64,000 bases of DNA from Ignavibacteriota bacterium (GTDB lineage: Bacteria > Bacteroidota > Ignavibacteria > UBA10030 > CAVZMI01). The notes below the pieces were generated by a model, which saw only the letters and a program-made list of their open reading frames with translations, was not told the DNA's origin and ran no database searches. The stretch spans positions 96,001 to 160,000 of the forward strand of contig CAVZMI010000023.1 of assembly GCA_963776275.1 (NCBI GenBank), written 5' to 3'. Shown one piece after another: positions 1 to 64,000 of the stretch; within the stretch, counting starts at the first letter, position 1; each line of letters begins with the position of its first letter. The translations under genes and the position numbers were made by a program.

Positions 1-386
1 GTGGTATTAATATCGAAAATGTTAAAGGAAGTACGATTGCAAATACCTCGGGAGGTAATCTTGATCTTGAAGAAATCGAGGGGAAGATTGATGCTTACAC
101 GTCGGGTGGAAATATCTACGCAAGGATACGCGGTTCCAACGAAGGGATACTCATGCGAACATCCGGCGGCTCGATTACACTTGAAGTGCCTCTGACGATT
201 TCTGCCGATGTCGATGCATCGACATCGGGTGGAAGTGTCCAGTGTGATTTGCCTATCAGTGTTCGCGGGAAGATGGATGAAGATGAAGTGACGGGAAAGA
301 TCAATGGTGGGGGGAACATCGTTCGCCTGAGAACTTCCGGAGGCAATATCCACATCCGGGGCATGCAATCCCCAGAAAAACATTGA
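1..386 (+). CDS. DUF4097-family beta-strand repeat protein, 5'-truncated by window edge
   Basis: Frame 3 is open from the window start (GINIENVKGSTIANTSGGNLDLEEIEGKIDAYTSGGNIYARI...) and continues into ORF 153..386; repeated TSGG-x-I motifs. Confidence 0.8.
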   Translation, partial: GINIENVKGSTIANTSGGNLDLEEIEGKIDAYTSGGNIYARIRGSNEGILMRTSGGSITLEVPLTISADVDASTSGGSVQCDLPISVRGKMDEDEVTGKINGGGNIVRLRTSGGNIHIRGMQSPEKH

Positions 387-409
387 AATACCCGTGATGG
401 GGTATTTTT
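386..409. terminator. Probable bidirectional intrinsic terminator between convergent genes
   Basis: aaataccc-gtgatg-gggtattttt hairpin with A/T tails. Confidence 0.5.
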
Positions 410-1885
410 ATCGGCGGAATGAGCAGAGTGCAACGGTGAGGGAATCCTGCATATTTCGGTAAGGCTTTGCAGATCCGGTGTAGTTTTCCATCATGAACGA
501 AAAGGCAAGCGTTTCTCCATTGGCGGCGATAGCGTACCCTGAAAGAGAGCTTACCGCAGTAAGTGTTCCGGTTTTTGCATATACCTTCCCTTCGGCAGAT
601 GTATCGTTCATCCTGAAGTGAAGGTTCCCGGATTCCCCGGCAATAGGAAGGGTTTGCCGGAACATCTCGCCAAGCTGCCTTTCTTTTGATGCATTACCTC
701 CAGGAGGCGAATTATCGTCTCGGGACTCACCAGATTATAAAATGAAAGGCCCGAACCGTCAACGATACTAAGGCGCGTCGAATCGATTCCAATTGAAATC
801 AGCCAGTTATTGAGTTCTGCCAGTCCGCCGGCAGTGGAACCGCGCTCTTTTCTCTTTTCCGCGGCGATGGTTTTCACAAGATTTTCTGCCGCAAGATTAT
901 CGCTGCTCCTGTTCATTGCTATCAGAACCGTATCAAGCCTACGTGAATATTCTGCAAGTAAGAGTCTACGGGACGGGATAGTATCTATCCGTATGTTTCC
1001 ACCGAACACGATACCGGCATGCCGGAGCTCTTCTTTGAAGAGTGTCAACGTATACATCTCGGGTTGCCAAACGTTGATTTTTTTTCGTACGATGGAAGCC
1101 GTATTGGGGATTGAACCGCGGACGATGATCGTGTTTAATTCCGGTCGTACCTGTCGGGTGATTTCGAGGGTGAATTGACTGCTGTCCGAGCCCGTGATTC
1201 CTTCATTCCGGATCGTGACATATGATGTTTGCGGTGTCACAGTAATCCATGCCAGTTTCCCCGGCGTCGAATTTGGAGTAACCGATATGATAATACAATT
1301 CTTGTTTATACTTAGCGGTGAAATATGCATTGCGTCACTTGATGGATCATCATCCCACATCCACCCGGACCCCCATTCCCTGTCATCAAAATAAGTTACA
1401 TCGCCTATAAGATCACCTCTAATCTTGCGTATTCCTTTTGCCTGTATTTGCTGAACCATTTCCCGAAGGTCGTTTGAAGTAAGGTCGGGATCACCCGATC
1501 CTTTTATATAAAGGTTTCCTTTGATGACTGTCGAATCGTGAAGTGAGTCAGTGAATATCTGTGTCGCAAAAACAAAATCTTTTCCAATAGTGTTAAGCGC
1601 CAATGCCGTCGTAAAAAGTTTTGTGTTCGACGCGGGATGAAAGAGTTTTTTACTGTTCAGATCATACAGGACATCACCGCGTGTGAGGGAAACGATTTTT
1701 ATTCCAACCTGCGCAGGGATAAAAATGCTGTCGCTCAGCAATCGGTCAATCGTATTCTGGAATTGACGTTCAGGTGTTGGAGGTGGAGTTGGAATTGGAA
1801 CTGGAATTGGAAGCGGACGGACAGTACTGCATGATAAAAAAATACCGGTACAGATAATAAAGTAAAGAATTCTGGTCAAGCTCAT
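408..1885 (-). CDS. dacB: D-Ala-D-Ala carboxypeptidase/endopeptidase (PBP4, peptidase S13), lipoprotein; split by one frameshift near 685-688
   Basis: PASNTK (SxxK), SDN (SxN) and DGSGLS in ORF 608..1885; AKTGTL in ORF 408..665; adding one A to an A4 run joins the frames. Confidence 0.9.
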
Positions 1886-1891
1886 TATTGA

Positions 1892-3360
1892 TCAACCAGT
1901 CGATTTGTTCCGGGTATAGTTGGCCAGAATAATACCGATTCTATCCTGAATCGATTTGCACCGGCGTCTGCCTCGACCGAAATCGTTTGAGATCATTGAA
2001 AACACAAGAATTTCTCCATCGGCTGAGGTGACGTATCCGGCCATTGATGTAACGCCGCTCAGTGTTCCGGTTTTTGCATGAAGATTATTTTCTGCGTCGG
2101 TACCAAGCATCCGTCGTCGGAGGGTACCATCAACTCCTGCAGTCGCCAGAGATTGATAGAAATAGTCAAAAATATTCTTTCGCTGGTACATGGTTCGAAG
2201 GACGGCGATAAGGATGTCAGAGCTGATCTGGTCACTGTGGGAAATACCGGAACCGTCGTGGATCTCGTAATCGGTCTGAGAAATACCCAGTTCCCCGAGA
2301 AACTGTCGTATTACACTCAGACCTGCTGCTGCGCTTCCTGGAGTACCGCGAACCTCAGCGCCAAGGACTTTCAACATCATTTCGGCGGCGAAATTGTTGC
2401 TGCGTTTATTCATTATCGTTATGATATCGGTAATCGGTGTTTCGTTGGCCAGGAGTTCTTTTACATGCTTCGGGGTCTTTCCAAGACGGACTGTTCCTTC
2501 GACCCTGATACCTTCTTCTTCGAGTGCTGCTTTGAGGATCATGCCGGCATACCATGCAGGACGCTTGACCGGGACGGTGTACGTTCGCCAACCGGTTCCT
2601 GCTCTCATTTTGCCGGTAATATAAAGTGTCGGATTTTCGTCGTTCCATTCGATTCGGATCGAAGGACGGACACGATATATGGTGTGAACCGAAACCGCAT
2701 TGTTTTCAATTCGGAGTGAAGATAAATATGGTGTTGTACTGACTTGAATTTTCTGTCCCGCCTTTAACGGAGCCGAGACCATGACAGCGATTGAATTCTC
2801 TTCGATAGATAGCCCGCTCATGAGAGGTGTTTTAATGGATGTATATTCGTCAGACCAGTCCTTTCTATCATATAGCCCATCGAGGAATGATTCATCTGCA
2901 ATGATATCACCGGAGATCGATTCAATCCCGGTAGTCCGGAGATACTTCACCATTTGTTTTAAATGATCAGCCGTCAGGTAGGGATCGCCTCCCCCCGGAG
3001 ATACAAATTCCCCATAACTCTGCCGAGCAAGACCGTCGAATCTTCGATTGCGATTGACGTACGGAATTTATAGTTTGGTCCAAGTTTCGCGAGCGCTGTT
3101 GCCGAGGTGATAAGTTTCATTGTGGAAGCGGGGGTCATCGGTATGCCGCTGTTACGGCTGTATAAGACGTTACCGTCTTCAGCAGCGATGATTTTGACGG
3201 ATGTCCCCACAAGTCTTGATGAAGTCCGAAAGAGTCTGTCGAGTGAGGGCTCGAGTGCAGCTGATGACGAACGGCCTGAACTCCCCGGTTTTGTAAAACA
3301 AAGCGATGTTGTAAGACTCATGACAAAGATCAGGTAGAGAAGAGATCTTGTCATTGTCAT
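1892..3360 (-). CDS. dacB: Second PBP4/S13 paralogue; frameshift in G6 run at 2991-2996
   Basis: PASTMK in ORF 2974..3429; SNN, DGSGIS and AKTGTL in ORF 1892..2953; one extra G restores LRGGGDPYLT; start chosen at ATG 3360 behind GAGGT. Confidence 0.9.
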
Positions 3361-3445
3361 AGTCACCTCTATGAATTGCTTGAAAGATACAATTTTATTA
3401 TATTTTACATGAAAATAAATCAGATGCAACTATTATTTTCTTTGA

Positions 3446-4804
3446 ATGAATAAAGTTCTTTTCAGTTTAGTATTCCCGTGCAACCTGCTCTTTGCTCAAG
3501 TCGAACTCAGCATCTCTTTCGATCAATTTTCTCAAGAGGTTGGTAATATTTTTTCGCCTGATCAGATAGCCTTTGTCCGCGAGCGTCTTCCTCCCCAGCA
3601 CGATATCTATGGTTTTGCGATCGGTGATTTTTCGGGAGATTACCTACCCGATCTTGCCATATCCGTCCGTACGAAAGAACTCAAAGGTAAGAAAATGAAA
3701 GTATACTATTTTGTCAGTGATGAGGAACAATTGCTTGAAGTCCGCCGGAATATCCTCGAATTTTACGATGTTCCGATTGAAATTGGATTTACGATCGAAA
3801 ATGGGATTTGCTACACAACCCAAAAAAAAGGGAGAAACTATTGGACGATCCGCGGGTATACATACCGCGAAGGGAATTTCTTTTTGGTAGATTCGTATGA
3901 AAGTACAAGAAAATATATCCGTGGAAGCGGTGGCTCGGAAGTCGGTTACGAAACGACCACAAATTATCGGGCGCTTAGCACAAGCGAACATTATTACAGC
4001 CTTGGGAGCGGACAATCGTATCTGGATGCACAGTATTATACTTTCCCGGCATATCCCATCGAACGAAACATTCATCCGTTTCTATACTACGTAGTTCGCG
4101 ATACCGCAATGAAACATATCATTTCGGGAAAAGAATACTGGAGAGGACGGTTCGATGCCGGGTTTGAATCAGCGGCGTTCTACGATGATGCATTTTTATA
4201 TGTTTTTGCATGGGTAATCGATGATACGGTGGAAACACAATCACAACAATGGGAGGAGTGTGATCATGTTCAGCTCTGGTTTGATCTGAATGAAACGGGA
4301 AAGCTCGCCAACAGTAAGACTGCGACTCCGAATTTCCGCGTTATTCCTGATGATGATGTTCTTATGGTCGCGATTGCACCGGTGAATGGCGAGGAGGATC
4401 AGCAAAGAGTAAAAGTGATTTTCCGGAATGATACTATTTCACAGAATGTATCTGAGTATTCGTCTCAGACAGTACGACTGGATGCAATAAATGAAATTAG
4501 GGTTCTGGCAGACCGGACCATTGACGGGTATGCGCTTCGGATCAGGATTCCCTTCGGACTGTTTGGAGGAATTGAACGCTTACATAAGCCGATTGGTTAT
4601 TCCCTTGTGCTCCACGATGTTGATGGTCATGACAGCACCGCCCATGTCACCGAACTAGCGACGTCGTTATTCAGGGAATGGAATCCGTCGACATTCGGCG
4701 TACTCAGATTGATGTTTGATAATAATTATTATGGCGAGGTTATTGATCTCAATATGGCTGAAATGATAAGGAAACTCAGCAATGTAGGAATTGATGTCAT
4801 GTAG
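3446..4804 (+). CDS. Secreted hypothetical protein with FG-GAP-like N-terminal motif and CBM9/DOMON-like C-terminal domain
   Basis: Signal peptide; GDFSGDYLPDLAI; YDDAFLYVFAWVIDD...DHVQLWFD...GYALRIRIPF pattern. Confidence 0.6.
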   Translation: MNKVLFSLVFPCNLLFAQVELSISFDQFSQEVGNIFSPDQIAFVRERLPPQHDIYGFAIGDFSGDYLPDLAISVRTKELKGKKMKVYYFVSDEEQLLEVRRNILEFYDVPIEIGFTIENGICYTTQKKGRNYWTIRGYTYREGNFFLVDSYESTRKYIRGSGGSEVGYETTTNYRALSTSEHYYSLGSGQSYLDAQYYTFPAYPIERNIHPFLYYVVRDTAMKHIISGKEYWRGRFDAGFESAAFYDDAFLYVFAWVIDDTVETQSQQWEECDHVQLWFDLNETGKLANSKTATPNFRVIPDDDVLMVAIAPVNGEEDQQRVKVIFRNDTISQNVSEYSSQTVRLDAINEIRVLADRTIDGYALRIRIPFGLFGGIERLHKPIGYSLVLHDVDGHDSTAHVTELATSLFREWNPSTFGVLRLMFDNNYYGEVIDLNMAEMIRKLSNVGIDVM

Positions 4805-4867
4805 TCACATTGTTTTTCAATACACGAATGGTTATATTGAAAAGAATTTTTATTCGCGATAGGACCT

Positions 4868-7800
4868 ATGTTCCAATTTCTTGCAAGATTATTCGGCAGT
4901 AAGGGCGAGCGGGATATCGGCGTGTTACTGCCTGTGGTTGATCAGATCAATGCAGAATTTGAAAAGCTTGCATCGTGTTCTGATGATGAATTGCGGGCAA
5001 AGACCCAGGAATTCCGGCAGCGGATACAGAACGAGACCGCCGAATACGAGAAACATACGGCTGAGTTACAGGAACGGCTCAAGCAAGATATTCCTCATAA
5101 AGAACGGGAGGAAATACTAGAAGAGATTCAAGAGACCGAGAAGGAACTCTATGAGATGACGCAGGATATTCTCAATGAAATCCTTCCCCAGGCGTTTGCT
5201 GTCGTCAAAGAAACCTGCCGCCGCCTTGTCGGCCAATCATGGGATGTCGCCGGTACAAAAATGATGTGGGACATGGTTCCATTTGATGTTCAACTGATCG
5301 GTGGTATTGTACTCCACCAGGGAAAAATCGCTGAAATGGCGACTGGTGAAGGAAAAACACTCGTAGCAACCCTTCCTACATATCTTAATGCACTTCCCGG
5401 CAAGGGGATTCATATCGTTACTGTGAATGACTATCTTGCCCTCCGTGATTCCGAATGGATGGGAAAGATCTTTGAATTCCACGGGTTGACTGTCGGCTGT
5501 ATTCAATCCCAGATGGATCCGCACCAGCGCCGACATCATTATAATTGCGATATTACCTACGGGACAAACAATGAATTTGGATTCGATTACCTCCGTGATA
5601 ATATGGTAATAGATCCGGAAGAATTAGTACAACGCGGTCATAATTATACCATCGTTGATGAAGTGGATTCGGTCCTTGTTGATGAGGCACGAACGCCGCT
5701 GATAATCAGCGGTCCGGTGACCCAGGAAGATCATAAATACAATGAAATGAACCCACGTGTCGAACGTTTGGTTAATGCACAACGGAATTTCATCTCGAAA
5801 ATTGTTAATGAAGCTGAACAGTTACTGGAACAGGGGAAGGAAAAAGAAGCGGGTGTTCAGTTATTGCGCGCCCATCGCGGTCTCCCCAAACACAATCGTT
5901 TGCTTAAAGTATTTGCCGAGCCGTCGAATAAGAAGCTTATGCAGGATACTGAAGGCGAATATTTGCGCGAACAGGAACGCCGTATGCATGAGATTGACGA
6001 TGAACTTTATTTCAGCATCGACGAGCGAAACCACATGATCAGTCTCACCGAAAAGGGGCGCGAATTTCTCGCAACGAGCGAAGACAAGGAATTTTTCGTG
6101 CTTCCAGACCTCGGTACGGAGGTCAGTGTCATCGAACATGATGATTCGCTCACTCCTGAACAAAAACTCGAGAAAAAAGACGGGTTCAACCAGCTTTATG
6201 CTGAGCGAAGCGACCGTATACATACAGTCACACAGCTTCTGCGGGCATACGCGTTATATGAGAAGGATGATGAGTATGTCGTGACCGATGATGGAAAGGT
6301 GATGATAGTCGATGAGTTTACCGGCCGGCTTCTGCAGGGAAGACGATATTCCGACGGACTTCACCAGGCAATCGAGGCGAAAGAAGGGGTGAAAGTCGAA
6401 CGGGATATGCAAACCCTTGCCACGATTACGCTTCAAAATTATTTCCGCTTATATAAAAAGCTTGCCGGTATGACAGGGACTGCAGTTACCGAAGCCGCTG
6501 AATTTTTCGATATCTATAAACTTGATGTTGTTATCGTGCCGACAAATAAACCGGTGGTACGGCAGGATGAGAATGATTTTGTCTATAAAACAAAGCGGGA
6601 AAAATATAATGCAGTGATCGATGAAATAGAAAACCTGCGGAAAAAAGGGCAGCCGTTACTGGTCGGTACGACAAGCGTCGATGTTTCCGAGACTCTCAGC
6701 AGGATGTTGAAACGAAAAGGAATTCCGCATAATGTATTGAATGCAAAACAGCATCAACGTGAAGCAGAAATTATTGCTCATGCAGGTCTGCAGGGCTCGG
6801 TGACGATCGCAACCAATATGGCGGGTCGCGGTACAGATATTAAACTCGGACCCGGTGTCAAAGAGGTTGGCGGACTGCACATTATTGGCACAGAACGGCA
6901 TGAAGCACGGCGGATTGATCGGCAGCTTCGAGGACGCTCAGGCCGTCAGGGAGATCCTGGATCTTCACGTTTCTATCTATCACTCGAAGACGATTTGATG
7001 CGTCTGTTTGGAAGCGAACGGATAGCGAAGATTATGGAACGCCTCGGTTTGAAAGAAGGTGAGGTCATACAACACGGCATGATCACACGTTCGATCGAGA
7101 GGGCGCAAAAAAAGGTTGAAGAGAATAATTTCGGGATCCGAAAAAGACTGCTTGAATATGACAACGTCATGAATCAACAGCGTGAAGTGGTGTATGCCCG
7201 GCGCCGGCATGCATTGATGGGCGAACGGCTGAAAGACGAAATTCTCGATATGACATCAGACTGGATTCTCGCATCGGTGAACAAGTATTACAAGGAAGGC
7301 GAGATTGAGGAATTGTGCAATGAAGTACGAGCGATGTTGCTGATTGATATAAAATTTACACCCGAGGAATTCCAGAAGCTCGGACCCGATGGCATAAGCT
7401 CGAAGATTTTTACTGCGTCGGAAGATTTCTATAAGAGAAAAGAGGAACGCATCGGAACTGAAATGATGGCGAATCTGGAGCGGATGGTGACACTTCAGGT
7501 TATCGACGAGCGATGGAAAGAGCACCTGCGTGAGATGGACGATTTGAAGGAGGGCATCAATCTCCGCGCTTACGGCCAGAAAGATCCGGTTCTTGAGTAC
7601 AAAGGCGAAGCCTTCAATATGTTTGCACAAATGATCGAAATGATTAACACCGAGGTGTTGGGAATGGTCTATAAACTTTTCCCGGCCACTCCGGAACAAG
7701 TACAGGTTCGACGCCCCTCACGTGCTCCGCGTCAAATGATGATGACGCACGAAGAAAGTCTGGGCTTGGGTTTCCAGGGGAATCGGGCGCCGGCACCGAG

Positions 7801-7927
7801 TGGGAACGTGGAAGGACGACCGAGAGCCGGGAAGCAACAACCGGTCCGTGTCGACGAGAAAATCGGGCGAAATGATCCGTGCCCGTGTGGAAGCGGGAAA
7901 AAATATAAAAACTGCCATGGGAGGTAA
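4868..7927 (+). CDS. secA: Preprotein translocase ATPase SecA
   Basis: MATGEGKT, DEVDSVLVDEARTPLIISG, ATNMAGRGTDI, RIDRQLRGRSGRQGDPG, C-terminal SEC-C motif RNDPCPCGSGKKYKNCH. Confidence 0.99.
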   Translation: MFQFLARLFGSKGERDIGVLLPVVDQINAEFEKLASCSDDELRAKTQEFRQRIQNETAEYEKHTAELQERLKQDIPHKEREEILEEIQETEKELYEMTQDILNEILPQAFAVVKETCRRLVGQSWDVAGTKMMWDMVPFDVQLIGGIVLHQGKIAEMATGEGKTLVATLPTYLNALPGKGIHIVTVNDYLALRDSEWMGKIFEFHGLTVGCIQSQMDPHQRRHHYNCDITYGTNNEFGFDYLRDNMVIDPEELVQRGHNYTIVDEVDSVLVDEARTPLIISGPVTQEDHKYNEMNPRVERLVNAQRNFISKIVNEAEQLLEQGKEKEAGVQLLRAHRGLPKHNRLLKVFAEPSNKKLMQDTEGEYLREQERRMHEIDDELYFSIDERNHMISLTEKGREFLATSEDKEFFVLPDLGTEVSVIEHDDSLTPEQKLEKKDGFNQLYAERSDRIHTVTQLLRAYALYEKDDEYVVTDDGKVMIVDEFTGRLLQGRRYSDGLHQAIEAKEGVKVERDMQTLATITLQNYFRLYKKLAGMTGTAVTEAAEFFDIYKLDVVIVPTNKPVVRQDENDFVYKTKREKYNAVIDEIENLRKKGQPLLVGTTSVDVSETLSRMLKRKGIPHNVLNAKQHQREAEIIAHAGLQGSVTIATNMAGRGTDIKLGPGVKEVGGLHIIGTERHEARRIDRQLRGRSGRQGDPGSSRFYLSLEDDLMRLFGSERIAKIMERLGLKEGEVIQHGMITRSIERAQKKVEENNFGIRKRLLEYDNVMNQQREVVYARRRHALMGERLKDEILDMTSDWILASVNKYYKEGEIEELCNEVRAMLLIDIKFTPEEFQKLGPDGISSKIFTASEDFYKRKEERIGTEMMANLERMVTLQVIDERWKEHLREMDDLKEGINLRAYGQKDPVLEYKGEAFNMFAQMIEMINTEVLGMVYKLFPATPEQVQVRRPSRAPRQMMMTHEESLGLGFQGNRAPAPSGNVEGRPRAGKQQPVRVDEKIGRNDPCPCGSGKKYKNCHGR

Positions 7928-8275
<348 letters not shown>

Positions 8276-8385
8276 GCCGTTTTGTGAAAATGTTTTGCGA
8301 AGTACCACTTTTTCCCTCCTGTGTGTTTGCTGGAATCGTCGAGCAGGAATTCATCATTGAAACTCATTCTTCTTTTCGATACATT

Positions 8386-8415
8386 AAAAGCGTCAGGGTA
8401 TCCGACGCTTTTTTT
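8386..8415 (+). terminator. Intrinsic terminator after glnB
   Basis: aaaagcgtc-agggtatcc-gacgcttttttt. Confidence 0.7.
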
Positions 8416-8424
8416 ATTGTGCCA

Positions 8425-9345
8425 ATGAACGGACTGAATCAGAATATATTGTTCCACACGGGATATGTGGCCATCGTCGGTGAGCCGAATGTCGGTAAAT
8501 CGACGCTCATGAATGCCCTTGTCGGTCAAAAACTCTCAATTGTCTCCAAGAAACCTCAGACAACCCGGCGGCGCATTCTTGGTATCGTTTCCGACGAGAC
8601 ATCTCAGATTGTGTTTCTCGATACACCCGGCATTATAAAACCGAAATATCTTCTTCATGAAGCCATGATGGCATATGCCGATTCGGCGTTGAAGGATGCG
8701 AATATCATCGTTGTTCTCGTCGATGTCACGCAACCAAGGATGGAGTCGAAAAGTACGCACGATGAAATGTGGAAAAAAATCGAACATTTACAGACGCCGA
8801 TCTTCCTTCTGTTGAATAAAATTGACAGGATTGAGAAGAATAATCTACTTCCCCTGATCGAATATTACATCAAAGGATTTATTTTCAAAGAGATACTTCC
8901 GATAAGTGCGCTGAATGGAGAAGGCCTCGATGAACTTAAGGAGACACTGAAGAAATATTTGCCTGAGCACCCGCCTTTCTATCCGCCCGATATCGTCAGT
9001 GAACAACCGGAACGATTCTTTGTAAGCGAGATCATTCGGGAAAAGATATTTAACCAATTCAGCAAAGAGATTCCCTATTCAACCGAAGTGGAGGTTATAG
9101 AATTTACCGAACATCCGGCAACGAAAGATTTTATTCGCGCCGAGATTATCGTGGAGCGTTCATCTCAGAAGGGAATACTGATCGGCAAAAAAGGGGCGGC
9201 GTTAAAGCATATTGGGGAAACAGCACGACGCGACATCGAAATATTTCTTGAAAGGCCGGTGTTTCTGGAGCTGTATGTTCGTGTCCGCGAAAAATGGAGA
9301 ACTCAAGCGGTCTGGTTAAAACGCCTGGGATATCCGGCGCATTAA
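8425..9345 (+). CDS. era: GTPase Era
   Basis: GEPNVGKSTL, KPQTTR, DTPG, NKID and KH domain with SQKGILIGKKG; ATG 8425 preferred because the longer ORF runs through a terminator. Confidence 0.97.
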   Translation: MNGLNQNILFHTGYVAIVGEPNVGKSTLMNALVGQKLSIVSKKPQTTRRRILGIVSDETSQIVFLDTPGIIKPKYLLHEAMMAYADSALKDANIIVVLVDVTQPRMESKSTHDEMWKKIEHLQTPIFLLLNKIDRIEKNNLLPLIEYYIKGFIFKEILPISALNGEGLDELKETLKKYLPEHPPFYPPDIVSEQPERFFVSEIIREKIFNQFSKEIPYSTEVEVIEFTEHPATKDFIRAEIIVERSSQKGILIGKKGAALKHIGETARRDIEIFLERPVFLELYVRVREKWRTQAVWLKRLGYPAH

Positions 9346-9379
9346 TAACGACATCAACCACTTTGATGGATCGGCATTT

Positions 9380-10597
9380 ATGACTGAAATCATTCCATTT
9401 CAAGGTATCACATACAATCCAGCGGGGATTCCCCTTTCGAAAGTCATTGCACCGCCGGCCGATACGATCACACCGGAGAAGCTGACCACGTTGTTGGAAC
9501 AGCATCCGCAAAATATCACCTGGATGATATATCCTCAGGCTGACTCTTCTGCTGTGGAATCTGTCCGGATTTTCCAGGAATGGAGTTCAGAAGGGGTGCT
9601 CCTGACGGAAAAGAATCCTGTTATCTATGTTGTCGAACAGATTTTCCGTACCTCAGAGGGAAAACAGCAACGGAGACGGGGATTTATAGCACTCTGGAAA
9701 TTCGATGATCAAACCGCTACGATCAATCAATCACTCACTCGAAGTCTGGATTGGATCGGTGATACCGGAATATGGCCAACACCGCTGGTTGTTATATATG
9801 ACGATTCGACGCGAAGAATCGATCGGTATATCAGTTACGCAGTCCGATCCGTCCCGGTTGTTGATGTAACGGCCGATGATGTCCGGACAACCATGTGGAA
9901 ATTGAATGAAGGGGGAGCCATTGCCGGGATTATTCGGGAAATTAGAGAAAAACATGTTGGTGTAACCGGGGATGGAACAGATATCTCAACGGCTTGTGCA
10001 CTTAGGTCGGCGCATCCACATCATGCTGGACCTGAGCCATATAATTATGTTTCCACGCTGTTTGTCAACGCCGGCGAACCGGGTCTTGTCAGCGTTCCAA
10101 TGCATCGCATCTGTACATTTCATCGCGAATTCTCAACTGAAGATATTAAAAGTCGATTGGGACAGATCTTTACACTGACCGAACTTGAAGATAGAAATGA
10201 ATTGATTATAGGGATGGCCCAATATGGTTCACATGCTGTCGGGATAGGATTTTCTGGCGAACATCGATATTCACTTGCGGTGCTGAAAGAGCCCGTTGAT
10301 TATGAAAATCCAGATGGAGCAATACCGATAAGATATGCTCTGAAGCTTTTTGATGATGTGATTCGGACCATCAATGGTAACGGTTCGGATACTCTGAAAG
10401 TCAGATATACCAGCGATACAGTAAAAGTCTGGAATGCACTAGAATCCAGCGAAGCACAGGTTGTCTGTTTCGCGAATCCAACACCGGTGGAAACCATAGT
10501 TGCTGCGCTGTCGTCGAGACTTCCGATTCCGGAGGGAATAATAGATTTTTACCCCCATCTTCCTCTGGGATTGGTACTCCAAACATTTCATGAATGA
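9380..10597 (+). CDS. DUF1015 family protein (divergent)
   Basis: MTEIIPFQGITYN...VIAPP N-terminus, PMHR motif, FYP-x-L-x-GL C-terminus. Confidence 0.7.
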   Translation: MTEIIPFQGITYNPAGIPLSKVIAPPADTITPEKLTTLLEQHPQNITWMIYPQADSSAVESVRIFQEWSSEGVLLTEKNPVIYVVEQIFRTSEGKQQRRRGFIALWKFDDQTATINQSLTRSLDWIGDTGIWPTPLVVIYDDSTRRIDRYISYAVRSVPVVDVTADDVRTTMWKLNEGGAIAGIIREIREKHVGVTGDGTDISTACALRSAHPHHAGPEPYNYVSTLFVNAGEPGLVSVPMHRICTFHREFSTEDIKSRLGQIFTLTELEDRNELIIGMAQYGSHAVGIGFSGEHRYSLAVLKEPVDYENPDGAIPIRYALKLFDDVIRTINGNGSDTLKVRYTSDTVKVWNALESSEAQVVCFANPTPVETIVAALSSRLPIPEGIIDFYPHLPLGLVLQTFHE

Positions 10598-10663
10598 AAC
10601 TTGGATAGAAAAGATGATGTTACAATTTCTAGACGGTCCTTATAATACAAACTGATATTTTTT

Positions 10664-12742
10664 ATGATCAATATGAGAATAAAAACCCTTATTACTCTCA
10701 TGTTTACCGTCTCGTTGATCTACGGTCAGGAGATGAAATTCTTACCGAATCTTAAAAGTATACAACCATGGATGGCGCATGAAGGATTATCGGGTATCGA
10801 TACGGGAATTGTTCACCAAGAACTCAATATCAATCTTGTCGATGGATTAAATTCCGACACCGCGTTGTATTCTGTTTATCAACGAATTACATGTAGATAT
10901 GATTCACCCACCCCGCGTCCGGTGACTTTTGACGCTGAGTCTACACTTATAATCGATTCGGTGAGTATCAAGGGGAGCCCAAAATCTGTAGCACGTGATG
11001 CACATCAGCTGACGGTTCAACTTTCAACGCAGGATTTCACATCTGACAGTTGTATCATTGATCTCTGGTATCGTTATGTGGGGAGTGGGCTAAAAGGATT
11101 CTTTTATTATAAGAAAAACCCTCCACAGACTCTTGAACCCCTTGCCTATACTTTCACAGAACCGGATGATTCGCCTTACTGGTTCGTTACAAAAAATGAT
11201 AATCGTATAAAACCGACACTGGCCATGAATATTACTGTTCCTGAGGATTATAAGGTAGGTTCCAACGGAATTCTCACTGATACGATCTCGAACCCGAATG
11301 GCTCGGTAACGTTTCAATGGCGCGAAAATCATCCGATCGCAATGTACCTCACGGCATTTGCTGCCTCAAAGTATAATACATTCTCGGATTACTACCATAG
11401 GGTGGGTAACCCACACGACAGCGTTGAGATCAAATATTATGTATGGTACGATGATTATGACATGCCCATTACGAGCACGATCACATACAGTGCCAAACGA
11501 TGCTTTGTGAATGTTGTAGATATGATGGAGTACTATTCCAGAATATTTGGTGAATATCCCTTCGAAAAATACGGAATGGTCGCTGTTAATCCTTTTAAGG
11601 CCGGAGGAATGGAGCATCAAACGCTCACAACAATTCATCGGAATTGGATCAGGGTGCAGCAGGGGCATGAATATGGTTTTAGTGAGGGTGGAATTGCTCA
11701 CGAGATGGTTCATCAATGGTTCGGCGATTTAATTACATGTGGGACATGGGCAGATATCTGGCTGAATGAAAGTTTTGCCACATACGGCGAAAAACTGTGG
11801 CAGGAGCATTTTTATGGAAAGCAGAAGTTCAACGATTTAATGCGCACCACGATGAATTTTAATGGAAGTGGGTGGCAGAATCCGATTTATGTCAATCCGC
11901 CGCCTCCAAATTTATTTAATGATGTTGTATATAATAAAGGATCCTGGGTACTTCACATGCTCCGTTATGTCATGGGCGATTCAAGCTTCTTTACCCTTCT
12001 TAAAACGTATGCAACCGATCAGAGTTTTTATTTTAAAACTGCGCTGACGTCACAATTTGCCGACCTTGCTTCACAAATTGCCGGACAAGATCTGTCACAA
12101 TTTTTTGACCAGTGGATATATCACACAGGCTGGCCTGTGTATGAATATTCATCGCTTCAATCACCATCATCGGATGGGTATACCATCTGGTTGCTTCTGT
12201 CGCAAGTACAAAACGATCCGATAAAATCGGGGAATATTCCACGTGATGGGACTGTCTTTGTGATGCCGGTACAACTTCGATGTTATATGAATGGGAAAGA
12301 CACACTTATCACAGTGATGAATACCCGACAGCATGAGGCTTTTTCATTCATTTTACCGCAACATGTCGACAGCATTGTTGTCGACCCTGATAACCGAATC
12401 CTGAAGCAGTTCTACGATCCACAGACCATACCGTATCCCGGCTTAAATATTTCAACACTACCGACGGAATTCAAATTGTATCAAAATTATCCTAATCCGT
12501 TCAATCCATATACTATTATTCGTTATGATATCCCACAAAGGACCCATGTAATATTGAGTGTGACGGACATACTAGGTCAGGAGGTCCGGCGGCTTATCGA
12601 CAACGTCAAAGAAGCAGGGAAGCAGAGCGTTGTCTGGGATGGACGAAATAAAGACAGCCTATTACTTTCCAGCGGGGTATATTTCGCGACGCTTCGTGCT
12701 GGCAATTTTCAGTCGACACAAAAAATGCTTATTCTACGGTGA
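10664..12742 (+). CDS. M1 family zinc aminopeptidase with T9SS C-terminal sorting domain
   Basis: GGMEH, HEMVHQWFG...WLNESFA (HExxH-18-E), YNKG; LYQNYPNPFNP tail. Confidence 0.93.
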   Translation: MINMRIKTLITLMFTVSLIYGQEMKFLPNLKSIQPWMAHEGLSGIDTGIVHQELNINLVDGLNSDTALYSVYQRITCRYDSPTPRPVTFDAESTLIIDSVSIKGSPKSVARDAHQLTVQLSTQDFTSDSCIIDLWYRYVGSGLKGFFYYKKNPPQTLEPLAYTFTEPDDSPYWFVTKNDNRIKPTLAMNITVPEDYKVGSNGILTDTISNPNGSVTFQWRENHPIAMYLTAFAASKYNTFSDYYHRVGNPHDSVEIKYYVWYDDYDMPITSTITYSAKRCFVNVVDMMEYYSRIFGEYPFEKYGMVAVNPFKAGGMEHQTLTTIHRNWIRVQQGHEYGFSEGGIAHEMVHQWFGDLITCGTWADIWLNESFATYGEKLWQEHFYGKQKFNDLMRTTMNFNGSGWQNPIYVNPPPPNLFNDVVYNKGSWVLHMLRYVMGDSSFFTLLKTYATDQSFYFKTALTSQFADLASQIAGQDLSQFFDQWIYHTGWPVYEYSSLQSPSSDGYTIWLLLSQVQNDPIKSGNIPRDGTVFVMPVQLRCYMNGKDTLITVMNTRQHEAFSFILPQHVDSIVVDPDNRILKQFYDPQTIPYPGLNISTLPTEFKLYQNYPNPFNPYTIIRYDIPQRTHVILSVTDILGQEVRRLIDNVKEAGKQSVVWDGRNKDSLLLSSGVYFATLRAGNFQSTQKMLILR

Positions 12743-12751
12743 TATTGATCG

Positions 12752-14641
12752 ATGAATATTCCTGAGGAGAATATTGACATTCATATCCGCATTACAAAGG
12801 GGGATTTTTCACTCAAAGAAAAACTCGAAATGCTTCCCACCGACCCCGGCGTGTATCTTCATAAAAACAGCGAAGGAAAGGTGTTATATGTAGGTAAAGC
12901 CAAGAATCTGCGGAATCGTGTCAGACAATATTTCCAGAAATCGCGTCCACAAATTCCCCGTATTGAGCGGCTCATATCACAGATCTCTGACATCGAACTT
13001 CTTATCGCCGATTCCGAAGTCGAAGCATTAATCCTGGAAGCAAACCTCATAAAAAAATATTCACCGCGCTATAATGTCTCATTGAAAGATGACCGGAGCT
13101 ATCCCTATATCGTCATCACGAATGAACCGTTTCCCCGGGTCTTCGTGACCAGACGAATTATCAAGGATGGATCGAAATATTTCGGACCGTACACCGATGT
13201 GACGAGCGTACGATCGGCTCTTAAAACAATACATGAGATTTTCAAGATTCGGAGCTGCAATTACTACATTGATGAAGAAGTCGTAGCGCGGAAGAAAATC
13301 CGTGTGTGCCTTGATTACCATATTAAAAAATGCGACGGTCCCTGTGAAGGTCTAATCAGCCGTCAGAAGTATTGTGAGATGATCGGTGGTGTTGAACAAT
13401 TATTGAAAGGTAAGATTAACGATCTTGTAGCGACACTCGAATTCGAAATGCAACAACATTCTGAACGGCTTGAATTCGAAGCTGCCGGAGAGTTGCGCGA
13501 CAAGATCAATGCGCTCAGGGTTTATACCGAAAAGCAAAGTGTTGTCGATCTTGAACGCAGCGAACGCGATGTTGTGGCATATGCGATCGAAAAGGACGAT
13601 GCATGCGGGGTAATCTTTAAAATCAGGGATGGAAAGGTCATCGGGCGTCAGCATTTTTATATGAGCAATGTTGAGGGAAGGGATGCGGAGGAAATTCTGG
13701 AAAGTCTAATTGAAAGGTATTACCTCGAGGCGGAAGATATTCCGGTGGAGATTCTTCTTGCGGATCCTATCAAGGATACTGACACGCTTTCAAAATGGCT
13801 TTCGGAAAAGTCACACCAGAAGGTTTCGATAGGAATTCCGTCGAGTGACGACCAAAAAAAGCTTATTAAATTCTGTCAGACGAATGCACGGTATCTCCTG
13901 GAAGAACTTAAAGTGCAGAAATTGAAGTACGAGGAATTAATTCCTAAGAGTGTCGCCGCTCTTCAGTATGATCTCCGACTTCCCAAAGCCCCGCGGCGGA
14001 TTGAATGCTTCGATATTTCAAATATTCAGGGGAGCGATACAGTCGCATCAATGGTGGTTTTCATGGACGGAAAGTCAAGGAAGTCGGGTTATAGGAAATT
14101 CAAGATAAAGACTGTCGAAGGCCCTAACGATTTTGCCAGTATGCAGGAAGTTATTGAACGCCGGTATCAGCGGCTCCTTGAGGAACAGGGGAATTTTCCG
14201 GATCTCATCGTTGTTGACGGAGGAAAAGGGCAGCTCTCAGGTGCTGTAGAAGTGCTTCATCGGCTGGGCGTTACGGGGCAGCCGATCATCGGACTGGCGA
14301 AACGGCTTGAGGAAATCTTTCTTCCTGGTGAGAGCGAGCCGCTTCAACTGCCGAAAACTTCGTCCGCGTTGCGACTCCTCCAGCGGCTGCGCGATGAAGC
14401 GCACAGGTTTGCAATCACTTATCACAGACAGCTCAGATCGCGCCGTACTCTCCAGACCGAACTGGACCTGATCAAGGGGATAGGTAAAAAACGGGCAAAG
14501 GAGCTTCTCGAGACTTTTGGCTCAGTCCAAGGGGTAAAGTTTGCCACGCATGAACAGCATGTCGAAGTTGTCGGTGAAAAAGTGGCACAGAAGATCGCAG
14601 AATATTTTTATGTTGATGAAGAAATATCGGAATCACAATAA
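12752..14641 (+). CDS. uvrC: Excinuclease ABC subunit C
   Basis: GIY-YIG (PGVY...YVGKAKNLRNRV), ECFDISN, VDGGKGQ, RDEAHRFAI, HhH tail. Confidence 0.98.
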   Translation: MNIPEENIDIHIRITKGDFSLKEKLEMLPTDPGVYLHKNSEGKVLYVGKAKNLRNRVRQYFQKSRPQIPRIERLISQISDIELLIADSEVEALILEANLIKKYSPRYNVSLKDDRSYPYIVITNEPFPRVFVTRRIIKDGSKYFGPYTDVTSVRSALKTIHEIFKIRSCNYYIDEEVVARKKIRVCLDYHIKKCDGPCEGLISRQKYCEMIGGVEQLLKGKINDLVATLEFEMQQHSERLEFEAAGELRDKINALRVYTEKQSVVDLERSERDVVAYAIEKDDACGVIFKIRDGKVIGRQHFYMSNVEGRDAEEILESLIERYYLEAEDIPVEILLADPIKDTDTLSKWLSEKSHQKVSIGIPSSDDQKKLIKFCQTNARYLLEELKVQKLKYEELIPKSVAALQYDLRLPKAPRRIECFDISNIQGSDTVASMVVFMDGKSRKSGYRKFKIKTVEGPNDFASMQEVIERRYQRLLEEQGNFPDLIVVDGGKGQLSGAVEVLHRLGVTGQPIIGLAKRLEEIFLPGESEPLQLPKTSSALRLLQRLRDEAHRFAITYHRQLRSRRTLQTELDLIKGIGKKRAKELLETFGSVQGVKFATHEQHVEVVGEKVAQKIAEYFYVDEEISESQ

Positions 14642-14658
14642 TCAGGTAAAGGTCTGCA

Positions 14659-15330
14659 ATGAATTTTTCAGAACTCCAGCCTTCACCGGATGTGCGGATT
14701 GAGCTTGGTGTCTCTCTTTTGAAAGCACACCGATATGAAGAGGCTGTGAAAGTGTTAAGAGGTGTAATTGACGAAGTTCCGGAGAGTCCCGGTGCACATT
14801 ATAATCTCGGAGTGGCGTACGGATTATTAAACCGGCACGAAGAAGCTGTTCGAGAACATCGAGAAGCCCTTCGAATCAATCCGGGTTTCGTGTGGGCACA
14901 CAATGATCTTGCAGTATCGTACGGACGACTGGGAAAGTACGAAGAAGCCTATAGAGAGCTCATCGAGGTTATCCGGCTCAAACCTGACGAAGCCGATTCG
15001 CATTATGCCATGGGATGGACACTGTTTAATCTTGGTCGTTTTGAAGAATCTCTCGGTTCATTCCAGAAAGCACTCGTGCTCAATCCATCCCTTGCCGAAG
15101 CATATCAAGGACTCGGGTTATCGTACGCTTCGCTTGACCGGTATGCTGAGGCCGTCCAGGCTCACACAAAGGCAATAGAAATCAAACCCGATTACACCGA
15201 AGCATATTTCGGACGGGGAGCTGCATATGCAATCTCGGGTAACTCGGCGGCAGCAATGATCGAAGTGGAAACATTAAAAAAGCTTGATTCTGCAATGGCT
15301 GAGATTTTGATGAAACTCATCGGATCGTAA
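14659..15330 (+). CDS. Tetratricopeptide repeat protein
   Basis: Consecutive 34-aa repeats of type AHYNLGVAY...EEA...ALRINP. Confidence 0.9.
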   Translation: MNFSELQPSPDVRIELGVSLLKAHRYEEAVKVLRGVIDEVPESPGAHYNLGVAYGLLNRHEEAVREHREALRINPGFVWAHNDLAVSYGRLGKYEEAYRELIEVIRLKPDEADSHYAMGWTLFNLGRFEESLGSFQKALVLNPSLAEAYQGLGLSYASLDRYAEAVQAHTKAIEIKPDYTEAYFGRGAAYAISGNSAAAMIEVETLKKLDSAMAEILMKLIGS

Positions 15331-15355
15331 CTCTTTCTTTAAAAAATATTTTCAC

Positions 15356-17347
15356 TTAATCTTCGATTTTTGCACGCATTGAATCCCATGTTGCATAAGC
15401 AACGAGAAGAATGAACATCCCGAGCCCAAGAATTTGGGCATAATCCGTTTCGACCCATGTTGCCAGATACCAATCGGGCAAATTGAATTTCTGAATGCCA
15501 AACCTCTGGAAGGCGCTCAATACTCCAAAAATTGACCCCCCGGCGATGAAGCCTGATGCTATGAGTGTTCCGCGTGATAAGCGTGCATTGTTGAGCTTTT
15601 CGTTTTTCGACCACGTGCTGACAAAATGGGCGATCAATCCTCCGACAACGAGAGGGAGATTAAGTTCGATCGGTATATACATGCCGAGGGCGAATGCAAG
15701 TGGTGAAATATTCACCATTGTCAAAATCAATGCAATGATGGCGCCGATGAAGTAGAGCATCCAGGGGACCTGAGCATGCGACATGAGCGGCTGTATGACG
15801 GCTGCCATGGCATTTGCCTGTGGAGCTGCAAGTTGTCCGGTTTTAAACCCATACGTGTCGTTCAGTATGAGAATTACCCCACCGACTGTTACCGCCGAGA
15901 GTAACACACCGAGGAACTTCCACATTTCTTGTTTTTTGGGGGTCGATCCGATCCAGTATCCGATCTTCAAATCGGTAATAAATCCGCCGGCAACAGAGAG
16001 CGCTGTGCAGACCACGCCGCCGATAATGAGGGCACTGACCATTCCGGATGAACCGGTAAGGCCGAACTGAACGAGAACGACCGACGAGATGATTAATGTC
16101 ATTAATGTCATTCCGGAAACAGGATTCGTACCGACAATAGCCGTGGCGTTTGCGGCAACGGTTGTGAAAAGGAATGATATGATAAAGACGAGGAGAAGAC
16201 CGATCAGTGCCTGGGTCAGGTTAAAGACGACGCCGGCGTAGAAGAAGATAAAAATCAGTAACGCCGTCAGAAGGAGTAAGAGTACGACAAATAACATCCG
16301 GATGTCGGTTTGCCATCGGACATTTGTTTCGGAGGCCATCGCCCTTCCCCGAACGATTTCGCGATAGGCAAGGGAAAATGCTCCAACAATAATTTTTGAC
16401 GATTTCAAAATTCCGACGATACCGGCCATTGCAATACCGCCGATTCCGATGTGACGAACATAGGTGCGGAATATTTCTTCGGCGGACATTGAAGAGATGA
16501 GTTTTGTTGTTGAAGCACCGAGTGTCACAGTGAGCGATTGTCCGATTTCGTAAAAAAGCGGAACCAGCACCAGCCACGACAGCAGCGAACCTGCAGCAAG
16601 GATAGCCGAGTACCGGAGTCCGATGATGTACCCCAGCCCGAGTACCATTGCGGAGATGTTGAATCGCACGACAATTTTTGTTTTATCGGCAATCATCGCA
16701 CCCCAGGCAAACATACGTGTTGTGATCACTTCTGCCCATGCACCGAAGGAGCTGAAGAGGAAATCAAAAAAACCGCCGATGAGTCCGCTCACAACGAGAA
16801 CAAGTGCCTGGGCGCCTCCTTTTTCTCCTGCTACCAGAATCTCGGTGGTTGCCGTGGCTTCGGGAAAGGGCAATTTACCGTGCATATCTTTCACAAAATA
16901 TTTTCGGAACGGGATGAGGAACAGAATCCCTAAAAAACCTCCAAGTGCAGAAGCGCAAAAGAGCTGGAAAAACGAGGTCGGGAGATCAAGGATATATAAG
17001 GCAGGGATTGTGAAAATCGCTCCGGCAACCACAACACCCGAACAGGCGCCAATCGACTGGATGATAACATTTTTACCGAGAGAATTTTTTATGGTAAATA
17101 ATGCCGACAAGCCGACCGCGAGGATAGCGATCGGGATGGCTGCTTCAAAGACCTGACCGATTTTCAATCCTGAATATGCAGCCGCAGCCGAGAAAAGAAC
17201 AGCCATGGCCAATCCCCAGAAGACAGACCATGGAGTAACCTCTGGATATATTTCAACTGGATCGATGATAGGACGATATTCTTCTTCCGCTTTTAATTCC
17301 TTGTATGCATTCGCTGGAAGTCCAAGCTTCGAGTCAGGTGGTTCCAT
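15356..17347 (-). CDS. OPT family oligopeptide transporter
   Basis: YSGLKIG, LPFPEATAT, NPVSGMT, DLKIGYWIG, APQANAM; many TM helices. Confidence 0.95.
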   Translation of the reverse strand: MEPPDSKLGLPANAYKELKAEEEYRPIIDPVEIYPEVTPWSVFWGLAMAVLFSAAAAYSGLKIGQVFEAAIPIAILAVGLSALFTIKNSLGKNVIIQSIGACSGVVVAGAIFTIPALYILDLPTSFFQLFCASALGGFLGILFLIPFRKYFVKDMHGKLPFPEATATTEILVAGEKGGAQALVLVVSGLIGGFFDFLFSSFGAWAEVITTRMFAWGAMIADKTKIVVRFNISAMVLGLGYIIGLRYSAILAAGSLLSWLVLVPLFYEIGQSLTVTLGASTTKLISSMSAEEIFRTYVRHIGIGGIAMAGIVGILKSSKIIVGAFSLAYREIVRGRAMASETNVRWQTDIRMLFVVLLLLLTALLIFIFFYAGVVFNLTQALIGLLLVFIISFLFTTVAANATAIVGTNPVSGMTLMTLIISSVVLVQFGLTGSSGMVSALIIGGVVCTALSVAGGFITDLKIGYWIGSTPKKQEMWKFLGVLLSAVTVGGVILILNDTYGFKTGQLAAPQANAMAAVIQPLMSHAQVPWMLYFIGAIIALILTMVNISPLAFALGMYIPIELNLPLVVGGLIAHFVSTWSKNEKLNNARLSRGTLIASGFIAGGSIFGVLSAFQRFGIQKFNLPDWYLATWVETDYAQILGLGMFILLVAYATWDSMRAKIED

Positions 17348-17401
17348 CTGAATACTCCTACATGATGATCGTTTCTATGGTGTATGTGATTACGGTAAGT
17401 T

Positions 17402-18655
17402 TCACTCAATACTTTTTTCGACCCAGATTTGGACAAGATGTATGATAGTCTCGAGTGATTTTTCCATACCGTACACCGAGAGCCATTCGGTGTGACCGTG
17501 ATAATTTTGTCCGCCGGTAAAGATATTCGGAGTCGGTAGGCCTTTCTCGGTCAAACGCGAGCCGTCGGTGCCGCCCCTGATCGGGACCCATTTCGGTTCG
17601 ATGCCCGTCCGTTTCACCGCTTCCCAGACGCAATCGAGAATACGCAGATCTTTTGTAAGGCCGTCGCGCATGTTGCGGTAGGACTCGGTGATTTGGAGTT
17701 CGAACCGTGCTTTTGGATGGAGAGGTTGCACTTCGGAAATGATCTTTTTAAGAATCTCTGCCTGCTTTTTCAATCCTTCGGTTTCAAAATCACGAAGAAG
17801 GAATTTCAGCGTTGATTTTGCTTCTTCGCCCTCAAGGACATGGGGGTGAATATATGGTTCATAACCCTCGGTGGTCTCCGGGGCCATGTCTTTCGGAGTA
17901 CGGACGATGACATCGGCAATTGCGCGAATGGAATTCACCATAATGTTCTTTGCAGTCCCCGGATGAATGTTTCTTCCGTGTATAGTGATGGTCGCGCTGT
18001 CTGCACTGAATGTCTCCTTATTCAGTTCACCGGTTGTATCACCGTCGAGGGTATAAGCGACATCGGCTCCGAATTTCTTTATATCGAAATATTTCGTGCC
18101 CGCGCCTACTTCTTCATCGGGAGTAAATGCGATCTTAACATCGCCGTGTAGGATCTCCGGATTGCTCAGGAGCACCTCTGCGGCTGTCATAATGATGGCA
18201 ACGCCCGCTTTATCGTCGGCTCCGAGAAGCGTTGTACCATCGGATGTAATGATTGTTTTGCCGATATTATTTTTCAGCTCAGGATTTTCAGACTCTTTGA
18301 TCACGACCGACGTATCGCCCGGGAGGATGATATCGCCGCCCCGGTAGGTGATGATCTGGGGTTTGACATTTGATCCGCTTGCTGATGGTGATGTATCAAC
18401 ATGAGCAATCAATCCGATTTTCGGAACTTTCCCGATAGCTGCATGTGTCGACGGTATATTTGATGGAATAGTGGCGATGACATAACCATAGTTGTCAATA
18501 CGTGTATCCTTGACGCCGATGGCCTGGAGCTCTTTCAACAGCAGAGAAAGCAGGTCGAGTTGTTTAGCCGTACTCGGATATTCGACCGAATCGTCTTTGG
18601 ATTGTGTATCGATCTTCACATAGCGCAGGAATCGTTCAAGGGCCGTCTCATTCAT
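17402..18655 (-). CDS. pepT: Peptidase T (M20B tripeptidase)
   Basis: ERFLRYVKIDTQS, AHVDT, TLLGADDKAG, FTPDEEVG, IRGGTDG. Confidence 0.97.
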   Translation of the reverse strand: MNETALERFLRYVKIDTQSKDDSVEYPSTAKQLDLLSLLLKELQAIGVKDTRIDNYGYVIATIPSNIPSTHAAIGKVPKIGLIAHVDTSPSASGSNVKPQIITYRGGDIILPGDTSVVIKESENPELKNNIGKTIITSDGTTLLGADDKAGVAIIMTAAEVLLSNPEILHGDVKIAFTPDEEVGAGTKYFDIKKFGADVAYTLDGDTTGELNKETFSADSATITIHGRNIHPGTAKNIMVNSIRAIADVIVRTPKDMAPETTEGYEPYIHPHVLEGEEAKSTLKFLLRDFETEGLKKQAEILKKIISEVQPLHPKARFELQITESYRNMRDGLTKDLRILDCVWEAVKRTGIEPKWVPIRGGTDGSRLTEKGLPTPNIFTGGQNYHGHTEWLSVYGMEKSLETIIHLVQIWVEKSIE

Positions 18656-19000
18656 ATTTATTCCTCAGAATTTAAGGCGTGGATTTCTTTAGTGAATGAA
18701 GATAGCAAGAAACGCGGAAAAAAACATTATAAAAACCGATTACACACCCCATCCCATACAAAGTGATATACACGACTGCCCGAAATGCGCCGAGTAAACC
18801 GGCTTTTTTAAGAAGAAAGAAGTGTTCATCCGTTATACCGATTCATGAACCTTGGTTAAGCAAGGATTTCGGTAGCTTGTTTCATATGTGAAAATTTTGT
18901 TTATTTCATATAAGTATCCCTAGATCACCTCAATAGACATATACCTCGATGCTCTTTATCAAAGGATTGACTAACCTGTGATTGATAGGATGAGCAACGT

Positions 19001-22000
19001 ATGGGGCAGGATATGAAAAGCTCGCTGCGATCTTCTTCGAAGAACCAATCAAAGAACATATCTGAAAATATTTTCCGTGAAGCATGGGACCATTCTCTCG
19101 ACGGAATGCGGATTATCGATGTATCGGGGATCATCCTGCAGGTCAACGAGGCTTATTGCCGGCTTGTTGGGAAGAATCGGAAAGAACTGGAAGGGAAATC
19201 ATTTTCTGTTGTATATGCTGAACGGCATCAGGCGGCAATGATAGAAAGACAGCGGAACCTTTTTTCGAATCATCTCAATGAGTCATTATTTGAACGTGAA
19301 TACGAATTATGGAATGGGAAAAAAGTCTGGTACCAGGTAAACAATTCATTTCTTTATCGAAAGGGTGAACCGGATCGGCTCTTGAGTATCTTTCGGGATA
19401 TCACTGCGAAGAAAATAGCCGAAAAAGAACTTCAAGAAAGTGAAGAGCAATATCGCAAGCTGATTGAACTCATGCCATTTGCAATTGCAATTCATGCGGA
19501 AGGGAAAATAGTGTACCTCAATCCGGCCGGGGTCTTAATGTGTGGGACATCGCTTGATAAAATTATTGGAAAGCCTGTGATGGATTTTGTCCATCCGGAC
19601 TATCGTGCAATTGTCGCGAAAAGGATAAAAGCAGGAATCGAAAAAGGGGAAATGGCAATGACGATGGAAGAGAAGTTCCTGCGTCCGGATGGTTCCGCAT
19701 TTGATGTTGAAGCGACCGCAATACCATTCATATACAATGGGAAACCGGCGATGCAGGTTTTTTTTCAGGATGTTACCCGTCGCAAAGAGACCGAAAGAAT
19801 CATGCGACTTTCACAATTCTCGATAGAACGGGCGCGCGATGCCGTTTTCTGGCTCAACCACGACAGACGGATCGTTTATGCGAATGAAGCTGCGAGTCGA
19901 TCTCTTGGTTATTCCCGCGAGGAGCTATTGTCGATGTCAATGTCCGATATTGACGTTGCTATGACACCCGACACATGGACGAATTTTATTCAGAATCTGA
20001 GATTACATGGATCGAAGACATTTGAATCACAACATCGGACGAAAAGCGGGCAAGTCTTCCCGGTAGAAATCATCAGTAATTATATCAATTTTGAAGGAGA
20101 AGAAGGTAGTTTTACTTTTGTTCGCGATATCACGGAGCGAAAGAAAGCCGAAGAAGCGTTGCGGGAGAGCGAGAGGAATTATCGGGAAATATTCAACGCC
20201 GTAAATGAAGCAATCTTCATTCTCGATGGAAAAACGACGAAAATTATCGACGTGAATGAAAGAGTGCTCGAGATGTTTGGCTATTCCCGTGAAGATGTCA
20301 TGAATAGTACAATCGCCGACCTGAGTGTCGGGGAAACACCCTATCGTATGGAGAATGCCGCTGAATGGATCTGCAAAACCAAGAGTGAAGGGCCTCAGGT
20401 ATTCGAATGGAAAACAGTAAAAAAGGGTGGGGAAAAATTCTGGGTCGAGATGGCATTGCGACATTCGACAATTGGCGATCAGGAGCGCGTAATAGCAGTT
20501 GTCCGGAATATCACCGATAGAAAAAAAGCAGAGGAGGCGTTGCGTGAAAGCGAATTCCGTCTGAAACGAGCTCAGGCAATAGCTCATGTGGGAAACTGGG
20601 AGCTTGACCTTGCAACACAGAACATATGGGCTTCCAAGGAAGCATTTCAGATTTATGGAATTGAACAACTGAATTCCGAGATTCCCTTTGATGTCTTCCA
20701 ACGACGTACACTACTGGATGATCAGCCGCGGATGGAGGATGCACTCCAGCGGCTTCTGCTCGAAAATCGGCGGTATGACGAAGAGTTTCAAATCCGGCGG
20801 GATGATGACGGGCAGATTCGATACGTCCACTCTCGTGCAGAGGTCGTTCGCGATTCGAGCGGTAATCCTCTTAAAGTTGCCGGAGTCATCCAGGATATTA
20901 CAGAACAAAAGGAAGCCGTAGAGTTATTGCGTGACCGTGAACAGGATCTTCAGGAAAGCGAACAGCGGTATCGAGCACTCGTCGAAACATCGCCCGATGC
21001 AATTCTCCTCACAGATTTGCGGGGTCGTATCCTTGCAGGAAATCATCGTGTTGCTAAAATGCATGGATTTAAAAATTTTGAAGAAATTCTTCAGGGTAGT
21101 CTGAGTATATTTGATCTTCTCGATCCTGATGAACTACCGCGGGCAAGAGAATTTCTAGCCAAGCTTCTCGAGGAGGGATCTATCCGCGAAGTGGAATTCG
21201 AGGCCCGAAGAAAAGATCATACAACATTCCCGATGGATTTGAGTGCCTCGGTCATTCCTGATGAGGATGGAGAACCCAAAGCTTTGGTCACTATTACGCG
21301 AGATATCACAGAGCGCAGACGCGCTGAAGACGCCCTTCGTCAAGCTCAAAAAATGGAGAGCATCGGACTTCTTGCCGGCGGAATCGCTCATGATTTTAAC
21401 AATCTTCTGCATGCATTAATGGGGCATGCGACAATAGCGATGATGAAACTTACTCCGGATAACCCATCCCGTACGCATATTCAGAAAGCAATGCATGCCG
21501 GAGAACGTGCGACAGAGTTGACAAAACAACTACTGGCGTATTCAGGACGTGGAAAATTTAAAATTGCTCCGGTAAATTTGAGCACGCTAATTGAAGAAAA
21601 CCTTCATCTGTTCGAAGTGGCGCTTCCAAAAAATGTCGTTCTTCGGATGAAACTCGATAAAAAACTCCCCTTTATAGAAGCAGATGCCGCGCAAATCCAG
21701 CAGGTGATTATGAATCTCATCATTAACGGGGCGGAAGCTATCGGGAATACTAACGGGGAAGTGGCTGTACATTCGGGCATAGTCGATATTCAATCGACAG
21801 ATACATACTGGTGGAAGTATACCGGAGAACCGCTGCAGCCGGGCGCATATACGTGCCTGGAAATCCATGATACCGGCTGTGGAATGGAAGAGGAAATCAT
21901 AGATCGGATATTCGAACCATTCTACACAACGAAATTTACCGGACGGGGACTCGGACTGGCCGCCGTGTTGGGAATTATTAAAGGGCATAAGGGCGGATTG

Positions 22001-22498
22001 TGTGTCAAGAGTCAACCCGGGAAAGGAACCACTTTTCGTCTTGCGTTCCCGGTCACGACCGAGGTCATTGAACAAACAACGACTGCGGTTGACATCATTA
22101 CAACCGTCAAATCAGATAAAGCAATTCTTGTTATTGATGATGAAGAGATAATCCTTGACCTCGTTGTAGATATACTGACATATGCCGGGTTGAAGGTTAT
22201 TACGGCCAATAATGGCGAGGAAGGAATAATGATCTATAAAAATCGCTGCAATGAAATAGCGATGGTTCTTCTTGACCTTTCTATGCCTGTTATGGGTGGA
22301 GAAGAGACACTGCGGCAGCTTGTTGCAATTAATCCGAATGTTCGGGTAATTCTTTCCTCCGGCTATACGGAGGAAGAAGTGGCATTAAGATTCCAGGGGG
22401 TCCGAGCAGCGGATTTCATACAAAAACCGTATCAGCCGAATTTGCTCCTTCGAAAAATTCACGATGTGATCGGTGAAAGCGGTGATTCAAGTCGATAA
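19001..22498 (+). CDS. Multi-PAS hybrid sensor histidine kinase/response regulator
   Basis: About six PAS/PAC units ending in DIT; AGGIAHDFNNLL H-box; DTGCGM and GRGLGL; C-terminal receiver LLDLSMP. Confidence 0.96.
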   Translation: MGQDMKSSLRSSSKNQSKNISENIFREAWDHSLDGMRIIDVSGIILQVNEAYCRLVGKNRKELEGKSFSVVYAERHQAAMIERQRNLFSNHLNESLFEREYELWNGKKVWYQVNNSFLYRKGEPDRLLSIFRDITAKKIAEKELQESEEQYRKLIELMPFAIAIHAEGKIVYLNPAGVLMCGTSLDKIIGKPVMDFVHPDYRAIVAKRIKAGIEKGEMAMTMEEKFLRPDGSAFDVEATAIPFIYNGKPAMQVFFQDVTRRKETERIMRLSQFSIERARDAVFWLNHDRRIVYANEAASRSLGYSREELLSMSMSDIDVAMTPDTWTNFIQNLRLHGSKTFESQHRTKSGQVFPVEIISNYINFEGEEGSFTFVRDITERKKAEEALRESERNYREIFNAVNEAIFILDGKTTKIIDVNERVLEMFGYSREDVMNSTIADLSVGETPYRMENAAEWICKTKSEGPQVFEWKTVKKGGEKFWVEMALRHSTIGDQERVIAVVRNITDRKKAEEALRESEFRLKRAQAIAHVGNWELDLATQNIWASKEAFQIYGIEQLNSEIPFDVFQRRTLLDDQPRMEDALQRLLLENRRYDEEFQIRRDDDGQIRYVHSRAEVVRDSSGNPLKVAGVIQDITEQKEAVELLRDREQDLQESEQRYRALVETSPDAILLTDLRGRILAGNHRVAKMHGFKNFEEILQGSLSIFDLLDPDELPRAREFLAKLLEEGSIREVEFEARRKDHTTFPMDLSASVIPDEDGEPKALVTITRDITERRRAEDALRQAQKMESIGLLAGGIAHDFNNLLHALMGHATIAMMKLTPDNPSRTHIQKAMHAGERATELTKQLLAYSGRGKFKIAPVNLSTLIEENLHLFEVALPKNVVLRMKLDKKLPFIEADAAQIQQVIMNLIINGAEAIGNTNGEVAVHSGIVDIQSTDTYWWKYTGEPLQPGAYTCLEIHDTGCGMEEEIIDRIFEPFYTTKFTGRGLGLAAVLGIIKGHKGGLCVKSQPGKGTTFRLAFPVTTEVIEQTTTAVDIITTVKSDKAILVIDDEEIILDLVVDILTYAGLKVITANNGEEGIMIYKNRCNEIAMVLLDLSMPVMGGEETLRQLVAINPNVRVILSSGYTEEEVALRFQGVRAADFIQKPYQPNLLLRKIHDVIGESGDSSR

Positions 22499-22594
22499 TA
22501 AGATTTTTCTGTGTATTAATTAAGTTGATAATTAAACATAAAATTTGTAAATTCAACATTCAATTTTGATTATGTCACAATATGCAATTTTTCT

Positions 22595-24655
22595 ATGGAA
22601 TCGGCTGGTTCTGGCAATAGTGATGAAACATCAAATCCCCCAAATACTCAATCAGACCTCTCAGACAAACAATCGAAATCTGAACGCCTAAGACACATTA
22701 TTGTCGGCGCTCCCCGTAATATCAACGACCCAAATGTATTTCATCGTATTTCTCTTATTGCATTCCTTGCGTGGATTGGACTCGGAGCCGACGGTCTTTC
22801 CTCTTCATCTTATGGACCCGACGAAGCATTTCGTGCTATCGGAGGCCATCCTTATTTAGCAGTAGGGCTGGCTCTTGCTACGTTCTTAACGGTATTCATC
22901 ATTTCATACGCGTATTCAAGGATCATCGAGCATTTTCCATCCGGGGGTGGCGGCTACGTCGTGGCTAGTAAATTACTCGGTTCGAAGTTTGGAGTCGTGT
23001 CGGGTTCAGCACTCTTGGTGGATTATGTTTTGACAATTGCTGTTTCTGTCTCAAGCGGTCTCGATCAGTTATTCAGCGTTCTGCCGTATGAATATTCTCA
23101 TTACAAAATGATGGCCGTTGCATTGGTTATATGTATTCTCATGGTGTTAAATCTCCGCGGTGTGAAGGAGTCCGTCACGATCCTCATGCCTATCTTTTTG
23201 GTATTTCTGGTGACACATATTATACTTATTGCTGGTGGTGTCGGATCGCATCTCTTCGAAGCCAACAGAATCGTCAATGATGTACGACATGGATTTATGA
23301 CCGATTACACAGCAATCGGTCTGGTCGGGATATTTGCAATTTTTATTCGTGGATATTCGATGGGTGCTGGAACCTACACCGGTATTGAAGCGGTGTCAAA
23401 CGGAATACAGATTATGCGTGAACCAAAGGTCGAAACAGGAAAGCGGACAATGCTCTATATTGCGGTTTCGCTGGCAACCACAGCAGGCGGTATTTTTCTC
23501 TGTTATCTATTCTTTAATGTAACGCCCGAAACCGGAAAAACAATGAATGCGGTTCTCCTCGAGCGGTTTGCAGGGAGCTGGAATCTTGGTACGATTCCTG
23601 TCGGATATATCTTCGTCATTATCACATTGGGTTCAGAAGCTGCCCTGCTCTTCGTTGCAGCACAAACCGGATTCATAGATGGACCTCGTATTATGGCGAA
23701 CATGTCCATCGATTCCTGGCTCCCACACCGGTTTGGCTCGCTCTCTGATCGATTGACAATGCAAAATGGCGTTATTCTGATGTCCGGAGCGGCTGTTTTA
23801 ACGCTTTTTCTCACGGGCGGACACACCAGTACCCTTATCCTCATGTACTCGATCAACGTTTTTCTAACGTTCTCACTCTCCGAGACGGGAATGGTCCGAT
23901 ATTGGATTCAAAACCGGAATAAATACGACGATTGGTGGAAGCACATTACTATTCATTTGATCGGCCTTGTTCTCTGCTTGTCGATTCTGATTGTTAATCT
24001 CTTCGAGAAATTCGCTGAAGGAGGCTGGGTCACGCTCGTCGTTACGGCCGTTTTAATCAGCGTCTGTTTTATCATCAAACATCATTACGGTAAGGTTCGC
24101 TCTCATCTCGGTCGACTCGATGAGATACTTCAGGACCTGCCGGGGCTGGAGGAAGGCACACACAAGCCGCTCAATCCAAAAAATCCTACAGCAGTCCTTC
24201 TTGTCGGCAGCTACGGAGGATTGGGTATACACTCGTTTCTCTCAATTCATCGACTCTTTCCAAATCATTTTAAGAATTTTATTTTTATGTCCGTTAGCGT
24301 TGTAGATGCGGGAACGCTCAAGGGAGCCGATGAATTAGAGAGAGGGCGTGAAGAGACCGAGCATTCGTTGAAGCGTTATGTCGCTCTCGCCCAAAAGTTC
24401 GGATACGCTGCAGATTATCGGTTGGATGTGGGTATCGAAGTCCTCGAAGTTGCCGAAAAACTCTGTATCGAAATTGTACGGGAATATCCACGTGCAATAT
24501 TCTATACCGGCAAACTCGTATTTCAGAGAGAACGCTGGTATCAGAGGCTTCTCCATAATGAAACAGCAAATCAACTTCAACGGCGACTTCAATTTGCAGG
24601 TATCAATACAATGGTATTGCCGGTGAAGGTTTTCGATCCTACCATCTCTCCATAA
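22595..24655 (+). CDS. APC family permease (YdaO/KimA-like)
   Basis: DGLSSSSYG, PSGGGGY, LLVDYVLT, TGIEAVSNG, C-terminal LLHNETA. Confidence 0.85.
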   Translation: MESAGSGNSDETSNPPNTQSDLSDKQSKSERLRHIIVGAPRNINDPNVFHRISLIAFLAWIGLGADGLSSSSYGPDEAFRAIGGHPYLAVGLALATFLTVFIISYAYSRIIEHFPSGGGGYVVASKLLGSKFGVVSGSALLVDYVLTIAVSVSSGLDQLFSVLPYEYSHYKMMAVALVICILMVLNLRGVKESVTILMPIFLVFLVTHIILIAGGVGSHLFEANRIVNDVRHGFMTDYTAIGLVGIFAIFIRGYSMGAGTYTGIEAVSNGIQIMREPKVETGKRTMLYIAVSLATTAGGIFLCYLFFNVTPETGKTMNAVLLERFAGSWNLGTIPVGYIFVIITLGSEAALLFVAAQTGFIDGPRIMANMSIDSWLPHRFGSLSDRLTMQNGVILMSGAAVLTLFLTGGHTSTLILMYSINVFLTFSLSETGMVRYWIQNRNKYDDWWKHITIHLIGLVLCLSILIVNLFEKFAEGGWVTLVVTAVLISVCFIIKHHYGKVRSHLGRLDEILQDLPGLEEGTHKPLNPKNPTAVLLVGSYGGLGIHSFLSIHRLFPNHFKNFIFMSVSVVDAGTLKGADELERGREETEHSLKRYVALAQKFGYAADYRLDVGIEVLEVAEKLCIEIVREYPRAIFYTGKLVFQRERWYQRLLHNETANQLQRRLQFAGINTMVLPVKVFDPTISP

Positions 24656-24678
24656 ATACGGGATTAGTTTATAAAGCC

Positions 24679-25047
24679 GGGGATGTAGTCCCAATCCAAC
24701 ATAACTTACCGAATGAGGTTAGTGGGAAATATTTTCCCTTTCGTTTTTTAAACAGGTACTTTTAGGACGACAATAGAGAAATAAAGAATTTGCCTTAAAA
24801 ATTATAAATTTGTATATTTTATCGAGTTCATTCGGGCGCTTAGTCCCAATCCGACATACTTTACCGAAGGTAAAGTATAGGTCGGATTGAGGCCCCGACT
24901 TTTTTTAGTCGGGGCTCAATCATTGCCCGAAATGTCGAAAAAGCATTTATTTGGGCGCTTAGCTCAGTCCCGTCCCGACATACTTTACTGAAGGTAAAGT
25001 ATGTCGGGACGAGGATCCCGCCCACCGAAGGTGGGGCGGGACTGGTT
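24679..25047 (+). pseudogene. Three tRNA 5'-end fragments, each interrupted by a palindromic insert
   Basis: ggggatgtag at 24679; gggcgcttag[insert]ctca at 24834; gggcgcttagctcag[insert]ctggtt at 24953. The latter two match the 5' end of the intact tRNA-Val. Confidence 0.8.
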
Positions 25048-25093
25048 GGCAATCGATACAATTAATACAGTTCAGCAATTTGGAATGCTTTTT

Positions 25094-25168
25094 GGGCGCT
25101 TAGCTCAGCTGGTTCAGAGCGTACGCCTCACACGCGTAAGGTCGCCGGTTCGATCCCAGCAGCGCCCA
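25094..25168 (+). tRNA. tRNA-Val (anticodon CAC)
   Basis: GGGCGCT/AGCGCCC acceptor stem, TACGC-CT-CAC-AC-GCGTA anticodon arm, GGTTCGATCC T loop. Confidence 0.96.
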
Positions 25169-25870
25169 CTTGTAAATGGTGAATTGTGAGTTGTGAATAG
25201 TGAATGGTTTTGGCTATTTCGATAGCCAGGTGGCCGAGCCTGTGGTGCCCTAAAGGACGACTTCGTCGAGCGAACCCTGAACGTAGTGAAGGGTGAGTCG
25301 AACCACTTGTGGTGAGCTTGTCGAACCATTCTTAACAGCCACCCTTCGATCCGCCTCCGGCGGACTCAGGGCAAGCCCTTCGATGAACTCAGGGCTAGTA
25401 TCGAGGCCACTTGTAAATGGTGAATTGTGAGTTGTGAATAGTGAATGGTTTTGGCTATTTCGATAGCCAGGTGGCCGAGTTAAATTGCCATACAAACAGC
25501 CATATCGAGGCCACTTGTAAATGGTGAATTGTGAGTTGTGAGTGGTGAATGGTTTTGGCTATTTCGATAGCCAGGTGGCCGAGCCTGTGGTGCCCTAAAG
25601 GACGACTTCGTCGAGCGAACCCTGAACGTAGTGAAGGGTGAGTCGAACCACTTGTGGTGAGCTTGTCGAACCATTCTTAACAGCCACCCTTCGATCCGCC
25701 TCCGGCGGACTCAGGGCCAGCCCTTCGATCCGCCTCCGGCGGACTCAGGGCCAGCCCTTCGATCCGCCTCCGGCGGACTCAGGGCCAGCCCTTCGATCCG
25801 CCTCCGGCGGACTCAGGGCTAGTATCGAGGCCACTTGTAAATGGTGAATTGTGAGTTGTGAATGGTGAAT
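25166..25870. repeat. Composite repeat block: four copies of the tRNA 3' flank with GTGAATT-type heptamers, interleaved with REP-like palindromes, including a 4x 34-bp tandem at 25687-25822
   Basis: ccacttgtaaatggtgaattgtgagttgtga at about 25166, 25407, 25511 and 25831; cccttcgatccgcctccggcggactcagggc at 25687, 25721, 25755 and 25789. Confidence 0.92.
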
Positions 25871-25966
25871 GATAAATTTGCTATTCACTTTTCTATGTAC
25901 GTCTTCAGACTAAATCAGACCATTTAGGCAAGATATTAATAAACACCTATCAATAGTTCCGCCATG

Positions 25967-26050
25967 CGACAGCTCTCGTTCGGGCTGCCGTTTGATTATT
26001 AATAAATTATTTCTTACCATTCAGTTGTACCTACAAGAAATATCCGACCA
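25967..26050 (+). repeat. Repeat A copy 1 of 8 (others at 28501, 31502, 35036, 36204, 37263, 46926, 48550)
   Basis: cg(g/a)cagctc..gggctgccgtttgattat hairpin followed by ...caattgt...aagatacatccgac consensus. Confidence 0.85.
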
Positions 26051-26283
26051 AAATGCTGCAATAAAATTATAGATCGACACGCAATTTCAATCAATAGCCT
26101 CTGAAGGATTTAGTACACATTATTTGTGAAATCCAAGGGCGTTGTATACGGATAAAAAACAAGAGCACCGTATGGTATGAGGATCAGTATAATTATATTT
26201 GGGCGGCCCAAACCTCATGATGTATTTCGCCCGCCCATGGAAGAAGATTGAATAATCTACGAGTCTTACATTAGGAGGATACC

Positions 26284-27558
26284 ATGCCAGTAGTATTGCG
26301 GTTTCTCGGGGCAGTATTGGGCGCAATAGTGACGCTGTTTTTTGTTGGGCTGATGACGCCGTTGCTTGTATTGGCGACTCCTTTTTTAAATGCCATCCTT
26401 TTCCCGTTTATCTCAGGGTCGTTGGTTTTGATCTTTTTCAGCTACATCTTCACGTATGCCCTCAGGATTTCAGGTGAGGCTGATCAACCTTGGAGTCAGT
26501 CTGCGCAGATCTATGAAATTGTTTATCTGATAGTATGCACTTGCATCATTCTCCTTACAGTGAGATATATTATCATGGGTCTTCTGTTGAGTGGTTTATC
26601 CACCCTGTTCATCGTCACAATTTTTATATTAATCGGTGCATTAGCATCAATCTTATTCATCGCTCTATATGCGATACCGGTCCTTCTGGGATATATCTTC
26701 GCGGCAATTTTTGCACCCGTTCATGGGGGAATTGAGGATTCGAGGGAATGTTTCTGGCGCGGCGCGTTAATAGGGGGGAATACGGTAATGAATGTTGTGC
26801 TTAGTCTTATTTTCTATGGCTGGCTATTCTCGCCCTACTTAAATAATCCAGTCTCGTTTATAGCAGGAATACCTGCTGTTGTTATAGTGGCCGCAGGAAT
26901 ATTTATCATAATACTCGCGAACTGTCTGACATTGATCCCATCGACGCAGTTTTACCTTCCGGCATCGATCAGAGGTAATGTGCAGGACTTTGTCAAGGCG
27001 TATGCCGGATATGTGTCCTGGTTAATGCCGATGTCATGGGGATACTGTATATTGGGTTGTATACTCTTCTATTTCAGTTGGATCGGTCACCTGATAGCAA
27101 TAATAGTATTAAACAATAGTAACGCAAATTGGTTAATTACTGCTGTACAATATTGGGGAATATCTCGTTTGCTAATAGATCCCCAAACCGGCACGATGGT
27201 CACGGAGAACGGCGGTTGCAGTAATTTTTCATCCCCTGGTTCACCATCTTACCCTTACAGTTGCGGTTGTTTCGCCTTTATTCCAGACAATTTCTCGAGT
27301 CGGTGCTATATAGACAATGCGATACCCCGGCAGCACGAATCCGGTCATGCCCTGAACCTGGCTGCCTTTGGTTCGGTCTATAACATGATTAACGCAATCA
27401 ATGAAGAAGGATTGGATATATTGGGGATTCACGGTTTAGGGCAAAACATTCATGCATACGGCGACCGCACGGCACAAAGTAATGTAGATGACGACTTAAT
27501 CCTAAATGCTTGGGACCCACAAAATAAACACCACCCGGAGGTAGAGATATGGCGATAA
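26284..27558 (+). CDS. Polytopic membrane protein with C-terminal HExxH motif (putative zinc metallopeptidase)
   Basis: AGGAGG RBS; many hydrophobic helices; QHESGHALNLAAFG. Confidence 0.65.
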   Translation: MPVVLRFLGAVLGAIVTLFFVGLMTPLLVLATPFLNAILFPFISGSLVLIFFSYIFTYALRISGEADQPWSQSAQIYEIVYLIVCTCIILLTVRYIIMGLLLSGLSTLFIVTIFILIGALASILFIALYAIPVLLGYIFAAIFAPVHGGIEDSRECFWRGALIGGNTVMNVVLSLIFYGWLFSPYLNNPVSFIAGIPAVVIVAAGIFIIILANCLTLIPSTQFYLPASIRGNVQDFVKAYAGYVSWLMPMSWGYCILGCILFYFSWIGHLIAIIVLNNSNANWLITAVQYWGISRLLIDPQTGTMVTENGGCSNFSSPGSPSYPYSCGCFAFIPDNFSSRCYIDNAIPRQHESGHALNLAAFGSVYNMINAINEEGLDILGIHGLGQNIHAYGDRTAQSNVDDDLILNAWDPQNKHHPEVEIWR

Positions 27559-28328
27559 CAGATGATCTTAAGCAAGACAAGAGTACAGGCGCACGTAAAG
27601 GCGGCCTGTCCACACTACTAGTGATCGCAGCTGCGATCTTTTTCGGACTGATCATCGTGGCGGCTGTGCTCATGCTGCTGCGGCAGGGCAACCCGACCCT
27701 ATTAAATCAGCAGACGATATTTGCACTCCCTGCACTTCCGTCGTTCAACGGTGGAACATTGTTACTCGTGCTCTTGACGATGATCCTTCTCGTTTTCGTG
27801 GGCATCTTTACTTTGCTTCTAATGCTGGTAATTTGTGTTTGCGGCTGCGGCTGCGGGAAGAGACTCCTGGAAATCCTCAAGAAGTTAGGGCTACTTCTAC
27901 CTGACTTGCCTAAGGGTCTGCGAGCGGCCGCGCTTGGGTTCGATGTTGCCGCCCAGGCTGCTCACATTTCCGCGGAATGTCTTGCCGCTATTGGAAACAA
28001 TCTGAGCACGGTCGTAATAAAAACTAACGAATTCCATTTTCCTATTATCCAAATGAACACCATGAAATTATGGGATGCTTTACGTGATCTTAATATCCCG
28101 GGGTTTCCCCCTATTCCACCCCCGCATTGGCATGATCCTGATGTAATTACCTTTAAGCAAGACATAGATACATATCCCTTTTCTAGCTCGGGATCGTTGT
28201 CCACGCCATTGGGTGACATCGCGACCAGAGTTAATATGGCGCGTATTCAGTCCGAGAATTTGGAAACCAAACTAGTCTTAGCAAGAGACGGTTTGAACGC
28301 AGTAGCGCATGTCTTCGATGGCCAGTAG
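27549..28328 (+). CDS. Hypothetical membrane protein with Cys-rich CVCGCGCG motif
   Basis: Overlaps upstream gene by 10 nt; two TM segments. Confidence 0.65.
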   Translation: MAITDDLKQDKSTGARKGGLSTLLVIAAAIFFGLIIVAAVLMLLRQGNPTLLNQQTIFALPALPSFNGGTLLLVLLTMILLVFVGIFTLLLMLVICVCGCGCGKRLLEILKKLGLLLPDLPKGLRAAALGFDVAAQAAHISAECLAAIGNNLSTVVIKTNEFHFPIIQMNTMKLWDALRDLNIPGFPPIPPPHWHDPDVITFKQDIDTYPFSSSGSLSTPLGDIATRVNMARIQSENLETKLVLARDGLNAVAHVFDGQ

Positions 28329-28407
28329 AATAACCATTATTTCTTGCATGGTAGAGAATAAAGGTACGGGCGCGCCGTACCGGTAATAGCGCGCTAATGA
28401 GATAAAG

Positions 28408-28446
28408 AAAAAGCCCTGCATTGCTTGTTGGATGTTGGGCTTTTTT
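28408..28446 (+). terminator. Intrinsic terminator
   Basis: aaaaagccc...gggctttttt stem-loop with T tract. Confidence 0.65.
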
Positions 28447-28637
28447 GTAACCAGGCTAGCATTCACTCTAACAATTATATGAACGCCTCCGCCACCCATT
28501 ACGGCAGCGCTAGTTTTGGCTGCCATTGATTATTACTCAATTTTTCCGTACCATTTCCTGTACCCTTCAAAAGCTCCCGACTTCTTTTTGTGCCGGATAA
28601 GCTAATCATTGAATATTATCTAATCGAGGTATCTTTT

Positions 28638-29516
28638 ATGAAAAAGCCGCTCTTTTCGATTCTCGTTGTGATCATGAATGTCATGTTAATTTCATCACTC
28701 GTTTTTGCCGACGGCGAGACGCGTAAAGCTACTCAGAAGGAAAAAGATTTTTACAGGATGGTGATGGAGACTCTCATCAAAGCATTGCCTGCCGCCGGAC
28801 CCGAAGGATGGCGTGAAGAGAAGAACCAGTTTGCGGAACTCGAATTGGTCACACCAGACTGCGAGAAATATCCGTTCCAGGTTAATTATGGTGCATCGTG
28901 AACCGATGACACCCGGAAGCAGGCAGCCGATGAAGAAATACAAAAAGACCTGGTATCCAAAATGATGAACAATACTTCAAATCCCGAATACATAAAGTTG
29001 ACTGAACAGACCAATATATTGGCTAAAGAGTTAGGTGATGCTGCTGGAAAGAACGATCAACCTACGGTCGAGCGGCTTCAGAAAGAACTGGAGACGAACG
29101 CGAAAAATATACATGCCATCACGGACGCGAATGATAAGGAATCTGACGGCATTATGGAAAAGGCGAGTGCGCACGATGTAAGCATACAGGTCAGTATCCA
29201 GGTGAATGAATTTTCACACCCGCTGTATGAAACTGTGGTCAAGGAGGCACCCGTGGCAGGGGGTCTGACATATCGCTCGCAGGGAGTATGGATAAAGGAC
29301 AATGGATGGCGTGAAGGTACAACGTACGTATTTCTTGGAAAAGGATGGCAGATGAAAACCGATGGTGGAACTTCTATCGAGACTAAAGAACGAAAAGGAA
29401 TTCCTTCAACAGCAGTGCAAACAATTTTTGTTTGAGTCCAGGCAGATCCGGCGCGGGCAAAGCAGGTTCTCGAAAAGATAGATTGGAATGCGTTGAAGAA
29501 GCTGATTCAGAATTAA
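28638..29516 (+). pseudogene. Secreted hypothetical protein interrupted by two in-frame TGA codons (28899, 29433)
   Basis: ORFs 28590..28901 and 28962..29435 share a frame; protein-like sequence continues across both stops to TAA 29516; signal peptide MKKPLFSILVV. Confidence 0.75.
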
Positions 29517-29544
29517 TGGAATTATCTTTAATATAATAAGGAAT

Positions 29545-30359
29545 ATGATCATGAAAAAATTAATGCTTCTTGTCGCACTGTTATTAATATGTTCAATCCC
29601 ATTGCTTGCCCAGGATGCCGAAGGATGTAAAGATCATCCTTTTTTTAGCAGGATGCCGAATTTCTATATTGAATCTTGCAATCAAAATTTTGATAAACTC
29701 GAATATTATGTTTCCGATGGAGTTACAGATACCAAAGAAGGAGATTTAACCAAAATTTCCTATAATTTTCCGGATGATGCCCCAACTAAAGCTCCCAGTC
29801 CATTACAAATTATTAGAAATTATGAAAATGCAATTATTAAATTGGGGGGAAAAAAATATATGTTAATGATCATGATTTAACTTATTCATTAAAAAAGAAT
29901 TCAAAAGAATATATTATCTGTGTAGCAATGAATGGGAATATACAGCATAACCTTAGTGTATTGGAAATTGCACTAATGAAACAAGAAATTACTGCCAATG
30001 AAATGCTTGATGCACTGAATAAAGACGGTTATATAGCGCTGAATATTCTTTTCGAAACAGGCAAATCTACTATTCAAAATGAATCACTTCCAGTAGTAGA
30101 CCAAATATTCGAATTGATGAAAAGTGATTTAACACTTAAAATCAGTATCGAAGGCCATACCGATAATGTGGGCGATGCTGTAAGCAATAAAAAACTCTCT
30201 AATGATCGGGCAAAATCTGTTATGGACGCTCTTATTGCCAAAGGAGTTGACAAGACAAGAATGTCGTTTGTTGGCTGGGGACAAGAAAAACCTGTTGCCG
30301 ATAACAGAAGCGAAGAAGGCAGAGCCAAAAACAGGCGCGTAGAAATAGTTAAAAAATAA
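29545..30359 (+). CDS. OmpA-family peptidoglycan-binding protein with DUF4892-like N-terminus; frameshift in G/A homopolymers near 29843-29856
   Basis: DAEGCKDHPFFSRMP; IEGHTDNVG, LSNDRA, NRRVEIV. Confidence 0.88.
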
Positions 30360-30529
30360 ATCCACAACCGGCATTTTAAAAAATCAACCGGAAGGCAAGG
30401 ATTTCAGAAGGTATAAAAGTCGCATCAATAATCCCGCGGTTCATCCCGTTGTGAGGCGTTAGCTTCGCAACTAAGGGCAGTATTCAGATCCTGAGTCCCT
30501 CTTCATCACAAAAGAAATGGAGTTGAATT

Positions 30530-31405
30530 ATGAAATTGAGAGTTCTTTATCTCTTCATTATTTTTTCTATAATTTCAATTGTGGGTTGGAATTGGAAGAA
30601 AGATTCACCAACAAACGAAGGGAATTCGACACAAGGCAATTTAGTGCCTGTGGCAGGCGGTACATTTACTGCCGGCTCAACTCCCGTCGCAATCAGCAGT
30701 TTTAAGATAGATAAGTATGAAGTGACTTATGAGCTTTGGACAGAGGTGAGAAACTGGGGTTTGGCTCACGGATATACAGATCTTCCTGCCGGACAAAATG
30801 GAGGCAGCTATCCTTCTGGCAACCCCGCTATCAGATCGAACAACCCTGTTACACAGGTGAATTGGTATGATGTTGTAAAGTGGTGTAATGCCCGTTCGGA
30901 AAAAGACGGCTTCACACCAGTATATTACATAGACAATAAACAAAGGACAATATATCGCACCGGAGGAATAGAACTTAATATAGATGCAGTAAAGTGGACA
31001 GCCAGCGGTTATCGGTTACCGACGGAATGCGAGTGGGAGTATGCGGCACGCGGAGGGAACCAAACACATGGCTACATGTATAGCGGCAGTAATGATTTAG
31101 ACGAAGTTGCGTGTCATTTTGACAACTCTGATACTAGCACTCATCCTGTCGGTCAAAAAAAAGCAGACGAACTTGGTATATATGATATGAGCGGAAATGT
31201 CAATGAATGGTGTTGGGACTGGTTCGGTAAAGCATACCCATCGGGAGGCATTACCGATCCGAAGGGTACAAAAGAATTCCCCATTCGGGTGATGCGTGGG
31301 GGTTCATTCGACCTCTACTCGCTCTTCTATCAGGTAGACTTCCGCGACTCCCACTACGCGTGGGCTCGCGGCTTCAACATCGGGTTTCGTTGTGTCAAAA
31401 ACTAA
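30530..31405 (+). CDS. FGE-sulfatase (SUMF1) domain protein
   Basis: KYEVTY, NNPVTQVNWYD, YRLPTECEWEYAARGG, YDMSGNVNEWCWD, IGFRCV. Confidence 0.93.
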   Translation: MKLRVLYLFIIFSIISIVGWNWKKDSPTNEGNSTQGNLVPVAGGTFTAGSTPVAISSFKIDKYEVTYELWTEVRNWGLAHGYTDLPAGQNGGSYPSGNPAIRSNNPVTQVNWYDVVKWCNARSEKDGFTPVYYIDNKQRTIYRTGGIELNIDAVKWTASGYRLPTECEWEYAARGGNQTHGYMYSGSNDLDEVACHFDNSDTSTHPVGQKKADELGIYDMSGNVNEWCWDWFGKAYPSGGITDPKGTKEFPIRVMRGGSFDLYSLFYQVDFRDSHYAWARGFNIGFRCVKN

Positions 31406-31501
31406 ATCTGCACATCTGTTTTTTTACCCTTGTATATCTTCGGATCGATTTACACCATTCAGGTTTCAATTTAACAGAGAATTATCAAGGATCTCACTCT
31501 G

Positions 31502-31638
31502 CGGCAGCTCCTGTTAGGGCTGCCGTTTGATTATTAGTATCTGATTGCTTACTTTCAATTGTTCACCCAAAGATACATCCGACAACCGGTGTTAGATTGA
31601 GTTATAAATATTCAAGCGATATATTAATCAAAACTAAT
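31502..31638 (+). repeat. Repeat A copy 3
   Basis: Near-identical to the 35036 and 48550 copies. Confidence 0.9.
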
Positions 31639-31741
31639 TTGAGCGCGTGTCGCTAACGATGGCTGAGTTGCCAACGACGGTTGGGCAATTCGGGCTAAGT
31701 GAAATCCAATCGGCCCCAGGACTCTTAAAGGAGTTTTAACA

Positions 31742-32220
31742 ATGAAGAATTTGTATACTACTATAATCGTGTTGCTCTTATGCGTCCTTCTCTTATCTTG
31801 CAAGAAAGACGAGAGCAATCCCACCCAAAACCCTGCAACGGGTACTGTTCAAGGTACAATAACTTATACTGGTGCCGGTGCACCAAGCGCATCTAAACTT
31901 TTGGTTGTAGGAATCTATCCCTTCAGCAACACCAACATGCAAGGTCGCCAGATGGTTCAACAATTCAATTTAGTAGTTCGTCAACATCACCATTTTCGTA
32001 CTCTTTTGCCGTGCCACCAGGAGACTACCATCTTAGTACCGCGTTTGATGCGAATGGTGATGGTAGTTTTAATTCAGGCAATACAGATCCATATTTGATT
32101 TACACGCCTACCAACTCAACAGGAACCGGAACATTTGGTACAGCTGCTGCTAAACTCACTATTATTGCAGGTCAGACTTTTACTGCAAATGTTTCATTCG
32201 GAGATACGTACAAGAAATGA
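31742..32220 (+). CDS. Small lipoprotein; one frameshift near 31946
   Basis: LLSC lipobox; shifted frame reads PPDGSTIQFSSSSTSPFSYSFAVPPGDYHL into ORF 32011..32220. Confidence 0.7.
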
Positions 32221-32258
32221 AATTTAGGAACGAATGTCCACAGCGGTCATTTAGTAAT

Positions 32259-32551
32259 TGACCTGCCCCCAAAGTGATCAAAAGTATATTATGGATCATA
32301 GGGGGCAGCAATTGGTAGTCCGATCCCACAAATGTGGGATCGAGATTTTACCCCGAGTTAATCGAGGGGCTCGTACCGACTTCCCTCGACCCGCCTTCGG
32401 CGGGCTCGGGACAGGTCGTCGGGACGGACTTATTTATCCGCCGTCCTAAAGTCGAAGATCCTGAGCCTGTCGAAGGGGACTGCTATGCTGAGGTTAACCG
32501 CTCTATCCGCTGGAGTGTTATTTACGTAGACGGAGCGCCCATTCGTTATGT
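32259..32551 (+). repeat. IS3-type left-end stub fused to an attC right arm carrying two nested palindromic inserts
   Basis: tgacctgccccc...; ag[32319-32428]ctta[32433-32534]gcgcccattcGTTATGT. Confidence 0.75.
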
Positions 32552-32592
32552 TGCAATTGCCTGTCATGATTCGAAAAACGAGGAGAAAAATC

Positions 32593-33933
32593 ATGAAAGC
32601 TCTTTTCATAACACTTCTGCTCGCTGTTGTGGTGGGCGTGTGCGATGCACAGTGGTTTCAGCAAAACAGCGGGACAACAGCAGATTTGTTTTCCGTTGCT
32701 TTCAGCGACTCTAACCATGGGGTGGTTGTTGGTGATTCAGGGTTAATCCTTCAAACCACTAATGGCGGATTAAACTGGATGCGGCGGCAGAGCCGGAGGT
32801 CTTTGGCGCTAACCTCTGTCTACTTTCTTAATCCGAGCAATGGTTGGGTTGTGGGCTATGCTGGCGATTCCGTTTTATATACATCGGATGGTGGAATCAA
32901 TTGGGTACCAAGAGGTTTGGCTAGTGGTAACTACTTGAGGTCGGTCTATTTTGTAAATCAGAATATCGGATGTGCTGGGGGCATGCAGTATGTGTTGTGG
33001 GGGAACAGGCCGTGTGTCAGCTATACTACTGACGGAGGATTTCACTGGACTAGGGCGGCATGGGATTCTACGGACTTGGGCGGTGGATTCGTTTCATCTA
33101 TTCACTTCTCAGACGAATCTCACGGCTGGCTTGTAAGAAATGAAGATGATCTGTTATATGACTCTTCAAACTTCCTTCCCCAAGTTGCTAGGACTACTGA
33201 CGGGGGTCGCTCTTGGATGTGTGTTCAACTGGGGAATGTGCACATAACTTCAATGGAGATTGTGGGGCTTAACAACATCTGGCTTGTGGGATCCACTAGC
33301 GACAGTGCGAGATATATTCTGCATTCGACAAACGCGGGTAACTCTTGGAATGCCTTAATAGGAAGGATGCGAAGTTCTCTTCAATCTGTGTGCTTCGTTG
33401 ATACAGTCAACGGCTGGGCGATTGGTCGGAATTATGATACCAGTGTAATTCATCAATCTGACACTAGTGTGATTCTAAGGACGACAAACGGCGGAATTGA
33501 TTGGAAGGAGCAATATCGAATGCCTGTTAGTCTATCGGACGCAGGGTTCCGTTCTATTTCATTTGTCGATGTGAACAACGGTTGGGTAGTTGGAAGCAAT
33601 GGCGTAATCCTTCATACGACTAATGGCGGTCTCACGTTTGTTGAATCATCAACGACAGGTGAGGTGCCAGAGACATACGCACTCAAGCAAAACTACCCGA
33701 ACCCTTTTAATCCAGCGACAAATATTTCTTTTAGTCTTCCATCAAAATTTTTTGTTACGTTGAAGGTATTTGATATTATGGGAAGAGAAGTAGCGACCAT
33801 TGTTGCCGAAGATTTATTGGCAGGAAGTTACTTGCGGCAATGGAATGCAGCAAATATGTCGAGTGGAATTTATTTCTATCGTTTACACGCTGGTTCATTT
33901 ACGGAAACTAAAAAACTAGTTTTACTCAGATAA
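32593..33933 (+). CDS. YCF48-like/BNR-repeat beta-propeller protein with T9SS sorting domain (gene cassette)
   Basis: Repeated TTNGGxxW; QNYPNPFNP tail; AGGAG RBS; bracketed by a perfect 15-bp inverted pair at 32545 and 33936-33950. Confidence 0.9.
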   Translation: MKALFITLLLAVVVGVCDAQWFQQNSGTTADLFSVAFSDSNHGVVVGDSGLILQTTNGGLNWMRRQSRRSLALTSVYFLNPSNGWVVGYAGDSVLYTSDGGINWVPRGLASGNYLRSVYFVNQNIGCAGGMQYVLWGNRPCVSYTTDGGFHWTRAAWDSTDLGGGFVSSIHFSDESHGWLVRNEDDLLYDSSNFLPQVARTTDGGRSWMCVQLGNVHITSMEIVGLNNIWLVGSTSDSARYILHSTNAGNSWNALIGRMRSSLQSVCFVDTVNGWAIGRNYDTSVIHQSDTSVILRTTNGGIDWKEQYRMPVSLSDAGFRSISFVDVNNGWVVGSNGVILHTTNGGLTFVESSTTGEVPETYALKQNYPNPFNPATNISFSLPSKFFVTLKVFDIMGREVATIVAEDLLAGSYLRQWNAANMSSGIYFYRLHAGSFTETKKLVLLR

Positions 33934-33950
33934 AACAATTGCAACATAAC

Positions 33951-34070
33951 CATTTTAAAAAGGAAAGAGTCCCCGCTAAGCGGGATTTCACAAAAAGCGT
34001 TCAACAAGTAAATAGTAATATCCCGATGTATTCGCAGCAAGGATGTTGACAACCGAACGCGACCGGCAGC
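33951..34070 (+). repeat. Repeat D copy 1 (copy 2 at 38101-38219)
   Basis: cattttaaaa(a)ggaaagagtccccgctaagcgggatttcacaaaaagcgttcaacaag...accggcagc, about 120 bp, highly similar copies. Confidence 0.9.
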
Positions 34071-34103
34071 CCTCATTACAGTGACCAGCGGAAGGATAAT
34101 TAA

Positions 34104-34514
34104 ATGGAGAAGAGTAAGTCGCTATTAATTTTATACTTTTTAATTATTAGTCTTTTGTTTGCCGCCTGTGGAAGAAGAACCATAAAAACCTCCTGCGGCG
34201 ATTTCAAGATCGGCAATCCTTTTTTCCAACCAGTGCAAACCGAAGCCGGAATGCATAACATGCTGTTATTGCCGATAAGCCGTAAGGATGGCGATACGTT
34301 ATCTGTGGATGATATACGATGCATAAAACAGTCACCTCCTTATTTCGGCAGTACATGGGATTCCGGCGGCGGATATGATCTCCGTTATCCCTGGTACGCG
34401 CGATCGAGGAATGGTGAAATGGTATTGGTGTTCGGCGGGGCTCATGTGGGTGACCCGGTGCTCTATTGGGGGGAAAATGATCCGATAAAAATGAAAATCG
34501 ACGAAAGTAGATGA
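34104..34514 (+). CDS. Hypothetical lipoprotein
   Basis: LFAAC lipobox, 136 aa. Confidence 0.65.
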   Translation: MEKSKSLLILYFLIISLLFAACGRRTIKTSCGDFKIGNPFFQPVQTEAGMHNMLLLPISRKDGDTLSVDDIRCIKQSPPYFGSTWDSGGGYDLRYPWYARSRNGEMVLVFGGAHVGDPVLYWGENDPIKMKIDESR

Positions 34515-34940
34515 AAATTCCGAAAAGGAATCTTTCTATTGAAAGACTCAAAGCCGCTCTTTCTGAATATATGCGAACATTCTGTCTGATCAGGCCAAAC
34601 GGAAAAAACTTATATAGAGAAATCTATCGAATCGATTAGCGCAAACCAACGAACGCATAACAAACGGCAAACCGGCCCGCCAGAAGATAAAGCACGGCGG
34701 GCAGGCACTTCCGCCAAAAGATTCCGCCAGCAAACGGCGGACGCACAAAACGCGACAGCATGGCGTACCCGCTCAGCCGAGTAGAAAAGCGTTCTTTGTG
34801 GGAGCGAGGCGAGCAAATGCACACTGGATAGGCGAGGGAAAAAACTATAATTGGTTCAATAAAAGTGACCAGCCCTCATAGTGATCCAAAGTATACTATG
34901 GATCAAAGGAGGCAGCAATGGGCATAAAACGATTATGCGA

Positions 34941-35012
34941 AGTGACGTTTACTTCTATCGCTTGAAGGCAGGCTCATTTGTCCAGACTAAGAAGTTGTTG
35001 ATTTTAAAATAG
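34941..35012 (+). pseudogene. Orphan 3' end of a T9SS sorting domain gene, preceded by an IS3 left-end stub at 34866
   Basis: Translates to SDVYFYRLKAGSFVQTKKLLILK-stop. Confidence 0.8.
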
Positions 35013-35035
35013 TATTGTATCGAAATATAATAACA

Positions 35036-35204
35036 CGGCAGCTCTCGTTAGGGCTGCCGTTTGATTATTAGCAGCTGATTGCTTACTTTCAATTGTTCCT
35101 CCAAAGATACATCCGACAACCAGCGTTGTATTGAGTTATAGATATTCGAGCGGTATATTAATCAAAACTAATCAGTGCTATAGCTTGGCTCCAGTCTATT
35201 AGGT
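35036..35204 (+). repeat. Repeat A copy 4 running into a degenerate attC right arm
   Basis: ...actaatcagtgctatagcttggctccagtctATTAGGT. Confidence 0.8.
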
Positions 35205-35323
35205 GGCACCCGACAGTCTACTTTCAGAGGTTATTACACACTGCCCGTTTCAAAGTCCCGTTTTTGTGGGCACGTGTATCACAAACTACCTGCGATTGCA
35301 GGTAAGACAAAGGAGAAATTAAA

Positions 35324-36094
35324 ATGGGCATCTTTAGAAATCTTTCGACACACATTTACATGAAGCACATCAGTATGTGTTCTTGCGTTATTATCTCTCT
35401 GTTCATATTGAATGGCTGTAATTCTGAAGAGAAGGATTGGAATCAGACGCAGACTATCAATAAAATCGATAGTTATACTGACTTTATTAAGAAATACCCC
35501 GAAAGCCAATATGTGGATTCCGCAAAAGTGTTAATCAATGAGATAGGAAAAAAGAATAGACTAGAAAAAGTGTTAGCAACTCGAGACATCGATGCATTAA
35601 AAGCATTTGTATCTGATAGTGCAAACGAAGATATATTGAAGCGCTTTAAGATCAAGGCTGGTGATTCAATAACACTTGCTTCACAGCCGGAGAAAGCAAA
35701 AAAGGGCTACCAACTCTCATTAAAGCCCTCAAAAGAACATGGAAATTTTGATTATTTAATATCGATTCCGCCCAATACCAATGTGGATGTTGATTTCAAG
35801 GAAGATGTTCATGTCAAAATCGTAAAGGGAGATCTTGTGGTGTCTATCAAAAACGGTTATACTGCAGGCTATGTTACCACAAACAAAGAAGCAACCTTAT
35901 TAATAAAAGTGAAAGATAATAGAAAAATCATTCTTAGTGCAGAATATGTCAATGTTGACTCTAATATGTTTGTGTATCTGACTGAATCAGAATTTATCAT
36001 TACACGTACAGAAAGTGCGTCGATAAGAAGGGAATTGTTGAAGAACTCCTTTTCCTTATCAAAAGGAGAAATTTATTATGTGAAATTCGACTGA
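35324..36094 (+). CDS. Hypothetical lipoprotein
   Basis: LNGC lipobox; YTDFIKKYPESQY motif; true start may be 35360. Confidence 0.65.
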   Translation: MGIFRNLSTHIYMKHISMCSCVIISLFILNGCNSEEKDWNQTQTINKIDSYTDFIKKYPESQYVDSAKVLINEIGKKNRLEKVLATRDIDALKAFVSDSANEDILKRFKIKAGDSITLASQPEKAKKGYQLSLKPSKEHGNFDYLISIPPNTNVDVDFKEDVHVKIVKGDLVVSIKNGYTAGYVTTNKEATLLIKVKDNRKIILSAEYVNVDSNMFVYLTESEFIITRTESASIRRELLKNSFSLSKGEIYYVKFD

Positions 36095-36288
36095 TTTGTT
36101 AGGTCTAAAATGTGAGTAGGTGTAGTTGTGCTTGTATGTCTTCACACAAATTAAAATCATTCAAGCTAAAAATTACTTGAGAATTTTCAAGAGTCACACT
36201 ATGCGACAGCTCTACTTCAGGGCTGCCGTTTGATCATTATCCTTGTATCGGTTCAGTCCGCCAGCGAACGGCGGGCAGGCGAATCGAC

Positions 36289-37002
36289 CTATAGTTTTTT
36301 CAGATATGACCAGGGCCAATTCTCATAAAAATCGACCAATCCTGCTGAGACAGGATTCATGAGAATATAATCGACGATACGTGATAAATCGTTATCATCT
36401 CTCACTACGTGATCGTAGCTTTCGTTTTGCCAAAAAGCACCATTCCGAATTAGAATGCGGTTTGCCTCACGCGCGGTATAACGTTTCAATGATTGCATTA
36501 TTCGAAATAACGGTGGGCTGTTGTAGGTCGGAATGTCATTCCGACCTACATCGTTTACGGCCGATTCTTCAACTTGATTTGTAGTATTTATTTCAAATAC
36601 CATATGCACATGATTTGGCATGATACAATATGAGAGCAAACCGTATTCTTTCTGATCACGATGATGGATGGATTTTTTCACAATGCTAGCAATTTGCGGA
36701 TCTATCAACCATAGCGGACCTGTTTCGTTTTTATCGAGCAATCTATCGAATCGAGCAAAATAATCATCATTAAATTCCATCCACTCATCCGTTCGGGTTT
36801 TACGATTATCGATTTCTTCGATACGTTTTTTCACCCGTTCACGATCATAGCGCAACTGTTCAATCGCTTCCGCAGGTAAAGACCCTGCTAATCTAAACGT
36901 CACAAAATATGTTGCCTCTGACGGTTGATAGTGCGGGAGGTGGCGGCGATAGTAGAACTTGTCTACCGAGTTAGATTGTAGTGAGTTTATTGTAGTCTTC
37001 AT
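36289..37002 (-). mobile_element. REP-associated tyrosine transposase (RAYT, Y1 HUH family)
   Basis: RRHLPHY...YFVTFRL, IMPNHVH (HUH), WQNESYDHVVRD, YILMNPV; GTAG palindromes at 36522-36550 (intragenic), 37092-37116 and 37129-37154. Confidence 0.92.
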
Positions 37003-37262
37003 AATAATATGTTGGTATATATATTTACCGTGGGAATAGAGGATTCTGTGACAGTGGATTGTGGATAAGCGAGTCAGGTTGTCGCTTTTATGGTCGATTC
37101 GGCGAATCGACCTACATTGTTTACACATTGTAGGTCGGGATGCTATCCCGACCATAAACGGATATGGTCGAATCGGCCCGCCACTACACTCCGGCGCGGG
37201 CACATCCGGCTCGGATTCCCATGGATAAGACCTCTAATCGCTTTATCCGTCTCTCTTTTAAT

Positions 37263-37414
37263 GGCAGTTCTAGGTTAGGGCTGCCGTTTGATTATATGGA
37301 GTGGATTTCGTACCATTCAATTGTACCCACAAGATACATCCGAAAACCAGCGTTGTAGTGAGTCATAAATAATCAAGCTTATCGGTGACACAGCTTAGTG
37401 GCCATCCGTTAGGC
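37263..37414 (+). repeat. Repeat A copy 6 ending in attC right arm (R' GTTAGGC at 37408)
   Basis: cagcttagtggccatccGTTAGGC. Confidence 0.85.
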
Positions 37415-37435
37415 GCCCGCAAGGATAATTTTGTT

Positions 37436-38088
37436 ATGAAGAAGTCCGTATTACTATATATCCTAGTGACACTCATATTTTTGGCTCAGTCCTGTAAAGA
37501 CAAGTCTGTCGAACCAGAAATACCATCTGACATCGCTGTATTCGTCCAAAGCCAGAATCTTCCAAAGGTGCAACCAATTAAGATTTTCCTTGAAATTCAG
37601 CAGGAGAATCTAATAGCCTTTAAGGTTAGCTATGGAGAAGCTCAAGATTGTCAATCGGGTTGTTTCTACAGCATCGCTTATGGCCTCAAGGTGCGGACGA
37701 AGATTGGCTGGCTCCGAATCAACGACTATGACCAGAACGACCTTAGCCATGTCATCAACTACGACTTTGACAGCACTGAAACGATCCTTTTTTCAAATCC
37801 ATTTTGGGATCAATTGAACGCAGCTGATTATTGGGTGTACCGATATGCTTTTCTCCCCTTGCTTGTTAGTGACAAGGACGTCCCTACGAATGTTCTCCAG
37901 CGAATAGCTGAAGGATTATACACGTATATTGATTCTTACTTAGCTTCTTTGTTGCTACTTAATTCAAAGGTTCAGGAAAGTAAGCCATTCTCACACTTCT
38001 TGCGGAATTACCCGTATTTCAGGGTGATGCTTATCAGGAAGTACGAGGAAAGGCTCGCGAACTGCTGAATTCACTTGGAAATGGTTGA
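37436..38088 (+). CDS. Hypothetical lipoprotein cassette; probable frameshift near 37983
   Basis: AQSC lipobox; shifted frame continues AILTLLAELPVFQGDAYQEVRGKARELL to TGA 38088, next to R''-like gcccaac. Confidence 0.65.
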
Positions 38089-38242
38089 GGGCAGCCCAAC
38101 CATTTTAAAAGGAAAGAGTCCCCGCTAAGCGGGATTTCACAAAAAGCGTTCAACAAGTAAATAGTAATCTCCCGATGAATCCGCAACAAGGATATTGACA
38201 ACCGAACACAACCGGCAGCACGCGATGACGGACGGCGAGATT

Positions 38243-38314
38243 TGGTTCCATCACTTTAATCCATACATCTAGCTTCAGGGTTGCTTCTACTTCGATCTAA
38301 AGCCGGGCGGCATC
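38243..38314. repeat. Repeat C copy 1 of 4 (others 41099-41172, 44735-44808, 48435-48507)
   Basis: ttccatcaYtttaatccatacat-variable core-agRgttgcttctacttcgatctaWagcc(g)ggcggcatc. Confidence 0.9.
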
Positions 38315-38523
38315 ACGAAAGCAGGTTCAAATAGTATTTTCTGTAATATTTTTTGTTGGGAAAATATCGCGGATATATGGGCGAAGGATCATGGAAGTAA
38401 GACAGGTGTATGATAATAAAAAAAAGCAATTATCATTGGTACATCATTCGGGGGCAGGTCAATCAATAATTTTATAGCGACACTTGATCGGAGACACCTC
38501 AATTGAGAACCAAAAGTGGGAAT

Positions 38524-40998
38524 ATGAATCGAACAGAGATAGATAATTCCAGAAATCGGATGATTATTATTGTCCTCCTGTCGATGTTCGTCGCATTGAC
38601 ACACATTCAGCAATCTCCTGGCCAGACGACGCCATATGCCTGGAAGAGCGTTATCGTCGGTTGCGGAGGATTTGTGCCCGGGATAGTGTACCATCCTGTT
38701 GTGAAGGACCTGATGTATGCCCGCACCGATATCGGTGGCGCTTATCGATGGGATAAATCGATCAGCAAGTGGATACCATTGAACGATGAATTGACGATCA
38801 ACAATCTGGATGCCGAATACATGGGTGTACTTTCCATTGCCGTCGATCGAAATGACACGAATCGCGTTTATATGGAATGCGGGGAATGGACAGAAGCGTG
38901 GGCACAGCCAGGGGCTCTTTTTTCCTCGACAGACAAGGGTAATTCATGGACGATTCATCGATTGTCGGTTAAAATCGGCGGGGATGAGGATGGACGAGGC
39001 GCAGGAGAAAGACTTCAAGTGGATCCGAATTTAAACTCCATTCTTTTCATGGGGACAACAGCCGACGGATTATGGAAATCTACAAACTATGCGTCTACCT
39101 GGACAAGAATTTCTTCCTTCACTCCGACAAATGTGAATTTTGTTTTATTTGATTCGACGGGCGGCTCTTATGGCGACACTACGCAACGTATTTTTGTGGC
39201 CGCTGCCAATACAACCGGTAAAAGTCTGTATCGAAGCGATGACGGAGGTGCTTCATGGAGAGTTGTGGAAGGGCAACCGGGTGGGGTGATGGCGATAAGG
39301 GCGGCTCTCGCCGATAGCATACTCTATATAACGTTTTCAGATTACCCGGGTCCGAACGGTGCAACCGCAGGTTCCGTATGGAAATATAGCATCCCGGTGG
39401 GAAATTGGACGGATATCAGTCCGTCATCAGGTTATTACGGATTCAGCGGCGTTTCTGTTTGCTCCCAAAATCCGGATATTGTCATAGTGAGTACACTCGA
39501 TCGTTGGTCACCGATGGATGAAATATATCTTTCCACAAATGGCGGTGGTACCTGGTCTTCCCGCCTTTCAAATGCCACCATTGATTGTAGCTATGCGAAT
39601 TACAATAAAAATCTGAATCGCGAATGGCTTGCCTGCCTGGAAATAGATCCCTTTGATTCAAGCGGGGCGATGTTCGGAACCGGATACGGAATTTGGGTGT
39701 GTAACGATATCTATGCTTCCACTCCGACATGGTTTTTCAGGGATGAGAATGTGGAAGAAACCCAGACGTTTCAAATCGTCACTCCTCCGTATACAAATCT
39801 TTTATCGGCCATGGGAGACGTTGACGGATTCAGGCATGATAGTCTTGATGTATCTCCGCCGGATAAATACAGTCCGGCAAAATGGTCGACAACGTCCATT
39901 GCGTTCGCTGAAAATGCACCTGAAAAAGTTGTCAAGACTTACAACTCTCCATCCTGGGTTTCAGTCGATCATGGTGCCTACTCACTCGATGGAACGATCA
40001 CGTGGCACGATTTCGATACATGGCCGGCCGGAACATCCGATGGCGGCGTGTGGTCTATCGCACTTTCGGCAGACGGGAGCACTATAGTATGGAGTCCGAT
40101 CGGATCGGTGATGTCATATTCTACAGACGATGGATCAACATGGACGGCCTGTGGCGGCGGTGTCCCACTCATCTCTCCGGTTGCGGATAGGGTCAATACG
40201 GAAAAATTTTATGCTTATGATGGAATAAACGGACAACTATGGATTTCTTCGGATGGTGGAAAAACTTTTCAAAGAGGTGTTGGAAATTTGCCGGATGTTC
40301 CAAGCTGGCTCCCGCAGGACGGAAATATTTCCGCGGTACCGGGTCATGAGGGAGATCTTTGGATTTGCTGCGGCCAGGGCGGACTTTACCGAACTACCAA
40401 CTCGGGCGTAACAGCGACGAAAATTAATGCCGTAACTGCGGCTTATCGTGCAGGATTCGGCAAGGCATTGAATGCGGGTGGTTACCCTTCCATCTATATG
40501 TTTGGAACCGTCAAAAGTGCATTGGGTTTTTTCCGTTCGGATGACATTGGCGCATCATGGACAAGAATCAATGACGACAAGCATCAGTACGGAAAGATTA
40601 ATCAGATTATGGGCGATCCATGGGTTTATGGCAGGTGTTATGTGACACCGGTCGGACGAGGGATATTATATGGAGAACCGGTTGATAGCACATCTACATC
40701 CGTTGAGAGTAAGGGGGTGATTAGCAATATTCCCGCTGAATATGGATTGTTCCAGAATTATCCTAACCCCTTCAATCCGTCGACAACTATTTCTTTTAGC
40801 CTTCCAACACGGTCTTTTGTCTCGCTGAAAGTATTTGATTTGATAGGAAGAGAGGTCGCAACAATTGTCTCGGAAGAATTGTCGGCGGGGAATTACTCGC
40901 GGCAATGGAATGCGACAAATATGCCGAGCGGGATTTACTTTTATCGTTTACAGGCAGGTATATTTACAGAAACGAAGAAACTTGTTTTGCTGAGGTAA
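38524..40998 (+). CDS. GH74 xyloglucanase-like protein with T9SS sorting domain
   Basis: GGFVPGIVYHP, YARTDIGGAYRW, GRGAGERLQVDP, LSAMGDVDGFRH, GRGILYG; an IS3 right end finishes at 38461 just upstream; start uncertain. Confidence 0.9.
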   Translation: MNRTEIDNSRNRMIIIVLLSMFVALTHIQQSPGQTTPYAWKSVIVGCGGFVPGIVYHPVVKDLMYARTDIGGAYRWDKSISKWIPLNDELTINNLDAEYMGVLSIAVDRNDTNRVYMECGEWTEAWAQPGALFSSTDKGNSWTIHRLSVKIGGDEDGRGAGERLQVDPNLNSILFMGTTADGLWKSTNYASTWTRISSFTPTNVNFVLFDSTGGSYGDTTQRIFVAAANTTGKSLYRSDDGGASWRVVEGQPGGVMAIRAALADSILYITFSDYPGPNGATAGSVWKYSIPVGNWTDISPSSGYYGFSGVSVCSQNPDIVIVSTLDRWSPMDEIYLSTNGGGTWSSRLSNATIDCSYANYNKNLNREWLACLEIDPFDSSGAMFGTGYGIWVCNDIYASTPTWFFRDENVEETQTFQIVTPPYTNLLSAMGDVDGFRHDSLDVSPPDKYSPAKWSTTSIAFAENAPEKVVKTYNSPSWVSVDHGAYSLDGTITWHDFDTWPAGTSDGGVWSIALSADGSTIVWSPIGSVMSYSTDDGSTWTACGGGVPLISPVADRVNTEKFYAYDGINGQLWISSDGGKTFQRGVGNLPDVPSWLPQDGNISAVPGHEGDLWICCGQGGLYRTTNSGVTATKINAVTAAYRAGFGKALNAGGYPSIYMFGTVKSALGFFRSDDIGASWTRINDDKHQYGKINQIMGDPWVYGRCYVTPVGRGILYGEPVDSTSTSVESKGVISNIPAEYGLFQNYPNPFNPSTTISFSLPTRSFVSLKVFDLIGREVATIVSEELSAGNYSRQWNATNMPSGIYFYRLQAGIFTETKKLVLLR

Positions 40999-41466
40999 CG
41001 GGCCTGCACGCCGAAGGGCTGCGTTTCGGCCCGCAGGCGGGCAACTGCAACTAACACTTTAACTAAGATCAAAATATCCGCCAGAGATCAGTGGGCATTG
41101 GTTCCATCATTTTAATCCATACATCAAGTCTCTAGAGTTGCTTCTACTTCGATCTATAGCCGGGGCGGCATCGAACATTAAAAATGGTTGCCTTTCGGGG
41201 AGGCGTTTATATTATTAACGTAATCGTTGACGATTTTGTGACAAGCCGGTGAAAGGTAAAATGTACGGTAAGGCGTTATTGTTTGCTTTTTGTCCCGTGT
41301 TTACTTAAAATCGTGGAAATCATCAGCTGTGCATAACTGTAAAAAGACTCCGGCTTCTACTCTATCTATAATAGATATGATTTTTGTATACGGTAATCAG
41401 ATATTTGCAGAAACTTCTTTCATAAAAATTCTTTTCTTCATTTTATCCTAACAGGAAGGCTCTGAG

Positions 41467-42711
41467 ATGAAAAACTTACGAGACTCAAAACTTTTCATCC
41501 CCGCTGTGGTTGTGGCCGCATTGATTATCGGAGGATTATTATTTTATGGCTTATATAAGGTATATATAAGCTATCGGATGCAACACCAGCCCAATATGCG
41601 GATCGTTCTCGAGGTTAATATCCCCATGTTTCTTGAAAGCCAGGCAAAGAATAGCGATGAACCTTTTTCATCTCTATTCAAAGAAATAAAACAGGAAGCG
41701 GAGAGTAATCAAGATTCCGATATAGTGCAGATATTAAAAAGGAAGTTCCAGGAGAAACAAATCCGCATGAGCCGGTATTATGGCTCTATAAGCGACAGCG
41801 ACGATGATATCACCAGAGAGCTACGTATTCAATCAGATGCCGTGGTTGATCGCGATGTAGATATCATCCGCAAGCGGTTGGATCAGTACGGTGTCTATGA
41901 GCCATCCGTTCAGAAAATGGGTCTCAACAGAATCATTGTCAAACTTCCCGTGGCATCGGTGGATGAACATTCCCAGTCGACGATTCGAAGTCTGTTTAAT
42001 ACCGCGTGTCTCGAATTCAAGCTTCTTAAAGACCCTGAAATATCCTATAAGATAATGACGACACTCGATAGATTCCTTGCCGGAAAAGGAATTAACGACT
42101 CGCTGGAAGTCGCCGTTTCCGACAGAATCGCCATGTCTCAGGGCGATACGGCACTGCTTGCAAAATACCATCCTTTCCTCATCATCGCCAGGCCCGATTC
42201 TCACGGTTCAGGAACCGCGTACGTTGCCGAGGACGACAGGGCAAAAATCAATAGAATTCTGAGCCGGGAAGATGTGAAGCTCCTTGTCCCGGATGATGTT
42301 CAGTTCCTCTGGAGCAATAAACCAGCGTTCAACCGTCAGGATGGCCGCCGTTATTACGAACTATTTACAGTAAAGGCAACTCCGGAGCTTACAGGCGGCG
42401 TCATCGTGAATGCTCGCGCTGTCATGGGTGATTCCAGACAACCTGAAGTTACTATGGAAATGAACAGTGAGGGTGCCCGTGAATGGGCCCGCATCACAGG
42501 CGCCAATATCAATAAATGTATGGCAATTATCCTTGATAGCGCAGTATATTCAGCACCGCGCATTTTATCAAAAATAACTGGAGGACGTTCACAGATCACC
42601 GGAATGCAAAGCATCGAAGAGGCAAAAATCCTTGAAATTGTTCTGAAAGAGGGGGCGATTCCTGCACGTCTGGAAATTATCAAGCAGGAAATCGTTGAAC
42701 CTGGAAAATAA
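41467..42711 (+). CDS. SecD-like protein consisting only of TM1 plus the periplasmic P1 domain
   Basis: IIRKRLDQYGVYEPSVQK, LEFKL, WARITGANI, AIILDSAVYSAP, VLKEGAIPA then stop before the TM2-6 block. Confidence 0.8.
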   Translation: MKNLRDSKLFIPAVVVAALIIGGLLFYGLYKVYISYRMQHQPNMRIVLEVNIPMFLESQAKNSDEPFSSLFKEIKQEAESNQDSDIVQILKRKFQEKQIRMSRYYGSISDSDDDITRELRIQSDAVVDRDVDIIRKRLDQYGVYEPSVQKMGLNRIIVKLPVASVDEHSQSTIRSLFNTACLEFKLLKDPEISYKIMTTLDRFLAGKGINDSLEVAVSDRIAMSQGDTALLAKYHPFLIIARPDSHGSGTAYVAEDDRAKINRILSREDVKLLVPDDVQFLWSNKPAFNRQDGRRYYELFTVKATPELTGGVIVNARAVMGDSRQPEVTMEMNSEGAREWARITGANINKCMAIILDSAVYSAPRILSKITGGRSQITGMQSIEEAKILEIVLKEGAIPARLEIIKQEIVEPGK

Positions 42712-42951
42712 TGGCATTCCTCCAACGACTCTAAACAGTGTCCTAAGGGTCACCGAAGGGTGGCGAAAACATGACAACAGGGTGAAGAAATAGTTACAAC
42801 ACGGCATCCCCTTTGCCTATCGAGGATTCGCGCAGGTAGTTCGTCAACCTCCCTATTTGTTATTTCCAATTATTTGTATAATATTCATGTATTGATGGAA
42901 ATAATTGTATCAGGTCGTTACTATTTAAAACCAAAATACAATGGAGGTAAT

Positions 42952-43833
42952 ATGAAAAAAATACTATCCTATGCATTTTCTGCATGCATGCTGATTCTTA
43001 CGCCATGCTCCTTTCTTTACTCACAAATAAACCCCAATGGCGGATTTGAAACCGGATCACCAGGCGAGCATTCAGGTTCAGATGTTGCAGGATGGACAAT
43101 GCTCACCGGCGGCACTGCATCGGCTGTGTTTGAGATTGTAAATGATGCAGGACTTGCTCATTCCGGCAACCAGGCGTTGAGAGTTACAGTGAATGCGATT
43201 GGAAGCAATGCTTGGGAACCACAAGTCTTTAATACTGATTTTCCTGTTACATCGAACACGAAATATGAAGTCTCTGCCTGGGTAGCATCGGAAGTTGAGG
43301 GTGTCGAGATTATTGTCACTGCAGGCAGTTTGAGTCCAAATTATCACGAATGGGGCAGAAAAAGTACCGGTCCCTTAGGTCTTCTTAGCTGGACGCATAT
43401 TACATTTCAATTTACGACAAGAAATCCGGAATCGGAACCAAGAGGAGGTATTCCGATTCACTTTGGTGTAGCAGCTAATAATCAATTTCTTCCGTTTGTG
43501 GTTTATTTGGATGATATAGAAGTCACAAATCTTTCGACCGGAGTTGATGATCAAATATCATCTTTGCCGAAGACATATTCATTGTCACAAAACTATCCGA
43601 ATCCATTTAATCCAAGTACCACAATACAATTCTCACTCCCAAAGGCATCATATGTAACGCTAAATATTTATAACTCTATTGGACAAGAAGTCGCTCAACT
43701 TGTGTCGAAGCAAATGAATCCCGGTACTTATTCAACAGAATGGAATGCATCAGGTTTTGCAAGCGGTGTATACTATTATCGACTAGAGGCTGGCAGTTAC
43801 GTTGAGACAAAGAAACTTGTCTTACTACGCTGA
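42952..43833 (+). CDS. CBM4/9-like carbohydrate-binding protein with T9SS sorting domain
   Basis: GGAGG RBS; NGGFETG, AHSGNQAL, VYLDDIEV; LSQNYPNPFNP. Confidence 0.8.
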   Translation: MKKILSYAFSACMLILTPCSFLYSQINPNGGFETGSPGEHSGSDVAGWTMLTGGTASAVFEIVNDAGLAHSGNQALRVTVNAIGSNAWEPQVFNTDFPVTSNTKYEVSAWVASEVEGVEIIVTAGSLSPNYHEWGRKSTGPLGLLSWTHITFQFTTRNPESEPRGGIPIHFGVAANNQFLPFVVYLDDIEVTNLSTGVDDQISSLPKTYSLSQNYPNPFNPSTTIQFSLPKASYVTLNIYNSIGQEVAQLVSKQMNPGTYSTEWNASGFASGVYYYRLEAGSYVETKKLVLLR

Positions 43834-43864
43834 AAGAACGGTACATTTTCAGATCAAATCGAAC

Positions 43865-43998
43865 TGATCTGCCCCAAGGGATCCAAAGTATCATGGATTA
43901 AAGTCGGCAATGGGTAAAAAACGACACAGTCAGGTGGCCAATGCTTGATAATGAAAAAAAACTAACTTATCATTGGTACATAAAACGGGAGCAGATCA
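43865..43998 (+). mobile_element. 134-bp IS3-family internal-deletion derivative (MITE-like)
   Basis: TG...CA ends with inverted repeats tgatctgcccc / gggagcagatca; contains orfA-like start MGKKRHS. Confidence 0.75.
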
Positions 43999-44111
43999 CC
44001 AGAGATTAGCTGGCATACGAAACAACATTTTACCACCTGACTCAAAGCCCCTGTGAATTACTACCATAGAGACAATACTCAATTTTTCATAACAATTAAT
44101 CCTTCTCAACC

Positions 44112-44645
44112 ATGGCACACAACAGGTTTTTCGGACTGAAGAACAATTTGATTTATAAATCTTTTCTGATTCTTTCATTGATTCTTAATTCATCCTCTTT
44201 GTCTGCTCAGTCTCCGACAAATTTCTCAGGAAAATGGGCATTTGATAAGTCTAGAAGTAATCCTGGACAAGGAGGATTATTTCTGGATGGCGATAGAATC
44301 CTTGAAATTACTCAGAATTCTACCTCGATAATATTTGCAGAAACCCTGATTCGCGAGGGTGACGAAGATATTAAAAATGTTGACACATTCAACTTTGATG
44401 GGAAAGAGAAAATTGTGAAGGGAGATTTTGGAACGACAAAAAATACTTTAAAATGGTCAGAAGACAAAAAGATACTTACGGTAACAACTATAATGACGAC
44501 CGTCTCTAAAGGAATTTCAGAGGATTACCTTGTCGCTGATTCTTACAAACTATCTAACGATGGACGTACTTTGACAATTGAATCGTATTCTAAAAATCGG
44601 GCGACCGGAGAAAGAACAATCACAATGGTATACAATAAAAAATAA
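44112..44645 (+). CDS. Secreted hypothetical protein (lipocalin-like beta-barrel pattern)
   Basis: Signal peptide then NFSGKWAFDKSRS...LSNDGRTLTI. Confidence 0.7.
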   Translation: MAHNRFFGLKNNLIYKSFLILSLILNSSSLSAQSPTNFSGKWAFDKSRSNPGQGGLFLDGDRILEITQNSTSIIFAETLIREGDEDIKNVDTFNFDGKEKIVKGDFGTTKNTLKWSEDKKILTVTTIMTTVSKGISEDYLVADSYKLSNDGRTLTIESYSKNRATGERTITMVYNKK

Positions 44646-44958
44646 AATAACCTGGATCTCGAGCAAAATAAAATACACCAGCTAATACAGATAATATAGT
44701 AAACACACTTGCCACAGTTTTTTACATCCAGCATTGATTCCATCATTTTAATCCATACATGTACGCTTCAGAGTTGCTTCTACTTCGATCTAAAGCCCGG
44801 GCGGCATCACGAATTCAGGAGGGGCTGGCATTTTCTATAATATTTTTATTGGATAAATATATCGCCCTAGAGGCGGCATCCTTATGAATAATTACCATTC
44901 CACAAACATCGTAAAAAGATAAACGATTACGATTGGTGAAAAGACATTCGTCCGTAAT

Positions 44959-45153
44959 TTGCCAAAGCCGTTTACTCACGCAGTTATCGGGCATAAAGCG
45001 GGTAAGGAGATTGAGTGCGTGAAGTGGTGCGCTTCAGCTGAGTTAGCACAGGAACAAGCTGAGATTCATACACAGGCAGGATATGTGGACATGCAGATTC
45101 TACAGTTTGAGATATCGAAATATGTCAAGGAGTATGTGCCTGGGAAATCCTAA
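44959..45153 (+). CDS. Small hypothetical protein
   Basis: 64-aa ORF with TTG start; co-oriented with neighbours. Confidence 0.3.
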   Translation: MPKPFTHAVIGHKAGKEIECVKWCASAELAQEQAEIHTQAGYVDMQILQFEISKYVKEYVPGKS

Positions 45154-45163
45154 TCGATCAGTT

Positions 45164-46150
45164 ATGTCTATTGAGGCATTTGCTAAAAATATTTGGTCTG
45201 TAACAACCTCATATATCCCAATCGGTATCCACCAATCATTGATGATGGCTAGCCATAATAAACCCAAAAAACCTGTAAGGAATCCTGTGGTTTATGTTCT
45301 CCCGAAGAAAGGGCCAGGATATCCAAAGGAAGAACAGATGCCCAGAGTTCAAGAGGAACTAGAACTCACGGTAGGAAAAAAATTTGTCGGTGCGCTCAAA
45401 CATTTTAAAGGTATTGAATTGCACGATCTGCATCATGGTCCTGAACCAGCAGATTTGATTTGTCAAACGGCGGAAGGGGATCAAATTGCGATACAAGTAG
45501 TTGAGGTGGTTGATCTACAACTGCGTCAAGTTGATGACATGCGAGCATCCTACCGAAATGCTTTAGTAAAAACCTTAGATAAAAATCTGCTACTATACAA
45601 TGGATGCCGGGTCACATTGTGCGACAGTGGAGAGCCACCTTATCTTCCAAAGGTCAGCACACCACAAGGACAGGTCTGTCTAATGAGGATTGCTCATTCA
45701 ATATTGGAGATGGCGAAAGGTGTTGATACGCTCGATATCGGTGGATATAAAGGAATACGGGTAAAAATATTTAATCCTAAACGCTCAATAAGTATTGGAG
45801 TGGAACGTGTTATTCCAGCTGCCGACCCAGTGCGATTAGAGTTTACATGGACTGGTGGCGGTCCAGCATATTACTCTGATAAATCACGTGGATTGCTTAC
45901 TAGAGCGGTGCAAACAAAATTAGCAAAGCATTATGTGAAGCCTAATATCGGAAAGTTTATTCTGTTGCTCTATTCGATAGACTTCTCCTTAGAGATGGAT
46001 GAGTTAGATCTTCGTGATGCAAGGCAATTACTCAATTCAGCCAAACACCCATTTGATGACGTTTGGTTCATCTATTTATATCCTCAAGAGGAGTTAGGAG
46101 CGCTCACACTTATTTGGCCACTCAAGGATAAAGAGATTATGATAGTCTGA
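45164..46150 (+). CDS. Hypothetical protein, possible PD-(D/E)XK-like nuclease fold
   Basis: PEPADLIC...IAIQVVEV resembles a restriction-like core; start uncertain (45083/45164/45242). Confidence 0.55.
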   Translation: MSIEAFAKNIWSVTTSYIPIGIHQSLMMASHNKPKKPVRNPVVYVLPKKGPGYPKEEQMPRVQEELELTVGKKFVGALKHFKGIELHDLHHGPEPADLICQTAEGDQIAIQVVEVVDLQLRQVDDMRASYRNALVKTLDKNLLLYNGCRVTLCDSGEPPYLPKVSTPQGQVCLMRIAHSILEMAKGVDTLDIGGYKGIRVKIFNPKRSISIGVERVIPAADPVRLEFTWTGGGPAYYSDKSRGLLTRAVQTKLAKHYVKPNIGKFILLLYSIDFSLEMDELDLRDARQLLNSAKHPFDDVWFIYLYPQEELGALTLIWPLKDKEIMIV

Positions 46151-46166
46151 ATGAAAGAAATTTATC

Positions 46167-46397
46167 ATGAAAAAGAACATTCACGTTGTTCCAGACGATG
46201 GAAAATAGTCAGTGAAAAAGGAAGGTAAATCAACTCCGATATCTACTCACCGAACCCAGGAATTGGCACGCCATAATGCAGTGCCACTAGCAAAGCAGAA
46301 CGAATCAGAAGTGGTCATCCATGGAAAAGACGGAAAGATTCGCGACAAGGATAGCTATGGGAATGATCCGAATCCGCCGAAGGATAAAAAACACTGA
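46167..46397 (+). pseudogene. DUF2188 family protein with premature TAG at 46206
   Basis: MKKNIHVVPDDGK*SVKKEG...EVVIHGKDGKIRDKDSYGNDP; the stop sits where Trp is expected. Confidence 0.85.
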
Positions 46398-46428
46398 GGA
46401 CTAGCGATTATTATTGAAAGGAGACAGT

Positions 46429-46851
46429 ATGGCAGACTGTGAGATCGACCTGAACAGATTAGATGAACTTATAGCAAGTCGGGGGCTCATTGGTCTCAAG
46501 GCTTTGCTGAACCAGGCTCGAAACGCTATCAGTTCTGGTGGAAGAGTTATTGTACAACGCACCTATATAAATGTGCCACCAGATGTCGAAAAGGTGATTA
46601 CACACTTAGATGATCTCGAAACTTGGAGAAAAATAATTACTCCTATTCCTCTAAAAGTTTTCCTGTGTCCTCTTTGTAATAAATCTCTTACCATAATGGA
46701 TGAGGAAGAGTCTAAAGCTTACAGATTAAAATGTTATGATCCCCCCGGATGTGGGTCCATTTATATATTGGCTATGGGGATTCCTCTCAGACTGATGAAA
46801 CTCGATGTCGACGGTGGGCCAGAAATACCATATCCAGCAAATGAGCAATGA
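46429..46851 (+). CDS. Hypothetical protein with C-terminal zinc-ribbon-like Cys pairs
   Basis: AAAGGAG RBS; CPLC...CYDPPGC. Confidence 0.6.
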   Translation: MADCEIDLNRLDELIASRGLIGLKALLNQARNAISSGGRVIVQRTYINVPPDVEKVITHLDDLETWRKIITPIPLKVFLCPLCNKSLTIMDEEESKAYRLKCYDPPGCGSIYILAMGIPLRLMKLDVDGGPEIPYPANEQ

Positions 46852-46925
46852 GTATATACCACATTGATTTAAGCTGAGCAATCCCGATTAACCAATGATG
46901 AAGATATAGTTATCCGCCTCCCGTT

Positions 46926-47235
46926 CGGCAGCTCTAGTTATTAGTTATTATGGTTGCCGTTTGATTATTAGTAGCTGTTTGCTTACTTTCAATTGTTCCT
47001 ACGAAATACATCCGACAACCAGCGTTGTAGTGAGTCATAGATAGAGATTCAGATATTCGAGCAAGATATTAATCACAACTAATCATTGCCGCAGTCCGAT
47101 CCCGCTTATGCGGGATCGAGATCTCGTCCCGACTTCCCTCGACCCGCCTTCGGCGGGCTCGGGACAGGTCGTCGGGACGGACTTATTTATCCGCCGGAGT
47201 GTTATTTACGTAGGCGGAGCGGCCATCCGTTAGGC
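46926..47235 (+). repeat. Repeat A copy 7 plus attC right arm with two nested inserts
   Basis: gccgcag[47095-47181]ctta[47186-47218]gcggccatccGTTAGGC. Confidence 0.85.
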
Positions 47236-47262
47236 GGCCAACCTAAAACGAGGATTCAAACA

Positions 47263-47838
47263 ATGGATATACCTTACTTCAATGGTCTTTCATGGAAGGA
47301 TCTCTCGCGTGATGAGCGATTCTATTGTTTTTGTCTTTATCAAAATGCACAAGACAGTCCCAGGCAATTTGCGGAATTGGTAGCAGAGAAGGCTGGTTTG
47401 AACATCGAATCGACAGATGATTGGGACATCGCTGTTGAAGTGTGTTTTTATCGAGACTATTTGTGGCACAAAGGGAAACCTGTTCATGGTTCGGGTTTCT
47501 CTCCCAAACGCACCTTCGACCTTTGCTTGTTCAGTCCAAACACTATCATCATCATTGAAGCAAAGGTTGATCAGCCATTTGACGCCGAGCAAAATAAAGT
47601 TTTTGCAGAAGACGCAAAGAAAATTCGCAAATTGCTCAAGAATGAAACGATCAAGATTTATTTGGTTGCTTTAGCATCCTCAAAATATTTCAGGGCTGAT
47701 ACGAATAACGGTAACGGAAATTCGCTACTTCCATTTGACGGGCACATTTCGTGGTCTGACATGTACCAAAAATATGGAAATGCAATCTTGAGTCAAGCCG
47801 AGAATTTGTATGGATCGGATGTGCGCAAACTCACTTGA
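47263..47838 (+). CDS. PD-(D/E)XK nuclease superfamily protein (cassette)
   Basis: IAVEV...RTFDLCLFSPNTIIIIEAKV; GAGGA RBS; the 5' extension in the ORF track is repeat sequence. Confidence 0.7.
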   Translation: MDIPYFNGLSWKDLSRDERFYCFCLYQNAQDSPRQFAELVAEKAGLNIESTDDWDIAVEVCFYRDYLWHKGKPVHGSGFSPKRTFDLCLFSPNTIIIIEAKVDQPFDAEQNKVFAEDAKKIRKLLKNETIKIYLVALASSKYFRADTNNGNGNSLLPFDGHISWSDMYQKYGNAILSQAENLYGSDVRKLT

Positions 47839-47877
47839 TGGATTGCCGCACGTTAACACTATCCAGAAGGTGCCATA

Positions 47878-48405
47878 ATGGATATTTATGAAGAGCAGGA
47901 ATGCCAAGATAGTATATTCAAAATAAATTCATTATTGAATTGTAGCATTTTCGATGTTGTTAATTCTGGCAATATATTACAATCCGCTGCTTTCATTGAG
48001 TTAATAATATGTCTTCGTGACCTTCTGCATAAGACGGAAAAGTACGCGAAGCGCATCTCGTTTACCGACGACATCATAATGAATGAATATGTTCATGATA
48101 TAACCGATGCTGTCACTGCTACTCGGGATGCTTGTTGCCATCTCGATTCTTTCAAGCGGGTATTTGATGACCAGGGAAATAGAGGATCTTTTAACGTTAT
48201 CTATGGCAAAGGCTATTTCGCTAAGTTTGGTGATGTGGAAATGAAGTCCGAGTATGAGGACGATACTGCTGTCTATTACGGTAAGAATCGTCTTTATATC
48301 AAACGTCACATTGTTCGGGCCTTTAGAGAAGCTACAACTCTTCTCATGCCGATTCTTACAGGAAAGGATATTAATAATGGCACACCTGCTGACTGCTCAA
48401 TCTGA
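47878..48405 (+). CDS. Hypothetical protein with HEPN-like Rx4H motif
   Basis: Helical N-terminus; RDACCH. Confidence 0.55.
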   Translation: MDIYEEQECQDSIFKINSLLNCSIFDVVNSGNILQSAAFIELIICLRDLLHKTEKYAKRISFTDDIIMNEYVHDITDAVTATRDACCHLDSFKRVFDDQGNRGSFNVIYGKGYFAKFGDVEMKSEYEDDTAVYYGKNRLYIKRHIVRAFREATTLLMPILTGKDINNGTPADCSI

Positions 48406-48549
48406 CAAGTGTAAACTGCAGGTCCTCATAAATCTGGTTCCATCACTTTAATCCATACATCGAGGCTCCAGAGTTGCTTCTACTTCGATCTAAAGCCGGG
48501 CGGCATCGGACATTTTTTGTTGGGAAAAAAGCGGATTTATGGGCAAAAG

Positions 48550-48725
48550 GTTAGGGCTGCCGTTTGATTCTTAGCAGCTGATTGCTTACTTTCAATTGTT
48601 CACCCAAAGATACATCCGACAACCGGCGTTGTATTGAGTCATAGATAGAGATTCAGCTTTTTTGATCCAGATATTTGGGCGACGTGGTAATCAAACTGAT
48701 CAAGGCGACATCTTAGCCGAAATCC
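48550..48725 (+). repeat. Repeat A copy 8 (left half of hairpin replaced by repeat C tail)
   Basis: gttagggctgccgtttgattcttagcagctgattgcttactttcaattgttcacccaaagatacatccgacaacc. Confidence 0.85.
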
Positions 48726-48900
48726 CTCTTACTGCACATTAGAGCAAGATATTATATTTTCAAAAAGTGCAAAAGGGTAGTTAGTAGAAATTGCATAAAT
48801 GATATATACGCTAAATATAATTTCTCTTTTTTAGTGGTCATAATAAAGTTGTCTATTGGGGAGAAGAACTATTGTGAATATTTGAAGGAGGAACTGTATT

Positions 48901-50199
48901 ATGGAAACAATAACTGGGAAACTATTAACATATACTAAATGGATTGTAATCACTCTAATTGTACTAGCAATTATCATCACTGCATGGAACTTCTTTTTAA
49001 TAAAGGCAACATACGATTATATCTTTCAATATCTTGCTTCCAGTATTGGATTAAATATTTGGTTAATTAGGATAATATCAATTGCATTTAGTCTGTTGGT
49101 TCTTATTTATGGAATAAAATGGTTATGGAGAGTATTATCACCGTCACCGTTAATTAAGTCGAAAGAAAGAAATAATGCTCTTCTAGGCTTGAGTGCTTTA
49201 TTAATATTATTTTGCTTAATGATGTGGTTTTTTACAAAGAATGACATTTATAATAAAATTGGGGAAGCCCAAAAATGTTATGCGGCAACACCCGATGGTT
49301 ATGAATATGTTGATTGCAGTTATAAAGTTCACCCGATCTATGGAACAGAGGTAAAACATGTGACCCCTGAAATTGCGATTATTATTGAAGACAAAAGAAT
49401 ATCTGAAGTGACGAGAATCGTGCCTAATAGAAATTTTAGATTTTTCTCTCCAGATGGCCGATCACTAATTTATTACTATAAGCGTCCTAACGAGAAACTT
49501 GAGTTTTTCTTTCAACCTGGTAGGCATCCTCAATTTAATGAAGAGTTACTGCCCATTACTCCAGAGATTGTGAAACAACTGTTTGAATACTACGAAAATG
49601 GAAAAGACTCAATGATTATCGGGAATGATATTAAGGATAATATTTTGAAAGCTCAAAAAGAATTTGAAACGAAATATAATGAAAATAGTATTAAACAAGG
49701 GACACAAGTCGATATTTATGAATCTTACATTAACCCATCAATAACAAACTCTGGTACGAGTACAGATGTGTCTGTAACTATTGTTGATGAGAATGGTAAT
49801 AATATTGCTTCTGTTTCGAGTGCTATTGCTAATGTTTACAATCAGACTGGGAAAAAAGGGAATACAGGCTTGTTGAGAAGCTCATTTATTCATAAAGCAG
49901 GATTCCAAGAATTGTATGAAGGCAACTCTGATATAATTACAAAATTAAAATTAAGTAGCCACACTGATTATTTGGCAATTGGCAAAATTAAATACTCGAT
50001 GCGACAGGGAACATTGGTTGAAGGGACAATAATTTGTACCGTTTCCCTTGCCATGAACATAATATCAGTTAATAGCAAAACACTAACTAAGAGCTTTTCA
50101 TTTTCAGTTAATGGTAATGGGGCAACAGAATTCCAAGCGAAAGAAGAAGCGGATAAAATACTGGTGAACGTGTATTACAACGAATATTCATCATTATAA
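48901..50199 (+). CDS. Hypothetical membrane protein (3 N-terminal TM helices, large soluble domain)
   Basis: AAGGAGG RBS; 432 aa; AT-rich. Confidence 0.75.
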   Translation: METITGKLLTYTKWIVITLIVLAIIITAWNFFLIKATYDYIFQYLASSIGLNIWLIRIISIAFSLLVLIYGIKWLWRVLSPSPLIKSKERNNALLGLSALLILFCLMMWFFTKNDIYNKIGEAQKCYAATPDGYEYVDCSYKVHPIYGTEVKHVTPEIAIIIEDKRISEVTRIVPNRNFRFFSPDGRSLIYYYKRPNEKLEFFFQPGRHPQFNEELLPITPEIVKQLFEYYENGKDSMIIGNDIKDNILKAQKEFETKYNENSIKQGTQVDIYESYINPSITNSGTSTDVSVTIVDENGNNIASVSSAIANVYNQTGKKGNTGLLRSSFIHKAGFQELYEGNSDIITKLKLSSHTDYLAIGKIKYSMRQGTLVEGTIICTVSLAMNIISVNSKTLTKSFSFSVNGNGATEFQAKEEADKILVNVYYNEYSSL

Positions 50200-50210
50200 G
50201 GTTGAAGAAA

Positions 50211-51116
50211 ATGAAAATAACTATTCACTTATTTATTCTTTTATTTGTTGTTTCTATATCATTATCGCAAAGCGCATTTGATAAATCGATCAACGAGGCA
50301 AGTGCTGATCTTGCTGAAAAGTTAATACGAAAGAATAAAATGAAAATAGCGGTCGTTTGTGTCACCGAGATAAATAAAGAAGAAACAGTTGTTGGGAAAT
50401 ATATAGCCGATGAAATATCAGTAAACATCGTTAACGGTACCGGGGATTTTGAGGTTTTTGATAGAGAAAGTTTATCTGGAATCACACAAGTAAAAAAATT
50501 AGTTGCAGAAGGCTACATCAACGTTTATAAGGCAAAAGAATTAGGGAAATTATTATCAGTCGAAGCAATTATTATTGGTAATTATACAGTAAAAAATAAT
50601 ACAATAAAGCTCACTTTATCAGCTTACAATTCATATTCTGGATTAGTAATTGCTTCGACCCACAAAGATTTACCTATAGACTCAGATGCCGGAGCATTAC
50701 TAGGTATTAACGTGGAAACAAATGGCAAAAGAAATAATTCTAATCGTGGATTCAATAATCGTCCAATAAATTCAAATGAAGATTATAATAATCCAAGAAC
50801 TGTCAGTCCCGACTGTAAAAAAAATAATACAGGAGATTACTGTTTTACAAATACTATGACGAAGACACCATTTACGGTAATAGTGTACTATCGCGAAAAT
50901 TCAAACGCAGGTCGTACAATGACAGTTCAAGCGGGTCAAACTCAATGTTTCAATAATTTCCCTGCTGGTCCGCATAATTATACTATTACCTATAAAGCAC
51001 AAGTCCCTATCATGAAGTTTCCCCCTGGTGCACCTACGATGGAACAAGATGTAATTTACTTACAAGGTCAAATAAATGTTGAGCAATGCAAATCTAAAAC
51101 ATTTGTTATAAAATGA
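50211..51116 (+). CDS. Secreted FlgO/CsgG-like domain protein
   Basis: KIAVV...GKYIADEIS...FEVFDRESL...AKELGKLLSVEAIIIGNY. Confidence 0.7.
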   Translation: MKITIHLFILLFVVSISLSQSAFDKSINEASADLAEKLIRKNKMKIAVVCVTEINKEETVVGKYIADEISVNIVNGTGDFEVFDRESLSGITQVKKLVAEGYINVYKAKELGKLLSVEAIIIGNYTVKNNTIKLTLSAYNSYSGLVIASTHKDLPIDSDAGALLGINVETNGKRNNSNRGFNNRPINSNEDYNNPRTVSPDCKKNNTGDYCFTNTMTKTPFTVIVYYRENSNAGRTMTVQAGQTQCFNNFPAGPHNYTITYKAQVPIMKFPPGAPTMEQDVIYLQGQINVEQCKSKTFVIK

Positions 51117-51345
51117 AGTTCGCAATCTCGCCTATCCATAAAGATAAAGCTAGTATATAATTAAAAAGAGCATAAAAGAAATAAATCAAGCAGAGATTGC
51201 GATCATGTTGAAAAGTTGAGATGTAACGCGAGATTGAATGTACAGTGAATATATTTGTCCCGGATAGTACAAGCCAAGAAATTATCGTCGCCGCAGCTTA
51301 GCGCCCATCCGTTATACGGCATTTGTAAAGAAATAGCATTTAAAT

Positions 51346-52821
51346 ATGTCTAAGAAAAATAAAAACCGAAAAAATAAGGGAGGTCGTAGGAACTATTCAA
51401 CACTCCAACAGCATACAAAAGCTGGCAAGAAACTCCTGCCTCCTTTTCTTCAAATTCCCAAATTACAACTCGGTTCTTGGCGAGATGATAGACTTCCAGA
51501 AATGATGTGGGCTGCTTTGATTGTTGGTAATCTAGATAGGGAACAGGCACTGGATACTTTCAGAGCAGTAGCAAATTATATCTCAAGTTTAAAGCAACCA
51601 GCAATTTTGGATGATATAACCCATACTACGCTTTCAAATGTTCCTACAGATATTCTTAAGGGCTTTATAAATGTATTAATCTGGCGACCAGATCAAGCGC
51701 GGATTTTAAGAAGTCTATTATTACTTGAAAATCTTCCTGCTTACACAACGTGGAAAGAACTTCTTCCAGACGATGGTTCACCAATCGATTTTATTCCATT
51801 AATGAATGCAGTTGCTAAAACTCTTGATCATCAATCACAAGAAGCCACTGATTGTAGGTGGATGCGAGTTATTGCTATGATGGCAAGTGGTCTCTTTCAG
51901 CTTCCATCTGAAGAAATGGCTAAGGAATTTGCCTATTATCCTAATGAAGGTGATATGAGAAAGGTTCGTCCATCTATTCGTGCAACGGAAGGAGCATTAT
52001 CGAGTATGGATGAGACTAAACGCGAATGGGCAACTAAGTTTTGGATGGAATGTTGGCAAAAGTCAAATTGTTTCCCTCTAAGAATTGCCAGTGACGACAA
52101 TCCTTCACTAAGTGGAACAACAGAGGATAAGGTAAAAATCGTTTATCAAGAATTAATCAAGCATTTTATGGCAACAAATATTACTACTGCAATTGATATA
52201 AAACACGATGTAGTATTTGGTATAGCTTTTTATTCATTATCTATTTTAAAAGAACTGTTACGCATAGGATCAACTCGTTCCATTCTTGCTCGTTCTGGTT
52301 TGCGTACACTTTTAGAATTATATGTAACCCTTAAGTATCTTGTCAATAAGAATGATCTTGAGTTGTGGAAATCCTTTCGTGTCTTTGGTGCAGGTCAGGC
52401 AAAACTTACTTTTCTAAAACTAGACGAAGATCCCAGTAAGCCGAGTTCAATTAACCTTGATACACTTAATGCGCTTGCGAATGAAGATGTTTGGCAGGAA
52501 TTTTTGCCAATAAATCTTGGCCATTGGGAAAATTCAAATCTTCGAAAAATTAGCATTGAAGCTGGAGTTAAAGATGATTATGACAGGTATTATTCTTGGA
52601 CATCATCATATTCACATGGCCATTGGGGTCCAATAAGAGAAACTGTGTTTGATATTTGTGGAAATCCACTTCACCGTCTTCATCGTATTCCTTTAATTTC
52701 GGCAAAACCTTTGCCTGATGTTATTTCCGATGCGTGTTATTTTTCAGATAAAATTCTCGATATTTTAAATTTAGTCTATCCTAATTTTCAACATAAGGTG
52801 AGCATAACAAATGCCGTATAA
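51346..52821 (+). CDS. DUF5677-like domain protein (gene cassette)
   Basis: LRTLLELYVTLKYL...YSWTSSYSHG; bracketed by GTTATACGGCATTTGT (51311) and its exact reverse complement (52807-52822), which contains the stop codon. Confidence 0.7.
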   Translation: MSKKNKNRKNKGGRRNYSTLQQHTKAGKKLLPPFLQIPKLQLGSWRDDRLPEMMWAALIVGNLDREQALDTFRAVANYISSLKQPAILDDITHTTLSNVPTDILKGFINVLIWRPDQARILRSLLLLENLPAYTTWKELLPDDGSPIDFIPLMNAVAKTLDHQSQEATDCRWMRVIAMMASGLFQLPSEEMAKEFAYYPNEGDMRKVRPSIRATEGALSSMDETKREWATKFWMECWQKSNCFPLRIASDDNPSLSGTTEDKVKIVYQELIKHFMATNITTAIDIKHDVVFGIAFYSLSILKELLRIGSTRSILARSGLRTLLELYVTLKYLVNKNDLELWKSFRVFGAGQAKLTFLKLDEDPSKPSSINLDTLNALANEDVWQEFLPINLGHWENSNLRKISIEAGVKDDYDRYYSWTSSYSHGHWGPIRETVFDICGNPLHRLHRIPLISAKPLPDVISDACYFSDKILDILNLVYPNFQHKVSITNAV

Positions 52822-53012
52822 CCAGCGGCTCAAGCTTACCGGATGAGCGTGAGTACTTTACGCATGGCTTGTGGTGGGTTTCAGTTTTCATTATAACGTT
52901 CTTTATACATCATGACTTTTGTGTAATTAATTATGTTATCAGAATGAATCTGGTTTCGTTTAGTACAATTTGAAAGTTATCAGTGCCGCAGCTTAGCCGT
53001 CATCCTTTAGGC
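52816..53012 (+). other. Complete long attC recombination site (~197 bp)
   Basis: R'' gtataac; left arm cggctCaagct pairs with right arm agcttagccg leaving one extrahelical base; R' tttaggc (G to T relative to GTTAGGC). Confidence 0.82.
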
Positions 53013-53026
53013 GAACCCGGAGGATA

Positions 53027-53503
53027 TTGTACCATATGGATGAGTCATATTTCAACAAACAAGTAACACTAATTCGAACCATCGTCGGCGCTGTTCTGGC
53101 CCTTGCCTCGTTACTTTTCTTATGGAAAGGCATTTCTGGTATAGGTGAGATCGGATTGGATTTCCAATTCTTCAGTGGTAAATTCTCTACGACATCTGCT
53201 GGTTTTGCTTTATTATTTGCTGGAGTGATTCTTCTCTTACCACGTCGGCTTCCACAGGATGGTCGAACTAATGAACGACGTAGTCTTGGTCAAATGGCTA
53301 TCGGAATATTGTTCTATATTTTTATAGGTTTACTTCCAGTCATTGGCTGGATAGGCATTATAATTTATCTACACTATAATAGTCCTGATGATATAAAGAA
53401 TATCTCTGTGTTGGGAGCGTACGCTATAATGAGCGAGGTCCCACTTTTTTTCTGGGTAGTTCAGCAAGTGTCTAAACTTCTTCAAAGCGGGACAAAGAAA
53501 TAA
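53027..53503 (+). CDS. Hypothetical 4-TM membrane protein (cassette)
   Basis: Starts directly after attC with GGAGG RBS; followed by ctaac-type stub at about 53545-53565. Confidence 0.7.
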   Translation: MYHMDESYFNKQVTLIRTIVGAVLALASLLFLWKGISGIGEIGLDFQFFSGKFSTTSAGFALLFAGVILLLPRRLPQDGRTNERRSLGQMAIGILFYIFIGLLPVIGWIGIIIYLHYNSPDDIKNISVLGAYAIMSEVPLFFWVVQQVSKLLQSGTKK

Positions 53504-53578
53504 TAATTCTCAAAATTCAGTCGAACTGGAAACTAATAGTTGCAGTCTAACTAACAGGTGTTCAAGGGAGGCAAAGTC

Positions 53579-54025
53579 ATGGCAGGATATATCTGGCAAT
53601 GCTCGCACTGTAAGCTAAAAGCTTCGTTCCCTGAGATGCAAGCACAAAGAGGCATAGTTACGTTTATCTGGCGTACGCTACTGCCCTCGAATTGGGACCA
53701 CAATCTTCTTGTGCGTGACTGTCTCAAGTGTAAGAGACGAGAGATGAGAATCACATTTGAATTTCCACGACAGCAGGATCCAGAATTGTTACAAATCAAG
53801 CAGATTGTTGGCATCTCTCCCAATGGAGGTGACTATTTGCCAATGATGTGGGAGTCATTTCCAGTTGGTCATATTGATCAAAGCTGGTTTAGTTTCAACT
53901 ACGTCAGACTTGTTGACGGAAAAATGAATTCCTGGGGACTTAACAAAGCCGCAGTATTTGATAGAGATGAATTTCGTAAGATAGTACAGATTTATGAACA
54001 AAGCACTGGCCGCACATTCCAGTGA
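53579..54025 (+). CDS. Hypothetical zinc-finger protein
   Basis: GGAGG RBS; CSHC...CLKC. Confidence 0.65.
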   Translation: MAGYIWQCSHCKLKASFPEMQAQRGIVTFIWRTLLPSNWDHNLLVRDCLKCKRREMRITFEFPRQQDPELLQIKQIVGISPNGGDYLPMMWESFPVGHIDQSWFSFNYVRLVDGKMNSWGLNKAAVFDRDEFRKIVQIYEQSTGRTFQ

Positions 54026-54135
54026 TTTCTATGGTACACTAATTAGTTGCTCATGCTGACGAATGTGGACTGCTGGGTCGCTCATACTACATTAGCAAAA
54101 GTCAAATATATCATTATTTCATATAAGGAGAAAAG

Positions 54136-54624
54136 ATGAGAGCATTTATTAGTTATAGTACAAAAGATCTTGATCTGGTCAACCAGATAGCTAATAGAAT
54201 CAACGGCCTCATCCAAGGTGTGAAATATTGGGACAAATCTAAGGAACCTGGAGAGCATGCTTGGAATAAAATTCACAGTTGGATTGATGAAGCGGATATT
54301 GTTTTTGTGTTGATTACAGGAAACACGGTTGAACGAGGAATATCCGTTGGAATGGAAGTCGGCCGAGCAAAAAAGGCGGATAAGTTAATTATCCCCATCG
54401 TTTCGAAAGATATTCTAAATACAGAGTTAGGTTTCTTATCTGAGATCGCCTACCAGCCCATCGATCTCAAGAATCCCATAGTGGCATTGGATGAAATCGA
54501 AAAAGCGCTCAGAATGAGAGTTGTTGCGAATCAAATGTTAGAGGAACAGAAAAAAAATATTCAGAATATATTCGTAATTATAGCGATCTTATGTATCATT
54601 ATCGCAATACTATCAAAAGAGTAA
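54136..54624 (+). CDS. TIR domain protein with C-terminal TM helix
   Basis: AFISYSTKD, IDEADIVFVLIT, VGMEVGRA (catalytic-type Glu), IIPIV; hydrophobic tail. Confidence 0.82.
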   Translation: MRAFISYSTKDLDLVNQIANRINGLIQGVKYWDKSKEPGEHAWNKIHSWIDEADIVFVLITGNTVERGISVGMEVGRAKKADKLIIPIVSKDILNTELGFLSEIAYQPIDLKNPIVALDEIEKALRMRVVANQMLEEQKKNIQNIFVIIAILCIIIAILSKE

Positions 54625-54698
54625 TATTGCAAACCTTAACAAATCGTGAAACATTCTTAAGGAGAAAAAATGGGCTACTGGATATATGGTTTCTTTCT

Positions 54699-54779
54699 TG
54701 ACCAGCCCCAAAAGTGATCCAAAGTATGTTATGGATCAAAGGAGGTAGCGATGGGCAGTTAAGCGGCCATCCGTTAGGT
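54699..54779 (+). repeat. IS3 left-end stub fused to attC right arm (R' GTTAGGT at 54773)
   Basis: tgaccagccccaaaagtgatccaaagtat...atgggcagttaagcggccatccGTTAGGT. Confidence 0.75.
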
Positions 54780-54883
54780 GTTCAGATGGAATGTTATATT
54801 GAAGAAACACGCATCAAGGTTGTTATGAAGAAACGATATAAACACTAGTTAGACGGCAGCTGCCTGCAATACGAGGCTCACTT

Positions 54884-55810
54884 ATGATTCTTTATAAGTT
54901 TACATCTGCTCAACGTGGTATAGATATTCTTAGTAGTAATTCTATTCGTTTTTCTCAACTTGAGGTGCTTAATGATCCTTTCGAATCCTTCCCACCAGTT
55001 GAAGGTTTCATTACAAGAGAATTCGCATTTAAGATATTCGATTTCGCTTTGAGTAATGAAGATATGTTGAATAGCCTCATCGAGAAATCCCTTAAACGGA
55101 TGTATAACGACCTCTCTTATGCACAGAAAGCTCTCTTGGATTTCTACAATTATAAGATAATTGCTAAAAAGATTGTTGACGCTGAAATAGCAAAGAGGAA
55201 TACCACAATGGTAGACCTTCTTCGAACATTTCTTGAAACGAACTATGAGGCTTTTCTTTCAACAGTGAAACAACAGATTAATGTCTTATTAACAAAAAAC
55301 ATCTGTGTGCTAAGTCTTAGTACTGCAAAATCAAACCATCAAATGTGGTCACATTACGCAGATTCCCACAAAGGCATTGCTATCGGTTTTAATTCGAACG
55401 ATCCTTTTTTCTCTAAAGCCTTAGAAGTCCAATATCGAACCGAAAGACCAAAGATAAATCTCTTCCCAATTCCCGAAGAGGAACAAGAAAAACTAAAGCT
55501 TACAAAAGCCATTATGGCTACAAAGAATATAACTTGGCATTACGAAGAGGAATATAGACTTCTCAATGCAGCTGATTTGCTACAAAAAGATTCCGCGAAT
55601 GATCCGGATGGATTTCCGATCTTTGTGGCATCTTTTCCCGTCCAGTCTGTGCAGCATGTCATTTTCGGATGCAACACACCAGAAAATTATAGGAAAAAAG
55701 TGATCGAAATTGTCGTAGCCAAATACCCCGCCGCCAGATTAAGCGATGCTATCTTGGATACCCAGACTTTTCAAATCAATTTTAAGCCGTTAAATATGAC
55801 TGCGGATTAA
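54884..55810 (+). CDS. DUF2971 domain protein
   Basis: LYKF...LNDPFE, MWSHYADSHKGIAIGF, KNITWHYEEEYR. Confidence 0.88.
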   Translation: MILYKFTSAQRGIDILSSNSIRFSQLEVLNDPFESFPPVEGFITREFAFKIFDFALSNEDMLNSLIEKSLKRMYNDLSYAQKALLDFYNYKIIAKKIVDAEIAKRNTTMVDLLRTFLETNYEAFLSTVKQQINVLLTKNICVLSLSTAKSNHQMWSHYADSHKGIAIGFNSNDPFFSKALEVQYRTERPKINLFPIPEEEQEKLKLTKAIMATKNITWHYEEEYRLLNAADLLQKDSANDPDGFPIFVASFPVQSVQHVIFGCNTPENYRKKVIEIVVAKYPAARLSDAILDTQTFQINFKPLNMTAD

Positions 55811-55940
55811 CCAGTCGTTCCCCGCTTATAAGCATATCAGGGCAAACGTTGTATTAAACTCAGCTCTTCTTGACAATCTCACCGCCTCTTCGTACAATAC
55901 ACGCATGAATTCTTCTCATTAATCAGCAAGGAATCCGACA

Positions 55941-58900
55941 TTGTCTGCCCCCGACACGATACTCCGCCTCATTGACCGGTTCGACCGGAATAAAGATGAA
56001 TATAAAAATCCGGGCTATAACGAAACTCAGCTCCGCCGCGAGTTCCTCGATCCATTCTTCGGAGCACTCGGATGGGATGTGGAAAATAAACAGGGATACG
56101 CCGAAGCGTACAAAGAGGTTGTCCACGAAGACGCCATCAAAGTCGGCAGTGCCACAAAAGCACCTGATTATTCTTTCCGAATAGGCGGCATGCGAAAATT
56201 TTTTGTCGAAGCCAAAAAACCTTACACAAATCTCAAAGAGGATGTAAGTCCGGCCTTCCAGCTACGCCGTTATGCCTGGTCTGCAAAACTACCGTTGAGT
56301 ATTTTGACTGACTTTGAAGAATTCGTCGTTTATGACTGCCGTATTAAGCCAGTTCATACCGATAAATCTTCGACCGCGAGGACATTGTATCTTCCGTACA
56401 CCGATTATGAAAGACAGTGGGATGAGATATACAATATTTTCTCGCATGAAGCGGTTCTCAAAGGTTCGTTCGATAAATATGCCGAGACGAACAGGCTTAA
56501 AAAGGGAACTGCCGAAGTCGATGATGCCTTCCTGAAAGAGATAGAATCGTGGCGCGATACGCTTGCACGTACAATTGCACTGCGCAATACAAAACTCACA
56601 CAGCGTGAATTGAACTTTGCAGTCCAGCGCACAATAGACCGTATTATATTTCTCAGAATCTGTGAAGATCGCGGAGTTGAAACGTACGGCACACTCATGG
56701 CTCTTCAAAACGGCGAGCGGGTTTATAAAAAGCTGTGCGAGATTTTCTATCGTGCCGACGAGAAGTATAACTCCGGACTTTTCCATTTCCAGCAAGAGAA
56801 AGGACGCCCCGAAACCCCGGATGAGCTGACACTTACGCTCGATATCGACGATAAACCGCTAAAAGAAATTATAAAAGGACTTTATTACCCCGATAGTCCG
56901 TACGAGTTCTCTGTTCTACCGGCCGATATACTCGGACAAGTGTACGAACAATTCTTGGGCAAAGTAATTCGCCTTACTGAGGGGCATCGTGCTGTTGTTG
57001 AAGATAAACCAGAAGTGAAAAAAGCCGGTGGTGTATATTACACACCGACGTACATCGTAGAGTATATTGTGAAGAATACGGTGGGGAAACTGCTCGAAGG
57101 TAAAACTCCAAATCAAGTTACTAAACTGCATATACTCGATCCCGCATGCGGTTCAGGTTCATTCCTCATTGGGGCATATCAGCATTTACTCGACTGGCAC
57201 CGTGATTGGTACGTGAAAGATGGAATTGACAAATGGACACAGGGACGCAAGGCCACGCTTTATCAAGGACAGGGGGGCGACTGGCGGCTTACAACTTCGG
57301 AGCGGAAACGTATTCTTCTGAACAATATTTATGGCGTTGATATTGATACTCAGGCAGTTGAAGTGACAAAGCTTTCGCTTCTGCTTAAAGTTTTAGAAGG
57401 AGAAAATGAACAGACGCTGTCATCCCAGCTAAAATTATTCCACGAACGAGCGCTTCCCGATCTTGGTGACAATATCAAATGCGGTAATTCGCTTATCGGT
57501 CCGGATTTTTATGATGGACAACAACTATCTCTCTTAGATGGAGTAGAGCGGCTGCGGATTAACGCATTCGACTGGAATAAAGAATTTGCCGAGATAATGA
57601 AGGGTGGTGGGTTTGATACGGTAATTGGGAATCCGCCATATATACGTATGTTAATAGTAGATAAATCCGAATTAGTTTACATGAGTAATAAATATTCATC
57701 AGCTACCGGCCATTTTGATATTTATGTATTGTTCATAGAGAAAACCAGAATTCTTGTGAAGCATAATGGTCGGGTCGGCATGATAGTTCCATCAAAATTT
57801 TTACAAGCAAATTATGGTCGTGGTCTGAAAGATATCTTATTAAGAGATAAACATTTGGAATCATTTGTTGACTTTAAGGATTATCAAATTTTTAAAAATG
57901 CTTCCACTTATACTTGTGTGCCAATTTTTGATTATTCAAACGCATATGATAATATTACAATTATTACTCCGAAAGATAATAGGTCGGTAGCATTAATCAA
58001 TGATACAAAAAATATCAACGATAACTATTTTCTATATGATTCAGCTCTTGAATCGATTACTTTTAATTTAGGTACATTTCAGAAACAGGAATTAAGAGAC
58101 ATCGAAAATAGATTATCTCACTTGGGAATTACTACACTAGAAGATTGTTGTGAAAAAATCTTTCAAGGTTTAGCGACAACAGCTGATCCGGTATTTACAT
58201 TCGATTTAGTAAAAGAGAAAAAATCAACATATATAGGTTTTTCAAAATCTATAGGTGCTAATTTTGAGGTAGAAAAAAATATCTGCAAGAAATTAGCAAA
58301 AGGGTCAGATATTAAGCGATACCGATTGATCAGCCCGTCAAAATATTTCATCTTCCCATACATCATTGCAAATGATAAAGCAAATGTAATTCAATATGAT
58401 GAAATGAAGAATAATTATCCTCTAGCGTTATCTTATCTTAAAATGAATAAAGATCTGTTGGATAAAAGAGAACATGGGAAAATGATCGTAAGAAAAGATT
58501 GGTACGCCTATTCGCAAGAACATAATCTCAATTATTTTGAAAGAGAAAAAATAATAACGCAAGTATTGGCAAAAAGAGCCTCTTTTACAATTGATAAAGA
58601 AAAGGATATATATTTTGTGGGTGGAGGTAATGCAGGAGGGTATGCTATTGTTCCTAAACGACTAGAGATGATTAAGTACTACCTCGCTTTACTGAATTCT
58701 AGATTGTTTGATTATCTTTTGCAGAGCAGAAGTAGTCGCTTTAGGGGTGGTTACTATTCATATGCACGTAGGTTCATAGGTGTCCTTCCAATACTGGAAA
58801 CACAATCACAGATTCAAGATTCTTTCACCTCACTCGTAGATAAAATAATGGGTCTAAATAGGGAATTCGGGTATTCTAAAAATCCACATGACAATACATT

Positions 58901-59024
58901 TGTCATAAAAGAAATTGATGCGATTGAGAAACAGATTGACACTCTGGTGTACGAGCTTTACGGATTGACTGAGAAAGAGATAAAGATTGTGGAGGGGGAA
59001 GGGCAAAAGATAATTAAAAATTAA
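55941..59024 (+). CDS. Type IIG restriction-modification enzyme (fused nuclease, N6-adenine MTase and TRD; Eco57I/TaqI_C-like)
   Basis: APDYSF...FVEAKK nuclease; GVYYTP, ILDPACGSGSFL, IGNPPY; C-terminal IDTLVYELYGLTEKEIKIVE. Confidence 0.93.
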   Translation: MSAPDTILRLIDRFDRNKDEYKNPGYNETQLRREFLDPFFGALGWDVENKQGYAEAYKEVVHEDAIKVGSATKAPDYSFRIGGMRKFFVEAKKPYTNLKEDVSPAFQLRRYAWSAKLPLSILTDFEEFVVYDCRIKPVHTDKSSTARTLYLPYTDYERQWDEIYNIFSHEAVLKGSFDKYAETNRLKKGTAEVDDAFLKEIESWRDTLARTIALRNTKLTQRELNFAVQRTIDRIIFLRICEDRGVETYGTLMALQNGERVYKKLCEIFYRADEKYNSGLFHFQQEKGRPETPDELTLTLDIDDKPLKEIIKGLYYPDSPYEFSVLPADILGQVYEQFLGKVIRLTEGHRAVVEDKPEVKKAGGVYYTPTYIVEYIVKNTVGKLLEGKTPNQVTKLHILDPACGSGSFLIGAYQHLLDWHRDWYVKDGIDKWTQGRKATLYQGQGGDWRLTTSERKRILLNNIYGVDIDTQAVEVTKLSLLLKVLEGENEQTLSSQLKLFHERALPDLGDNIKCGNSLIGPDFYDGQQLSLLDGVERLRINAFDWNKEFAEIMKGGGFDTVIGNPPYIRMLIVDKSELVYMSNKYSSATGHFDIYVLFIEKTRILVKHNGRVGMIVPSKFLQANYGRGLKDILLRDKHLESFVDFKDYQIFKNASTYTCVPIFDYSNAYDNITIITPKDNRSVALINDTKNINDNYFLYDSALESITFNLGTFQKQELRDIENRLSHLGITTLEDCCEKIFQGLATTADPVFTFDLVKEKKSTYIGFSKSIGANFEVEKNICKKLAKGSDIKRYRLISPSKYFIFPYIIANDKANVIQYDEMKNNYPLALSYLKMNKDLLDKREHGKMIVRKDWYAYSQEHNLNYFEREKIITQVLAKRASFTIDKEKDIYFVGGGNAGGYAIVPKRLEMIKYYLALLNSRLFDYLLQSRSSRFRGGYYSYARRFIGVLPILETQSQIQDSFTSLVDKIMGLNREFGYSKNPHDNTFVIKEIDAIEKQIDTLVYELYGLTEKEIKIVEGEGQKIIKN

Positions 59025-59223
59025 CCCTTCGACTCCCCGCCTACGGCGGGTCGCTCGACGGAGTCGTACTTTAGTGCAGGGCAAGAATTAAAAAGGAAAA
59101 AGAGGAAAGCGGATAAATAAAAGAGCTCGGCGGTAATCGTGCCCCGGCAGTCCCGACGAGAGGAGGGACTCCAGTACTTTAGTGTTTGGGGTGCGTAGAA
59201 TAAATTTAAATGCGTTTTATTTA

Positions 59224-59746
59224 ACGCAGGCTGAAGCCTGCGGCTACCGTCTCGCCAATAATAAAAAGCATCGGCGGTAGGCGCACCCCTTGGGGTGCGT
59301 GGAATTGGTATATACTCTTTGAAGGAATGCTTCTAAACGAGGCAAACAAAAAAGGATGCAATTTAGATGCCTATATCTTTATGCCCGATCATTGCCATAT
59401 CTTGCTTTCGGGGAAAGATGTCCAATCCGATTGTCTGCGAACAATCATTGCTTTCAAACAGCGAACGGGATATTGGTTATCGAGAAACAAGCCGGCTATC
59501 AGATGGCAGAAAGATTTTTATGACCATATCTTGAGAGAGGAAGAGGATCTTCAGAAACACATATTATATATTTTAAATAATCCGATGAGAAACGATCTTG
59601 TTCAAGATTGGAAACAATATCCGTTCAAAGGATCGACAGTATATAATTTTGAGGGATTTGAATAGAATATAGCTTATTCGACGCGGACATGAAGTCCGCG
59701 GCTACCGTCTCGCAATAATAAAAAGCATCAGCGATAAGCGCACCCC
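59224..59746 (+). mobile_element. 5'-truncated second RAYT (ORF 59327..59665) flanked by ~66-bp direct repeats made of paired GTAG REPs
   Basis: FMPDHCH, WQKDFYDHILR, YILNNP; acgc...gcggctaccgtctcgc(c)aataataaaaagcatc...gcgcacccc at 59224-59289 and 59681-59746. Confidence 0.85.
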
Positions 59747-59838
59747 CGGATTTCTGCCTCCGGGCGGAAATACAGTACTTTAAAGTACACGACAGACTGA
59801 TTTTACATCTTTCGAGACTGAAAAGGAGGGAGTAAGTT

Positions 59839-60438
59839 ATGCTCCGCGGTTATTGGATAGTTCTGTCTGGACTCTGTCTGTACGCCATTGCAAATATAAT
59901 CTGGAAAGTCGTCGGACGCTCTCGCAAGCGACGTATCGAGCGATTGATGCTAGCGCAGGGTGCGGTTAAACATGAGGATGGTTCAATAACATTTTCAAAA
60001 GGTGGATTCCAATTCTGCCGGAACCTTGTACCCACCGGTGAATACGTCGGAGCTGGAGAGGTTCCGATTTTTTGCGCGATTAACAAGGTCGAACTCGGTG
60101 GAATTCGTCCGGTCCTGGATACTGTGCGAATTTCTCGTCGCAAGTCAATCCTTTCCAGCAATCCGGAGAAACTCAGATTTGAGACGAGTGTCGGTTCAAA
60201 ACGGTTCGTAGGCGAGTTGCACCCGACATCGGGCTATGTGGTCTATGTGTGCGATCGGAGGGATACCGAGAATGCCGGCAGACTGGTGAATGCTTTTCGG
60301 TCGGTGTTAGATGGCGGCTTAGAGAAATCATGGACGGTTGGCCGATCGTATGGATTGATATATCGCCCTCTGATACCGGATGCAGTATGCGGTTCTTCTC
60401 GCTGGACTCGCTGGCAGCCCTTAACAAGCGAAGTATGA
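59839..60438 (+). CDS. Hypothetical protein with N-terminal TM helix, possibly degraded at the 3' end
   Basis: AGGAGG RBS, 199 aa. Confidence 0.5.
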   Translation: MLRGYWIVLSGLCLYAIANIIWKVVGRSRKRRIERLMLAQGAVKHEDGSITFSKGGFQFCRNLVPTGEYVGAGEVPIFCAINKVELGGIRPVLDTVRISRRKSILSSNPEKLRFETSVGSKRFVGELHPTSGYVVYVCDRRDTENAGRLVNAFRSVLDGGLEKSWTVGRSYGLIYRPLIPDAVCGSSRWTRWQPLTSEV

Positions 60439-60583
60439 TCTCCAGGTTTAACCAGAGCACTTTATCGGCATGCCAAATTCTTCTGGCTGAGTTCGATGGA
60501 AAAAAGTTTATCCCGAGCGAGCGAACGGAGTGAGCGAGTAGAGGGGTAAAAAGTATATCGTTCCGCGAAGCAGTTAAAAAGAC

Positions 60584-60780
60584 AAGAGATAAAGATTGTG
60601 GAGGGGAAATAAAATGAAGGGGCGTGGTAATCAAATTCAGATGAGTATGTTTAAAACGATGTAGGTCGAGCAGTCTGCTCGACCTACAGGTTTCTTAAGC
60701 TATCAAGCATGTATTTATCGGAGATGCAGTGCGATCGCATCGACCGCCAAATCGACGAAGCGGTGTATGAGCTATACGGT
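60584..60780 (+). pseudogene. Two orphan fragments of Type IIG C-terminal tails with a GTAG REP (60661-60687) between them
   Basis: 60584-60606 is identical to 58975-58997 (EIKIVEG); 60721-60780 encodes [20 protein letters not shown]. Confidence 0.8.
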
Positions 60781-60894
60781 CATAGTGCTTTGGGCTATCG
60801 TCCTCCGGCATCAGAATATTTTTACCGTATTCAGCTTGCCAATGCCTTATGAAATCACTAACTTTGTATTGGTATATAATTCGGGGGCAGGTCA
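60781..60894 (+). mobile_element. IS3-family transposase 3' remnant with right inverted repeat
   Basis: Translates [12 protein letters not shown]; ends gggggcaggtca. Confidence 0.8.
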
Positions 60895-60973
60895 ATACGG
60901 AGGACTCCAGATCGATCAAGCAAAGCGGTATAAAGATCGGACAAAAACGTACCGAAGAAGGAGGCAAACGACG

Positions 60974-61546
60974 ATGAGCATACTCGGCACACAAACCGAA
61001 AAAAATCTTTTAACGGCCTTCGCAGGCGAATCGCAGGCACGCAATCGCTACACATTTTTTGCGTCGCAGGCGAAGAAGGATGGATTCGAGCAGATTGCAG
61101 CGATCTTTCTTGAGACTGCCGACAACGAAAAAGAACACGCCAAACGATTCTTCAAGTTTCTCGAAGGCGGCAAGGTTGAAATTACGGCAACGTTTCCGGC
61201 CGGCATAATCGGAACCACGCAAGAAAATCTGAAAGCCGCCGCCGATGGTGAACAGGAAGAACACACGGAAATCTACCCGCAGTTCGCCGAGATAGCGAAA
61301 CAGGAGGGTTTCTCTGAGATCGCGCAGGTATTCCGTACCATCGCGACGGTCGAGAAGCACCACGAGTCGCGTTACCGGAAATTATTGAAGAGTCTCGTTG
61401 ACGGTAGCATATTCAAGAAGGAAAAAGTTGTACGCTGGAAGTGCAGGAATTGCGGTTACATACACGAAGGCAAAACCCCGCCGAAAAAATGTCCAGCCTG
61501 CGAGCATCCGGAAGCCTTTTTCGAGATGATCGTCGAAGAGGAGTAA
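60974..61546 (+). CDS. rbr: Rubrerythrin
   Basis: [32 protein letters not shown]...CPAC rubredoxin-like domain; GGAGG RBS. Confidence 0.96.
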
Positions 61547-61743
61547 CCGAAACGAACTCGGCCTTTATCAGGATGCGCTGCGTTTAAAAAATAATTGCCT
61601 CTCGAAGACTACAGACATAGAGAGACCCAAAAAATGTCGAATGAATAGTAACATGAACCACGAATGATATTGAGTAGATGATGCCAGATTCAAGTCTCGA
61701 GTGCTTATTGTCGATAATATGATTATAAAAGGGAGACATTCAT

Positions 61744-62151
61744 ATGCAGCCATCCAGTTGGGATAAACGATATAGTGTGGCTATCAGTGCCGTTGACATT
61801 CAACATCAAAGTCTCGTTCATATACTCGATGGACTCACGATGTTAGTCATTCAGAAAAAGGAAATCGGTCTAATTAACCCATTACTTGATAATCTTTTCA
61901 CGGGAGTAAAAGAACATTTTGAATGTGAAGAGAATCTTATGAAGAGTCATCATTATCCGTCGTTTACGATTCATAAAGCCATGCATGATGCTTTTTTAAA
62001 GCAATTATCAAAGGATTACTCGAGTTGGAAAGAAGGGAAAGAATCTCTTTCAATCGAAGGAGTATCTCTTCTTAAACGGTGGTTCATAGATCATATTCTC
62101 GGAGTGGACAGACTTTTAACCCCATTCTTCAACCAGAAGGGGCTCTCCTGA
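61744..62151 (+). CDS. Bacteriohemerythrin
   Basis: WDKRYSV, VDIQHQSL, HFECEE, HKAMH, WFIDHILGVD. Confidence 0.9.
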   Translation: MQPSSWDKRYSVAISAVDIQHQSLVHILDGLTMLVIQKKEIGLINPLLDNLFTGVKEHFECEENLMKSHHYPSFTIHKAMHDAFLKQLSKDYSSWKEGKESLSIEGVSLLKRWFIDHILGVDRLLTPFFNQKGLS

Positions 62152-62271
62152 TAAACATTTTTCTATTTTTCTCCCCTAAGCTATTGATTTGTTCCAGCCT
62201 AAAAAAGTTCTTGATTCTTCACCCGAGAAATCATATATTTTATTAATAAATTCTGCAATTTAATAAAATCC

Positions 62272-62344
62272 GGACAGGTAGCTCAGTTGGTAGAGCAAAG
62301 GACTGAAAATCCTTGTGTCGGGGGTTCGATTCCCTCCCTGTCCA
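62272..62344 (+). tRNA. tRNA-Phe (anticodon GAA)
   Basis: GGACAGG/CCTGTCC acceptor stem, AAGGA-CT-GAA-AA-TCCTT arm, GGTTCGATTCC. Confidence 0.97.
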
Positions 62345-62350
62345 CACCAG

Positions 62351-62383
62351 TGGGATTTCTTGAGCTGAGGAATCCCATTTTTT
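62351..62383 (+). terminator. Intrinsic terminator after tRNA-Phe
   Basis: tgggatt...aatccca followed by a T run. Confidence 0.7.
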
Positions 62384-62444
62384 GTCCCTTTCTTTGTGGA
62401 AAATTTTAGAGAAGATCAAATAATTGTAGAATGATACTCTCTAA

Positions 62445-62537
62445 CACACCCCGCCCTCCCTTCGGGAGGGCATCCCTCGGCTCGCCCCGCCTTCAGCGGG
62501 ACTCGCTCGGGATAAAGCCCCTCTCAGAGAGAGGGGA
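62445..62537. repeat. Cluster of nested REP-like palindromes
   Basis: gccctcccttcgggagggc, cccgccttcagcggg, cccctctcagagagagggg. Confidence 0.65.
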
Positions 62538-62574
62538 CTGTAACGATCCGAGATAATTTGCCCAAGAGAGAGCT

Positions 62575-63255
62575 ATGAAAGAAAAGGCCATAGTCCTCGT
62601 AAGCGGCGGTATGGATAGCTGCGTCACGGCAGCAATTGCTTCACAGCTATACTCCATGGCATTTCTCCATATCAATTACGGTCAACGTACAGAACACCGG
62701 GAATTCAAAGCCTTTTCCGACATTGCCGATTTTTATTCCATCCATCAGCGGTTGGTCGTCGATCTTGGACATCTCCGTATCATTGGAGGATCAAGTTTGA
62801 CCGACCCTAACATCCCGGTCGAACGGGCCGATCTTCAACGTGATGGCGTTCCTTCATCCTATGTCCCGTTTCGAAATGCAAACATGCTCTCTGTTGCAAC
62901 GAGTTGGGGTGAAGTCCTGGGTGCTTCAAGAATTTTTATCGGAGCCGTTGAAGAAGATTCGTCAGGGTATCCCGATTGCCGGAAGGAATTTTATGATGCA
63001 TTCAACGCCGTAATCCGGGCAGGGACAAAACCGGGCAAGCAAATTATTGTCGAGACGCCGATCATCAATCTCTCAAAAGCCGATATCGTACGAAAGGGTG
63101 CAGAGTTGAAAGCTCCGTTTCATTTAACATGGTCGTGTTACCAGGCGGAGGACAGCGCATGCGGTGTGTGCGACAGCTGCGCCCTCCGGCTTCGGGGATT
63201 CCGGCAGGCAGGGATCGAAGATCCGCTGCCGTACACTGTTCGTCCCGTTTATTAA
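62575..63255 (+). CDS. queC: 7-cyano-7-deazaguanine synthase
   Basis: SGGMDS, YGQR, YVPFRNA, YPDCR, TWSCY, CGVCDSC. Confidence 0.97.
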
Positions 63256-63270
63256 TAAACACATAAGGTT

Positions 63271-64000
63271 ATGGAATTACGATCGCGCATCCAATGGATA
63301 TTATTCAATCCGACGAATCATAACTTTCGTTCCGGATGGCGTATTTGCATTTTTATTATTGTTATGTCGTGTCTTACAGCCGGTGCATTTTTCACTGCGA
63401 ATTACTTTTTCCCGGATTCGACGATTGTAATATCGGTTTTCTTGGATGCGGCTCTGATCTGCTCATCGATATTCATGGTCACAGTCATAGACAAACGTCC
63501 GTTCTATTCTTTTGGAATTGCTGTGCGTCGGCGATTTTTTATTGAATGGGGACAGGGACTGTTGATCGCAGGTGTCATGATGACGTTCATTGTTTTTTCA
63601 TTTTTACTTACCGGTACAATTGTCATCACAGGCGAAGGTTTTTCATCGGCGGAGATTGCATCACATCTTCTTAAGGGATTCTTTCTTTTTGCCCTTGCCG
63701 GATTCTGGGAAGAACTTATGTTTCGCGGATATATTTTTCAAACTCTCGTCGAAGGAACAAATCGCCTTATTGCAATTTTGGTGTTTTCGGTCTTTTTCGG
63801 ACTTGCCCATCTCGGCAATCCCCATATTTCGGTGTTTTCAACATTTAATATCATCCTGGCCGGTATTTTTCTTTCTTTGGCATATTTTCGGACAGGGACA
63901 CTCTGGTTCTGCACGGCGTTGCATTTAGGGTGGAATTTCTTCCAGGGAAGCGTCTATTCACTACCGGTGAGCGGTATGGTAACATCTGATATTACTGTAT
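63271..64000 (+). CDS. CPBP (CAAX/Abi) intramembrane metalloprotease, 3'-truncated by window edge
   Basis: Open frame from ATG 63271; WEELMFRGY, FGLAHLGNP, LHLGWNFFQG. Confidence 0.9.
   Translation, partial: MELRSRIQWILFNPTNHNFRSGWRICIFIIVMSCLTAGAFFTANYFFPDSTIVISVFLDAALICSSIFMVTVIDKRPFYSFGIAVRRRFFIEWGQGLLIAGVMMTFIVFSFLLTGTIVITGEGFSSAEIASHLLKGFFLFALAGFWEELMFRGYIFQTLVEGTNRLIAILVFSVFFGLAHLGNPHISVFSTFNIILAGIFLSLAYFRTGTLWFCTALHLGWNFFQGSVYSLPVSGMVTSDITV

What the first reader, a model, noticed from the sequence alone, without database searches (positions are those of the whole stretch)
24679..59170. Palindromic micro-insertions that land exactly in AG^CT with no target duplication
Seen: deleting a TCC...GGA palindromic segment restores the host sequence precisely at an AGCT tetramer. 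Examples: tRNA copy gggcgcttagctcag[24968-25041]ctggtt; tRNA copy gggcgcttag[24844-24914, ends gggg]ctca; attC arm gccgcag[47095-47181]ctta; attC arm ggtag[32319-32428]ctta. A fifth insert sits within a REP-like stem, gcag[59151-59168]ctcc, with no empty copy for comparison. Partial cases occur at 24689 and in both D repeats (ag[tccccgctaagcggga]tt). Inserts are 16-110 bp and nest inside one another. The two attC cases share sequence and may be one event. Established: Y1/HUH transposases act on folded single-stranded DNA without target duplication, and E. coli TnpA-REP cleaves at CT dinucleotides; AGCT offers CT on both strands. Inference: a non-autonomous, sequence-specific element, possibly mobilised by a RAYT (two are in this window), that prefers hairpin-forming DNA and can inactivate attC sites and tRNA copies.
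Basis: partly seen in the sequence, partly recalled or inferred. Interest (0 to 1): 0.8.

Follow-up and report, generated by a model that had tools for sequence, protein, structure and literature searches.

The report
Tiny double-hairpin inserts after AG
Very small two-hairpin DNA elements, found only in one order of uncultured Bacteroidota, have been inserted precisely and without target duplication just after an AG, mostly inside spare copies of tRNA genes, which makes them candidates for some of the smallest mobile elements known in bacteria.

Summary
The core observation holds. Four of the five named inserts are strong double hairpins. They sit between AG and CT, and removing them restores a known sequence. 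For 32319-32428 a congeneric genome has the empty site (AAG^CTG). For 24968-25041 removal restores 21 nt of tRNA-Val. The fifth insert (59151-59168) and the "D repeat" cases are not supported.

The tRNA inserts are one element, which I call P-S. P is a conserved bulged hairpin, TCCC-NNY-CCGAC[variable inner hairpin]GTCGG-RNN-GAGGA. S is a second TCC...GGA hairpin. The P pattern occurs in 16 of 151 genomes of the same order and in 0 of 362 sampled outside it. Its free stem positions pair in 69 of 69 cells. Its left flank is AG in 17 of 24 contexts, against a 5% background. It lies mostly inside tRNA pseudo-copies, in the sense direction.

The reliable rule is "3' of AG". The CT is frequent but not required. 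Other hairpin families in this genome use TC^GA or GG^TTCG.

The best reading is a non-autonomous hairpin element moved through single-stranded DNA by an HUH-type enzyme. The link to the window's RAYT-like genes is not supported: no autonomous copy was found and co-occurrence is weak. I rate it a new variant of a known kind (REP/PATE/SDR-like).

The parts
24689..24727 (+). Degenerate P-like hairpin after gggatgtag (possibly an old, decayed insertion)
   Evidence: Direct-repeat family D4 with 24838 and 24962, 66% identity; sequence read; coordinates.
24834..24843 (+). Pseudo-copy 1 of the tRNA-Val 5' end (GGGCGCTTAG)
   Evidence: Identical to bases 1-10 of the intact gene. Also present in G001.
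24844..24892 (+). P hairpin (variant ending GAGG) inserted at TTAG^CT
   Evidence: G001 carries the same insert with compensatory CC/GG to TT/AA changes and a shorter tip.
24893..24914 (+). Second hairpin CCCCGAC-TTTTTTTA-GTCGGGG
   Evidence: G001 has a roughly 50-nt insert in its loop.
24953..24967 (+). Pseudo-copy 2 of the tRNA-Val 5' end (15 nt), continued by CTGGTT at 25042-25047
   Evidence: 21 nt match the intact tRNA once 24968-25041 is removed. The whole unit is missing from G001. The same junction, GGGCGCTTAGCTCAG|TCCCGTCCC, occurs upstream of tRNA-Val in G037, a different family.
24968..25015 (+). P hairpin (canonical): TCCC GTC CCGAC [ATACTTTAC..GTAAAGTAT] GTCGG GAC GAGGA, inserted at TCAG^CT
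   Evidence: Matches the strict P pattern. Fold z -11.5 together with S.
25016..25041 (+). S hairpin TCCCGCCCACC-GAAG-GTGGGGCGGGA
25094..25169 (+). Intact tRNA-Val(cac), the reference for the 'empty' sequence
   Evidence: ARAGORN; Rfam tRNA 60.6 bits.
32319..32428 (+). X element, a related double hairpin with nested modules. First hairpin 32319-32345; nested module 32385-32410. Inserted at GTAG^CT of a cassette-junction repeat.
   Evidence: Orthologous empty site in G001; fold z -4.2; coordinates.
47095..47181 (+). X element. First hairpin 47095-47121, second 47122-47181, with a nested module at 47138-47163. Inserted at GCAG^CT.
   Evidence: Paralogous empty sites. The copy at C4:1284 lacks the nested module.
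59151..59168 (+). Doubtful fifth 'insert' in the loop of a REP-like stem
   Evidence: Flanks are AG/CT, but the fold z is -0.07 and no empty copy exists.
36289..37203 (-). RAYT-like Y1 (HUH) transposase gene carrying a REP-like hairpin inside the ORF at 36523-36549
   Evidence: Pfam Y1_Tnp 29.5 bits against a cut-off of 23. NCBIfam REP_Tyr_transpos 77.7 bits against a cut-off of 80. Hairpin located.
59327..59665 (+). Second RAYT-like ORF. It matches only profile positions 43-145 of 146, so it is probably truncated at the N-terminus. GTAG-type REPs flank it at 59236-59248 and 59694-59706 (minus strand).
25342..25822 (+). 34-nt tandem units CCCTTCGA[TCCGCCTCCGGCGGA]CTCAGGGCNAG downstream of tRNA-Val. 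One unit has TGAA in place of the 15-nt hairpin.
   Evidence: the repeat finder family D1; coordinates.
33970..33985 (+). 'D repeat' hairpin (second copy at 38119-38134). Terminator-like; not shown to be an insert.

Best explanation
The inserts are copies of very small, non-autonomous double-hairpin elements. The main type, P-S, is 70-110 nt long. P is a conserved three-part hairpin with a bulged A near its foot and a 2-nt bulge below a freely varying inner stem. S is a second hairpin bounded by TCC...GGA. A related type, X, sits in the two cassette-junction repeats.

Shown: these elements are inserted precisely, with no target duplication, directly 3' of an AG, with P always next to the AG. 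They are polymorphic between two congeneric genomes. The same P subfamily occurs at different target sites in different genomes. They are restricted to one order and occur mostly inside tRNA-gene pseudo-copies, in the sense orientation.

Inferred: they move as folded single-stranded DNA, cut and joined in trans by an HUH-type (Y1, IS200/IS605- or RAYT-like) enzyme that recognises the foot of P and a 2-nt target. On this reading tRNA genes are hit because their non-template strand is often single-stranded and folded. Pseudo-copies survive because an intact copy lies beside them. The enzyme has not been identified.
For: Precise insertion with empty sites:
- Orthologous empty site AAG^CTG in G001 for 32319-32428.
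- Paralogous empty sites.
- tRNA-Val is restored over 21 nt.
- The tRNA-Arg(tct) pseudo-copy at C21:225020-225240 matches the gene exactly on both sides of a 93-nt P-S at TAAG^CTGT. G001 has a single intact tRNA-Arg at the orthologous locus.

A defined family:
- The P pattern is found in 16 of 151 genomes of the order, with 0 reversed-pattern control hits.
- It is found in 0 of 400 other genomes in a phylum-wide sample, 362 of them outside the order.
- Among 23 distinct P sequences, the three free stem positions are Watson-Crick in 69 of 69 cells, the bulged A is present in 23 of 23, and the inner hairpins have a median z of -5.5.

Target and polarity:
- The left flank is AG in 17 of 24 contexts and in 13 of 16 genomes, against an AG background of 5.0%.
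- P is always followed by TCC (22) or TCT (2).
- In 14 genome contexts where I read a tRNA, P lies 5' on the tRNA sense strand, although AGCT is palindromic.

Mobility between sites:
- The same inner hairpin (ATACTTTAC..GTAAAGTAT) sits in the tRNA-Val D-loop in G000 and in the tRNA-Gly(tcc) anticodon stem in G002.

Plausibility of an HUH enzyme:
- No target duplication, a short target, hairpins with extrahelical bases and strand polarity are features of IS200/IS605 and REP/RAYT systems (PMC3479197, passages read).
- G000 has 9 Y1_Tnp loci.
- No reverse transcriptase was found in G000 or G103, both of which carry P-S arrays.
Against: - No copy with a gene between P and S was found among the 31 pattern hits.
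- No enrichment of Y1 families was seen. RAYT-like homologues occur in 9 of 16 P-bearing genomes against 46 of 135 others. IS200-like TnpA occurs in 10 of 16 against 78 of 135.
- G094 (98% complete, 3 P copies) has no Y1_Tnp match at all. G002 lacks the RAYT-like protein.
- Repeats flanking the Y1 genes are not P or S.
- E. coli TnpA-REP cuts C^T, not ^CT.
- Several hairpins in tRNA pseudo-copies replace 6-8 nt rather than insert cleanly. Precise transposition does not predict this.
- Copy number is low (1-5 per genome), and a 2-nt target does not by itself explain the restriction to tRNA.
- Three genomes use other left flanks: GAA^ in G061, AGG^ in G094 and AGC^ in G142.
- A strand test against GC skew was inconclusive.
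Confidence: 0.5

Rival explanations
1. Copying by template switching. Replication stalls at the foot of a stem, jumps to another hairpin locus using AG/CT microhomology, copies the hairpin unit and returns. The AG..CT 'target' would then be inherited microhomology and not an enzyme's specificity.
For: Hairpins in tRNA pseudo-copies often replace 6-8 nt that end exactly at stem boundaries: tRNA-Thr, Gly(gcc), Gly(tcc) and Met. In G001 a P-like hairpin joins CTCAG directly to CTGTTGG of tRNA-Gly(tcc), deleting the bases between. Units are bounded by stems. P changed by compensatory double substitutions between two genomes about 95% identical.
Against: P keeps the same foot sequence, bulged A and polarity across 16 genomes of several families. 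This points to recognition by a protein. Right flanks without CT (TT, AA, GC) offer no microhomology. Clean insertions with no lost base are common.
Confidence: 0.15
2. RNA-mediated spread, as proposed for cyanobacterial SDR elements and yeast mitochondrial GC clusters. The hairpins would enter tRNA transcripts and return to DNA by reverse transcription and recombination, which would create the pseudo-copies beside the parent gene.
For: Sense-strand polarity in the 14 tRNA contexts I read. Pseudo-copies lie next to the parent tRNA gene. An RNA route has been discussed for yeast GC42 (PMC4478555, passages read). My recollection of the SDR paper, which is not held, is that it makes the same suggestion.
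Against: No RVT_1 match in G000 (96% complete) or G103 (99%), both of which carry P-S arrays. X elements also sit in non-tRNA repeats. Transcription could not be tested.
Confidence: 0.1
3. Scars of site-specific integrative elements that target tRNA genes. The partial tRNA copies would be att-site duplications and the hairpins would be element ends.
For: Partial tRNA copies flank intact genes as attL/attR remnants do. At C18:99150-99495 an intact tRNA-Leu lies inside an inverted-repeat-bounded insert in the T-loop of a pseudo-copy. G037 has the same tRNA-Val/TCCCGTCCC junction. A variable island lies downstream of tRNA-Val.
Against: The tRNA sequence continues on both sides of the hairpins, so the hairpins interrupt the supposed core. 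Insertion positions differ within one tRNA: G10/C11, G15/C16 and 39/40. No integrase lies next to the arrays examined; ORFs 26284-28328 have no Pfam, PHROG or NCBIfam match.
Confidence: 0.1
4. P-S are functional structured modules, for example processing, termination or protein-binding sites in tRNA operons, kept by selection rather than by mobility.
For: Conserved foot and perfect covariation; restriction to tRNA loci; low copy number.
Against: Present in only 16 of 151 genomes, in a patchy pattern. Host sites differ between genomes and the hosts are truncated pseudo-copies. Presence/absence differs between congeners. No Rfam family matches.
Confidence: 0.08
5. Assembly artefact.
For: The genome is a draft (38 contigs). 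No public contig laid here spans 24861-25090.
Against: The same architecture recurs in 16 separate genome assemblies. G001 shares the 24844 insert.
Confidence: 0.01

Closest known systems
REP / REPIN elements with RAYT (TnpA-REP) transposases, including GTAG-tagged REPs
   Same: Short imperfect hairpins with extrahelical bases. An ..AG motif sits directly 5' of the hairpin foot. There is no target duplication. HUH Y1 genes are present in the genome, and the window has a RAYT-like gene flanked by GGTAGCC+hairpin repeats. Sources: PMC3479197, passages read; PMC3733652, abstract read.
   Different: Here the AG belongs to the target, because empty sites keep it. In REPs, GTAG is part of the repeat. 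Other differences: low copy number (1-5, not hundreds), location inside tRNA-gene copies rather than after ORFs, two unlike hairpins in tandem rather than inverted REP pairs, and no RAYT flanked by P or S. E. coli TnpA-REP cuts C^T.
PATEs (palindrome-associated transposable elements), gene-less derivatives of IS200/IS605
   Same: Non-autonomous, made of a left and a right subterminal hairpin, inserted 3' of a short target with fixed polarity and without duplication. This is the general mechanism as I recall it. PMC3119063 and PMC10055086 were seen only in a search listing.
   Different: No parent IS with P/S ends was found. The target is 2 nt, not 4-5. The hairpin foot abuts the junction directly. 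No enrichment with IS200-like TnpA (10 of 16 against 78 of 135).
SDR elements of Nostoc and related cyanobacteria (Elhai et al. 2008)
   Same: Very small dispersed hairpin repeats with compensatory changes, nested insertions and precise insertion into a short palindromic word. [quoted passage not shown]
   Different: A different phylum, different sequences and larger size (70-110 nt against 21-27 nt). Targets lie inside tRNA-gene copies. The 2008 paper itself is not held, so further comparison rests on recall.
Mitochondrial hairpin elements: yeast GC clusters (GC42), Allomyces double-hairpin elements, sponge RHE
   Same: Small GC-rich hairpin or double-hairpin units that spread within a genome. 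The GC42 target nucleotides are AG (PMC4478555, passages read). One cited title (Weiller 1989) speaks of single elements and tandem arrays.
   Different: GC42 duplicates its AG; here nothing is duplicated. Those elements are organellar, with no tRNA-internal targeting reported in the passages I read. This is an analogy only.
Integron attC sites / gene cassettes
   Same: The two X inserts lie in repeats that end in CCATCCGTTAGGC (the GTTRRRY-like core) between same-strand ORFs. In G142 an X copy lies beside GCCTAAC.
   Different: No inverse core is visible in the G000 repeats, and no integron integrase reaches the cut-off (137.6 bits against 265). The inserts are additions to the repeat, not its normal variable centre, because empty copies exist.

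Membership tests
REP/RAYT system (REPs, REPINs) | A RAYT gene flanked by its cognate REPs | tested here: not met
   Flanks of all 9 Y1_Tnp loci were read. None carries P, S or X. The RAYT-like gene at 59327-59665 is flanked by a different GTAG-type REP.
REP/RAYT system (REPs, REPINs) | A conserved 5' tetranucleotide (GTAG) that is part of the repeat | tested here: not met
   The AG before P is target sequence, because empty sites retain it. The four bases before P vary: CAAG 7, GTAG 3, TCAG 2, and so on.
REP/RAYT system (REPs, REPINs) | High copy number, mostly extragenic after ORFs | tested here: not met
   1-5 strict P matches per genome, mostly inside tRNA pseudo-copies.
IS200/IS605-derived PATE | Insertion 3' of a fixed short target, no target duplication, fixed polarity | tested here: met
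   AG|P|S in 17 of 24 contexts. Exact restoration of host sequence.
IS200/IS605-derived PATE | Ends shared with an autonomous IS that encodes TnpA | tested here: not met
   No gene-bearing P...S copy among the pattern hits. Flanks of Y1 genes are unrelated.
IS200/IS605-derived PATE | Mobilised by a Y1 transposase acting on single-stranded DNA | not testable with these tools
   Only co-occurrence could be examined. It shows no clear association.
Classical MITE | Terminal inverted repeats plus a target-site duplication | tested here: not met
   No duplication at any clean junction.
SDR elements (cyanobacteria) | 21-27 nt units of families SDR1-8, confined to a cyanobacterial subgroup | tested here: not met
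   The host is a Bacteroidota genome (record titles of relatives; T9SS sorting domains). Units are 70-110 nt. Family definitions are recalled; the paper is not held.
Integron attC | Paired R''/R' cores and an integron integrase | tested here: inconclusive
   An R'-like GTTAGGC is present. No R'' is seen in G000. The best TIGR02249 score is 137.6 bits against a cut-off of 265, in a 96%-complete draft.
Known RNA families (Rfam 15) | A match at or near the gathering score | tested here: not met
   Only the tRNA scores in 24500-26200 at E up to 1.

The most novel reading that the evidence does not exclude
P-S is a lineage-specific element that homes to tRNA genes and is handled by an enzyme that is not one of the recognised Y1 transposases. 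Its conserved bulged hairpin would be that enzyme's recognition site. Insertion into the D-loop, anticodon stem or T-loop would be coupled to local duplication of the tRNA segment, and this would build the tandem pseudo-tRNA arrays seen beside many tRNA genes of this order. That would be a new mode of self-restoring micro-integration into essential genes.
Probability: 0.15. Interest if true: 0.85.

Novelty: new variant of a known kind. Interest (0 to 1): 0.62.

Why it matters
How tiny hairpin repeats such as REPs, SDRs and organellar GC clusters spread is still largely unresolved. Most families are too abundant and too decayed for single events to be read.

This family is low in copy number, has sharply defined ends and has exact empty sites, because the tRNA genes supply the uninterrupted sequence. 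Its recognition hairpin is conserved with perfect covariation across an order. Target choice, polarity and structural requirements can therefore be tested directly with short oligonucleotides.

It also shows that duplicated tRNA genes can act as sinks for several different hairpin families. That may explain the pseudo-tRNA arrays that complicate tRNA annotation in these genomes.

Tried and rejected
1. Generic rule "any TCC..GGA hairpin sits in AG^CT". A scan of 321 short hairpins did not rank the AG..CT pair among the 40 commonest flank pairs. I dropped the generic rule and kept it only for the defined P and X families.

2. Self-comparison of the genome for indels. This was noisy. It gave leads to the TC^GA events but no statistics.

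3. Comparison with 1.5 Mb of the 3.6 Mb of G001. Of 147 candidate indels, 46 passed my filter, and only a handful are small hairpins. The 32319 event did not pass the filter because a second indel lies beside it. It was read by hand.

4. Link to Y1 genes. I read the flanks of 9 loci and compared phyletic patterns for two proteins. No convincing link emerged. Kin are not independent, and the strict pattern misses diverged copies; G037, for example, has the junction but no pattern hit.

5. IS91-type Y2 transposase. No match in G000, but the control genomes did not ring either, so this says nothing.

6. Integron integrase. None over the cut-off.

7. Reads. Public runs hold only a G001-like allele of 24600-24860 and the tRNA. 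Nothing was laid on 24861-25090, so the inserts were neither supported nor contradicted by reads.

8. Strand bias against GC skew. Inconclusive.

9. A tenth-base match to GGGCGCTTAG at 3969-3978 is a chance hit in coding sequence.

10. Literature. Searches found no description of hairpin elements inside tRNA-gene copies of Bacteroidota. This covers only the held library. Supplements were not consulted.

Full report
CONTEXT

The window is C23:96001-160000 of a 3.70-Mb draft genome with 38 contigs and 45% G+C. T9SS sorting domains and the titles of related records place it among uncultured Bacteroidota of the Kapaibacteria/Ignavibacteria kind. A congener, G001, is about 94-97% identical in syntenic blocks. 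I fetched 1.5 Mb of its 3.6 Mb for comparison.

THE OBSERVATION

The intact tRNA-Val(cac) lies at 25094-25169. Two partial 5' copies lie upstream.

Removing 24968-25041 joins GGGCGCTTAGCTCAG to CTGGTT. That is 21 nt identical to the gene.

Removing 24844-24914 joins GGGCGCTTAG to CTCA. The right side here is weak: only 4 nt match, and G001 reads CTTG.

The inserts at 47095-47181 and 32319-32428 both precede CTTATTTATCCGCC.

At the orthologue of 32319-32428, G001 has the uninterrupted sequence GTAAG^CTGCCAATTG. Paralogous empty copies read GCGCAG^CTTATTTATCC and GTCGCAG^CTTATTTATCC.

All four inserts fold as two adjacent hairpins far better than shuffled sequence, with z from -4.2 to -11.5. Nesting is real.

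Three claimed cases are not supported. The fifth case, 59151-59168, does not fold (z -0.07) and has no empty copy. The "D repeat" hairpins look like terminators.

WHAT THE tRNA INSERTS ARE

The inserts at 24844, 24968 and 24689 share a first hairpin. Genome-wide the same hairpin, P, precedes a second hairpin, S, at three further places:
- C23:275666, in a tRNA-Val(tac) pseudo-copy at TTAG^CTCA.
- C21:225093, in a tRNA-Arg(tct) pseudo-copy at TAAG^CTGT. The junctions are exact and the insert is 93 nt.
- C23:268093, in a tRNA-Gly(ccc) pseudo-copy at CAAG^CTTG.

A strict pattern for P, TCCCNNYCCGAC-N8-40-GTCGGRNNGRGGA, matches 16 of 151 sampled genomes of the order, with no hit to the reversed control. 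It matches none of 400 other genomes in a phylum-wide sample, 362 of which lie outside the order.

Among 23 distinct P sequences:
- The three positions the pattern leaves free are complementary in 69 of 69 cells, with 2-3 pair types each.
- A bulged A is invariant.
- The inner stems differ widely but fold, with a median z of -5.5.

Rfam has no matching family.

TARGET

P is preceded by AG in 17 of 24 distinct contexts and in 13 of 16 genomes. The AG background is 5.0%, and the binomial p is about 2e-17. The contexts are not independent.

The exceptions cluster by genome: GAA^ in G061, AGG^ in G094 and AGC^ in G142.

P is always followed by TCC or TCT, the start of S.

The base after S is CT at the D-loop sites (GTAG^CTCAG^CTGG) and at the anticodon-stem sites (AAG^CT). 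It is TT, AA, GC, AT or CC elsewhere. AG is therefore the consistent requirement. AGCT is frequent because conserved tRNA positions offer it.

In the 14 genome contexts where I could read a tRNA, P lies 5' on the sense strand. The exceptions are two antisense T-loop sites in G061 and one P-like copy in G001. The tRNA identities in other genomes are my reading against the adjacent intact gene, not ARAGORN calls.

THE X ELEMENT

X has a similar bulged first hairpin, TCCG-NNY-CC..GG-RNN-CGAGA. A pattern search gave 11 hits in 8 of 151 genomes. Two hits are coding sequence, which leaves 9 copies. The left flank is AG in 5 of those 9, among them a tRNA D-loop (TCAG^CTGG, G111) and an attC-like site in G142. 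The copy at 32319 is additional and also follows AG.

In the G000/G001 cassette-junction repeat, the same AGCT carries three different fillings:
- X, at AG^CT.
- A 10-nt TCCTAAAGGA, at AG^CT.
- A pair of TCC..GGA hairpins, at AGC^T.

OTHER HAIRPIN FAMILIES

The genome holds further hairpin families with other targets.
- A 31+15-nt pair sits at TC^GA or TC^AA. C6:30511 is exact against G001. Another copy is in the T-loop of a tRNA-Thr pseudo-copy, and a 15+15-nt pair is in a tRNA-Ser pseudo-copy at GGTC^GAAT.
- A 47-nt hairpin sits in a tRNA-Pro T-loop at TTC^GAAT.
- A "CGGCGA..CGAGCA" pair sits at GG^TTCG in tRNA-Met and tRNA-Lys pseudo-copies.
- Several hairpins replace 6-8 nt of a tRNA arm rather than insert cleanly.

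Tandem arrays of pseudo-tRNA units, with periods of 86-349 nt, lie beside at least six tRNA genes.

RECENT ACTIVITY

- G001 lacks the whole second pseudo-copy with its P-S.
- G001 lacks 32319-32428.
- G001 has one intact tRNA-Arg where G000 has a pseudo-copy with three inserts, an IS481-like gene and then the intact tRNA.
- The same P subfamily occupies different tRNAs in different genera.

MECHANISM

The features seen are:
- precise joining after a short target;
- no duplication;
- fixed polarity;
- hairpins with extrahelical bases;
- preference for DNA that is often single-stranded and folded.

These are the features of HUH Y1 systems (PMC3479197, passages read). G000 has 9 Y1_Tnp loci. The window has two RAYT-like ORFs just under NCBIfam's cut-off.

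The link, however, is not shown:
- No Y1 gene is flanked by P, S or X.
- The phyletic patterns give 9 of 16 against 46 of 135 for the RAYT-like protein, and 10 of 16 against 78 of 135 for an IS200-like TnpA.
- G094 has P but no Y1_Tnp match.
- E. coli TnpA-REP cuts C^T.

No reverse transcriptase was found in G000 or G103, which weakens the RNA route. Template switching remains a serious rival because of the replacement events.

I put the HUH reading at about 0.5. The statement that these are real, precise, family-specific insertions after AG I hold with much higher confidence.

COMPARISON AND NOVELTY

The nearest known kinds are REP/REPIN-RAYT, IS200/IS605 PATEs, cyanobacterial SDRs and mitochondrial GC clusters or double-hairpin elements. 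The elements here fail defining features of REPs (the tag is not part of the element, copy number is low, there is no cognate RAYT), of PATEs (no parent IS) and of MITEs (no target duplication).

They work like a PATE or REP in outline. I rate them a new variant of a known kind. What sets them apart is the conserved P hairpin, the AG rule and the near-exclusive residence inside tRNA-gene copies.

My six literature searches found no description of this in the held library.

Noticed in passing
G000 contigs outside the window: C10:40925-42070, C5:59041-59618, C18:93425-93811, C23:437440-437800, C29:2380-2760, C26:44660-44820: Tandem arrays of tRNA-gene pseudo-copies (periods 349, 252, 86, 147, 152 and 126 nt) lie beside the intact tRNA-Met, Thr, Gly(gcc), Gly(tcc), Met and Lys genes. 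Each unit carries a hairpin in a tRNA loop or in place of a tRNA arm. How the arrays form is unexplained.
   Followed up: partly
G000 C18:99150-99495 (locus L184): An intact tRNA-Leu(taa) gene lies inside an insert bounded by inverted repeats (CCCGCCGTCCCGACAGACG ... CGTCTGTCGGGACAAGCAGGCGGG). The insert splits the T-loop (GTTC^AAGT) of a pseudo-copy of the same tRNA.
   Followed up: no
window 24844-24892 compared with G001 (alignment A1): Between two genomes about 95% identical, the P stem changed CC..GG to TT..AA (two compensatory pairs) and lost 11 nt of its tip. This suggests arm-to-arm correction or replacement by another copy.
   Followed up: no
window 26000-59000: A run of same-strand ORFs, many without any family match, separated by repeats ending CCATCCGTTAGGC. 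It looks like a cassette array but has no integron integrase over the cut-off in this draft. G001 shares it only in patches.
   Followed up: partly
window 36523-36549 (minus strand): A REP-like hairpin, GTAGGTCGGAATGACATTCCGACCTAC, lies inside the open 304-aa RAYT-like ORF and splits its Y1 domain match.
   Followed up: no
window 25342-25822: A 34-nt tandem array of CCCTTCGA[TCCGCCTCCGGCGGA]CTCAGGGCNAG lies downstream of tRNA-Val. Repeated copies of the tRNA's 3' flank occur at 25399, 25503 and 25823.
   Followed up: no
window 55941-59024: A 1027-aa type IIG restriction-modification-like gene with Eco57I, N6_Mtase, MmeI_Mtase and TaqI_C domains.
   Followed up: no
G000 C38:12083-20535: A large CRISPR-like array with about 120 copies of the 30-nt repeat GTTTCAATTCCACTTTGGTCCGATTCAAAC.
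   Followed up: no
G000 C21:225400-226500 (locus L138:1820-2821): An IS481-like transposase gene (204.5 bits against an NCBIfam cut-off of 224) sits between the tRNA-Arg pseudo-copy and the intact tRNA-Arg. It is absent from the G001 locus.
   Followed up: partly
G000 C23:180000-300000: GC skew changes from positive to negative along the contig, as at a replication terminus. A XerC/D-like recombinase gene lies at C23:235729-236553.
   Followed up: no
G037:C1 (locus L005, minus strand 1312-1500): A genome of another family has GGGCGCTTAGCTCAG|TCCCGTCCC about 175 nt upstream of its intact tRNA-Val. This is the same junction as window 24967/24968, although the strict P pattern does not match there.
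   Followed up: partly

Follow-up and report, generated by a model that had tools for sequence, protein, structure and literature searches.

Gene layout and edges of the locus

The window analysed here is a stretch of 64,000 nt from an Ignavibacteria-like genome (G000; positions 96,001 to 160,000 of contig C23), which we compared with a congener (G001) and with two order-level relatives (G025 and G035). The locus itself extends over ~30 kb, from a tRNA-Val gene (CAC; 25094..25169, + strand) to ~55.86 kb. The tRNA gene forms the left edge of a variable region: homology to the congener stops ~40 nt 3' of it, and it is followed by a block of direct repeats with units of 81 nt and 34 nt that is not attC-like (25170..25900, +). 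At the right edge (55861..59024, +) homology restarts around 55862, within the promoter region of a type IIG restriction-modification gene (55941-59024). When the 28 longest non-overlapping ORFs between 26284 and 55810 were picked, 27 were found on the + strand, as had been claimed in an earlier note on this DNA; the single exception, and the sole minus-strand gene, encodes an IS200-like Y1 transposase of the REP-associated type (36289..37203, -) and is flanked by two hairpins of the module A described below. The minus strand has further ORFs of 100 aa or more, each of which overlaps a longer ORF on the + strand.

The arm motif and the attC sites

The recurrent motif of the locus is the L'-spacer-R' arm (right arm) of integron attC sites. 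The complete arm design reads CTAAC-2 to 5 nt-GCGGCT/ACT-extra base-6 bp ... 6 bp-AGCCGC/AGT-5 to 8 nt-GTTAGG, the sites of the family are ~120-260 nt long, and the same design flanks the cassettes beside true integron integrases in G035 and G025. Read from the sequence, L' and R' form an imperfect inverted repeat with 8 nt between them, like a classical core site. The motif CAGCTTAGCNNCCATCCGTT has four matches in the window at up to 3 mismatches, against none in 100 shuffles, and a right-arm HMM recovered six arms (at 32525, 37390, 47208, 51291, 52986 and 54754; E 2e-6 to 0.04). Together with a degenerate copy at 35198 (17/25 bases matching in the alignment) these account for the seven recurrences that the earlier note had listed. 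Genome-wide, the arm motif clusters in ordered same-strand arrays on contigs C23, C30, C4 and C6, and C25 has one copy; a 27-nt subfamily motif occurs 13 times, in each case inside a right arm.

Left arms are far scarcer: the window contains six clear right arms and the degenerate one, a single left arm (at 52812) and a single full attC, a left arm being absent at 6 of the 7 junctions. For the orphan arms, no L'' partner was found within 3 kb upstream in a search that did recover its positive control. Inverse core sites of the types R'' (RYYYAAC) and R' (GTTRRRY) are present; three of the seven R' sites fit the consensus exactly (GTTAGGC at 37408 and 47229, GTTAGGT at 54773), the other four deviating at one base (GTTATGT, GTTATAC, TTTAGGC and ATTAGGT).

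That only one full attC survives, as noted earlier, was borne out by a single full-length profile match (52813-52999). The site (52816..53012, +, ~197 nt) consists of R'' GTATAAC, the spacer CA, L'' GCGGCT-C-AAGCTT, an AT-rich centre, L' CAGCTT-AGCCGT, the spacer CATCC and R' TTTAGGC. Its R'' deviates at one position from RYYYAAC (the canonical GCCTAAC is seen in other arrays of the genome) and its R' has lost the first G in situ and hence does not read GTT. It is also the only site of the window where L'' and L' pair around an extrahelical base, the other six or seven arms being without L''. In the minimum free energy fold of the bottom strand the L-box stem is kept; the total energy equals that of shuffled sequences (z -0.16), because the centre, of ~130 nt, is rich in AT and adopts no structure. 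A short site of subfamily 2, on contig C6, does fold well, with z -2.9 to -3.7.

Junction modules

The remaining arms, all on the + strand, are joined to other elements. The orphan arm at 32507..32551, of attC subfamily 2, is composed of the 27-nt motif, AGCGCCCATTC and R' GTTATGT (at 32545), and is preceded by GC-rich hairpin modules. Module A, a terminator-like hairpin with ~110 conserved nt, is joined to the degenerate arm at 35031..35205 (R' ATTAGGT at 35199) and to a clear one at 37262..37414 (CAGCTTAGTGGCCATCC and R' GTTAGGC), and at 46926..47235 it is followed by GC-rich hairpins and then by an orphan subfamily-2 arm that ends in the R' at 47229. A partial attC at 51235..51317 has no left arm and consists of the 3' portion of the centre and the right arm, with R' GTTATAC at 51311; a palindromic module C is joined to the right arm at 54698..54779 (CAGTTAAGCGGCCATCC and R' GTTAGGT). 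Module D is found after R''-CA at 33951..34070 (+), with an L''-like GCGTTCAACAAG, an internal stem and no recognisable R', and a second copy, followed by the first copy of module B, occupies 38101..38314 (+).

On the + strand module A combines a strong terminator-like hairpin with promoter-like hexamers (TTGAGT-17-TATATT), and 5 of its 8 copies in the genome, including one outside the window (C15:160567), run into a right arm at an identical junction. Modules A and B are genus-specific and fold unlike attC. Much of the 25.2-48.7 kb part bears no trace of attC and is organised by these two modules, and part of the region may therefore never have consisted of cassettes.

Cassettes and the complementarity of their ends

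Two cassettes carry the complementary ends expected from insertion after G|TT. The first (32546..33950, +) contains a gene for a BNR/T9SS-tail protein (32548-33933) and ends in R'' ACATAAC (33944-33950); its start at 32545-32559 is complementary to 33936-33950 in 15/15 positions. The second (51312..53005, +) is complete and carries a 491-aa DUF5677 / PADLOC DitA-like gene, the TAA stop of which lies inside R'' (52819-52821); here 51311-51326 and 52807-52822 are complementary in 16/16 positions. Both pairs had been proposed in the earlier note and are well above the background, since the best downstream complements of all 39 GTTRRRY sites in the window reach 9-12/15. The imperfect pairs proposed alongside them (37408/38100, 47229/47857 and 54848 or 54773/55811) did not hold up: in an ungapped test they were not above chance, the best complements being of 10-11/15 and lying elsewhere, and the support for these ends reduces to their position (13-26 nt past the stop codon or across it) and a terminal AAC-CA/AC. 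Extended complementarity between start and end is a general property of the cassettes of this genome: five other cassettes show 11-13/14, against 3-6/14 for unrelated pattern matches.

The other units, all on the + strand, include a cassette-like unit with a 227-aa ORF (37409..38100), which ends in GCCCAAC-CA and occupies a different array position in G001, and one with a PD-(D/E)XK-like ORF (47230..47857), which ends in CGTTAAC and is followed only 20 nt on by the next gene, with no attC between. Between two right arms lies a three-ORF unit (53006..54772; a membrane protein, a 155-aa protein and a TIR-domain protein), the own R'' of which is doubtful. The last cassette (54774..55820) carries a DUF2971 / PADLOC PDC-S31 gene and closes with R'' GATTAAC and a truncated left arm, CAGTCGTTC. 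In all, the window has four ends with R'' only, against five to six starts with L'R' only.

Search for an integron integrase

The earlier note saw no tyrosine recombinase in the window and called for a genome search for intI. Indeed, none of the seven PF00589 matches of the genome lies within C23:96001-160000. In the assembly (38 contigs, 96.4% complete) no TIGR02249 match exceeded the cut-off of 265 bits; the best reached 220-238 bits, and the recombinases concerned are without the ~40-residue IntI-specific insertion that is seen in the IntI of another genome (G002) and are not near an array. At E <= 0.001 a search of the assembly for IntI fragments yielded nothing but these insert-less recombinases. 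Nowhere in the assembly does an intI with the insertion lie beside an attI and an array, as in a complete integron. The result applies to the window and to the assembly; the latter is fragmented, and its arrays on contigs C30 and C4 begin at contig ends. Of 41 genomes from this order, 13 have an integron integrase.

Complete integrons of the order and the congener locus

Clear TIGR02249 integrases are encoded in G035 (445 bits) and G025 (436 bits), and divergent arrays beside them have the layout R''-spacer-L''(+extra base)...L'-spacer-R' with near-identical arm sequences; the sites of the window thus belong to the same family as integrase-adjacent attC. The L-box pairs covary, both within G035 (AACCTG/CAGGTT, AAGCTG/CAGCTT and AAACTG/CAGTTT) and across genomes (CACCTG/CAGGTG in G025, AAGCTG/CAGCTT in G000), and the first G025 cassette shows 13/13 complementarity between start and end. 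A covariance model trained on five G035 attC sites scored 26.7 bits (E 4e-5) for a G000 attC that falls in the same nhmmer family as the attC of the window. Sites of the window itself scored 7.4 bits (the full site; E 3.9) and 11.2 bits (E 0.43), with 11.6 bits for a likely chance match inside a gene. These scores of 7-11 bits lend indirect support to the expectation that standard attC models would miss most of the array.

The complete integrons of G025 and G035 have in common with the window the sequence and geometry of the attC arms, cassette ends with extended complementarity, and cassettes of 0.5-2.7 kb with one gene each. They differ in that their arrays adjoin intI and an attI-type GTTAGGT junction, with left and right arms at about 1:1, whereas the window has no intI and a ratio of 1:6. 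We counted 116 left and 113 right arms in G025, which has IntI, 13 left (control 9) and 23 right (control 2) in G000, and 1 left and 6 right in the window.

The comparison of gene content at the tRNA-Val locus that the earlier note had called for was made with one congener, and the content differs. Some blocks are common to G000 and G001, including the cassette at 32546..33950 (95%), and others are absent from G001, among them all cassettes of the 48.7-55.9 kb part, which is low in GC (0.364 against 0.43-0.46 elsewhere). The orphan arms at 32525 and 37390 are kept at orthologous places, within blocks of 95-98% identity. The breakpoints between the two genomes fall in repeat modules, at the 5' edge of R'', 37 nt past a stop codon and inside a coding T9SS tail domain; lying off G|TT, they give no direct evidence of IntI-mediated exchange.

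A probable decayed cassette array

We consider it probable that the locus is an old, mostly inert cassette array, that is, a degenerate CALIN (a cluster of attC sites lacking an integron integrase, as the term is used in Cury et al. 2016, PMC4889954, and in the account of IntegronFinder 2, PMC9024848), the recombination sites of which have decayed and which has been reshaped by deletion, by homologous recombination and by junction modules specific to the genus. From tRNA-Val to ~55.86 kb the region would then be hypervariable and built largely from integron cassettes. The right arm would represent the L'-spacer-R' half of a long attC family used by the integron integrases of this order, and the cassette-specific complementary ends lead us to infer insertion at G|TT by IntI-type recombination. 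The integrase would since have gone from locus and assembly. The L'' and central parts of most attC sites may have been lost by deletion and replaced by modules A, B, C and D and GC-rich hairpins, homologous recombination between repeats probably removing attC parts as well, and one complete, point-mutated attC would persist. Given the decay of the sites and the absence of an integrase, the array is probably inert as an integron, its genes being fixed or changing only block-wise. The youngest part is presumably 48.7-55.9 kb, with its low GC, its absence from G001, the best sites and phage-defence-like genes.

The earlier note had proposed that cassettes were captured here and then locked by the loss of left arms. 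Its first half stands: arm homology to intI-adjacent attC, complementary ends and variation between congeners leave the integron-cassette reading well supported. Locking by left-arm loss is no more than plausible; the missing part of the sites is L'' plus the central region, R'' ends often survive, and the breakpoints fit neutral decay or homologous recombination equally well.

In an adaptive version, which we regard as unlikely, half-sites would be retained on purpose, the loss of L'' and centre immobilising useful cassettes and the arm with module A serving for junction and expression, or else as a landing site, in double-stranded form, for new cassettes. The identical junction of module A and arm, the terminator-like hairpin and hexamers of that module, the core-site-like repeat of L' and R', and the two arms kept at orthologous places in G001 speak in its favour, as does the stabilisation step through CALINs with degenerate attC that is already proposed, in general form, in Cury et al. 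2016 (PMC4889954). Yet the arms are conserved no better than their surroundings, hence without a sign of selection, orphan arms also occur in the part absent from G001, and R''-only ends are about as common as L'R'-only starts, as random loss of site interiors predicts. We hold it for still less likely that the orphan L'-R' arms fused to module A act as recurrent domestication junctions that insulate and express immobilised cassettes, or as double-stranded attI-like landing sites through which a trans-acting integrase could add cassettes at many places in an array that is frozen elsewhere.

An array still active, served in trans by an integron integrase encoded in an unassembled part of the genome, is equally improbable. 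The fragmented, incomplete assembly, with arrays that start at contig ends, would accommodate it, intI of the relatives being often found at contig ends too, and the low-GC cassettes absent from G001 speak for it as well; against this, the missing left arms and the lost G of GTT would make most cassettes non-excisable even with IntI, and the search for IntI fragments recovered only the insert-less recombinases. Least probable is an origin unrelated to integrons, be it as a genomic island that a conventional integrase placed at the tRNA gene or as a REP/MITE-type repeat field. The position directly 3' of tRNA-Val, the variability between congeners, the gene for a REP-associated Y1 transposase and the many GC-rich hairpins agree with it. 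The 23-nt 3' end of the tRNA gene is single-copy in the window at up to 3 mismatches, however, so that the direct repeat expected at the far border of such an island is missing, as is an integrase beside the tRNA. REP/RAYT repeats would be dispersed, whereas the arm motif occurs only in ordered same-strand arrays, the 27-nt motif only inside right arms, and it matches attC beside intI in relatives. GC-rich hairpins of another kind, distinct from the arm motif, occur as well.

Comparison with known systems

In sedentary chromosomal integrons, such as the superintegron of Vibrio cholerae with its VCR repeats, IntI is active and the attC sites are intact. They resemble the array described here in their chromosomal location, in an attC family that is homogeneous and specific to the lineage, and in numerous genes without an assigned function, alongside genes for defence; the array of the window is, in contrast, fragmented, without integrase and mixed with non-cassette modules. 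Mobile integrons contain fused or attC-less cassettes, in which neighbours are joined and the intervening attC is lost. The junction at 47857/47878 resembles these, with the difference that in the window attC is lost as a rule, mostly with a half-site left behind. The intact-looking cassettes with phage-defence-like genes, beside a restriction-modification gene, fit recent reports of cassettes that store defence systems (as described in bioRxiv 10.1101/2024.07.02.601719).

The locus offers a detailed view of late integron decay outside the Proteobacteria, with long lineage-specific attC sites, right arms about twice as numerous as left arms genome-wide, and modules in place of lost halves. For Ignavibacteria-like genomes it could help to adjust attC models in their size limits and their detection of half-sites, and it is a concrete test case for the published idea that mobile cassettes become fixed genes by way of degenerate CALINs. 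As far as CALINs are characterised in PMC4889954 and PMC9024848, they share with the window unidirectional genes of mostly unknown function, degenerate and heterogeneous attC-type junctions and the absence of an integrase nearby or in the genome; the window differs in its one complete site, its unusually long sites (~200 nt) and the genus-specific modules that replace lost halves. Towards the usual CALIN threshold of at least 2 attC sites the window contributes a single complete site and a partial one (51235-51317), besides which it has five more right arms; its sole full site having R' TTTAGGC, it may fall short of that number. Decayed integrase-less cassette arrays are an already known kind of element, of which the present one is distinguished by sites that for the most part survive as halves.

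Identity of the repeats

In this Ignavibacteria-like genome, the interval of ~30 kb from a tRNA-Val gene (25094-25169) to ~55.86 kb is a degenerate array of integron cassettes without an integrase, and as such it is real and well defined. We searched 41 genomes of the same order with the NCBIfam integron-integrase model TIGR02249 (cut-off 265 bits) and recovered integrases above the cut-off in 13 of them (296-485 bits). In the order-level relative G035, the integrase is followed by five ~165-nt repeats, divergently oriented, of the form GCCTAAC-CAGTC-ACT-C-AAnCTG-A-(9-bp stem)...CAGnTT-AGT-TCCCGTCC-GTTAGGT. In the RNAalifold structure, an unpaired spacer separates the R box from the L box, two bases of the L box are unpaired on the L'' side, and compensatory changes are present in eight pairs. 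A second order-level relative, G025, shows an integrase, an attI-type junction (GTTAGGT) and then cassettes, the first of which has complementary ends (13/13). The G025 sites read CTAAC-AA-GCGGCT-G-CACCYG...CAGGTG-AGCCGC-GATCC-GTTAGG; 116 left and 113 right arms were counted (controls 13 and 3). With its integrase and over 110 attC sites, on many small contigs, G025 has a large sedentary integron. The sites of the source genome (GCGGCT-C-AAGCTG / CAGCTT-AGCCGC-CATCC-GTTAGGC) have the layout found in these relatives, and the arm sequences are nearly identical. A covariance model built from only the five G035 sites matches the site at 334210-334435 of C23, the contig of the window (26.7 bits, E 4e-5), and this site belongs to one nhmmer family with the full site of the window at 52816-53012.

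The right arm (the L'-spacer-R' half of attC) to which the earlier note had drawn attention is real, with 4 matches at ≤ 3 mismatches in the window versus none in 100 shuffles. A profile made from the genome's own copies places six right arms in the window (32525, 37390, 47208, 51291, 52986 and 54754), to which a degenerate seventh copy at 35180-35205 can be added. Across the genome the right arms are not dispersed and form same-strand arrays with a spacing of 0.5-3 kb: six copies on contig C30, three at 334-338 kb of C23 and two to three on each of C4 and C6, next to a single copy on C25. The left arm (the R''-spacer-L'' half; GCCTAAC-CA-GCGGCT-C-AAGCTG-ACCGGATGAGC) has 12 copies in the genome, just one of them in the window (52812). 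Two subfamilies of right arm can be told apart, 13 genome copies having a 27-nt motif before AGCC. The possibility that this "GGCGGAGCC" form represents a small mobile insert in L' was rejected, the motif being found in right arms only (13/13). Because of this confinement, and because in short sites the motif base-pairs with the 5' portion of the centre, we regard the form as an attC subfamily.

Cassette ends

Each integron cassette has an R'' of its own, and the second half of its R box lies past G|TT. The perfect start/end complementarity described earlier for two cassettes proved exact: for the cassette at 51312-53005, 51311-51326 is the complement of 52807-52822 (16/16), and for that at 32546-33950, 32545-32559 is the complement of 33936-33950 (15/15). 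Across all 39 GTTRRRY sites in the window, taken as the null, the best complementary stretch downstream reaches 9-12/15; five cassettes from the genome's other arrays score 11-13/14 and unrelated pattern matches 3-6. Three imperfect pairs listed in the earlier note do not rise above that null (9-12/15), and all that speaks for them is their position and an AAC-CA/AC ending.

Locus layout and gene content

The array interval is bounded by tRNA-Val (25094-25169) and a type IIG restriction-modification gene (55941-59024). Between these, 27 of the 28 main ORFs are on the + strand, in keeping with the strand bias with one exception that had been noted. Most of the ORFs are without any Pfam family; domain matches identified three T9SS-tailed secreted proteins, an OmpA-like protein, an FGE-sulfatase protein, a SecD head fragment and PD-(D/E)XK-like, DUF5677, TIR (54136-54624) and DUF2971 proteins. 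A 414-aa ORF (41467-42711) holds the SecD/F periplasmic P1 head domains only, without the membrane core, and could be a gene fragment or else a protein of these domains alone. GC-rich nested hairpins are plentiful in the region and within attC centres, and repeat families (among them those we call modules A, B, C and D) crowd the intergenic regions of the array. The sole minus-strand gene (36289-37203) encodes an IS200-like Y1 transposase of the REP-associated type and is flanked by module-A hairpins on its two sides (36207-36237 and 37265-37295), which are 84% alike; a second ORF for such a transposase is found at 59327-59665 (+).

The first 15 nt of tRNA-Val are present in two extra upstream copies (24836-24850 and 24953-24967), where in each case a long perfect hairpin takes the place of the tRNA body, and no tRNA call was seen there. 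Directly 3' of the tRNA, the stretch 25170-25900 contains an 81-nt unit four times as well as a series of 34-nt repeats in tandem (CCCTTCGATCCGCCTCCGGCGGACTCAGGGCCAG); the 81-nt unit recurs in weaker form at six further sites of the genome. Rfam at gathering thresholds returned two tRNAs and nothing else, and is uninformative on attC since it has no attC family.

The cassette gene at 51346-52821 matches PADLOC DitA (E 2e-78) and that at 54884-55810 matches the defence candidate PDC-S31 (DUF2971; E 7e-37). A defence-like cluster thus extends over 51346-59024, with the DitA-like, TIR and PDC-S31/DUF2971 genes in cassettes and the type IIG enzyme in the conserved flank. Phage defence encoded by integron cassettes has been reported (bioRxiv 10.1101/2024.07.02.601719), and the content of the best cassettes fits such reports.

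Half-sites and junction modules

The site at 52816-53012 (~197 nt) is the sole complete attC in the window, as had been claimed. Its centre is AT-rich and poorly structured, and on the bottom strand the L-box stem is kept, with a stability not above that of shuffles (z -0.16); the R' in situ reads TTTAGGC, so that the crossover has lost its conserved G. The site at 51235-51317 retains the 3' centre and the right arm. The remaining right arms are fused to unrelated upstream modules, namely module A (35031, 37262 and 46926) or module C (54698, and also 32258 with GC-rich hairpins between). No L'' partner or long-range left arm was detected within 3 kb upstream of four orphan arms (35180, 37390, 51291 and 54754), while the control site was. 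R'' is kept at four cassette ends (33944, 38094, 47851 and 55805), followed by module D in two cases, by the next gene directly in one and by a truncated left arm in one. The part that has been lost is thus the site interior (L'' and centre), and not simply the left arm as had been proposed.

Module A (~140 nt) has a terminator-like hairpin of 8-11 bp, with the loop GTTAGGG, and after it a conserved stretch with promoter-like hexamers. It occurs in the window at 25966-26092, 31501-31643, 35031-35179, 37262-37378, 46926-47089 and 48550-48648, with partial copies at 28510 and 36207, and elsewhere in the genome at C15:160567 and C20:156030. In five of eight copies an attC right arm follows directly. 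The module is genus-specific, with 10 hits in the source genome, 7 in its congener G001 and no others among 41 genomes. Considered as an attC or an ORF-less cassette, it folds consistently in its 5' hairpin only, and its AACCAGCG stretch and GTTAGGG loop bear only a loose likeness to attC parts. Module D, considered as a divergent attC, has an L''-like box and stem and lacks R'. Module B is a conserved intergenic repeat of ~80 nt (GGTTCCATCAYTTTAATCCATACATC...GCCGGGCGGCATC) that lies 3' of four genes (38240-38314, 41096-41172, 44732-44808 and 48432-48508; also C20:154406-154490).

Comparison with relatives

Gene content at the tRNA-Val locus, which the earlier note proposed to compare among strains, comprises shared, moved and absent blocks when compared with G001. 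The flanks are 93-96% identical, tRNA-Val and the left flank being on one G001 contig and the restriction-modification gene on another. Common blocks correspond to 28526-34551 (82-99%) and 38092-40785 (97.7%), the unit 37263-38314 has moved to a different position, and 43587-44808 is on the other contig. The segments 25203-28526, 34551-37263 and nearly all of 44808-55854 have no counterpart; every cassette with a good site falls in the last of these, and homology restarts at ~55862. Within it, 48.7-55.9 kb has a GC content of 0.364 versus 0.43-0.46 around.

The breakpoints lie at a module-A hairpin, at the 5' edge of R'', 37 nt past a stop codon and in the T9SS tail of an 831-aa gene. The alignments show a variable locus in which homologous recombination between repeats has played at least some part; breakpoints of this kind are no demonstration of IntI-type exchange. 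Between the two genomes, the 831-aa gene shows a swap of its T9SS C-terminal sorting domain (40785-40998 versus 810-1032 of L037 in G001), with the breakpoint inside the domain, and the spacer 34940-35010 contains a stray T9SS-tail fragment; such tails seem to act as recombination substrates. In G001, moreover, at least 14 complete attC sites of ~130 nt form an array (C20:14950-34650 of that assembly), and no integron integrase was found in its assembly. In G002, of the same family, the permease gene and tRNA-Val are present, and the 20 kb examined there gave no arm hits or array matches; because the homologues of the right flank are on another contig, this genome is uninformative on the array borders.

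Integrase search and alternative explanations

The window is indeed without a tyrosine recombinase, all seven of the genome lying outside it, and none of the seven exceeds the TIGR02249 cut-off. The best two (C22:9512-10336, L015, and C23:235649-236584, L016) are near-identical, one being C-terminally shorter. Their best NCBIfam match is the integron-integrase model (220-238 bits; cut-off 265), and they share 38-39% identity with the IntI of G002 and lack its ~40-residue IntI-specific insertion. As candidates for the integrase of the array they were rejected, there being no link and no attC in their neighbourhoods, which encode a methylase, a GNAT acetyltransferase, a GIY-YIG protein and an rve transposase. 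An integrase in unassembled sequence could serve the array in trans: the assembly has 38 contigs at 96.4% completeness, and two of the genome's arrays begin at contig ends. For this window such activity is nevertheless unlikely, because most junctions cannot form the hairpin. Public reads (one run, a share of 0.06, contigs only) yielded short contigs that match attC in several different contexts, and two contigs identical to 53067-53341 and 53875-54025; no joints were seen in this material, which is too sparse to demonstrate excision or to reveal the habitat.

The position next to tRNA-Val could also be read as that of a tRNA-targeted island, which is unlikely because the tRNA 3' end has no second copy in the window and there is no integrase. 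A field of REP/MITE repeats does not explain the locus either, as it leaves both the ordered arrays and the match to attC sites beside intI unaccounted for.

Relation to known integrons

A degenerate cassette array is compatible with the earlier suggestion that captured cassettes became locked, and equally with neutral decay, nothing in the data separating the two. Locking had already been proposed in general form by Cury et al. (PMC4889954), and complete integrons in Ignavibacteriae and Chlorobi are on record (PMC9024848). The array is of a kind already known, and its unusual aspects are limited to the pattern of half-sites and to the junction modules specific to the genus.
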